A DNA stretch of 38,053 bases, taken from positions 1 to 38,053 of the IMG/VR virus record IMGVR_UViG_3300046808_000440, one strand, 5' to 3'. Source of the stretch: a virus. Lineage: Duplodnaviria; Caudoviricetes. The notes under the pieces are model-generated. The model made no database searches and was not told the DNA's origin. It saw only the letters and a program-made list of their open reading frames with translations. Each line of letters opens with the position of its first letter. The stretch's first letter is position 1. A program made the position numbers and the translations under genes. Shown piece by piece: positions 1 to 38,053 of this stretch.

Positions 1-3
1 TCC

Positions 4-447
4 TTATACTCTTATGTATTTTAATGTAACATTTAAATCAGAACCTGCTATGCTGCTACCTACTTGCGTTACTTCTATTGTTACATATTGTCCATAATTT
101 ACATTAATTGGTGTGGTTACTAAAGAGGAGTCTGTGGCTCCACTATTAATAGTTAATGTTTGCACTCCTGTTCCATTAACTTTGATTGATAAAGTTATTG
201 ATGATCCAGATGGAGCAGTTACAATCCGAGCAATTGCACTGTTAATAGTTATGTTGGTAGCTGGATACCATCTTACACCAACATCACCTACAGTTAGTGT
301 ACCGATTTGAGTATATTGTTTTTCTAGAGCAACTCCAACGACTGTTGTTGCATTAATAGTGCCGACAGTTAGAATGCCGCCAATCGTTGCATCTTGTCCG
401 ACTATAAGACCTTTCTTTACACGAAAGTCTTTTTCTGTTGTTGCCAT
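4..447 (-). CDS. Small virion fibre/adaptor protein: N-terminal KDFRVKKGL peptide plus C-terminal beta-sandwich domain
   Basis: 147 aa ORF. N-terminus resembles the DF(K/R)VKxGL start seen in T4-like fibre proteins. C-terminal domain (RWY..TAPSG..KVNG..YVTIEVTQVG..GSDLNV) is paralogous to that of 19146..19565. Confidence 0.7.
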   Translation of the reverse strand: MATTEKDFRVKKGLIVGQDATIGGILTVGTINATTVVGVALEKQYTQIGTLTVGDVGVRWYPATNITINSAIARIVTAPSGSSITLSIKVNGTGVQTLTINSGATDSSLVTTPINVNYGQYVTIEVTQVGSSIAGSDLNVTLKYIRV

Positions 448-467
448 CTGCTTCCCTATCCACAGAT
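446..467 (-). promoter_or_regulatory. Candidate RNA hairpin over the RBS/start codon (AUCUGU-GGAUAGGGAA-GCAGAU)
   Basis: 6-7 bp stem with G-U pairs whose 3' arm contains the start codon of 4..447; purine-rich 10-nt loop. Confidence 0.4.
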
Positions 468-479
468 ATTAATTGAATA

Positions 480-860
480 CTACTGGGGTTCTACTTGATC
501 CCAAGAAGTTGTTGATTCATTCCAGGTATATCTTTCTCCATCGTTTGGATATGGAGTTGGTGCTTCCCACAAGCAGGATGTTTCATTCAGCACCCAAGAC
601 TCAAATGGCTTTGGTGGAATAAATGCATCTCTTTGTGCATCGTAAGTGTAACCAATTCCTGCATAATTTTTACGCAGTGCCTTAGTTTGATCTTCGGATG
701 GATCATTAGAGTTTGCCTGATAATGAACACCACCACGAGTGTTGTAAGAAGTTTGTATCCACTCTCCTGGGGAAGTGTCTACGAATGTTTCAAAAAATTC
801 TGGTTCTGCCACAATGACTTGTGTAACAGTACCACTAACTACTTTCGCAAAATGTGCCAT
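480..860 (-). CDS. Conserved phage hypothetical protein (MAHFAK...QTSYN...RKNYAGIG family), possible fibre assembly accessory/chaperone
   Basis: 126 aa ORF with a strong AGGAG SD at 870..874. Trp/Pro-rich C-terminus; this family is commonly seen beside glycine-rich tail genes. Confidence 0.7.
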   Translation of the reverse strand: MAHFAKVVSGTVTQVIVAEPEFFETFVDTSPGEWIQTSYNTRGGVHYQANSNDPSEDQTKALRKNYAGIGYTYDAQRDAFIPPKPFESWVLNETSCLWEAPTPYPNDGERYTWNESTTSWDQVEPQ

Positions 861-882
861 TGTTGATTTCTCCTAAAAGAAT

Positions 883-890
883 TATTTATT
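883..890 (-). promoter_or_regulatory. T4-like late promoter (AATAAATA)
   Basis: NATAAATA box at a gene junction, upstream of the SD of 480..860. Confidence 0.55.
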
Positions 891-1911
891 ACGCTGTAAA
901 TGTTCCTGATGATGTAAATGTGTGAATGGTGTAACCACCATTTGTTGTAACTGTTCCGCCAGTTCCTCTTTGTGATCCAGAGTACCGAATGACAACAATA
1001 CCAGAACCGCCAGCACCACCTATAGATCCTGATGGCGCTGTATATCCGCCAGCACCACCGCCACTGCCAGAATTTGCAGGGGCACTTTCCCCCGCAGAAG
1101 AATTAGTACCACGTCCTGCTCCGCCACCTCCAGAACCTCCAGTTCCACCTGTGCCGTTGTATGCTCCACCACCGCCACCACCAGCTCGAGTTACAGATGT
1201 CCCTGTAATTGAAGACGCTCTACCAGAACCACCATTTCCAGCAGTTGATCCAGAAGCATTTCCACCTACACTACCTGCACCACCACCTCCCGCTCCTGAA
1301 CCTAAATTGTCTTGGCCACCACTATTTGATCCACTACCACCTGCGTATCCTTGACCAGAAGTTCCAGAACCACCTGTAGCTATTGGACCTCCATTACTTG
1401 TACTACGAGATCCACCACCTCCAGAACCTCCAGCTATTCCATTTCCATTATATGCTCTAGATCCTCCACCACCAAGAGATTCTATAGTTGAAAATAAAGA
1501 AGATGATCCATTTCCACTATAAATACTATCAGCTGGTCCACTGGTACCTCCAGCACCAACTGTTACTGTATAATTGGTTCCAGCGATAACTGTTAATGGT
1601 GATTCTGCTGCTGCGCCACCTCCAGAAGTTTCTCCAGCAACAGAAGAACGATATCCACCTGCTCCACCGCCACCACCAATAGCGCCAGCACCACCTGCTC
1701 CACCTGCAATAACCAAATATTCTACTGAATATGACTGAGATGCTAATGTAGACCATCCAGTTCCGACATAGGTTTCTAAAGCATTGTTAGTAGTATTCCA
1801 TATAACTGTTCCGTTGCTTGGACTCTCTGGACGTGTTGCAACAATATTAATTAACCCCTGCGAAGAGGGTAATTGAGTAATTCCGTTTGTTCCGTCTATA
1901 GTTACTGGCAT
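889..1911 (-). CDS. Glycine-rich (polyglycine II) tail adhesin-like protein
   Basis: 340 aa: MPVTIDGTNGI start, RPxSPxNGTxIWNTT linker, EYLVIAGG...GGSGIVVIRY...HTFTSSGTFTA glycine-rich domain. Confidence 0.75.
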   Translation of the reverse strand: MPVTIDGTNGITQLPSSQGLINIVATRPESPSNGTVIWNTTNNALETYVGTGWSTLASQSYSVEYLVIAGGAGGAGAIGGGGGAGGYRSSVAGETSGGGAAAESPLTVIAGTNYTVTVGAGGTSGPADSIYSGNGSSSLFSTIESLGGGGSRAYNGNGIAGGSGGGGSRSTSNGGPIATGGSGTSGQGYAGGSGSNSGGQDNLGSGAGGGGAGSVGGNASGSTAGNGGSGRASSITGTSVTRAGGGGGGAYNGTGGTGGSGGGGAGRGTNSSAGESAPANSGSGGGAGGYTAPSGSIGGAGGSGIVVIRYSGSQRGTGGTVTTNGGYTIHTFTSSGTFTA

Positions 1912-1912
1912 A

Positions 1913-3013
1913 TTAACTTATTAAGTATCTTAGTATTACTATTCCTGACCCACCAGCGCCACTCGTTGACTGGTAACTTGCATTTGTTTCTCCAGATCCA
2001 CCACCGCCACCACCAGTATTTGCTCCAGCATTACCACCTTTACCGTTAGTGCTACTTGTATTGCCATTTAAACCTGGATTTCTACCTTGAGTATTTCCCA
2101 ATCCTGGTCCGACATATCCTGATGCTGCTCCGCCACCGCCACCACCTCCACCTGCTCCACCATTTCCAGCTCCAGTAGCGCCAGTCCAACCAGAACCACC
2201 ACCACCGCCAGCATAATAGAAGTTGTTACCATCTATATTTGATTGAATTCCTGAGCCACCTGCAGCTCCTGTAGATGTTCCAGTAGCACCTACTGCACCA
2301 GCACCACCACCTCCACCAGCAAATGCAGATGTTGCTGTACCACCAGCAAAACCTTGTCCTGTTGTTCCAGCACCTCCTGCGCCAGATCCATATCCACCAC
2401 CGCCACCAGAACCGCCAGAATTTCCTGAATTTTGTCCTTCACCACCACCTGCTCCACCACCAATTGCAGTTAATCCAAAAACAGTTGTGTTTGATCCATT
2501 ATTTCCTCGTCCAGTTCCTTCTGTTCCTGTGGTTGAAGCGCCACCAGCACCAATAACTACTGCATATTCATTTACGGATGGAGTGAATGTTCCAGTTAAA
2601 ACTCCACCTCCACCGCCTCCACCAGCAATATCATCGCCACCAGATCCACCACCTGCGACGATTAAGTACTCGACAGAAGTATTACCACCAACAGGAATAC
2701 CTGTTACAGAAAATGTTCCTGATGCTAAAAATGTATGAATTCTATAGTTACCAGATGTTGTTATTGTTCCACCTGTTGCTTGAATGCCAGTTAAACTTTG
2801 AACAGTTATCCAGTTATTACTATAATACATTTCCAATACATTTAATGTAGTATTGACACCAAATGTTCCATCACTTGGAGTTGCTGGTCTGTTTGCAGTC
2901 GTCCATGAAGGCATAACAATACCATTTGGTGCAACTATTTGAAATTTACCAGATGTGTCTGCCTCGACACTAAATCCAGTTTGAACTGTTGTTCCTGTTG
3001 TTATCGTGGTCAT
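1913..3013 (-). CDS. Glycine-rich tail adhesin-like protein (permuted form)
   Basis: 366 aa. The ATGG..HTF..SGTF segment precedes VEYLIVAGG, and the protein ends GSGIVILRYLIS. Confidence 0.75.
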   Translation of the reverse strand: MTTITTGTTVQTGFSVEADTSGKFQIVAPNGIVMPSWTTANRPATPSDGTFGVNTTLNVLEMYYSNNWITVQSLTGIQATGGTITTSGNYRIHTFLASGTFSVTGIPVGGNTSVEYLIVAGGGSGGDDIAGGGGGGGVLTGTFTPSVNEYAVVIGAGGASTTGTEGTGRGNNGSNTTVFGLTAIGGGAGGGEGQNSGNSGGSGGGGGYGSGAGGAGTTGQGFAGGTATSAFAGGGGGAGAVGATGTSTGAAGGSGIQSNIDGNNFYYAGGGGGSGWTGATGAGNGGAGGGGGGGGAASGYVGPGLGNTQGRNPGLNGNTSSTNGKGGNAGANTGGGGGGSGETNASYQSTSGAGGSGIVILRYLIS

Positions 3014-4137
3014 GCTGTAAATGTTCCTGATGATAAAAAAGTATGCACTGTATAACCAGTTATACTACTCACAGTGCCACCTGTTCCTCTTTGCGTACCA
3101 GCATAACGAATAATAACAATACCAGAACCACCATTGCCAGATGTAGGATTTGCGTGAGCACTTCCGCCACCTCCTCCACCAGTATTAGCACCAGCATTGC
3201 CACCATTTGCAGCACTAGAACCAGGACTTCCTCCAGTTGAGATACCACCTGCTCCAGAATTTAATGCTGAACCTCCACCCATTCCTGCTGGTCCAGTATT
3301 TGATCCACCACCACCGCCTCCACCAATACCACCATCTCCAGCACCATTACCAGATACATAAGCTCCGCCACCTCCACCACCTGCCCAATATAAAGATGTT
3401 CCATTAATGCTATTAAGAACTCCAGCGCCACCAGCACCAGCTTTGGCTGTAGCAGAAGCTGGAGTTTGCCCTACTGCTGCTGCTCCTCCACCACCTCCAC
3501 CTGGAAAATTTGTATTACCGCCACCGCCAGATCCACCTGCATATCCCTGCCCTGTTGTTCCTGATCCACCAGCTGCAGATGCATATCCAGAACCACCTCC
3601 ACCTGAACCACCAGATAATCCTGTAGTTAGGGACTCTCCAGCACCACCTCCACCGCCTCCAATAGCGGTTAAACCAAAAGCAGTTGTATTGGAACCATTA
3701 TTTCCTCTAGTTCCAGACTGTATGCCAACTACACCAGTGCCTCCTGCGCCAATTACAAAACTATAACTACCACCACCAGTGACAGTGAATGATGAAGACA
3801 AAACTCCGCCTGCGCCACCGCCTCCACCTAAATTTCCACCTCCTGACGCTCCACCAGCAATAATTAAATATTCAACGGAGTATGATTGTGACGCTAATGT
3901 TACCCATCCAGTTCCAGTATATGTTTCCAACACATTACTGGTTGTATTCCAAATAACAGTTCCGTTTGTTGGGTTTTCTGGTCTGGTTGCGACTGATTCG
4001 ATACCACCACCAGCACTACCTAATGTTAAGTTTCCGCTAGTAGCAGGCAATGTGATTACAGTATTTCCTGCAACAGCAGGTGCTTGTAAAGTTATTGTAC
4101 CAGATGTTGAACCAGCGAGAACTATCTTTCCGCTCAT
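3010..4137 (-). CDS. Glycine-rich tail adhesin-like protein
   Basis: Likely start is ATG 4137 (MSGKIVLAG), which forms an ATGA overlap with the upstream stop, rather than 4149. Paralog of 889..1911 and 4391..5425. Confidence 0.75.
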   Translation of the reverse strand: MSGKIVLAGSTSGTITLQAPAVAGNTVITLPATSGNLTLGSAGGGIESVATRPENPTNGTVIWNTTSNVLETYTGTGWVTLASQSYSVEYLIIAGGASGGGNLGGGGGAGGVLSSSFTVTGGGSYSFVIGAGGTGVVGIQSGTRGNNGSNTTAFGLTAIGGGGGGAGESLTTGLSGGSGGGGSGYASAAGGSGTTGQGYAGGSGGGGNTNFPGGGGGGAAAVGQTPASATAKAGAGGAGVLNSINGTSLYWAGGGGGGAYVSGNGAGDGGIGGGGGGGSNTGPAGMGGGSALNSGAGGISTGGSPGSSAANGGNAGANTGGGGGGSAHANPTSGNGGSGIVIIRYAGTQRGTGGTVSSITGYTVHTFLSSGTFTA

Positions 4138-4379
4138 AGAACAACCCATCTACTTGTTGCTGGAATAGTAACAGTTACACCAGCAGCAACAGTTATTGGA
4201 CCAGTAGAAGTTAATCCTTGATTTTCTTCTATGGTTACGTTTGAAGATATTGTTTTATTGTTTTTTAGTATGACACTACTTGTATCGGCATAACTACCAC
4301 CTCCACCTGCCTCTTGTGTAAGAGTTCCAGTAGTGGTAGTGTTTTTTGCTAGTTTGCTAAGGTTACGTGTTCTGCTCAT
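4134..4379 (-). CDS. Mini fibre adaptor protein
   Basis: 81 aa: MSRTRNLSKLA start, GGGG linker, and the C-terminal ..STGPITVAAGVTVTIPATSRWVVL module typical of phage fibre ends. Confidence 0.7.
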   Translation of the reverse strand: MSRTRNLSKLAKNTTTTGTLTQEAGGGGSYADTSSVILKNNKTISSNVTIEENQGLTSTGPITVAAGVTVTIPATSRWVVL

Positions 4380-4384
4380 AGTTA

Positions 4385-4392
4385 TATTTATT
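4385..4392 (-). promoter_or_regulatory. T4-like late promoter (AATAAATA), 5 nt before ATG
   Basis: Minus strand reads AATAAATA-TAACT-ATG; no SD present. Confidence 0.55.
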
Positions 4393-5425
4393 AGGCTGTA
4401 AATGTTCCTGATGTTGTAAATCTATGTACTGTATATCCATTTGCGGTAGTAACTATTCCACCAGTGCCTCTTTGTGTGCCAGCATAACGAATAATAACAA
4501 CACCAGAACCACCTGTGCCAGTATTATTTCCTGATCCAGATCCACCGTTATATTGTCCGCCACCACCACCGCCACCAGTATTAGCAGTGCCATTGACGCC
4601 CAATCCACTATGTTGCGATCCAGCACCGCCACCACCTAATCCACCTGATCCAGCTGTTCCACCTTCTTGCATATTTCCACCTCCACCGCCAGCATAATAA
4701 GTTGCTGTTCCAGATATAGAGTATTGTAAACCTATACCACCAGAACCAGCGACAGAAGCAGTACCAGCATTTGGAGTAGCACCAGCACCACCACCTCCAC
4801 CACCTGGATATCCACTGGCTTCAGGTCCTCCAACACCACCATTATTTCCTTGTCCTACTGTTCCGCTTCCAGCAGCAGTAGTTCTGCTGCCACCACCGCC
4901 AGATCCACCAGATAAACCAGTTAGTCCAACGCCAGCGCCACCTCCACCACCTAATGCAGTAGAAGTATTAAATGAACTATCTGTACCATTAGCACCTCTA
5001 GATGCATTTGGAGATGGATAACTTCCTATACCGCCAGCGCCACCAGCGCCAACAACAACAGGAAAAGTAGCACCAGGAGTAACAGTAGCAGCATTACCAT
5101 TTGGTTGTTTTGGGGATTCTGCGCCATAATATAGTAGACCTCCTGCCCCACCTCCACCACCAGAATGTGTTCCCCCACCACCACCACCAGCAACAATTAA
5201 ATATTCAATAGAATATGACTGAGATGCTAACTGATACCATTCTATTCCAGTATAAACCTCTAGTTTATTTGTAGTAGTATTCCAAATAATTGTTCCATTT
5301 GTTGGACTACCTGGTCTAGATGCAACTGATTCTATACCTCCACCAAGTTGCACGCTCGAATCTATCTTAGCCTGCGTTACTGCATTATTAGCAATAACAT
5401 TAGATGTAATTTTAGTAAGTGCCAT
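4391..5425 (-). CDS. Glycine-rich tail adhesin-like protein with MALTKI...AVTQAKID N-terminus
   Basis: 344 aa; same core as 889..1911 and 3010..4137 but a different N-terminal peptide. Confidence 0.75.
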   Translation of the reverse strand: MALTKITSNVIANNAVTQAKIDSSVQLGGGIESVASRPGSPTNGTIIWNTTTNKLEVYTGIEWYQLASQSYSIEYLIVAGGGGGGTHSGGGGGAGGLLYYGAESPKQPNGNAATVTPGATFPVVVGAGGAGGIGSYPSPNASRGANGTDSSFNTSTALGGGGGAGVGLTGLSGGSGGGGSRTTAAGSGTVGQGNNGGVGGPEASGYPGGGGGGAGATPNAGTASVAGSGGIGLQYSISGTATYYAGGGGGNMQEGGTAGSGGLGGGGAGSQHSGLGVNGTANTGGGGGGGQYNGGSGSGNNTGTGGSGVVIIRYAGTQRGTGGIVTTANGYTVHRFTTSGTFTA

Positions 5426-5429
5426 ATCT

Positions 5430-8400
5430 TTATTGTACTAAAAATGTTGATGTTGGTGGAGTAAAGTTTGCAGTATATCTAGCGAATCTAGTGATACGTA
5501 AGTCGTCGATGTAACCAGTTAATAATCCGTTGTTATCTAAATCTCTTCCAACGTCATATGTACCCGCTGTTCCGTTATAATTATTTGTATCAGAAGCGCT
5601 AGCTACCTCTATTCCATTTAAATATAGTTTTGTTACACTATTGTTTCTACAAAAAGCAACGTGTGTCCAAGATCCATAATAACTACTATAACTTGCTGAA
5701 AATAAGTTAGTTGTTCCGTTTACGCTTTGCCAATAAATACTATTTTGAAAAATAAGTGATGCCCAGTATCCAGTTCCAGTTGATGATGCAGCCACAAGTC
5801 CATGGGTGCCACCAGTATTAGTTGCATTTAACCAAAATTCTACAGTAAAATTGCCTGTACCAAATTGAAGCAAATTGTTATTTAAAATCGCCAAATAATC
5901 TCCAGTACCATCAAATACTAATGAACCTGTACCGTATTTTCTAGTTGATGTTACTATTTTTGCATCACCAACAGTTTCTAAAACATTACGAGAAGATATA
6001 TCAACTATGGCAGGATTGTTAAGGTTTAATAAAAAACTGGTATTTGAAATAGAAACTAAAGGCGCAGTTGGCGGTGTGAAAGCAGAAGTGTACAAAGCTG
6101 TTCCAACTAAAACTCTAAAATCACTAATATATCCTTGCCATGCACCACCATAAGTAGCATACTGTCCCAGACCATTTAATGTGCCTGCGGAATAGCTGGT
6201 GCTGACACTGCCTAATAAAACACCATTCATAAACACTCTAATAAGTCCTGCACTATCTCTAGTTATGGCTAAATGTTTCCAAGAATAAGATCCTTTAACT
6301 TGATCATTAGCTGTAGTTGCTAGTTGAGTCCCAACGCTACTTTTATCTAAAGTGACTACTCCCGTATCAACATTAATATATACAGGGAAATTACCAATAG
6401 TAAAAAGCCATCCACCTGCATTTGTAGAATATATCCAACCTTCAATAGTGAAAATACCTGATATATCAATATTGCTAGATGTAGTAAGTTTACTAGACCC
6501 ATCAAAGTATGCTGAACCACCATGTGTTACAGGAGAGTACGCAGCAGTTGGTTTAAATGGAGAGAAATTAAATACTTTAACATCACCGTTTTTAGTGATG
6601 GTAAAATTATTTGTAGAGTTATCAATAAATCTATTAGATTGACAAGTTAATAAAGATGTATTAGTAATAGCTGTAAGTGATGCGGTTGATGGTGTGAAAT
6701 TAGATGTATAAAGAGCAGTACCTTTGACAATACGAAAATTAGAAATATAACCAGTAAAATATTGAATACCTGAGTGTGAGTAAGTGCCTATTGTTGGATT
6801 ATATGTTGTATTACTAAAGTCTTGTGTACAAGCAGCAGATCCATTTGCCACACCGTTAATGTATAGGTAAGCAACCCCAGACTGACGAACAACGGCGAAA
6901 TGATTCCATTGATTTAACTGAAACTGATTAGTAGAAGTTAAAAATGTTGCAGCTCCGCTAGTATTAAAGTGAAAAACAAGATTATTAGCTGGCGTAGCAC
7001 TATTAGCTCCAGCTGTTATTAGAATATAATTTGTTCCTGATACAGTTTGAGCATATAAAGTAGCACCATAGGCTAGAGCAGTTAATTGATAAAACCATCC
7101 TTCTATGGTAAAATCTCCAGTTCCATAAGCAAATGCACTACCTGCTGGTGCTGTTAAAGAATCTCCACTTCCATCAAAGTAATTACTCCATCCTGCTGGA
7201 CTAAATGGCGAGAATGATCCTTGCGTCACATTACCAGTTCTAGTAACTGCAATATTATTTCCAGATGTATCAATAAACGTGTGATTGTTAACTGGCTGGC
7301 GATTTTGTAGTGTAAGGAGCTGAGTGCCAGACACAGCAGTTAATGGAGCGGTAGGTGGTGTGAAGGCAGCAGTGTAAACTGCGGTACCCTTAACCAAACG
7401 GAAATCACTCATATAGGTTTCTAAAGTGGCTGCAAAAGAACCACCATATTCAGCACCTAGTGAAATTCCATTGCCAGTTACTCCAACAAAAGAAAGTGTA
7501 TTTGTTACTTGACCAGCTAACGATCCATTAACATATAGTTTAAGGTTGTTTGATCCTGCACCCTCTCTTACACAAGCAATATATACCCATTGATAAGGAA
7601 CAAGTGTCGGACCTGTTATAATTACAGCACCATTCACGTATACAACAATAGCATTACCTGATGTGGAATAAATTAAAATTCCGTTTTGTCCTGCTCTGTA
7701 ATCACCAAGCTGAAACCATCTACGAGCATTACTTCCTGTTGCATAGGCAAAAAATTCTACTGTGAAATCTCCAGGAAGATCAAAACTTTCACTATCAGGT
7801 ATAGTTAAATAATCTCCTGTACCATCAAAGTATGTTGATCCTGTAGTAGTATCTGTTTCTGTAAATGGACCAAATGACGTTGTCTGTGGTGTATTAAAAG
7901 GTGTTATTGTATTATTAACAGAAGAGGCATCATATGTCATTCTGTTTGATGTAAAACCTAAAAATACTGTATTTGCTACGGCAGTTAACGCAGAAGTTGG
8001 TGCTGTAAATGAACTGGTGTATAATGCAGTTCCTTTAACGAATCGCATATTAGAAAGATATCCACCAAACTGTGATGGGTAATCTGGATGCATACTACGC
8101 CCAACTCTAATGTTATAAACTAAAGTGTCGACGTTGACTGTTCTACTAAATGTTGCGTTTAAAGTTCCATTAACGAAAAACTTTAGAGATCCAGCGCCAT
8201 CATAAGATACTGCGCAGTGACTCCATGCATTTAATGGAACAGAGTTAGCTGTAGAACTTGTACCTCCTGAATCAAATGACCAAGTATCAGTACCATTTAA
8301 TATCCAACTAAATCCAATAGTTGTTCCAACTGAAAAGATAAAAGAGCCACCTGAGTTACTTGGTCCAGTATAACTAGCATAAACTATTCCGCCAGTTATG

Positions 8401-9260
8401 GGATATACAAATGATTCCCATGTCCATGCTCCGCCACCTTGAAATGCAAGAGATGCATTCTGCGTCACTTCCAAATAATCTGTACCATCAATGTACACAC
8501 TCCAATTTGTGTTGTACGGGCTAAATTTTGATGGTTTAGTATCACCATTTATTGTGATTGGAAAACTATTAGTTGACGCATCACTAACAAATGTATTGAC
8601 ATCTCCATTAATTGCCAATGGTGTTATATTAAAATATTGATCTGTAGATGTTATAGTTAAGGTCAACTGCTGCTGAAATGATTGATTCTGTGCATCACTT
8701 ACTATAACAGTAAACTGATAAGTTCCATCTGTTGTTGTTCCAGTTATTAATCCAGAAGAAGAAAGAGTTGTGCCAGCAGGTAATGAACTTCCTCCCTGTA
8801 ATGCATAAGTTAACGGAGCATCACCTGTTGCTACAAGTTGCACAGAAACAGATAGTGGTGTTGACGATGTGTATGTAGTTTGAGTGAAGTCAGGAAATCC
8901 ACTAACGACTAATCCTGCAGACCAGATAGCACCTGAGTAGTCAGTATTAAATACGAAAAGATTTTGTGTGCCCAGAGAAAGGCTAGGAAGAACTACTCTT
9001 AATTCTGTAGAACTTACAAATGTTATATTGCCAGATGATACCTGAGTAGTGCCGACATAAACACTGGGATTTACTACAAAACCAGATCCAATAATTTTTA
9101 TATAAGAAGATGACGTTCCAACTGCGGTATCATCTAAATTGTTCCAGTTTGAATCGGTTACTATAACATTGCTAATAGTTACAGCTGCACCTCCACCAGT
9201 GGGTGTGAACCCAACTCTAGATCTAGATACTAGAGAACTACTGGCTTTTTTAACGGACAT
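5430..9260 (-). CDS. Large LamG/concanavalin A-like lectin repeat protein (about 5 domains) with N-terminal IPT-like and putative Ig domains
   Basis: 1276 aa. Five units of (S/N)xYFDG..DFT(I/V)E.W..W.H.A..R..(L/V)(Y/F).NG..GYIS.(F/L)R..KGTA.YT..FT.PT. YALQGGSSLPAGTTLSSSGLITGT is an Ig-like motif. Confidence 0.8.
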   Translation of the reverse strand: MSVKKASSSLVSRSRVGFTPTGGGAAVTISNVIVTDSNWNNLDDTAVGTSSSYIKIIGSGFVVNPSVYVGTTQVSSGNITFVSSTELRVVLPSLSLGTQNLFVFNTDYSGAIWSAGLVVSGFPDFTQTTYTSSTPLSVSVQLVATGDAPLTYALQGGSSLPAGTTLSSSGLITGTTTDGTYQFTVIVSDAQNQSFQQQLTLTITSTDQYFNITPLAINGDVNTFVSDASTNSFPITINGDTKPSKFSPYNTNWSVYIDGTDYLEVTQNASLAFQGGGAWTWESFVYPITGGIVYASYTGPSNSGGSFIFSVGTTIGFSWILNGTDTWSFDSGGTSSTANSVPLNAWSHCAVSYDGAGSLKFFVNGTLNATFSRTVNVDTLVYNIRVGRSMHPDYPSQFGGYLSNMRFVKGTALYTSSFTAPTSALTAVANTVFLGFTSNRMTYDASSVNNTITPFNTPQTTSFGPFTETDTTTGSTYFDGTGDYLTIPDSESFDLPGDFTVEFFAYATGSNARRWFQLGDYRAGQNGILIYSTSGNAIVVYVNGAVIITGPTLVPYQWVYIACVREGAGSNNLKLYVNGSLAGQVTNTLSFVGVTGNGISLGAEYGGSFAATLETYMSDFRLVKGTAVYTAAFTPPTAPLTAVSGTQLLTLQNRQPVNNHTFIDTSGNNIAVTRTGNVTQGSFSPFSPAGWSNYFDGSGDSLTAPAGSAFAYGTGDFTIEGWFYQLTALAYGATLYAQTVSGTNYILITAGANSATPANNLVFHFNTSGAATFLTSTNQFQLNQWNHFAVVRQSGVAYLYINGVANGSAACTQDFSNTTYNPTIGTYSHSGIQYFTGYISNFRIVKGTALYTSNFTPSTASLTAITNTSLLTCQSNRFIDNSTNNFTITKNGDVKVFNFSPFKPTAAYSPVTHGGSAYFDGSSKLTTSSNIDISGIFTIEGWIYSTNAGGWLFTIGNFPVYINVDTGVVTLDKSSVGTQLATTANDQVKGSYSWKHLAITRDSAGLIRVFMNGVLLGSVSTSYSAGTLNGLGQYATYGGAWQGYISDFRVLVGTALYTSAFTPPTAPLVSISNTSFLLNLNNPAIVDISSRNVLETVGDAKIVTSTRKYGTGSLVFDGTGDYLAILNNNLLQFGTGNFTVEFWLNATNTGGTHGLVAASSTGTGYWASLIFQNSIYWQSVNGTTNLFSASYSSYYGSWTHVAFCRNNSVTKLYLNGIEVASASDTNNYNGTAGTYDVGRDLDNNGLLTGYIDDLRITRFARYTANFTPPTSTFLVQ

Positions 9261-9589
9261 TAACTAATCTCGCTACCGAAGATGCTAAAACTTACGTTGG
9301 CGGTAGATGCATAACAGGCAACAACATCTGTAGTTGCCAAAGTAACACCAAGTGTTAATGCCACCATATCGTTTGCAGGAACAGTAGTATCATAAGTGAT
9401 ATAGTGTTTATTCGCCAGAGTTTCGCCTGCTGGTCTAACTGCCAATCTAAATGTTGCATCTGTGCCAGCCAAGTTTGTTATGGTAACTGTACTAACAACT
9501 GCTGATGTGCTGGCAGGTACTGTATAAAGAGTAGTTTGCGTTGTAGCTGCTGGATTAGATTGACCTAATACTTTATAAACTATTGCCAT
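9260..9589 (-). CDS. Small beta-sandwich connector protein (MAIVYKVLGQ family)
   Basis: 109 aa with a TLYTVPA motif, ending FGSEIS; TAAGGA SD; TAATG overlap with the downstream gene. Confidence 0.7.
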   Translation of the reverse strand: MAIVYKVLGQSNPAATTQTTLYTVPASTSAVVSTVTITNLAGTDATFRLAVRPAGETLANKHYITYDTTVPANDMVALTLGVTLATTDVVACYASTANVSFSIFGSEIS

Positions 9590-9598
9590 TTTTATTCC

Positions 9599-10303
9599 TT
9601 ATGCGCCCATTAACAGAAATGGGCTAATAATTGTTTCAGAAAAACTGCTTCTTGCTGTAGTAACTTCAATAACTGCTCCGCTTCCTGGTGCTTCTGAAAA
9701 CACCAAAGATCCACCCGAAACAGAATATGTATTTCTAATTTGAACAACTCCATCTACGACAACTGTTGTTTGATTTTCGCTAGAAGGAGTAACTGATAAT
9801 GAGAATGTAGTTTGCGAACCAGTTCCTGTAAAAATATCTGATGTAAACGAAGCAACTCCTGGTGCCAGTGTCCAGGAGATAATAACAACCTCATCGTTTA
9901 AATCTGCACCAGAGCCAAGTGTTACTGTTGTCGCATTTGTTGCAGTAAAGTCTGCTGGGAGTAATTTAATACCGTTGATATAAACATCGACATATCCAAC
10001 AGAGTAGCCTGCCGATGTTGTAAATACTGTCTGGGATGCAGTTGCTGTGAATACGTCAACTACACGAGAGCCAATTCCTTGTTGATCTAGCTGAGTAACA
10101 ACCCAAGCATTGTTATAGTAAACATTTAATTTGCCATTGGTAGTATTATACCAAAGATCGCCAGCAGATGGTGCTGGAGAAGTTGGAGCAGTTGCAGCTG
10201 TTGTTACTGCGGCACCGCCACCGAGTTCAACTGCTGGATCTATTTTTGCTTGAGTGACTGCACTGTTTGCAATCAGATTGGTTTTAATCTCGGTGAATGG
10301 CAT
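9599..10303 (-). CDS. Short fibre/branching adaptor with two small repeated beta domains
   Basis: 234 aa: AVTQAKID N-terminus, GDLWYNTT linker, FTATASQT..DVYING domain, FTGTGSQTTF..DGVVQ..FSEAP domain; ends ISPFLLMGA. Confidence 0.7.
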   Translation of the reverse strand: MPFTEIKTNLIANSAVTQAKIDPAVELGGGAAVTTAATAPTSPAPSAGDLWYNTTNGKLNVYYNNAWVVTQLDQQGIGSRVVDVFTATASQTVFTTSAGYSVGYVDVYINGIKLLPADFTATNATTVTLGSGADLNDEVVIISWTLAPGVASFTSDIFTGTGSQTTFSLSVTPSSENQTTVVVDGVVQIRNTYSVSGGSLVFSEAPGSGAVIEVTTARSSFSETIISPFLLMGA

Positions 10304-10322
10304 TTACTTCTTTCTTTTTATC

Positions 10323-10330
10323 TATTTATT
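10323..10330 (-). promoter_or_regulatory. T4-like late promoter (AATAAATA)
   Basis: Lies in the 31-nt intergenic gap upstream of 9599..10303. Confidence 0.55.
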
Positions 10331-10334
10331 GGCT

Positions 10335-13300
10335 TTATGTTGTGCGGTATTTAAATATAACTATACCAGAACCACCAGCACCTGCTCCTGGTCCACCAGG
10401 TCCATCGGCACCGCCACCACCATTGCCAGTATTTGCAGCAGCAGGGGAACTTCCGTATCCGTCACCACCATACACACCATTTCCACCAGTACCATAAGTT
10501 ACACCATTACCTGGCCAAACTCTTCCAACACCACCAGTATTGCTATAAGAACCAGTTGCTGTACCACCAGCGCCTCCACCACCAGAAGCAGTACCACCTG
10601 TTCCAGTGCTACCACCCACGTTACCATATCCGTATCCGTATGTGCTAAACTGAGTGCTAGCTCCACCACCGCCACCTGAGCCTCCGCCACCACCGCCACC
10701 TGAACCACCAGCACCACCGCCTCCTCCTGATCCACCATTACCACCACCTAATGTGTATAATGTTAATGGAGTGCTCACAATAGAAGAATTACCTCCAGAT
10801 CCACCAACTGTAACTGTATATGTACCAACTGGTAATGGGTATGTTCCGAACATCATACCACCTGCTCCGCCACCGCCACCGCCAGCACTACTTCCACCAC
10901 CACTACCTCCACCAGCTAGAACTAAAACACTAGCATCAACGAATGTTGGAATAGTAACCTGTAAAGTTCCGCTAGTTGTAAACGTATGTGTCTTATACTC
11001 AAATCCACCTTCAGTAGATGTAGTAATTGTGCCACCAGATGCAGTTGGTGTATTTGTAGCAATCAGCCTGAAAGTTCTACTGCTTACAGTATTAGTAACC
11101 GCAGTAGTTGCAGTAACAGTTATATTTGAATCATATCCAGATACAGATGGTGTTCCAGATATTGTACTGCCAGATAACGTAACACCAGCAGGAAGTGTAT
11201 CTGTTGTGCTATATGTTATTGTATTTGATAATGCGCTTGTTGCACTAAGTGATAAAGTTGATGCTTGTCCTGTTTGGAAGTATACCATCTGATTGGCAGT
11301 TGGCGAAGTCCAGGTAATCTCATCAATAGTATTTGTTATACTAAACTGCCTTCCAGTATAATAGCCGTTAACATCAGTGGCTCTTATTGTAAAATAATAT
11401 ACTGTTGTAGTTGTTTCTGCAGGTAATGTTCCAGAGATAACTCCAGTAGTACCATTTAGTGTTAAACCAGAAGGCAAACTTCCAGATTCTAAACTGTAAA
11501 CTATTGGTGTATCACCAGTAGATTGAATTGTGTAAGAAACTGATTGTGTTTCATATACGTTGACTGTATGAAGTGGACCAGAGTTTGTAGTAAAAGTAGG
11601 TCCAATAGCAGCGCCAACTTTAATTTCTTTGGCACCAGCACCAGTTATTGTAATTGGAACTGTTGATGCTCCCAATGTACTGGTAGTGACAACAGTATCA
11701 CCAGATAATGTTCCGTGACCGAATCTTAAACTGTTATCTAAACTTTTTAAGAATAAAGACTTAGAAGAAAACGGACTATTGTCTTCTATGTTGTTTGCAT
11801 TACATGTTAACAAAACACACTGGTTTGTTATTGCAGCGATGTTAGTGCCAGCAGATTGTGTAGGTTGCAGAGTAGCAGTTGGAACTGTAAAGTTTCCAGT
11901 ATAAACTGCTAGACCTTTACATATTCTTAAATTAGAAATCCATCCGTTATAATAGACTGACCATGTTTGACTAAATCCAATGTTTAACTGTCCAACATAA
12001 TCATAAATGTCTGCCGCATTAGTGACAGAACCAGAAGCAACACCATTACAGTAAATAGTGATTACACCAGATGCTCTAACAATTGCCCAGTGCTGCCAAA
12101 CAGTAGCATCTGGAATAGCAGTACTGACTAGATCTGTTGTTCCAGCGAATCTAAATGTAAGTTTATCAGTGCTAACAGATGCATGTCTGAATAATTGCCA
12201 GCCACGTGTTGTATCGCTGTACTTATGTCCAACAATGCCAGCATTACCTGTTTGGCTAGTCCATGCTGTTGTTGAACGCATCCAAAATTCAATAGTAAAA
12301 TCGCCAGTCCTAAAATTGAAATCTTCATTATTGGTAGTTACTATTCTATCACTATTTGCAGATTGGAACCAAGTAGAATATCCAGTAGTAAATGGGCTAT
12401 AAGGATATGGATTAAATCTGTCGATACTATTATAACTGGTTAAAAGTTTTTTATTACTGGTGGATACAGTTAGGTTAGTTTCGATTGGCGTTCCTGTATA
12501 ATTTTGTAAATTATTTGCAATAGAAACATTGACCTGATCTGCATTTAAATCTGGATCATATAGATGAATTTCGTTCCAACCATTACCAACTATTGCGTCA
12601 GCTGTTCCACCTGTTTGGAGTGCTCCCGCTTGTCCACGTGTAATAAGATAAACTCTACCAGCAGAATCTAATGCATATGATCTAGCATCTATACTTTGGG
12701 TATTAGTTACCTGCCAGCCAGTCGTAGCATTAAATGTCATGGTAACAGTTTTACCTGTTTGCATAACAACCAAACGATCGCCAGCGTTATTAATTGGAAC
12801 CCATGATCTTGGAACTTCAGCTGGAGTTGCCCAAGAATAATGACTATGATATGTTAAAATACTATCATTATTTGCGTCAATTGAGAATGTTACCCAGGTT
12901 CTTTGTCTAACATCATCATATCCAGTTGTAAATGCTGCTATACATTTATCAGCAACACATACAGTAATATAGTTAGTATTACCCTTTTTAAATACATGTG
13001 GCTTAAGAAACCAAGAATTTGATGTATTTGAAGCATAACTTGTCTGCTCTGGCCAACGACCATATGTACCCCAGTTACCGCTAGCAAAATTCATCGTACA
13101 CAGAGTTGTTCCGAATGTTCTTAACTCTTTATTCCAAACGACTCTCCATAAACTTAAAGAATCAGCTGCGCCATATGACATTAAATAAAATACTTTTGTA
13201 TTATTAGAATTATGCTTTATATTACTAGGGAATCGATAAAATGCTGCAACAGCTGCTCCACCAGATATTGGTGAGGCGAGAGTTATATTGTTGATAGTTT

Positions 13301-14042
13301 GGGCATCATGTCCAACGGAAATTATAGAAACATCATGTGTTGATACATTATAAATGGCAAAATAACAGTATTGGTTATCATCAGCACCAATAAAGAAAGG
13401 TATTTCTGTTGTCGCTCCACGAATATTTGTGTATAATGGAAGTGCGCCTGGAGTATAAGTTACTCTGAATATATTATGTGCAGTGTAATCGTGATTAATT
13501 GCAATATAACTAACTGAATTATCTTTCTGCGATTCTCTCGATTTTCTAAATTTATAGATGTGAGAAAGAAAATATGACTGTGTAGTTGCTGAATACAATG
13601 GAGTGCTATTTAAATCTCGCCCATGCCATAGATCTGCTCGAACATCAGTAGTACTTAAATCTCGTGGATAACAAAAATAAGTCATATCTGACTCATTATC
13701 GTAGATAGTTCTTCTTGGTACTGTATTATAATCTAAACATAGAAGCCATGGATCCCAGTTTCCTATCTGAGATGGCCAATTTTGTCTAGAATCAGACCAA
13801 GAGTTTCCATATTTACCATTAGTATCTACAACTGGCCAATCATAAAAATTGGTGCTCATACCATTATACGATGAAACCTGCAAAGCATTACTTTGAAACT
13901 GGAAATATTCGTTGGGACGAACACTAAGATCTTTTACATTGTAAGAAATATTCTCGATGAACATACGATTATATTTTGGATGTGGATCCTCAATAATGTA
14001 TCCATAAGAGCCATACTGCTTAACTGATTTAAATAATGCCAT
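10335..14042 (-). CDS. Multidomain virion adhesin: propeller-like core, Ig-like domain with inserted LamG, two putative Ig domains, glycine-rich domain
   Basis: Likely start is ATG 14042 (MALFKSVKQY), which aligns with the paralog starts and follows the upstream stop (TAAAATG). Domains recognised by motif. Confidence 0.7.
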   Translation of the reverse strand: MALFKSVKQYGSYGYIIEDPHPKYNRMFIENISYNVKDLSVRPNEYFQFQSNALQVSSYNGMSTNFYDWPVVDTNGKYGNSWSDSRQNWPSQIGNWDPWLLCLDYNTVPRRTIYDNESDMTYFCYPRDLSTTDVRADLWHGRDLNSTPLYSATTQSYFLSHIYKFRKSRESQKDNSVSYIAINHDYTAHNIFRVTYTPGALPLYTNIRGATTEIPFFIGADDNQYCYFAIYNVSTHDVSIISVGHDAQTINNITLASPISGGAAVAAFYRFPSNIKHNSNNTKVFYLMSYGAADSLSLWRVVWNKELRTFGTTLCTMNFASGNWGTYGRWPEQTSYASNTSNSWFLKPHVFKKGNTNYITVCVADKCIAAFTTGYDDVRQRTWVTFSIDANNDSILTYHSHYSWATPAEVPRSWVPINNAGDRLVVMQTGKTVTMTFNATTGWQVTNTQSIDARSYALDSAGRVYLITRGQAGALQTGGTADAIVGNGWNEIHLYDPDLNADQVNVSIANNLQNYTGTPIETNLTVSTSNKKLLTSYNSIDRFNPYPYSPFTTGYSTWFQSANSDRIVTTNNEDFNFRTGDFTIEFWMRSTTAWTSQTGNAGIVGHKYSDTTRGWQLFRHASVSTDKLTFRFAGTTDLVSTAIPDATVWQHWAIVRASGVITIYCNGVASGSVTNAADIYDYVGQLNIGFSQTWSVYYNGWISNLRICKGLAVYTGNFTVPTATLQPTQSAGTNIAAITNQCVLLTCNANNIEDNSPFSSKSLFLKSLDNSLRFGHGTLSGDTVVTTSTLGASTVPITITGAGAKEIKVGAAIGPTFTTNSGPLHTVNVYETQSVSYTIQSTGDTPIVYSLESGSLPSGLTLNGTTGVISGTLPAETTTTVYYFTIRATDVNGYYTGRQFSITNTIDEITWTSPTANQMVYFQTGQASTLSLSATSALSNTITYSTTDTLPAGVTLSGSTISGTPSVSGYDSNITVTATTAVTNTVSSRTFRLIATNTPTASGGTITTSTEGGFEYKTHTFTTSGTLQVTIPTFVDASVLVLAGGGSGGGSSAGGGGGGAGGMMFGTYPLPVGTYTVTVGGSGGNSSIVSTPLTLYTLGGGNGGSGGGGGAGGSGGGGGGGSGGGGGASTQFSTYGYGYGNVGGSTGTGGTASGGGGAGGTATGSYSNTGGVGRVWPGNGVTYGTGGNGVYGGDGYGSSPAAANTGNGGGGADGPGGPGAGAGGSGIVIFKYRTT

Positions 14043-14043
14043 T

Positions 14044-14547
14044 TTAATTCCAGAATGGTGTAGGTTCAACTTCTGCTGTACCCAGCGGTATGTTATAACT
14101 GTATGTATCTATAACATTAAATGATATAATATCTTCACAAAGATAATCACTGGCAGAATACTGAAATGCTCCTTCTATCTCAGTATAGAAAAAATTAGAT
14201 TTTTTTGTAGTTGGAGAAATAGGCTGAGAAAAAATTGTATTTCCGCCACCTGATATTAATACTGGTGCTCTAGCATCTGCATAAACATGCGCACCTTCAA
14301 AGGTTTCAGTTCCTACTTCAAAGTTTAAGTTTTTACCTAGTACTGTAAAAAATATCTCATCATTTATCAGTGATGAGAAATCAACATCGTCGCGTTCTGT
14401 AATTTCGCTGGCAGATATTATTTGGTTGTCTTCAAAGTTAACTGTAAATCTACCAGTTCCTTTTTGAACAGCAGCTGTCCTGTATACATTTATACTTACA
14501 GATTTGTTAGAATCTATAGAAAAATTACCGATTAAATTTTTTGCCAT
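14044..14547 (-). CDS. Hypothetical protein
   Basis: 167 aa ORF filling the gap between two paralogs; TAATG overlap upstream; no recognised motif. Confidence 0.65.
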   Translation of the reverse strand: MAKNLIGNFSIDSNKSVSINVYRTAAVQKGTGRFTVNFEDNQIISASEITERDDVDFSSLINDEIFFTVLGKNLNFEVGTETFEGAHVYADARAPVLISGGGNTIFSQPISPTTKKSNFFYTEIEGAFQYSASDYLCEDIISFNVIDTYSYNIPLGTAEVEPTPFWN

Positions 14548-16376
14548 TATACGACTATATTTGCAGTTATGCTGGGTTTACCACCACCAGTAATAGTAAC
14601 TGGAACAGTAAGTGGTCCATTAGTTAAAGTAGTTACAGTTATCTCTTGAGAATTATTGCTGGTAAATTTCATGTTTGAACCAGAAATAACAAGTTTAACA
14701 TTGGCTGCTAATCTAGTATTTAAATGATTTCTTACATTTACTGTAATACTAGAACTTATGTTACTTCCAGTATAAACAAAATCTGTTGTAGCTGGTGGAG
14801 TGATTGTAACAACTGTTGCTTTACTTGGCTGGTAAATATCAATTACTGTATATCCTTCAGCTTCACCATAATCGTATAAGTTAGTAGTACTTTCATATTG
14901 TGTAGCATAGGTATTTGATGTTAGATAAATTCTTCCTGCAGTATCTATAGCAAATCCAGTGGCAGTGACTGGAACGATATTATGAGCAACCCAACCTTTA
15001 TCAACATTAAATGATAAAGTTCCTGTCCAGTTTTCACCACGAGTCACTAACAGTTGAGATCCATCACGAGATATTGGCATATAATATCTTGGCACCTGTC
15101 TTGGCATATCCCAGTCAATAAAACTATGATATGTTAATTGGGTATTATCATTGGCACTAACTTCATAAGTTATCCAACGATTTCTCTTTTGAGATCTATA
15201 TCCTGTCCATTTTTCAGACCAATAGTTACCACCAGAGCGATCGCAGAATAACAAAGTTATAAACCTTCTTCCACCAGTTTGAAACTGATGCACTTTATAA
15301 AAGAATGGATTATCATGTTGACTGTAATAGGCAGTTGGACCACTTGAAGTGAGAGTACGACCTTTACAGATATAAGTGGTTGAGTCAGTTCCAGCTGGAT
15401 GTGTTGTTGTGCAATTTGCTCTTACAATCTCTTTAGTTTTTGGATTCCAACTATAACGGAAAAATACTAGTCTTTGAAATTCTTCTAAATCGTTACCAGC
15501 ATCCCAAGAGCCATAATATTGTTGCCAGCATGCCTGATAAAAAACTTTATTATACTGACCTTCGTGTATAATATTACTTGGAAACTGATAATAATACTGG
15601 TTAGATGCTTCGCTATAAAAGTTATATCTTAATACAGGCGCTAATGCATCAACCATTGTATATTCGTAAATATCTAAACTTCCTGATGGTGCGTAGTGTT
15701 CAGCTACCATCATAGTTTCATCTTCATTTTTACCAATAAAGAAACACTGTCTGTTAATACCACGCTGGCTGGTGAATACTGGAACTGTGCTTGGTGTTAC
15801 CTTAAATTTACCGAAAGTATTACCAGAAGTAGAACTTCTATAAACACCCCACCAGTGATTAGCTTCGTTGGGGTCTTCAAAAAACAATAAACTATTAGTT
15901 GTAGAAGTTAAGTTTCTATATGTCGGTATACCAGCAAGATCATTACCTATAAATGTGTCTGCTCTAGAGCTTGTTGACGTATAACCATTGTAGTATTGAC
16001 CAACAACTAACCCTGTTGAAGATTTTACAAAATAATTTGGTTTATAGTTTTCATAATCTAAACACACGAACCAATTATCCGAGTGACCTGGTGATGCTTC
16101 AGTAGCACCAGTTCTAGTTACATAATTTAAAAAATATGCAAATCGATTTTGTGTAAAAATTTGTGGATACTGATAGTATCCTGCCAATGGAGCATAACTT
16201 GCCTGTAGGTTTGAAGTGTCTTGTCCAGCATAAAACTCACCAAATCTTGGTGTTAAAGTATCAGTATCAAATGCTTGATTCTCAATAAAGATTCGATTTT
16301 TAGTTGGATCTGGATCCTCAACAATATAGTTGTTCGCAGCATATTGTTTACAGTTTACTAATCTAGTTACAGACAT
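14547..16376 (-). CDS. Aromatic-rich propeller-like virion protein with C-terminal Ig-like domain (minimal paralog)
   Basis: 609 aa. Shares EDPD..KNRIFI, FPSNI.H..KVFY, LTYHS and AID..GRIYL motifs with both neighbouring large genes. Confidence 0.65.
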   Translation of the reverse strand: MSVTRLVNCKQYAANNYIVEDPDPTKNRIFIENQAFDTDTLTPRFGEFYAGQDTSNLQASYAPLAGYYQYPQIFTQNRFAYFLNYVTRTGATEASPGHSDNWFVCLDYENYKPNYFVKSSTGLVVGQYYNGYTSTSSRADTFIGNDLAGIPTYRNLTSTTNSLLFFEDPNEANHWWGVYRSSTSGNTFGKFKVTPSTVPVFTSQRGINRQCFFIGKNEDETMMVAEHYAPSGSLDIYEYTMVDALAPVLRYNFYSEASNQYYYQFPSNIIHEGQYNKVFYQACWQQYYGSWDAGNDLEEFQRLVFFRYSWNPKTKEIVRANCTTTHPAGTDSTTYICKGRTLTSSGPTAYYSQHDNPFFYKVHQFQTGGRRFITLLFCDRSGGNYWSEKWTGYRSQKRNRWITYEVSANDNTQLTYHSFIDWDMPRQVPRYYMPISRDGSQLLVTRGENWTGTLSFNVDKGWVAHNIVPVTATGFAIDTAGRIYLTSNTYATQYESTTNLYDYGEAEGYTVIDIYQPSKATVVTITPPATTDFVYTGSNISSSITVNVRNHLNTRLAANVKLVISGSNMKFTSNNSQEITVTTLTNGPLTVPVTITGGGKPSITANIVV

Positions 16377-16385
16377 TTTATTTCC

Positions 16386-18911
16386 TTAAACTGACATAAC
16401 AGCAGAAACAGCACTTCTACCAGCACCACTTATAACAACTGCCACGTTTGTAGTCGCGCTAGAACTTGTTGTAATAGATTTAGTGTAGTATTCGCCAGTA
16501 GAGAATCTCATACTATCTCCAGAGATATTTAATGTCACTGTAACTTGCATTCTATTTCCAAGAGCATCATATGCGTCTACTAAAAGGTTGGTATTGATAT
16601 CACTGCCAGAATAAACATACTTAGTATCATCAATACTGTTTGGATCTGCATTCTGCAGTCGTATATTAATATTTGCAGGAATTCCATTGTTTAGAACATG
16701 AACAGTAACACGACCAACCGTACTATTTCTAGATGTTAACCAGATACGATCTAGTTCGTCAATACCGTATCCTCTTGTTCTAATATTATTTTTATATCCG
16801 CCACGCCAGCCAACCTTCACGTTCATAGTTCCAGCAGCTGTTCCACTAACCTGTCCACTCATATTAGAATCAGTGATAAATTTAAATGTATCTGCATCAG
16901 GAACAGAGAAAACTCTATATACACCATTTGGTGCACCGCCTGTTGCTGTAGCTCCAGAAGTTGTTATAACATCACCAACAACTAATCCATGTGCAGTTTT
17001 TGTAACTGTAACTGTACTAGTATTAACACCATCAGTAGCAGTTGTATAACTCCAAGAATCTGCATCAAAAGAAATAGGATCAAACTGCAGCATTCCAGTT
17101 CCGTTAGTTCCATAGATAACCACTTTATCCTGATTCGCAGATTGATGTCCATATGGTGACCAAGACAATGGGAAATCATATATGGCTGGGAAATGATAAG
17201 CACTATGGAATGTCAATGCATCGTCGCCAGTTCCTGCTCCAACTGTAAAAGTCATCCATGTTCTAGATTTGACTGTTGGGAATCTAGTTTGGCTTGAATA
17301 GAAGAACGAATCAGAAACAGTAAACGTAATGTAGTTTACACTGTTTTTAGTAAACTGATATGGTTGACACCACCAGTTATTAATTCCGTTTGCGTTCCAA
17401 GAGTTTGCAGTTGGTATTGCTGCATATGTGGTGTATGTTGTTCCACCAGGATATGTTAACCCGCAATCTGTTTTAACTATTGGTAGCGCTTCTGTAGTAG
17501 TTACGCCAGAAATATTGGCAGAAGCAAATCCAATAGTGCCAGTTGGAGTCGCTAATGCAGTGTATGTAAATGTATCTGCTGTTGGAACTGTAGCAATCGC
17601 AAAGAAGTTACCATTTGGCGGATTGGTTGTGGCAGTTAATCCAGTAACTGCAATAACATCACCAACCTTAAATCCATGCGCTACTCTTGTTACAGTAATA
17701 GTTGTAGTAGCAAATGTTACGTTAGTTGGTGTAAACGAAATTGCAGTAGTTCCCTTTGTCCAAACCAAACGCATTGGTGCGAGTACGTTACTTGTGTTAA
17801 AGTGCCCAGAATAAAATACTTTTCTAGTTGAGGATGCGTGCCTAATATTACTTGGGAATGCTGGAATAATCGAACTAGCAGCGTTAGTTGGCAATTGCGC
17901 TGAAATCAATGTAGTAGTAGTTCCAACACCTCTTGGAATATAATATCTGTTTACAGTATAGGCATTGGTTGTCGCACCAGCCATTTGGAGCATATAAACA
18001 AAGTATTCATCGCGACCCATGTAAAACTTCCAATCACTGGAGTTTAATGTTGTATATGTTGGTCGGCTGACACCACCAGTTGCACTGTTATCTGCATATG
18101 TCCATTGATAACCTTTGAGTACATTTAAACGCATCATTGGTGTACCGTTTTCAGTTTCAAAACCGAAAGCAGAACGACATTCAGCAACTACGTTCATAGT
18201 TCCAGCAGCAGTACCAGTTGGAGCTACAGCTGTAACATATGTAAACGAGTTAGTTGCAACTGTATAAACAAGCCATGTTCCGTTTGGAGCATTGGTTGTC
18301 GCGACTGCACCAGTTACTGTAATAGTATCTCCTGGCATCAAACCATGAGAGTTCCAGTTAACAGTAATTGTTGAACCAGAATATGACCAAGATAATGCAT
18401 TAAAGTTTAATTGATCTGTACGTTCAAACAAATGGCAGTTAACCATTGTATCTGATTGACGATAACTCTGCGCACGTTGATTCATGTCAGCGCCACACCA
18501 GTGATCACCTGTTGTTTCGTTGGTAGTAATACTTCTTGGATAAGAAAGAATGCTCAATCCATTTCTAGCATTAGTTCTCCACGCCATAGTTGGAATACAT
18601 TCATTTAAATCTAAACTACACTGCCATGTATTAAACAATCCTGGCATGTAATAGATGTCATTTTGCGAACCAGAAAATGCACATCCATCAATACCAGTTG
18701 CAAAATTTACTGGACCATAGTTATCATAATCAGCGCTGACGTTAAATAAATTGGCTCTTGATTGCCAGTAGAATGTTTCTGCTGGTCTTGGTGTTAAAGT
18801 CGTATAATCATAAGCGTATGTGTCAATGAATATACGACTTTTTGTTGTATCTGGATCTTTCCAGATAATACCATATCTTGAGTTTAATCTTGTTGTAAGT
18901 AGTTTAGCCAT
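16386..18911 (-). CDS. Propeller-like virion protein with three inserted HGL..GD..NG beta domains (E1-FCCH-like phage repeat)
   Basis: 841 aa; paralog of 14547..16376, carrying three ~75-90 aa inserts. Confidence 0.65.
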   Translation of the reverse strand: MAKLLTTRLNSRYGIIWKDPDTTKSRIFIDTYAYDYTTLTPRPAETFYWQSRANLFNVSADYDNYGPVNFATGIDGCAFSGSQNDIYYMPGLFNTWQCSLDLNECIPTMAWRTNARNGLSILSYPRSITTNETTGDHWCGADMNQRAQSYRQSDTMVNCHLFERTDQLNFNALSWSYSGSTITVNWNSHGLMPGDTITVTGAVATTNAPNGTWLVYTVATNSFTYVTAVAPTGTAAGTMNVVAECRSAFGFETENGTPMMRLNVLKGYQWTYADNSATGGVSRPTYTTLNSSDWKFYMGRDEYFVYMLQMAGATTNAYTVNRYYIPRGVGTTTTLISAQLPTNAASSIIPAFPSNIRHASSTRKVFYSGHFNTSNVLAPMRLVWTKGTTAISFTPTNVTFATTTITVTRVAHGFKVGDVIAVTGLTATTNPPNGNFFAIATVPTADTFTYTALATPTGTIGFASANISGVTTTEALPIVKTDCGLTYPGGTTYTTYAAIPTANSWNANGINNWWCQPYQFTKNSVNYITFTVSDSFFYSSQTRFPTVKSRTWMTFTVGAGTGDDALTFHSAYHFPAIYDFPLSWSPYGHQSANQDKVVIYGTNGTGMLQFDPISFDADSWSYTTATDGVNTSTVTVTKTAHGLVVGDVITTSGATATGGAPNGVYRVFSVPDADTFKFITDSNMSGQVSGTAAGTMNVKVGWRGGYKNNIRTRGYGIDELDRIWLTSRNSTVGRVTVHVLNNGIPANINIRLQNADPNSIDDTKYVYSGSDINTNLLVDAYDALGNRMQVTVTLNISGDSMRFSTGEYYTKSITTSSSATTNVAVVISGAGRSAVSAVMSV

Positions 18912-19149
18912 TATTTTCTTCCTGAGGAACTTCTTCTGTTTCTTCTACGATCTCTACTGGTTCTGGAGGCATATACTGATGTTTAACAGATTCCCACCAA
19001 GCGAGAGCATCTGCTTCGTCTAACCAAGGATCTCCTGTGTTGGGATTAAATGGCTGAATAACTGCAAGGCGACCATCCATTGGTGTGCCTTCTTCGTATA
19101 CCATCAATGTAGCTCCACCATGGAACTCTACTCTGAAACAATCTGTCAT
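18904..19149 (-). CDS. Small acidic hypothetical protein (QPFNPNTGDPW..ALAWW), possible assembly accessory
   Basis: 81 aa ORF overlapping both neighbours; acidic tail. Confidence 0.65.
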   Translation of the reverse strand: MTDCFRVEFHGGATLMVYEEGTPMDGRLAVIQPFNPNTGDPWLDEADALAWWESVKHQYMPPEPVEIVEETEEVPQEENNG

Positions 19150-19565
19150 AATGCTGTCCTAGTGAATAAAAAACTTACTACTAAATTAGAACCTACTGGA
19201 GATAAACCAGTGTTAGTTATATCCACTGTTATATAATCTCCATTTGCTGTTGTTATATTTGTATTTATTTGACTTGAAGACTGTCCTGCTGTAATTGTAA
19301 CTGTTTGAACAGAAGTCCCATTTTTGCGAACAACTATTGTAATATTTGCACCAAGAGGAGCTGTATCTACCTGCGCTCTGATTCTGGAGATTAATAGTTC
19401 TCCCTGCGACCACCATCTAATAGTTCCGTTGTTTACTATTATGTTGCCAGGATAATTAAAATGTCTCTCGTAGTACTGAGTAGTTAAACCAGTAGCTGGA
19501 TCTATTTTTGCCAAAGATATAGCATTATCTTTGAACATATCTGTATTAATTCTTGTTAATGCCAT
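19146..19565 (-). CDS. Small adaptor: MALTRI..AISLAKID peptide plus beta-sandwich domain
   Basis: 139 aa; C-terminal domain is paralogous to that of 4..447. Confidence 0.7.
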   Translation of the reverse strand: MALTRINTDMFKDNAISLAKIDPATGLTTQYYERHFNYPGNIIVNNGTIRWWSQGELLISRIRAQVDTAPLGANITIVVRKNGTSVQTVTITAGQSSSQINTNITTANGDYITVDITNTGLSPVGSNLVVSFLFTRTAL

Positions 19566-19576
19566 TTTAAACTTTC

Positions 19577-20542
19577 CTAGGAAACACTATTAAAAGTTAC
19601 TGTACAAGATGCTGATAAACGATACCATCTATAATCTCCAAATTCTGCAAAAGTAGGAGTAGTATCAGTTACTACTGCCAGAGGATAATTTTTTGGATAT
19701 CTCATAATAACTACTCCAGATCCACCTGCATAATTTCCACCTCCACCACCGCCACTATTTGTTCTCCCTGGTCCAAATGTATTTGTTCCAGCAGTAGTGC
19801 TATATGTTCCTGAAGATGATCCGCCACCGCCAGTTGTTCCGTGTGCTCCACCACCGCCACCACCTAAACCTCCTGCTCCACCACCATCATTATATCCTCC
19901 AACACCACCACCGCCTCCACCGCCACCGTAAGCATTAAACATTCCAGGGTAATTAGATGGTAACCAATTTATGGTAAATCCATCGCCACCTTTACCTCCA
20001 TATGGAGATCCAGCTGCACCTGCTTGACTTGCTCCTCCGCCACCGCCACCACCTCCAGGGAAGGAACCATTAGCTCCTGCAAATCCTTGACCAGCTGTTC
20101 CTCCACCACCAGAAGCAGATCCTCCTGCAGCACCAGCGCCACCGCCACCTCCAGATCCGCCAGTGCCACCTGCTCCACCAGAATCTCTTGATGCTCCACG
20201 TCCACCACCTATCGCGGTATAGTTCACACCTGGACCTACAACAGTAGTATTACTACCAGTTCCTCCACTTGCTCCTCCTCCACCACCGATTACAATTGTA
20301 AATGTAGTAGTTTGTGTTATGGCGTAAGCTCCACCGTTTGGTTGTTTGGTTGATGTATCAACCCCATAATAAAGCATACCACCTGCACCACCACCACCAC
20401 CTTGAGAGTTTCCACCACCACCACCTGCGAGCATTAATATTTCAACAGTATATGGCAATAAAATAGGTGGCCAATAGCCATTAGGATCTGCTTTTATCCT
20501 ATAAATCTGATATAATTTATATAATGTTGGTAAAGTTGCCAT
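19577..20542 (-). CDS. Glycine-rich tail adhesin-like protein
   Basis: 321 aa; VEILMLAGGGGG...GGSGVVIMRY. Confidence 0.75.
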   Translation of the reverse strand: MATLPTLYKLYQIYRIKADPNGYWPPILLPYTVEILMLAGGGGGNSQGGGGGAGGMLYYGVDTSTKQPNGGAYAITQTTTFTIVIGGGGGASGGTGSNTTVVGPGVNYTAIGGGRGASRDSGGAGGTGGSGGGGGAGAAGGSASGGGGTAGQGFAGANGSFPGGGGGGGGASQAGAAGSPYGGKGGDGFTINWLPSNYPGMFNAYGGGGGGGGVGGYNDGGGAGGLGGGGGGAHGTTGGGGSSSGTYSTTAGTNTFGPGRTNSGGGGGGNYAGGSGVVIMRYPKNYPLAVVTDTTPTFAEFGDYRWYRLSASCTVTFNSVS

Positions 20543-21534
20543 TATAACGGTGCAGAATAAAAAGTTATAGTTCCTGATCTATCGAAAAAGTGATATGTGT
20601 TTCCTTCTGTTTCTAAAACACTATCACCACCTGTTGCTCTAGGTGAACCTTTATATTTAAAATATACTTTACCATCTGTTCCATTAGCAGAGGCAGCACC
20701 AGGATTACCAGCATTTCCTCTTTGAGTGCCTGAAGCATTTCCTACGGCAGTTCCTGTTGCTGCGTATAATGTTGCGGCAAGAAATGTTCCTGGTTTTATG
20801 TAACCACTACCACCTCCTCCGCCACCCATGGTATTGCTTTCGGAATAACCACCTGCACTTCCACCCCAGTAACCTCCACCACCAGCACCGCCATAACTAT
20901 TAATCAAACAAGAACCACCTTGTAGAGCACCTTGAAATCCATTTGTGTCCTGTGGACTGTCGCAAGAAGCATTAACACCAGCAGCAGTTTGCGAACCACC
21001 TCTTCCAGCATATAATGGTTTAGAATCATATGGAGAAGCGCCATCTTGTGCAATCAATCCACCACCGCCACCACCAGAGTTACCTATTCCTGCTCTTGAG
21101 GAACCACCACCGCCTCCACCACCAGCTATTAATACTGCAGTTTGTTGAGTTTTAGTTGATGAACTAAACAATCCACTATAACCTCCACCGCCTCCACCAT
21201 ATATGTTATTTGCTCCACCAAGACCATCTCGCATTGCTATACCGCCACCACCTTCTCTATACACATATTGGTTAATTAAACCAGCTTGCCCAACAGTAAT
21301 ATGATAAGTGATAGTTTGTGTTGGAAAATTAAAATATGCTGTTGCTGCTCCACCACCACCACCTGGTGCGCCAAAACTCCATCCTCCTGGAGTTCCGCCA
21401 CCTCCACCTGCACCCCACAAATAAACTTCAATAATACTAGTATTAGCCCATCGATAGTTAGATGGATTTGTAAAATCTGCTATTTCCCCCAACTTCCATA
21501 CGCCATAAGCACTAGTAAGAGAGGGAAATGCCAT
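20542..21534 (-). CDS. Glycine-rich protein (ALK/LTK glycine-rich-domain-like subtype)
   Basis: 330 aa; YLWGAGGGGG, GGGGGYSGLF..VLIAGGGGG, GGGGYWGG, GGGGSGY motifs; GVWKL N-terminal motif. Confidence 0.7.
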   Translation of the reverse strand: MAFPSLTSAYGVWKLGEIADFTNPSNYRWANTSIIEVYLWGAGGGGGTPGGWSFGAPGGGGGAATAYFNFPTQTITYHITVGQAGLINQYVYREGGGGIAMRDGLGGANNIYGGGGGGYSGLFSSSTKTQQTAVLIAGGGGGGGSSRAGIGNSGGGGGGLIAQDGASPYDSKPLYAGRGGSQTAAGVNASCDSPQDTNGFQGALQGGSCLINSYGGAGGGGYWGGSAGGYSESNTMGGGGGGSGYIKPGTFLAATLYAATGTAVGNASGTQRGNAGNPGAASANGTDGKVYFKYKGSPRATGGDSVLETEGNTYHFFDRSGTITFYSAPL

Positions 21535-21887
21535 TAAGCAATTTCCTCATATGAAACAACTGCAACTAAATCTCCGCTAGCTGATGCGGTAACTCTGAGC
21601 TGATCGCCTTCTTCCAAATAAATGTTTTTACTAATTACATCAATGGTTGAAGAGGCTGGCACTGGAGTCGCAGACATTATATAATATGAAACTGAGTTTC
21701 TATAAATTTCTAATGTTGCATTCACTGAAGCTGCTGCATCTATATTACTTAAATATATTGATGTGACCTTAAAAACTTTGTTTGATGCTGCTGTATTAGT
21801 AACTACTGCTGTAGGCGAAGTAGTTACATTTAACACTGCAGTTTTAGCATATAGAGAACCAATATTGATTATGTTTGGGTTAGCCAT
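21534..21887 (-). CDS. Small beta-sandwich connector protein (MANPNII family)
   Basis: 117 aa with IYLEEGD..VSYEEIA; TAAGGA SD; TAATG overlap with the downstream gene. Confidence 0.7.
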   Translation of the reverse strand: MANPNIINIGSLYAKTAVLNVTTSPTAVVTNTAASNKVFKVTSIYLSNIDAAASVNATLEIYRNSVSYYIMSATPVPASSTIDVISKNIYLEEGDQLRVTASASGDLVAVVSYEEIA

Positions 21888-21896
21888 TTATTTTCC

Positions 21897-24800
21897 TTAT
21901 CCAAAGAACATTGACAGAGCAATCGCTTTTCCTACACTGGTTCCATCACCAGGAGTTGTACTCTGTGCAAAAATAATTATTTCAATTTCGTAGTTTAAAT
22001 CTGGTGCTTCTGAGAAAGTCAAAGTTGCTCCTGATACACTATATGTTGCCTTTGCCTGTGGAACACCACCAACTATAACTAAAGTTTGATCTTTATTACC
22101 TGGCGTAGTTGAGAGATTGAATACTGTTTGTGTTCCGTTACCAATAAAAGAGTTTACAATAACAGGAATATCTGTTCCACCACCTCCACCGCCACCAGTA
22201 GCAGAAATAGTTATTGTATCTGTTATTGGATCTGTAGTGATAGAAACTCCAGATCCAGCACTTAGCGTAAGTGTATCTGTTGCGGAATCAGCAACTACAT
22301 TAGATTGTCCAAAAACAGAAATAGTTTTGAATGTTTCAGAAGCGCCACCACCGCCACCACCGCCAGTATTTGTGATTGTTACTGTATCTGTTGCAGCATC
22401 AGTAGTAATAGAAATTCCGCTGCCAGCTACTAATGTTAGTGTATCTGTAGTAGTATCAGCAACTACGTTGGACTGACCAGCAACCGCAATAGTAGAGAAG
22501 GTATTTCCTCCGCCACCGCCACCAGTAGCAGAGATGGTAATCGTGTCAGTTGAATCATTTGTTGTAATCGTTACGTTACTTCCAGCAACAAGAGTTAGAG
22601 TATCTGTTGATGAATCTGCAACTACGTTGTTTTGTCCAGCAACTGCGATGGTAGCGAAAGAATTGCTACTACCCCCACCACCGCCAGCTAATAAATTAGA
22701 ACCTACACCAGCACTGGCTCCACTCAAGTCAAGATAAGCACCGCGATTAGTTCCGCCATTTTCAAAGAAACGGATTTTATTTTGATAAACATCAACAGTT
22801 ACACCAGTACCGCCAATTGTTGTATTTGTTTGCGGTTTGGCTAGAAAGATCTCTCCACCTTCATCACCAGATGAGAATAAACTCTTAAGATTACCAGTTG
22901 TGCTTACATCACCAGTAATATCACCAGAGATAGTTGGAGAAGAGAGAGTTTTATTGGTGAGTGTTTCAGCTCCTGCTAAAGTTGCTATGTCAGCATCAGT
23001 TACCGCAGTATTAAACTGAGCGATCGTTCCGCTAACAGTATTGTTTGCTAAAGATATTGTTTTGTTTGTCAGTGTTTCACTACCAGCTATTGTTGCTAGA
23101 TCAGCGTCAGTTACTGCAGTATTAAATTGCGCTAATGTGCCACTGACTGTATTATTTGCTAGAGATATTGTTTTATTGGTTAGTGTCTGAGTTCCAGTAT
23201 CTGATACCAGGACAGCATCAGCATTACCTATTGTCGATCCACCAGGCAATAATAGTTTATTAGTAGCAGCTTGAGAATGTGGCTGAGATGCAATCTTCTG
23301 CCCATGAGAGTTGACGTGGCAGTTTAACTGAATTTGTCCGTCAACTGAAACACCGTCACCTTGAACCTCTAGTATATTAGTAGCAGGTTTAAATACTACG
23401 TTTCCAGAAGCAGAAGTTGTTATTCCACCGAGAATAGGAGAAGTTAATGTTTTGCTGGTTAATGTTTGAGAACCAGTTAAAGTGACAACTGTATTGTCTA
23501 CTGCTACCCCTATAGTGTCAGTTCCAGCAGTTGTTGTTATTGCAATACCAGAGCCAGCAGATAATGTTAAAGTATCAGAAGAACTGTCAGCAACTACGTT
23601 GGACTGCCCAGCAACTGCGATAGTAGAGAATGCATTGACCAGAACACCAGAGATAGTTGTAATCTCTATGTTGTAACCATTGTATGGAGCAGTAGTAAAT
23701 GTTAATACGTTTCCTGATACAGAATAAGTGTCTTTAAACTGTACAACACCTTCCATAACCACTATAGTGTGGTCTTCATTTGTTGGTGTTGACGAGAGAG
23801 TATATTGTGTAGTAGTTCCGTCGCCAGTAAATTTGTCAACTAATGTTGTTATTCCACCAGAACCTCCACCACTGCCACCAGTAGAATTAATAGTGATACT
23901 ATCAGTAGCAGCATCGGTGGTGATAACAATGCCAGTTCCTGCAACAAGAGTTAATGTATCTGTTGAAGAATCTGCAACTACAGAAGATTGTCCGTTAACT
24001 GCGATAGTTCTAAAAGTATCTGAGCCACCACCGCCACCGCCAGCGTTAAACTGAACCCATGTTTGCCCAGAAAAACTTGTCAAGTAGTGATTGGTTTGAA
24101 CCCATCCAGTTAACCCGTATGTTGTTCCCTCTAGTACAAGAACTGATGTCCCTTCTAGTTCCTGGAAAGTATCAGCATCGGTAGCTCTACTTAATGTATA
24201 AGTTGTGCCATTATCAGTATAAGTGTAAATACCGTTGTTAGCTGCAGTTGTTTGATTCTTTAAAAGGATCCTATATCCAGTATCTGCAGATGTTAGTGCA
24301 GCATGTCCATCTATAACTAGAGTATTTGTGTTTCCTGTTAATGCTACGTTACTTGCAGCCAAAAGATTAACAGCTGATTTCCAGTTTAATCCAGCAGCTA
24401 CATCATCGACGTATTGTTTTGTGGCAGCATGTAAAGCACTTGTAGGAGCACCAGCAAGTGTTAAATTGCCAGTCATTGTATCTCCTGCCTTATTGACAGG
24501 AGTATATCCTAGTGCTGTTTGGTAATAAGAACCATCATTACCATCAAGTAAATCTGCATTTAAACCGCTGGCTGGACCATCTAGTGTTTTTACTGCATCT
24601 AAAATATTTTGTGCGCTAACTGATCCTGTTAAACCATTAACAGAAGTTACGCCAGTATTTGTAATTGTTATTGTATCTGTTGTAGCATTAGTTGAGATGT
24701 CAATACCAGAACTAGCAGCAAGTGTTAGTGTATCTGTAGATGAATCAGCAACTACATTAGAATGACCAGAAACAGCAATAGTAGTAAAAGAATTAGAAAC

Positions 24801-25385
24801 TGTATCTGTTGCATTAATGGTGATACTATCATTGACAGAATCTGTTGTTATGGTGACATTAGATCCTGCTACGAATGTTAACGTATCGGTAGTGCCATCT
24901 GCTATAACATTAGACTGCCCAGAGACTGCTATGGTAGAGAATACATTATTGACTGCACTACCAGTAATTGTTATTGTATCACTTGCATTGTCGGTAGTTA
25001 TAGTAATACCAGTGCCAGCTACCAATGTTAATGTGTCACTGGAACTATCGGCTGCTATCGTATTTTGACCTGTGACAGCAATATTTGTAAAGCTATTTGG
25101 AGAAGGAATATTTAAAGTTACCCACTGAACTCCAGAGCCAGTAGATTGCAAATATTGACCAGAACTTCCAGTGCTAGACGCAGCGGTTAAAGTTCCAGTC
25201 AGAATTAAATTTTGTGCAGTTTTATTTGTAAGTGTGGCAGTTCCAGTTAGCGTAACATAATTGTTAAGATCGCTAGCCTGAAGTGGCGTGTAGCCAAGTT
25301 TGTCTGTAATGGCAGTTGATGCTAACTTAGCAGCTGTTACGCTACTATCAGTTATATCACCAGTTCGTATTGTAGTTCGTGCCAC
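21897..25385 (-). CDS. Long repeat-rich tail fibre
   Basis: 1162 aa with a GTG start after TAGGA. Contains GLNADLLDG, AATKQYVD and TLTNKT fibre motifs and eight F.TIAV.GQ..V.AD..DTLT..AG repeats; ends GKAIALSMFFG. Confidence 0.8.
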   Translation of the reverse strand: MARTTIRTGDITDSSVTAAKLASTAITDKLGYTPLQASDLNNYVTLTGTATLTNKTAQNLILTGTLTAASSTGSSGQYLQSTGSGVQWVTLNIPSPNSFTNIAVTGQNTIAADSSSDTLTLVAGTGITITTDNASDTITITGSAVNNVFSTIAVSGQSNVIADGTTDTLTFVAGSNVTITTDSVNDSITINATDTVSNSFTTIAVSGHSNVVADSSTDTLTLAASSGIDISTNATTDTITITNTGVTSVNGLTGSVSAQNILDAVKTLDGPASGLNADLLDGNDGSYYQTALGYTPVNKAGDTMTGNLTLAGAPTSALHAATKQYVDDVAAGLNWKSAVNLLAASNVALTGNTNTLVIDGHAALTSADTGYRILLKNQTTAANNGIYTYTDNGTTYTLSRATDADTFQELEGTSVLVLEGTTYGLTGWVQTNHYLTSFSGQTWVQFNAGGGGGGSDTFRTIAVNGQSSVVADSSTDTLTLVAGTGIVITTDAATDSITINSTGGSGGGSGGITTLVDKFTGDGTTTQYTLSSTPTNEDHTIVVMEGVVQFKDTYSVSGNVLTFTTAPYNGYNIEITTISGVLVNAFSTIAVAGQSNVVADSSSDTLTLSAGSGIAITTTAGTDTIGVAVDNTVVTLTGSQTLTSKTLTSPILGGITTSASGNVVFKPATNILEVQGDGVSVDGQIQLNCHVNSHGQKIASQPHSQAATNKLLLPGGSTIGNADAVLVSDTGTQTLTNKTISLANNTVSGTLAQFNTAVTDADLATIAGSETLTNKTISLANNTVSGTIAQFNTAVTDADIATLAGAETLTNKTLSSPTISGDITGDVSTTGNLKSLFSSGDEGGEIFLAKPQTNTTIGGTGVTVDVYQNKIRFFENGGTNRGAYLDLSGASAGVGSNLLAGGGGGSSNSFATIAVAGQNNVVADSSTDTLTLVAGSNVTITTNDSTDTITISATGGGGGGNTFSTIAVAGQSNVVADTTTDTLTLVAGSGISITTDAATDTVTITNTGGGGGGGASETFKTISVFGQSNVVADSATDTLTLSAGSGVSITTDPITDTITISATGGGGGGGTDIPVIVNSFIGNGTQTVFNLSTTPGNKDQTLVIVGGVPQAKATYSVSGATLTFSEAPDLNYEIEIIIFAQSTTPGDGTSVGKAIALSMFFG
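22948..23187 (-). repeat. 111-bp (37-aa) tandem duplication inside the fibre
   Basis: TLTNKTISLANNTVSGT(L/I)AQFNTAVTDAD(L/I)AT(I/L)AG(S/A)E twice; protein nearly identical, with many synonymous differences. Confidence 0.85.
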
Positions 25386-25394
25386 TTTTTATTC

Positions 25395-27020
25395 CTACGA
25401 TAAAGTTCTTGCTATTACTGATATTCGTTTAAAGTCAATCTGCGTGCTAAGATTAGCTGGTGATACTGTCAAATTAATATTGCCTGATGCCAATGTTGCG
25501 CTAACAGTAATCAGTGGAGATGCTCCAGTATACATTGTTCCATACTCAGTTACAAATGCATCCGTGCCATTATGAGTTACTAAAACTTCTGTGCAATGAA
25601 CCTGATTTGTCCATATTGCTTGTATCAAGTATTTAGCAGTTCTAAACTCAGTTGCACTGTAAGAGTCGACTACTTGATTTGCAGTAGTGTTAACTAGACT
25701 TTGCTCTCCAGATATTAAACCAGTTGATGGAGAAATAACTTGGGTAATATAAGCTGCACCATAAGAAAGAATTTCAATCGTATCACCATTACCCAGTGAT
25801 GGAGTAAATGACAGTGAAGTTCCATTGGTACCAGTATAATCGACACCTTCAATTAAACGAACACCGTTTTGATAAACATCAACCTTACCTACATCGTAGG
25901 TTAGTGTGTTTGAATTTGCATCTGCACCAGATATTGTAGATGTAGTGCTTGTAATATTATAAACATATTTCTGAAAATCTCTAAGAGAAGCATCAGTTGT
26001 CACTCCCGAAATGATTCTAAAATCAATTTTATCATTAAGATTTGGAGCTGCTACGAAAGTTAAATTTGATCCAGTTACAGTATAATTTGCAGTAGATTGA
26101 ACAACACCGTTTAGTGTAACGATTACGTTTTCATCAGTAGAAGGAACTAATCCTAAAGCATAAGTTGTTGTAGTTCCATCAGAAACAAAAGATGTAACTG
26201 TCACATAATTTTCACTAAGAGCAGTTCCACCAGCGGCAGTGGAAGTGATTGTTATTGTATCAGTGGTAGCATTGGTAGTTAAAGTTATACCTGAACCAGC
26301 TACTAAGGTCAGTGTATCTGAACTTGAGTCTGCTACTACGTTTGGTTGTCCTGCAACGGCAATAGTTGTAAACGAATTGCCAGATGAAGTTGCATTAAAA
26401 GTTATAGACTGTGGTGTTGCATTTGGATCCGTGGTAATGGTCATGCCAGTACCAGCAACAAATCGAACAGTATCTAATCCAGTTGCAACTAATGGAGATT
26501 GCCCAGTTACTTCCCACGTTTTAAACGTAGAATTCATTCCAATTTTAACTGCGCCAGATCCAAGATCTGTTACGTCGAAACCAGAATCAGTATCAAATCT
26601 GATTATACTGACATTGCTAACCGAACCAGTTATAACATTAGAACCATCTATCTCACTAACAGTTAAAGCAGATGCAGGTGTTACCCACTGAACACCGATG
26701 CCAGTTGATTGTAATACTTGTCCGTTAGTTCCTGCCAGACCACCAGCAGTTAGAGTACCAGTCAGCGTTAGATTGTTCGCTGTAGCACTATTGATCGTGG
26801 GTGATGTTAATGTTTTATTAAGAAGTGTTTCTGTGCCAGCTATTGTTGCATATGATGCAAGCTGAGTTGAATCTGGAAAGTACTTTATTGTATTCGTTGA
26901 ATCTTTATAAAATAACTTTCCATCAGTATAGTTGAGCGCTAACTCACCATACTCAAGATCTGTAAGTAGAGGTACTTTATTTTGTACCGCTGACTTTTTA
27001 AGTTTGACTCTATTCGCCAT
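25395..27020 (-). CDS. Tail fibre/branching hub with Mtd_N-like N-terminus
   Basis: 541 aa. KLKKS..P...LEYGELALNYTDGKLFYK start, two TIAV repeats, two small beta domains, and a C-terminal FRTAKYLIQ..EVLVTHNG..EYG domain typical of T4-like cyanophage fibres. Confidence 0.75.
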   Translation of the reverse strand: MANRVKLKKSAVQNKVPLLTDLEYGELALNYTDGKLFYKDSTNTIKYFPDSTQLASYATIAGTETLLNKTLTSPTINSATANNLTLTGTLTAGGLAGTNGQVLQSTGIGVQWVTPASALTVSEIDGSNVITGSVSNVSIIRFDTDSGFDVTDLGSGAVKIGMNSTFKTWEVTGQSPLVATGLDTVRFVAGTGMTITTDPNATPQSITFNATSSGNSFTTIAVAGQPNVVADSSSDTLTLVAGSGITLTTNATTDTITITSTAAGGTALSENYVTVTSFVSDGTTTTYALGLVPSTDENVIVTLNGVVQSTANYTVTGSNLTFVAAPNLNDKIDFRIISGVTTDASLRDFQKYVYNITSTTSTISGADANSNTLTYDVGKVDVYQNGVRLIEGVDYTGTNGTSLSFTPSLGNGDTIEILSYGAAYITQVISPSTGLISGEQSLVNTTANQVVDSYSATEFRTAKYLIQAIWTNQVHCTEVLVTHNGTDAFVTEYGTMYTGASPLITVSATLASGNINLTVSPANLSTQIDFKRISVIARTLS

Positions 27021-27031
27021 TACATTACCTT

Positions 27032-27063
27032 AAAAAAGGAAAAAGAGAGAATAAAAATTCTCT
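27032..27063 (-). terminator. Weak intrinsic terminator/attenuator candidate
   Basis: AGAGAAT-TTTT-ATTCTCT perfect 7-bp stem (27046..27063) followed by CTTTTTCCTTTTTT; the stem is AU-rich. Confidence 0.45.
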
Positions 27064-27064
27064 A

Positions 27065-29590
27065 TTAATATGTTCCGCCGTCAATGTCTCCGTATACGAG
27101 TGCAGTTCCAGCAGAATTAACCTGTAAAACTTGACCAGCAGTACCCATAGAAAGGGTAGTATATGTATTACCTGCTGCTCCAACTATTAATTGATTGGCA
27201 CTAATTGATGACAATCCAAGACCACCATATGCTGGTCCGATTGGATTGCCATTCCAGGTACCAGTAGTAATAGTACCAAGAGTTGTGATAGATGTTTGTC
27301 CAACATAAGTGGAAGCAATATCGATACTGTTTGCATTGGCAGTAATTCTATCTGTTGTTCCAACTACATCATATACACCAGATGTGAATGTTAATCCGTT
27401 ACCTGCTGTGGTAGAAAGGATCTGTAACTGATCGCCAATAACACCAAGACCGCCAGCAAGTGCGACATTGAGAGAGAATTCATTTCCAACTAAAGCAAGA
27501 CCAGAGCCAGCGGTATAAGTACCAGCGCCAGCAAACTGCTGCCAAACGAGAGGATCGGTTCCTACTACAACAACTTCTTCTGTTTGAACCCAGCCAGTGT
27601 TATTATAGAGATTTCCATTCTCAACGAAAACGAAATCACCACCAGCGATTTCTGCACCAGTATCAAAATCTGTTGCGCGAGTGAGAATTGTTCCGCCAGT
27701 TGCCCAAGTATAGATACCGTTTCTTGCAGCTGGTGTTTGATTCTTAACAAGAATACGATCACCGTTGATTAATGTATGACCATCAATGACAGTAACAGCT
27801 ACAGACAGAGTCAGTGTAGCTCCTACACCATCAGTTCCGTTATTGTATGTTACTGTTCCTCCAGTGATAGTTTCCAAAGATGCTTGCGTTGCGACATGAC
27901 ATGCTTCATGAATATGCAAACCTTCTGCAAGAGTATCAACATAGTTCTTCGTAGCTGCATCTTGTGGGAATTGTGGCTCTGCCAGGTTTTTAATTCTGGC
28001 AGTAGAAGCATCGATGGCACCAGTACCATTTGGATTTAGAACTATGTCACCGTTAGTATCGGTGGACATAATTTCATTGCCATTAATTCTGATATTGTCT
28101 ACATCTAATTGGGTTACGCCACCAAGAGAAGTAGAAGTAGCACCGAGTGCCACGTTTGTAGTACCAATTGTTATGCTAGAGTTAGCCAGTTGTGTATTCG
28201 AAACACCAGCTGTCTTAATCGTAACAGCACCTTCTGTTACATCAAAGCTGGCAGAACTAAACGAAGCAACACCGATATTTGTTGTGGTAGCAAGTTCACC
28301 AGTAACAGTGATTACGTTAGTAGCGTGGGTTACATCAATACCTTCGCCACCACGAATTTCAAACGTATGAGTCGATGGAACTAAAGCACCCGAATCAGTC
28401 GTAATAGATTTAACAACTCTATCAACCAGTTCAACAGCACCAAGTGTAACCGTGAAATCGTTTACATCAAAGGAAGCAACACCCTTATTTGTGGTAGTTG
28501 CCAACTCGGCATCAATTGTTACAGTACCAGCAGTGTCATCATAGGTAACATCAATACCTTCTCCTGCTATAACTGCACCAGCAGTAGCGTCTTGAATATA
28601 TTCTTGCAGAGAAGTAAATTCATCACCGATGTAAGTATTCTTAAGTATGGTCTTACCAGATCCATTTGGCAGAATACTAATGTCGCCATTATTATTTGTT
28701 GAGCTGATAATATTGCCATCGATATTAATATTATCAACTTGTAGAGATGTGAACGCACCACTATTTGGCGTTGTATTTCCAATTGGTGTTCCGTTGATAG
28801 AAGTAAATGTTACAGAAGCACCTTGAATGCTACCCTGAACATATAAGTTTCCAGCGATACCAACACCGCCATCGACAACTAAAGCGCCAGTGGTATAAGA
28901 AGTAGCCTGAGTAGTTGCATCGATGTTTACAGTTGCAACAGATGTTCCGATATCGATACTATCTGTATCAATAGACATTTTCAACACGCCATTGCTGTAG
29001 AATCTCAGAGTGTCATCTGATGCACCTGGAGTTAATTCTGCAGAAATGTATGTTAGTCCATCAACCGAGCGAACACCACCGAGTGATGCCCAGTTTGTTC
29101 CATCGTATCCTTCGAACTGACTTGATTCGCTGTTAAAACGAATACCACCAGCAACTGATGGTGCTCTTGTTGCAGTATTACCTACTGGGAGAATGAATGC
29201 ATTTGAACCGATAACCTGTACATATCCAGAACCATTTGGATCAAGATAGATGTTACCGTTTAATTCTGTGCTGCTTAAAGTGTTACCGTCTAATGTTAAA
29301 TTATCAACATTTAAAATGTCGATCTTATTTTGAGAATCTGTAATGATCGCTGATGATGCAGTAAGAACACCAGGAGTATGATCTAGTTTATCTGTAAAAT
29401 ACTGTCCGCCAATAACTATGTGGTTGGCTGCATCTGGTGGAGTTCCTGTCTCAGTTCCTATACCAATGTATAATCTTCCACCGCCAGCAACAGTACCATA
29501 ATCTGCTGCGGAATATGCTAGTTCGCCAGCGACAAGGTGAGATGGATTACCTTGTGTAGTCGAGCGTTTTATTCTGATATATGATGCCAT
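27065..29590 (-). CDS. Tail fibre protein with Mtd_N-like N-terminus
   Basis: 841 aa. IRIKRS..P..L.AGELAYS start, three VDN..(I/L).GN..S....G.I...PNG.G repeats, ATTTN.GVASF repeats, DAATKNYVD..GDRILVKNQ domain; ends IDGGTY. Confidence 0.8.
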   Translation of the reverse strand: MASYIRIKRSTTQGNPSHLVAGELAYSAADYGTVAGGGRLYIGIGTETGTPPDAANHIVIGGQYFTDKLDHTPGVLTASSAIITDSQNKIDILNVDNLTLDGNTLSSTELNGNIYLDPNGSGYVQVIGSNAFILPVGNTATRAPSVAGGIRFNSESSQFEGYDGTNWASLGGVRSVDGLTYISAELTPGASDDTLRFYSNGVLKMSIDTDSIDIGTSVATVNIDATTQATSYTTGALVVDGGVGIAGNLYVQGSIQGASVTFTSINGTPIGNTTPNSGAFTSLQVDNINIDGNIISSTNNNGDISILPNGSGKTILKNTYIGDEFTSLQEYIQDATAGAVIAGEGIDVTYDDTAGTVTIDAELATTTNKGVASFDVNDFTVTLGAVELVDRVVKSITTDSGALVPSTHTFEIRGGEGIDVTHATNVITVTGELATTTNIGVASFSSASFDVTEGAVTIKTAGVSNTQLANSSITIGTTNVALGATSTSLGGVTQLDVDNIRINGNEIMSTDTNGDIVLNPNGTGAIDASTARIKNLAEPQFPQDAATKNYVDTLAEGLHIHEACHVATQASLETITGGTVTYNNGTDGVGATLTLSVAVTVIDGHTLINGDRILVKNQTPAARNGIYTWATGGTILTRATDFDTGAEIAGGDFVFVENGNLYNNTGWVQTEEVVVVGTDPLVWQQFAGAGTYTAGSGLALVGNEFSLNVALAGGLGVIGDQLQILSTTAGNGLTFTSGVYDVVGTTDRITANANSIDIASTYVGQTSITTLGTITTGTWNGNPIGPAYGGLGLSSISANQLIVGAAGNTYTTLSMGTAGQVLQVNSAGTALVYGDIDGGTY

Positions 29591-29602
29591 CTTTTACCTT
29601 TT

Positions 29603-30034
29603 TTAATAGTGTCCGCCAGTTATGTCTTGCATATCCAACAGTCTTGTTGCAGTCCACTCATTATTTTTATAAACCAATACCGAACCTTCTTCTGCATTAC
29701 TTGTAACTGCGCTTAATGGATTAGCAGCTGCCCAAAAGTAACCATTGTATATAACCATATAAGGGAGTTGGGAGCTGCTTCCTGCAGGATTCCAGAGAAC
29801 CCCATCCGCATACGCGACCATCCCTGAAACAGGACTTGTTGGAGCAGTAGAACTGACTCCAAGACGTATAATTTGATCGCCATTCCTAACCCAGCCATTA
29901 TATAATGTAGTACCATTACCGAATATTGTATATAACTCGGTAAAATTAGAGTTGATCTTGGCGCCAGCGTCGCGTAACGGATCACCGCTACCGTCATTCG
30001 GTTGTTCCCCTAGATCTATAATTTCTTTAGCCAT
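29603..30034 (-). CDS. Short baseplate-anchoring fibre connector with T4 gp9/gp10-like N-terminus
   Basis: MAKEIIDLGEQPNDGSGDPLRDAGAKINSNFTELY matches the gp9/gp10 N-terminal signature; ends ITGGHY. Confidence 0.75.
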   Translation of the reverse strand: MAKEIIDLGEQPNDGSGDPLRDAGAKINSNFTELYTIFGNGTTLYNGWVRNGDQIIRLGVSSTAPTSPVSGMVAYADGVLWNPAGSSSQLPYMVIYNGYFWAAANPLSAVTSNAEEGSVLVYKNNEWTATRLLDMQDITGGHY

Positions 30035-30039
30035 AATTC

Positions 30040-30047
30040 TATTTATT
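30040..30047 (-). promoter_or_regulatory. T4-like late promoter (AATAAATA), 5 nt before ATG
   Basis: Minus strand reads AATAAATA-GAATT-ATG; intergenic. Confidence 0.6.
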
Positions 30048-30064
30048 TACCAACCAAGTTGCCT

Positions 30065-30790
30065 TTATTTCTGGTTTAGCACTATTGACAAGTTATCAAT
30101 GAATGGACCCTGTGTATCTCCACCGACCAAAAAATTTATATCTAATACGCTGGCTATTGCGGCAGTAGGTTTATTCGACAAAGATCCAGTTTTCCAAACT
30201 GCTGCATGGGTGCCATTGGCACTAGAAGCCATAATAGTTCCGTTCCCAATACTTCCAAATCTACCTACGTTGTTAAACGTAACTGAGGAAGTTTGGTTAG
30301 CCAACAAAAATTCAGAAGCAACTGTAGCGCCAATAATTCCTGTAGTTTGTGCGTCTGCAGTAACTGACCCACCACCCATATTTGTTATAAAATTTGTAAT
30401 ATCACCGTCACGCTGCACAAAACTACCATTTTCGCCAAGTAAAAACATAGCTCCACCTGTCGCTAAATAACTGGCATATTTTGTTTCTACTGCTTCTGTC
30501 ATATACGTATCATAACCAACATCCCATATATGGGCATAATTCTCAACAGTCACATCTGGTATAGCCAAAAAACTACTGTATGTTGTAACTGTTGCTGGAA
30601 TAAATGTTAACGCAGTTTCTCTGCTGCTTATTGTAGAAGCGATACTAGATGGATTAACATCATTAGTATACATGTCTGGTCTAATCGAGTTTGGATCATA
30701 AACTATCAATACATTTTTAGACTTTGTTATACTTCGATCCATAATTCTTCGATTCGACCAAAACCCTATATGTGCTCCACCAATCGGCAT
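30065..30790 (-). CDS. Hypothetical protein, probable alpha/beta (class I GATase-like/DUF4350-like) fold
   Basis: 241 aa; Y.HIWD..KYASYLATGGAMFLLGEN motif; N-terminal MPIGGAHIGF. Confidence 0.6.
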   Translation of the reverse strand: MPIGGAHIGFWSNRRIMDRSITKSKNVLIVYDPNSIRPDMYTNDVNPSSIASTISSRETALTFIPATVTTYSSFLAIPDVTVENYAHIWDVGYDTYMTEAVETKYASYLATGGAMFLLGENGSFVQRDGDITNFITNMGGGSVTADAQTTGIIGATVASEFLLANQTSSVTFNNVGRFGSIGNGTIMASSANGTHAAVWKTGSLSNKPTAAIASVLDINFLVGGDTQGPFIDNLSIVLNQK

Positions 30791-30791
30791 A

Positions 30792-31517
30792 TCAATCTCC
30801 AGTAAAAATATATTTACGCAACTTTACGTTATCAACTAACAATGCAGAGCCGACGACAGTACCGTATGTTTGATCCCAAGAACCACAAACAAACACAAAG
30901 TAATAAGCTCCTTCTTCACCAGCAGTAATAGTTCTCTCATATTTTGTCCAAGAAGTAGCAGTTCCACGAACTGCTGCTGAATCATTCAAAAGAAAAATAA
31001 TATTTCCAAAAGTATTAAAAGCATACGCTCTAGCAGCATATGCATCATTACGCTGCTGATTTGAAGAACTAAATGCTCTCCAATAAAATTCTATGGTGTC
31101 TCCAACATTCGCAAATACTGCATTGTTAGAGTAGAAATACGGTCCATAAAGACTGCCACCCTCACCACTTTGTGCTGCATAACTTTCCAAAGCTACGCAT
31201 TTTAATCCGCCATCTGGTGGCGGAGAACCAATACCGCCACCTTCATTATGAAGAGCTATTCTTCCGATATATTCTTGGGCATTATTACCATAAACATCTC
31301 CTGGACTACCATAAGGGTTCGGGTTTGGATTAGGTGGTGCTGCTATACCATTAATAACTGTTGGACTTCTTCCTGAACTATTGAAGAAAAATCTATTGTT
31401 GACCATAGTCCACTCAGTTAAATCATTCTCAAATCCCCCGTTTGGATACTGATCTGCACCAGGTTGTCCACCAGGGTAACGAAATCTAAATCCTAATCTA
31501 GAACCACCAATAAACAT
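30792..31517 (-). CDS. Hypothetical protein, probable carbohydrate-binding jelly-roll
   Basis: 241 aa; NGGFE..L..W start and LLVDNVKL end, as in CBM-like domains; N-terminal MFIGGSRLGF. Confidence 0.6.
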   Translation of the reverse strand: MFIGGSRLGFRFRYPGGQPGADQYPNGGFENDLTEWTMVNNRFFFNSSGRSPTVINGIAAPPNPNPNPYGSPGDVYGNNAQEYIGRIALHNEGGGIGSPPPDGGLKCVALESYAAQSGEGGSLYGPYFYSNNAVFANVGDTIEFYWRAFSSSNQQRNDAYAARAYAFNTFGNIIFLLNDSAAVRGTATSWTKYERTITAGEEGAYYFVFVCGSWDQTYGTVVGSALLVDNVKLRKYIFTGD

Positions 31518-34225
31518 TACGCATATCCAGTGGTCATCACAGAATAATATGTTGTTCCATCATAGAATATGCTTATTAAATCAATAGCGTTAGCGGTAGT
31601 GCTAAGTGTCTTAAATCCGACTGCGAATTTATACGCAGCATTCGCTGTCATAACTTTACTTCCAGTTCCATCCTGCTGAATAATAAGAGTCATACTTTGA
31701 CCAGCAACCATACCAGTGGCAGGGTTTAATGTGAAGTTGGAATTTGCAATATACTTTTGTACGCTACCATTATCAAAGTTTGGTGTAATGGCAGTACCAG
31801 TGTTTCCTGCATCAAGATAACTATCAACGAACTCAGCATTGACAGTCATGGAAAGATTACCAGTATCAGTGAAGTTTACGGTACCAGAACCTGTTAGGTT
31901 TCTTGCAAGGTTGACTGTCAGTGTTGGTTTGTTAACTAGAGTTGCCCAGTTAGCAACCACTGCCTCTTCAGCAGAAGCAGTAAGTCTACCATAAGCATCA
32001 ACGGTATAACGTGGCACATTAGTCGCGACAGATGCAGTTCCAGCATCTCCGTATGAACCTGCTGTTACTCCAGTTGTAGGAAGATCAATATTAACAATAG
32101 TTGTTTCTTTAGATACTACAGCATAAGCAGTAGCACCAATACCAGGATCTGGATTAGAATCTGTAATCGTTACAGTTGGTTCTGTTCTATAACCAGTACC
32201 AGCATTCGTTAAATTGATTCCAACAACAGTATGTGTTCCAATGGTCGATGTTACAACTGCATTAGATCCGCCACTTGGTGCAGTATCAGTAATTGTTACA
32301 GTTGGTGGCATCAAATATCCAGAGCCAGCATTGTTAATTGTAACACTTGTTATTGTTCCACCAGTAATATTTGCAGTTGCCGCTGCGTTAGATCCATCTC
32401 CACCGATAGTTACAGATGGTGCAGTTAAGTATCCTGAACCTGGATCAGTGATGGTGATTGAGGCAATACCAAATTGTCCTATTGTACAAGAAGCAGTTGC
32501 ATTAGTTCCATCACCAGTGATAGTTACGGATGGAGCAGCCAGATATCCTGATCCTGCATTTGTTAAAACAATTCCTGTTACAGTTGATGTTCCAATTGTT
32601 GCGCTGGCAGAAGCATCAGTGCCACTACCAGAAAGTCTGGTGATAGTTACAGTTGGTGGTGATAGATATCCAGAACCTTGATTTAGTACGTCAATACCGA
32701 TGATACTTGAAGTGCCGATAGTAGCAGATGCGGTTGCCGATACACCATCACCAGTGATTGTTACGGTTGGTGCAATCAAATATCCAGAACCAGCGTTTGT
32801 TAAGTTAATGCTCTCGACGGTAAATTTACCAATAATAGCAATAATCTGCGCGCCAACACCAGGATTTGGATCTGTATCTAAAATTGTAACTGTTGGTGGA
32901 TTTAAGTATCCAGAACCAGCATTTGTAATATTAACATCAATAATAACACCAGAAGAAATAACTGGAACCCCAGTAGCAGTAACGCCACCTGGTTTTTCTG
33001 GAGCAGAGAAAGTGATAGTAGTTGTTGCTGCGTGATATCCAGAACCACCAATAAGACCGACATAACATTGAATAACTGGAGAACCAGAGAATACTACTGT
33101 ACCAGTGGCAGTGACACCACCTGGTTTTTGTGGTGCTGAGAAAGCAACAGTTCCGTTGGTATAAGCAGCACCTACGTTAGTGATTGTAGTACCAGTAACA
33201 GCAGCGCCAGAAAGTTCTGCTTGGGCAGTAGCGTTTACGCCACCTGCAACTTGTGGTGCAGAAATTGTAACTGTTACGTTCCCATTAGTATAGCCAGAAC
33301 CACCAATTAAGTTGGTGATCGCAGTAATGGGAGAACCTGACAGAGAAACAGTACCAGTGGCAGTAACTCCACCTGGCAATGTTGGAGCAGAGAATGTTAC
33401 GTTGGCATTACCGAACGTATATCCAGATCCTGCATTTGTTACAGTTACTGTTTGAACTCCGTTACCAGTAAAGTTTGCAGTTCCTGTTGCGGTGACACCA
33501 CCAACAACTTGTGGCGCAGAGAATGTAACAGGAGCAGTTGTATATCCAGTACCTTGCGCTGTGATAGAAACACCACTGACAGATCCACCAGAAAGTGTGA
33601 CGTTGGCAGTTGCCTGAACACCACCAACCTTATCTGGTGCAGAAAGTGTCGCTGTTGTAGTTGGGTGACGATATCCAGTACCAGCATTAGTAATATTAAA
33701 ACCAGTAACAGAAGCGCCAGATAGTGTAACTGTTGCAGTCGCTTGTGTTCCGCCAGCATCATCTGGCGCAGAAATTGTTACTGTTGTAGTTGGATAATGA
33801 TATCCAGAGCCATTAGTCGCTAAAAATAGTCTCCAAATAGCACCGAAAGGATCAATAGGATCTGGTGGCAATAGTTCAATGTTAACTGTTTCTAATGGAG
33901 AATAAACCGCAGAAACATAGTCACCTTCGGTATCAATACCGAGAACAACTGCGTTATGAACAACAGTTGTTGGCAGAGTTATATTTCCCTCACCATCAAA
34001 TGTTACGTTTCCGCTAACGTCCCCAGTTAGCGTCAATGTTCTATTTGCATTTAATGCATTAAGAGCTGCTACTATGTTTGCTTGAGTACTGGTAGTAAGA
34101 AGTGCAAGATCACCGACATTTAATACTGTCTGGTTAGACTGAGTTATTGTACCGTTGGTTTTTTGTCTCCACTGGTCAAACGTATCAGTTTGGGGGACTG
34201 TGATAACTGGAGTTTGAAGAGCCAT
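31517..34225 (-). CDS. Baseplate-associated fibre with 14 (N/G)xGSGY repeats
   Basis: 902 aa. TDTFDQWRQKTN T4-like N-terminus, LTGDVSG and GVTAGSYG..TVDAYGRLT fibre motifs, C-terminal GQSMTLIIQQDGTG..LSTTANAIDLISI.YDG domain. Confidence 0.75.
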   Translation of the reverse strand: MALQTPVITVPQTDTFDQWRQKTNGTITQSNQTVLNVGDLALLTTSTQANIVAALNALNANRTLTLTGDVSGNVTFDGEGNITLPTTVVHNAVVLGIDTEGDYVSAVYSPLETVNIELLPPDPIDPFGAIWRLFLATNGSGYHYPTTTVTISAPDDAGGTQATATVTLSGASVTGFNITNAGTGYRHPTTTATLSAPDKVGGVQATANVTLSGGSVSGVSITAQGTGYTTAPVTFSAPQVVGGVTATGTANFTGNGVQTVTVTNAGSGYTFGNANVTFSAPTLPGGVTATGTVSLSGSPITAITNLIGGSGYTNGNVTVTISAPQVAGGVNATAQAELSGAAVTGTTITNVGAAYTNGTVAFSAPQKPGGVTATGTVVFSGSPVIQCYVGLIGGSGYHAATTTITFSAPEKPGGVTATGVPVISSGVIIDVNITNAGSGYLNPPTVTILDTDPNPGVGAQIIAIIGKFTVESINLTNAGSGYLIAPTVTITGDGVSATASATIGTSSIIGIDVLNQGSGYLSPPTVTITRLSGSGTDASASATIGTSTVTGIVLTNAGSGYLAAPSVTITGDGTNATASCTIGQFGIASITITDPGSGYLTAPSVTIGGDGSNAAATANITGGTITSVTINNAGSGYLMPPTVTITDTAPSGGSNAVVTSTIGTHTVVGINLTNAGTGYRTEPTVTITDSNPDPGIGATAYAVVSKETTIVNIDLPTTGVTAGSYGDAGTASVATNVPRYTVDAYGRLTASAEEAVVANWATLVNKPTLTVNLARNLTGSGTVNFTDTGNLSMTVNAEFVDSYLDAGNTGTAITPNFDNGSVQKYIANSNFTLNPATGMVAGQSMTLIIQQDGTGSKVMTANAAYKFAVGFKTLSTTANAIDLISIFYDGTTYYSVMTTGYA
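32110..33815 (-). repeat. Protein-level repeat array: 7 type-A plus 7 type-B GSGY units of ~38-43 aa
   Basis: Type A is GY..T(F/I/L)SAP..GG..AT; type B is GY..P(T/S)VTI..G..A. Coordinates approximate. Confidence 0.85.
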
Positions 34226-34431
34226 TATTGTTTACCTATTAAAGTAGCGAGCATCTCTTTTATTTCTGACATATCTTTTTTAAGACTATCAATTTCTTGT
34301 TTTTGTTTAGCCATCATATTACGTTTTTCAACATAATTTTGATATTCTTTGACATTAGTATTTATGATAGCCTTACTAGAGCCATCTCTAATAAGACTAT
34401 CATTACCATCAACTTTATAATAATCTGTCAT
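34225..34431 (-). CDS. Small conserved T4-like hypothetical protein with C-terminal coiled coil
   Basis: KVDGNDSLIRD..SKAIINTN..EI..LK.DMSEIKEML. Likely start is ATG 34431 (ATGA overlap). This family typically follows the VrlC-like gene. Confidence 0.75.
   Translation of the reverse strand: MTDYYKVDGNDSLIRDGSSKAIINTNVKEYQNYVEKRNMMAKQKQEIDSLKKDMSEIKEMLATLIGKQ
34359..34366 (-). promoter_or_regulatory. Possible intragenic late promoter (CATAAATA)
   Basis: NATAAATA about 130 nt upstream of the 902-aa fibre; may be only a by-product of the IINT codons. Confidence 0.25.
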
Positions 34432-37400
34432 GCGCAAGCCACAATTCTTAAATCTTTAATTCTTGGAACACGACAGTTGTTTGTTGTTCTAAACACAAGT
34501 TTAACCTGAATAGCATCGAAAGAAGGAAGATCTTTTGCGCTATACACAACATCAGTGAAGTCTAAATTATTATTAGATTTCGTAATTTCGATATCAGGAT
34601 TTATTTTAATCCATGTCGTCTCATCGAATAAAGTCGTAGCACCAACCTTATTTAATCTATAGTACAGATCTACATCTGAAGAAGTTGGGACGCAAGCTGC
34701 AAATCTAATATTAAAGAATGTAGAAGGATTTGCTAGGTTAACTCTCTTAGAAAGATATTTACTATACTGAGAACCTCTAGATGGCGCAATCTCATCAACA
34801 AAGTTATTTAAGACATTAACGTCTATCGTTCCAGCAGTTCCAGCACCAGCGGCAGCTATTGTGAATGTTTTGTTAACCTTAACATATGAACCATCAGCTG
34901 CTACTTCAGTAACAAGTGCGGTTCCACTATTTCCTGTTGCCAATGCACCATCAATTCTAATATATCTACCAACAGGTATGAAAGAAAGTCTTTCTTTAAC
35001 TTGTGTGTTTGTAGTAGTTATTCGATCGCTAGCAAAGGCTATAGCAGTGCTATTATCAACTAAAAGAATATCATCGACTGGACTAATGTTCATATTCAAT
35101 GAATTTGCATTGTTGACCTTATTGTGAATCGCAATTAAAGAAGTTCTGTGCGTGTCAATAACAGGAGAAACAGCATCATTTGTAGAACTCATAACTGCTG
35201 CGATCTCAAAAGATTTAGATCCACTTAGTAGTTGTTGCTCATTTAATTCAGAAGCTACTATTTGTGGTTCTGCAAAATTGGTCACATCATTTATAGTCAC
35301 TGGAATAGGAATAACACTTTGAATATAAGGCACTTCTGTTCCATCTACAGATTGTCCAGATGTTGTAGTTGCCTCCCATATCATAGAAGCATCTGGGAAT
35401 GTTTGAATTTGAGCATTTGCCTGAATAGAAGTCATTAGAATATTATCACTAGCGTAAATATTTTCTCCACCAGTAAATCCAGTCAAATTAGCTGTGCTAG
35501 AAACACCAGTTAATGTGATCGTATAAGCATCTAAATCAGCTGCTCCAACAGTATGAACTCCATTTAAGCGAGCACCAAGAATTCCATTATATGTTTGAGT
35601 AGCAGTAAATCCTGATAACTGAACCTTAGATCCAACTGGCATATTATGATTTTCGTGATATACTCGAATCATAGAACTACCGTTAGTTGTTTGAATAGGA
35701 TTAACTTCTAATCTTGTTTTGGGGAGAACATCATTTGTAAATTCGACACGACCAGTTACTGCAGTATTAAATTTAGCACGATGAATAATAAAGCAAAGAT
35801 CTTTATAATCATCTGGTGTCCAAGTAGATGCGTTTTGTGATTTAAAGAATACTCCCTGATAAGGTTGCTCAGAGACAAAACGATCTGTTCCTGGAATTTT
35901 ATCACCAAGATGAGATACCCAAACATTATAATTATTTGAATCAGAAATAATAACTATACAGTATTCAGTTCCATCTTTAACGTAAACTGGACTTGGGAAT
36001 GTAAATTTAGTTGCTACATCTGGCGCAGAAGCAATTTTATTGTTCATCGCAGGTATAGTTACTTTTCGGGTAGAGATGTTAACATCTTCAGGATTTTTAA
36101 CTACCTGACTAAATGGAAGAATTTTCTTACCAGGATATCCATTAACAACTTCTCTTATTTCAATTTTAACTGGGATATTTGCATCTTTAGTTGCAAAGAA
36201 AAGATCAATAGAAGTTAAAAATGCTCCACCCTTTTGCTGCACTAAAAATGTTTGAGCCAAGGGATCATACCATCCAGTATCAGCAACAACTCGATCTGCT
36301 GTCTCTACTATTGTTCTAGATTCTTGAACTGTTTCCTGGACAATTATACCGTTTCTAACTGCTTCAACGGTAGCTTGTTTAACTTGTAAAATACCTTCTG
36401 CTTTGTAATCAGCTACTGCGTATGAGTTATAATCGTCTTCATAACCAGTCGTATCTGCCAGTCTAAACTCTCTGGTTCCTGTTCTAAACCGAACAGCTTC
36501 TGTATTTGGAATATCAAATAGACCAAACAAAGAGCCGTTAAAGTTAGTTGTCATCTGGTCACCTTTAACTTTAGGTGTTACAGATGCATTAATCGTACCA
36601 CGCGCACCAGAAATATTACCAACAATAACTTCATTAACTTGGAAAGTGCCTTTTATATTTAATACATAAATTGCTCTGGCATCAGTTTCATTACTTAACT
36701 CTGTTCCAACTACAACAGCTGTAGCTCCAGATGTTTGACCAGTAATAACATCACCACGATTTAATCCAACCTGAGGTGTATCTGCTGGATCTCCAGCCAA
36801 TCTTCTGGCAGGATCACTAGCGGTCGCGCCAGCATTTTTCTTTGATTCAAAGTTTGAACTAAATCCAGTAATTTCATCAAAAGAAATTTTAGTTGCTGGT
36901 GTTATATACTTTGAAATCGCAACCGAATCAAAGAAAGCATAGAATTTTGTAGATGGCTTTAATCCAGTAACTTGGAATAAAACATTTCTGCTTCTAATAT
37001 AAGGAAGAACAGCTGTAGATAAAACTCTATCTTCAACTAAACGGCGATCAATTTGCACTGCAACTTTAGTTTGAGTGCCCGTGCGAGTTTGTCCAACTTG
37101 TGTAGCTGTAACTTCAGCTGTTACTTGACGAGCATTCCAGTGATTAGATCCTGGACCACCGAACCTTTGTTGGAATTCACCGATACTTAAAAATACATCA
37201 CCCCTTCTCGAAGCCCAGTTGTCGCCACTAGTGAATACAGTTCTACCTAAAGTTTGAGTCGCTCCAGTCCATTGCGTTTGCCAAGAGTTCCATACAGTTC
37301 CCAAAACTCCAGCTTTTTCAGAAAGAGTTTGGATAGTATTAAAATTACCTTCTACGTTTACAATAATATCAGGTCTGCGTTCAACTTCAAACCAATCATC

Positions 37401-38053
37401 TGAGGATGGATTTAAATCTATTCTTCCAATAAATGTAAAGACGGCAAATGGGTTTACATTCTCTGTTCTAGAAGATATATTTTGTTTAATGAGTGCTTGT
37501 TCTGTATATGGAAGAGTTATAATATCACCAGTTGCCTGGTAATTATTAAGAGTTCTTTGTCCATCATTAGATGCTCGCTCAACTAAATTAACATTCTCCA
37601 TTCTAAAAAATGGACGAAGTTCTTTATTTTCTAAATCAATAGAGCATTTGTAATCTGGATCTTCTGCATTCCCTATTCCATGACCAGCAAAATTATCAAC
37701 TAAAAATACATTTTTAAATCTATCTAAGCCATTTTCATCTGTAATTTTAGAGTTGGCAGTTTCAGTTTCCAACATATTTAATGTTGTATAGTATTCAAGA
37801 TTATCAATACGTTTTTCCAATTTGCCAATATCTCGCATTGTATATCGTTTGTTATCAACTGAGGTAACATTGACATCTGGAGCTCGAGGTTTGTATGTAT
37901 ATGGAATCAGAGAAACACCATATAATAGCATGGAATTTTGTGGAGTCTCAGGCTCTATTGGGAATAAAGAAGGGATTCCTTTTGTTACAAAAAACTTTCC
38001 TCTAAAGTCAATAGAAATTTTATCTTTTCTTGCAAGATAATAAGATAAATCTA
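34428..38053 (-). CDS. Large virion structural protein, VrlC-like/DUF4815-like (5' truncated by the window)
   Basis: Frame stays open to the window edge (DLSYYLARKDKI...). Motifs RYTMRDIGKLEKRI..LEYYT.L..LE, ENVNPF, DPLAQTF, F.TSIDLFF, FFKSQNASTWT and PRIKDLR.VA are characteristic of the T4-like cyanophage structural protein. Confidence 0.85.
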   Translation of the reverse strand, partial: DLSYYLARKDKISIDFRGKFFVTKGIPSLFPIEPETPQNSMLLYGVSLIPYTYKPRAPDVNVTSVDNKRYTMRDIGKLEKRIDNLEYYTTLNMLETETANSKITDENGLDRFKNVFLVDNFAGHGIGNAEDPDYKCSIDLENKELRPFFRMENVNLVERASNDGQRTLNNYQATGDIITLPYTEQALIKQNISSRTENVNPFAVFTFIGRIDLNPSSDDWFEVERRPDIIVNVEGNFNTIQTLSEKAGVLGTVWNSWQTQWTGATQTLGRTVFTSGDNWASRRGDVFLSIGEFQQRFGGPGSNHWNARQVTAEVTATQVGQTRTGTQTKVAVQIDRRLVEDRVLSTAVLPYIRSRNVLFQVTGLKPSTKFYAFFDSVAISKYITPATKISFDEITGFSSNFESKKNAGATASDPARRLAGDPADTPQVGLNRGDVITGQTSGATAVVVGTELSNETDARAIYVLNIKGTFQVNEVIVGNISGARGTINASVTPKVKGDQMTTNFNGSLFGLFDIPNTEAVRFRTGTREFRLADTTGYEDDYNSYAVADYKAEGILQVKQATVEAVRNGIIVQETVQESRTIVETADRVVADTGWYDPLAQTFLVQQKGGAFLTSIDLFFATKDANIPVKIEIREVVNGYPGKKILPFSQVVKNPEDVNISTRKVTIPAMNNKIASAPDVATKFTFPSPVYVKDGTEYCIVIISDSNNYNVWVSHLGDKIPGTDRFVSEQPYQGVFFKSQNASTWTPDDYKDLCFIIHRAKFNTAVTGRVEFTNDVLPKTRLEVNPIQTTNGSSMIRVYHENHNMPVGSKVQLSGFTATQTYNGILGARLNGVHTVGAADLDAYTITLTGVSSTANLTGFTGGENIYASDNILMTSIQANAQIQTFPDASMIWEATTTSGQSVDGTEVPYIQSVIPIPVTINDVTNFAEPQIVASELNEQQLLSGSKSFEIAAVMSSTNDAVSPVIDTHRTSLIAIHNKVNNANSLNMNISPVDDILLVDNSTAIAFASDRITTTNTQVKERLSFIPVGRYIRIDGALATGNSGTALVTEVAADGSYVKVNKTFTIAAAGAGTAGTIDVNVLNNFVDEIAPSRGSQYSKYLSKRVNLANPSTFFNIRFAACVPTSSDVDLYYRLNKVGATTLFDETTWIKINPDIEITKSNNNLDFTDVVYSAKDLPSFDAIQVKLVFRTTNNCRVPRIKDLRIVACA

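Follow-up and report, generated by a model that had tools for sequence, protein, structure and literature searches.

The window, by which we mean the whole 38,053-nt stretch of DNA analysed here and to which all counts for the source phage refer, is the fibre gene cluster (a 34-kb block) of an uncultured T4-like aquatic phage (Table 1). All of the genes in its open reading frame list lie on the minus strand, and the plus-strand frames lie opposite real genes. The cluster follows baseplate genes, both here and in a relative (G002), and the large protein cut by the contig end has its best phage matches in cyanophages and Pelagibacter phage Mosig. At the other end the cluster runs past the contig end at the 147-aa adaptor, and its continuation is present in a second relative (G001). 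Cyanophage-like and pelagiphage-like fibre clusters are mostly annotated as hypothetical proteins.

Table 1 Features of the fibre cluster, listed from the contig end that adjoins the baseplate genes
Feature	Coordinates	Strand	Evidence
Large T4-like baseplate/virion protein (DUF4815), cut by contig end	34428..38051	-	PF16075 E 3.5e-24; marks structural context
902-aa repeat fibre	31517..34225	-	probably a separate small branch
Two 241-aa candidate tips, common IGG...GF start	30065..31517	-	sequence
143-aa anchor: T4 gp9/gp10 N-terminal region and C-terminal DGG-type tail (29606-29626)	29603..30034	-	PF07880 residues 3-54, E 8.5e-8
841-aa trunk fibre: Mtd-like start, DGG-type tail (27068-27088)	27065..29590	-	start class; tail-then-start adjacency
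541-aa hub: Mtd-like start, then sockets A, B and C	25395..27020	-	sequence and profiles
Socket A in hub, XD2-like	26013..26198	-	model residues 2-68 vs 7RFV 187-250: Z 10.5, rmsd 1.5, 64 aligned
Socket B in hub, long hub-type XD	25758..25982	-	B profile vs 7RFO 193-249, E 8.5e-8
Socket C, gp9 C-terminal-like domain	25398..25724	-	model 160-271 vs 9F4A_LA 175-302: Z 11.3, rmsd 2.9, 110 aligned
1162-aa secondary hub: A-type plug (25323-25385), A sockets (23655-23840 and 21972-22157), hydrophobic tail (21900-21932)	21897..25385	-	sequence and profiles
117-aa adaptor behind hydrophobic tail	21534..21887	-	tail-then-adaptor adjacency
Two glycine-rich candidate tips	19577..21534	-	PF12810 on 330-aa protein; phrog_2295 on 321-aa protein
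139-aa adaptor: A-type plug (19503-19565) on E body	19146..19565	-	similarity to 147-aa protein at 4-447
Cassette behind E adaptor: two small proteins (81 and 167 aa) and three related large ones (841, 609 and 1235 aa)	10335..19149	-	mutual similarity; Pfam
234-aa tertiary hub: A-type plug (10241-10303), socket B (9869-10072), socket A (9656-9841), hydrophobic tail (9602-9631)	9599..10303	-	sequence and profiles
109-aa adaptor, single jelly-roll beta-sandwich, no named family	9260..9589	-	model pLDDT 94
1276-aa tip with five LamG domains	5430..9260	-	PF13385, 5 stretches, E 1.5e-74
344-aa glycine-rich tip with A-type plug (5363-5425)	4391..5425	-	PF21722; start pattern
81-aa adaptor: B-type plug (4347-4379) and ~48-aa end domain	4134..4379	-	start profile; phrog_5342 end match
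Three glycine-rich candidate tips behind 81-aa adaptor	889..4149	-	PF21722 on 3/3
147-aa adaptor: C-type plug (397-447, T4 gp34-like start) on E body	4..447	-	start profile; E-body similarity

For the tips, Pfam found glycine-rich, LamG and Ig families among the 28 proteins of the cluster; neither a pectate-lyase-type family nor beta-helical depolymerase tips like those described in Klebsiella phages and Ackermannviridae were found among them, and 18 of the 28 proteins scanned had no NCBIfam match. The LamG and glycine-rich tips proposed in a preliminary description of this DNA are borne out by Pfam; the 'CBM-like' tip has no match in Pfam or NCBIfam, and the 'propellers' stay leads, with all rows below the tool's bar. 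The latter concern the three large proteins of the cassette behind the E adaptor, one of which also has LamG, Ig and glycine-rich parts (Pfam). The LamG tip has a PF07953 match too, which overlaps one of its LamG domains and is taken as fold overlap rather than a toxin. The last ~100 aa of the 902-aa fibre are likely to be where the two 241-aa proteins behind it would dock: this end domain recurs in two other loci (L155 and L157), followed by two genes with a common start. The 241-aa proteins match no family in Pfam, phrog or NCBIfam.

Start peptides and small domains

The preliminary description held that otherwise unrelated proteins share short start peptides ('plugs') and that others carry recurring small domains ('sockets'), and these repeats are real. 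An A-type start is common to four genes (starting at 25385, 19565, 10303 and 5425), three of which are caught by a strict pattern, the gene at 25385 starting at GTG and fitting more loosely; single B-type (4379) and C-type (447) starts are also present. Domain A occurs four times (40–53% identity to the first copy, 17 invariant columns) and domain B twice, and domain C forms the end of the 541-aa hub. The A copy of the 234-aa hub matches DUF4183 in Pfam, and the ~48-aa end domain of the 81-aa adaptor recurs at the ends of many fibres.

De novo classification gave the start classes PA, PB, PB2 and PC. At 10 bits or more, 84 (PA), 71 (PB) and 114 (PC) real N-termini score, against 0, 0 and 1 after shuffling, a comparison made on the very gene set from which the profiles were built. 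The C-type profile aligns with the start of T4 gp34 (P 1.9e-4, probability 47%), and the start of T4 gp37 scores 11.6 bits with the Mtd-like profile. With an E limit of 0.01, Pfam returned no Mtd_N (PF18454) match for either the 841- or the 541-aa fibre, so 'Mtd-like' is used as a label. A likeness of PA, PB and PB2 to the T4 gp11/gp12 starts was dropped (best score 3.1 bits). The 139-aa adaptor with its A-type plug and the 147-aa adaptor with its C-type plug share the E body (35% identity over 105 aa), which occurs with peptides of the A, C and PB2 types (33–38% identity).

Homology links sockets A and B (hhalign 97%, E 1.7e-11), which rules out three unrelated socket domains, and on profile and model evidence they are homologues of the XD2/XD3 branching domains of CBA120 TSP4: like T4 gp10-like branching domains they combine sequence homology with a predicted beta jelly roll of ~60–70 residues. 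The B profile also matches 9K4A (E 6.5e-8), and the A profile matches 7Y22 (E 1.6e-10), 9K4A (E 1.4e-7) and, more weakly, 7RFO (E 0.039). The A+B model, built like all of the socket models as a monomer, aligns to XD2–XD3 of 7REJ (Z 10.3, 137 aligned) with an rmsd of 13.9 because the two domains are hinged, and this search barely probes B alone. By analogy, A and B would each form a trimer with a free face that binds a partner trimer. The two separate cleanly by profile score (4 ambiguous among 406 XD domains).

The top Foldseek match of socket C is T4 gp9 (1QEX, E 3.5e-5), and its model shares the C-terminal beta-sandwich of the gp9 long-fibre connector (303-aa chain of 9F4A). By sequence alone the resemblance is weak (P 0.003), and the C and PC profiles found no relevant match among PDB sequences. 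In gp9 an N-terminal anchor and a C-terminal socket share one chain of ~290 aa; here the anchor (gene start 30034) and the socket (27020) are in separate proteins with the 841-aa fibre between them.

Pairing and gene order across viral loci

Plugs and sockets co-occur by class in 92 dereplicated viral loci, although socket queries served to choose these loci and the classes were learnt on them, so that lineage and circularity inflate these numbers: pA is found in 28/45 loci with A and 5/47 without, pB in 28/52 with B and 1/40 without, and pC in 26/33 with C and 1/59 without. No off-diagonal plug/socket cell is enriched. These grouped classes, like the tail patterns below, were chosen after the first co-occurrence counts were known; strict window-type classes give 15/45 vs 3/47 (A), 22/52 vs 1/40 (B) and 26/33 vs 1/59 (C), and hold when sockets on the plug's own gene are discounted. 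Plugs also lie at most three genes behind a socket of their own class (A 33/47, B 22/37 and C 35/39, with 13, 8 and 11 expected; p 0.0005 each, within-locus permutation). B-to-pA and B-to-pC adjacency are raised too (p 0.012 and 0.007), as expected from multi-socket hubs.

In a held-out set of 74 clusters fetched by other anchors, the C and A pairings repeat at locus level (pC 6/13 vs 0/61; pA 7/13 vs 4/61). B is too rare there, both pB loci being ABC hubs in which B is not separable from A or C, and A-plug adjacency is not repeated (5/13, 4.0 expected, p 0.36). Immediately after a C-only gene comes a C-type start in 27/33 training and 6/11 held-out cases, and among cultured phages the gene next after the C domain starts in this way in S-SRM01 and C48C1 on profile evidence and in Cygsa01 on visual inspection. 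Up to three C–PC links stand in a row in three loci (L161, L166 and L169). Hub-type B goes with PB2 (6/10 vs 1/42) and stand-alone B with PB.

Plug and socket copy numbers, whose correlation the preliminary description suggested as a check, do not always match. Loci with a socket and no recognised plug make up 17/45 (A), 24/52 (B) and 7/33 (C) of the training loci and 6/13, 6/8 and 7/13 of the held-out ones, some of them accounted for by truncation and missed variants. Three loci have three A sockets each and no clear A plug (L385, L355 and L476), two have C domains followed by gp9-type starts (L462 and L419), and in S-TIM5 the C-ending gene is not followed by a co-directional one. For the window itself, G001 has a PB2 gene just beyond the point where our contig ends, which would bring B sockets and plugs to 2:2. 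An A socket sits on the same gene as an A plug in 10 of 52 A-plug genes, so a finer code would be needed within class A; no sub-codes are visible in a poorly resolved tree of 87 A domains.

Two further joints would be formed by tails. A DGG tail is followed by an Mtd-like start in 28/42 training and 25/30 held-out cases (20/1122 for the held-out comparison), and a hydrophobic tail by a 110-residue adaptor in 19/24 and 13/16 (38/1136). In one locus (L005) a body that ends like the LamG tip is joined directly to the 234-aa hub (80% over 219 aa), with neither tail nor adaptor. The model of the 109-aa adaptor resembles a flat list of similar jelly rolls (best Z 10.3); it has no Foldseek match at E 0.001, and its Atlas neighbours are all unnamed.

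A probable branched fibre tree and its alternatives

Repeats, folds (as models), homology to docking domains, class-specific co-occurrence and gene order are established directly. From them we infer the trimer state, the binding, the direction in which the tree assembles, its location at the baseplate and the assignment of A plugs to A sockets, and consider it probable that trimeric proteins join end to end through at least five peptide-and-domain joint types, so that one anchor carries ~10 different non-enzymatic tips. The gp9/gp10-like anchor of the preliminary description is upheld by the PF07880 match; as in anchor–branch receptor-binding protein (RBP) systems, the primary protein has a virion anchor and the secondary ones have conserved short start peptides. 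This 143-aa protein would anchor this particular tree, holding the trunk and then the 541-aa hub by DGG tail/Mtd-like start joints. The hub would split three ways, through XD-type sockets A and B and gp9-type socket C, each socket trimer receiving the N-terminal peptides from a trimer of the matching class, and these peptides would be needed for attachment. Two A-class partners (1162 and 234 aa) would bring further sockets, and the hydrophobic tails would lead through 110-residue adaptors to more tips. The three cognate pairs proposed earlier (A/MALT-type, B/MSRTRNL-type and C/KDFRVKKGL) have the support of class-specific co-occurrence, gene order and homology to proven docking domains; a one-to-one wiring may hold within class A.

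The joints could be real and the tree sit on the neck, collar or head, or be several small independent trees, a rather unlikely reading that is compatible with our own. XD-like folds are also found in neck and tail-adaptor proteins (8HQO, 9OAB and 9EFK), a second gp9/gp10-type start lies among the neck genes of G001, and the 902-aa fibre has a different start and two followers of its own; the trunk nevertheless begins with a T4 gp9/gp10 N-terminal region, and the cluster lies behind baseplate genes in both phages noted above.

Alternatively, docking of the peptides is real but unselective at the XD sockets, A and B each taking either class, so that the apparent code is lineage and inherited gene order and the tree a stochastic mix. 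We regard this as unlikely. The clean A/B profile separation argues against it, as do the different start classes that accompany ABC hubs in the window, G001 and four other loci (L034, L192, L316 and L364), and the preference of the two B types for PB2 and PB. In its favour, A and B are one fold, plug proteins bear their own socket class, the A adjacency failed and B was too rare in the held-out set, and the branching domain of K11 accepts the non-cognate peptide of its close relative KP32 (PMC13352976). Residue covariation over 39 C/PC pairs was likewise not above shuffled pairing (top z 5.3 vs 5.6); no acidic–acidic pair was seen at one plug/socket position pair, with lineages too few to count.

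That the peptides do no more than initiate trimer folding or cap the shaft, the small domains being knobs, sugar binders or XD-to-XD contacts and both travelling in one shuffled module pool, is very improbable: it fits the second half of the A-type start, which resembles a shaft repeat that also occurs internally (2 internal vs 66 N-terminal profile matches), the gp9-C-like folds that end several tailspikes (6E1R, 6C72 and 7XY1, Z 8–10) and XD–XD binding in CBA120 (PMC8825819), but not the one body whose three peptides mirror the hub's three sockets, the C-type starts right behind C-only genes or the homologous T4 and KP32 pairs, which are attachment joints.

Beyond the probable tree of this cluster, we tentatively entertain that aquatic phages share a reusable alphabet of at least six orthogonal fibre joints, made of T4 connectors cut out and multiplied plus new tail-and-adaptor links, with sub-codes that would make the genome alone sufficient for reading a whole tree, or a dendrimer that extends itself where a plug protein has its own socket. 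Should the end peptides and small domains prove to be typed joints, virion architecture and the number of receptor-binding tips would become predictable from sequence, and tip turnover behind constant plugs would become countable. Single-use connectors of T4 (gp9–gp34, the gp10 XD and the gp37 start) would be tied to a general building kit, which would also be a source of small orthogonal trimeric couplers for protein assembly. The cultured phages S-SRM01, C48C1 and Cygsa01 make the idea testable now.

Relation to known systems

In cellulosomes, cohesin–dockerin scaffolds use typed socket and plug modules to place varied tips on hubs. For the present tree this is an analogy only, and no cohesin or dockerin Pfam family was found on the 28 proteins.

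The preliminary description took the multi-code system to be undescribed. The principle of a branching domain with a conserved N-terminal peptide has been described and tested in Klebsiella phages (PMC6872550, PMC13352976), where the XD domain and the peptide are needed for RBP2 assembly (PMC13352976), and trees of 9–14 fibres have been published (KP32, RaK2 and phiKp24 between them supply both precedents), so a claim of no precedent is rejected. What our literature searches did not turn up is at least five reusable codes in one non-enzymatic tree, although motifs that overlap with ours could be present in the supplements of PMC6872550, with its peptide logos, and of PMC10253068.

As here, KP32, K11, KP34, K1-5 and G7C have a gp10-like XD on one fibre and a short peptide that is conserved at the N terminus of the next (PMC13352976, PMC6872550), and in K1-5 two distinct peptides are used on a single adaptor (PMC6872550). 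Each of those podophage systems has two RBPs and depolymerase tips, whereas our cluster has at least five joint types several layers deep and tips that are glycine-rich, LamG-bearing or possibly propellers, with no depolymerase family match. CBA120 TSP1–4 share the tandem XD2/XD3 fold in the hub and secondary proteins with further XD domains; in that four-protein system partners dock by head domains or XD2, some XD domains binding another XD or a whole head domain rather than a peptide, and gp9-type sockets and tail-and-adaptor joints are lacking (PMC8825819). RaK2/K64-1 and phiKp24 have trees of 9 to 14 RBPs on multi-XD hubs, reused standard units and, in K64-1, four conserved peptides (PMC10253068, PMC6872550, PMC9700779); the wiring there is modelled with XD and D1/D2 units only, and a class-by-class correlation of sockets and peptides across genomes was not found in the accessible parts of these papers.

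The T4 joints gp9–gp34, gp36–gp37 and gp10–gp11/gp12 supply counterparts of individual parts: T4 long fibres attach via the gp34 N terminus to the C-terminal domain of gp9 (PMC3004832), which resemble our C plug and C socket, the Mtd-like start resembles that of gp37 and the anchor the gp9/gp10 N terminus (PMC3004832, PMC8825819). In T4 each joint is used once in a fixed linear fibre; here the joints are detached, multiplied and chained, and the cluster is likely to be a richer version of the branching device already known in phages of Klebsiella and E. coli.

The fibre cluster and its start peptides

The system of recurring domains and start peptides in the window is real and ordered. The window is a complete 38-kb contig, and all 28 of its genes lie on the minus strand. 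The first encodes a DUF4815 baseplate-type protein with best matches to T4-like cyanophages and a pelagiphage. Behind it lie 26 fibre-type genes, and the contig ends inside the cluster at position 4. The repeats lie where the preliminary description placed them: four A domains, two B and one C (putative sockets, all three kinds being present in the 541-aa hub), and four A-type, one B-type and one C-type starts (putative plugs).

Unguided clustering of N termini (2305 distinct 28-residue sequences from 232 viral loci and the window) gave as its largest classes an Mtd-like start (64 members), the C-type (60), the A-type (46), a 110-aa adaptor (45) and YIG (39), with the B-type start seventh (33). 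Shuffled N termini almost never met the profile threshold. A further frequent start class, FP, is found on proteins bearing A, B or ABC sockets. Other recurring parts include a 126-aa protein (phrog_7759), repeatedly found among glycine-rich tip genes and perhaps a tip cap or chaperone, and an end domain of ~48 aa that terminates many fibres. The genes behind this domain have short β-strand starts, and it is probably another joint type.

Coordinates of recurring features in the window and in the viral loci compared
Locus	Position	Feature
Window	480-860	126-aa protein, phrog_7759
L005, L006, L009, L076		126-aa protein, phrog_7759
Window	4137-4280	~48-aa end domain, then short β-strand start
L079, L152, L183, L140		~48-aa end domain, then short β-strand start
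L076	2750-9291	FP starts
L047	10145-11818	FP starts
L364		FP starts
L009	10471-16747	tandem 110-aa adaptor genes
L161, L164, L166, L169	~7000-15000	linear chains with socket C

Class-specific co-occurrence of putative plugs and sockets

Three queries with socket sequences gave 75, 79 and 80 loci, which were reduced to 92 clusters, each represented by one locus, a dereplication that lessens lineage effects without removing them. A plugs were present in 28 of 45 loci with socket A versus 5 of 47 without it, B plugs in 28 of 52 with B versus 1 of 40, and C plugs in 26 of 33 with C versus 1 of 59. Each plug class was enriched with its own socket only, and the ungrouped window-type classes gave the same diagonal. 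Compared with shuffled gene order within loci, plugs stood close behind their own socket (p 0.0005 per diagonal), with off-diagonal adjacency raised too for socket B with A plugs (p 0.012) and with C plugs (p 0.007).

Because these loci were socket-chosen and had also trained the plug profiles, further loci were fetched by three other anchors (233 loci; 4 resembling training loci removed; 74 clusters) and scored with frozen profiles. C plugs occurred in 6 of 13 loci with C versus 0 of 61, and were adjacent in 7 of 7 (p 0.001). A plugs occurred in 7 of 13 versus 4 of 61, without raised adjacency (5 of 13, p 0.36). The proposed pairings were supported by co-occurrence class by class in the 92 clusters, and again at locus level for C and A in the held-out set; the held-out B plugs (2 of 8 versus 0 of 66) are uninformative on specificity because both loci are ABC hubs. 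Four cultured phages were compared. In two of them the profile recognises a C-type start on the gene next to the C domain, in a third such a start is visible by eye, and the fourth lacks a following gene.

Depending on class and set, a fifth to three quarters of socket loci have no recognised plug. Some of these hold variants missed by the profiles, and L385, L355, L476, L462 and L419 look like true exceptions to the plug-behind-socket pattern. L462, L419 and L476 have gp9/gp10-type starts behind C or A domains in place of the usual plugs. Covariation between C sockets and their plugs was null. A socket of the same class as the plug is present on both secondary hubs (the 1162-aa and 234-aa proteins) and on 10 of 52 A-plug genes, which would reflect either a finer code or partly stochastic assembly; a tree of A domains did not decide between the two.

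The B class itself divides, with PB2 accompanying hub-type B in 6 of 10 cases versus 1 of 42, and PB accompanying other B sockets in 21 of 42 versus 1 of 10. One body (33-38% identity) is common to the window's 139-aa and 147-aa proteins and a 238-aa protein of a relative genome, with an A, C or PB2 peptide in front, mirroring the hub's three sockets; a small and a large protein follow wherever neighbours are visible. In the relative, the PB2 gene comes shortly after the homologue of the gene that closes the window. The 2:1 ratio of B sockets to plugs in the window is therefore likely an effect of the contig end, and the two genomes combined would give 4:4 for A, 2:2 for B and 1:1 for C. Tips vary behind constant plugs in L003 and L005. 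L005 also has the 234-aa hub joined within one protein to a body with a LamG-tip-like end, skipping tail and adaptor.

Linear chains also occur. In four loci three proteins of a chain terminate in socket C, and the gene behind each one has a C plug variant specific to its position, which suggests sub-codes that would fix order in a segmented fibre. L067, L069, L072, L074 and their relatives share a conserved chain, adaptor-FLK[A]-ISG[A]-PA[A]-RPR, with socket A at every link and a different start variant each time.

Two candidate joints only hinted at in the preliminary description repeat in both sets, by tail patterns written after the first-set pairing results. A DGG-type C-terminal tail is followed by an Mtd-like start in 28 of 42 cases versus 23 of 1159 (held out, 25 of 30 versus 20 of 1122), and a hydrophobic tail by the 110-aa adaptor in 19 of 24 versus 22 of 1177 (held out, 13 of 16 versus 38 of 1136). 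Four tandem genes in L009 begin with the adaptor, which in three of these runs on into a longer body.

Probable nature of the joints, and known systems

Sockets A and B are homologous, and their profiles match solved branching hubs (CBA120 TSP4 193-249, K1 depolymerase, Kp7 tail adaptor and P-SCSP1u fibre). In a predicted model of the last 271 residues of the 541-aa hub (mean pLDDT 89.6), socket A resembles TSP4 XD2 (Z 10.5, rmsd 1.5) and socket C the C-terminal domain of a 303-aa gp9-sized chain of the T4-like phage KP1 (Z 11.3, rmsd 2.9); T4 gp9 was the top Foldseek match. The gp9 C-terminal domain is described as the attachment point of the T4 long fibre, via the gp34 N terminus (PMC3004832), and the C-type peptide profile aligns weakly with gp34 residues 1-24 (HMMER 4.6 bits). 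C and its plug are therefore most simply the T4 gp9-gp34 joint. Given the XD matches, A and B with their plugs are most simply two flavours of the XD/peptide joint tested in KP32 (PMC13352976). The best explanation, and in our judgement a probable one, is a T4-like aquatic phage fibre cluster whose trimers are joined by at least five kinds of peptide-and-domain joint into one tree.

The docking principle is already known. PMC6872550, PMC8825819, PMC10253068 and PMC9700779 describe peptide-to-XD docking, one adaptor with two peptides in K1-5, different partners for XD2 and XD3 in T4 and CBA120, and trees of 9-14 fibres in RaK2, K64-1 and phiKp24. No such joint codes were found in the available text of PMC12143355, PMC10575957 and bioRxiv preprints, and the openly accessible literature searched yielded no description of the multiplied gp9-gp34 joint, the tail-and-adaptor link or class-specific socket/peptide pairing across aquatic phages. 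A fibre of RaK2-group Klebsiella jumbo phages matches the first 156 residues of the window's 234-aa hub at about 31-35% identity, which ties the window's sockets to the best-known hyperbranched system.
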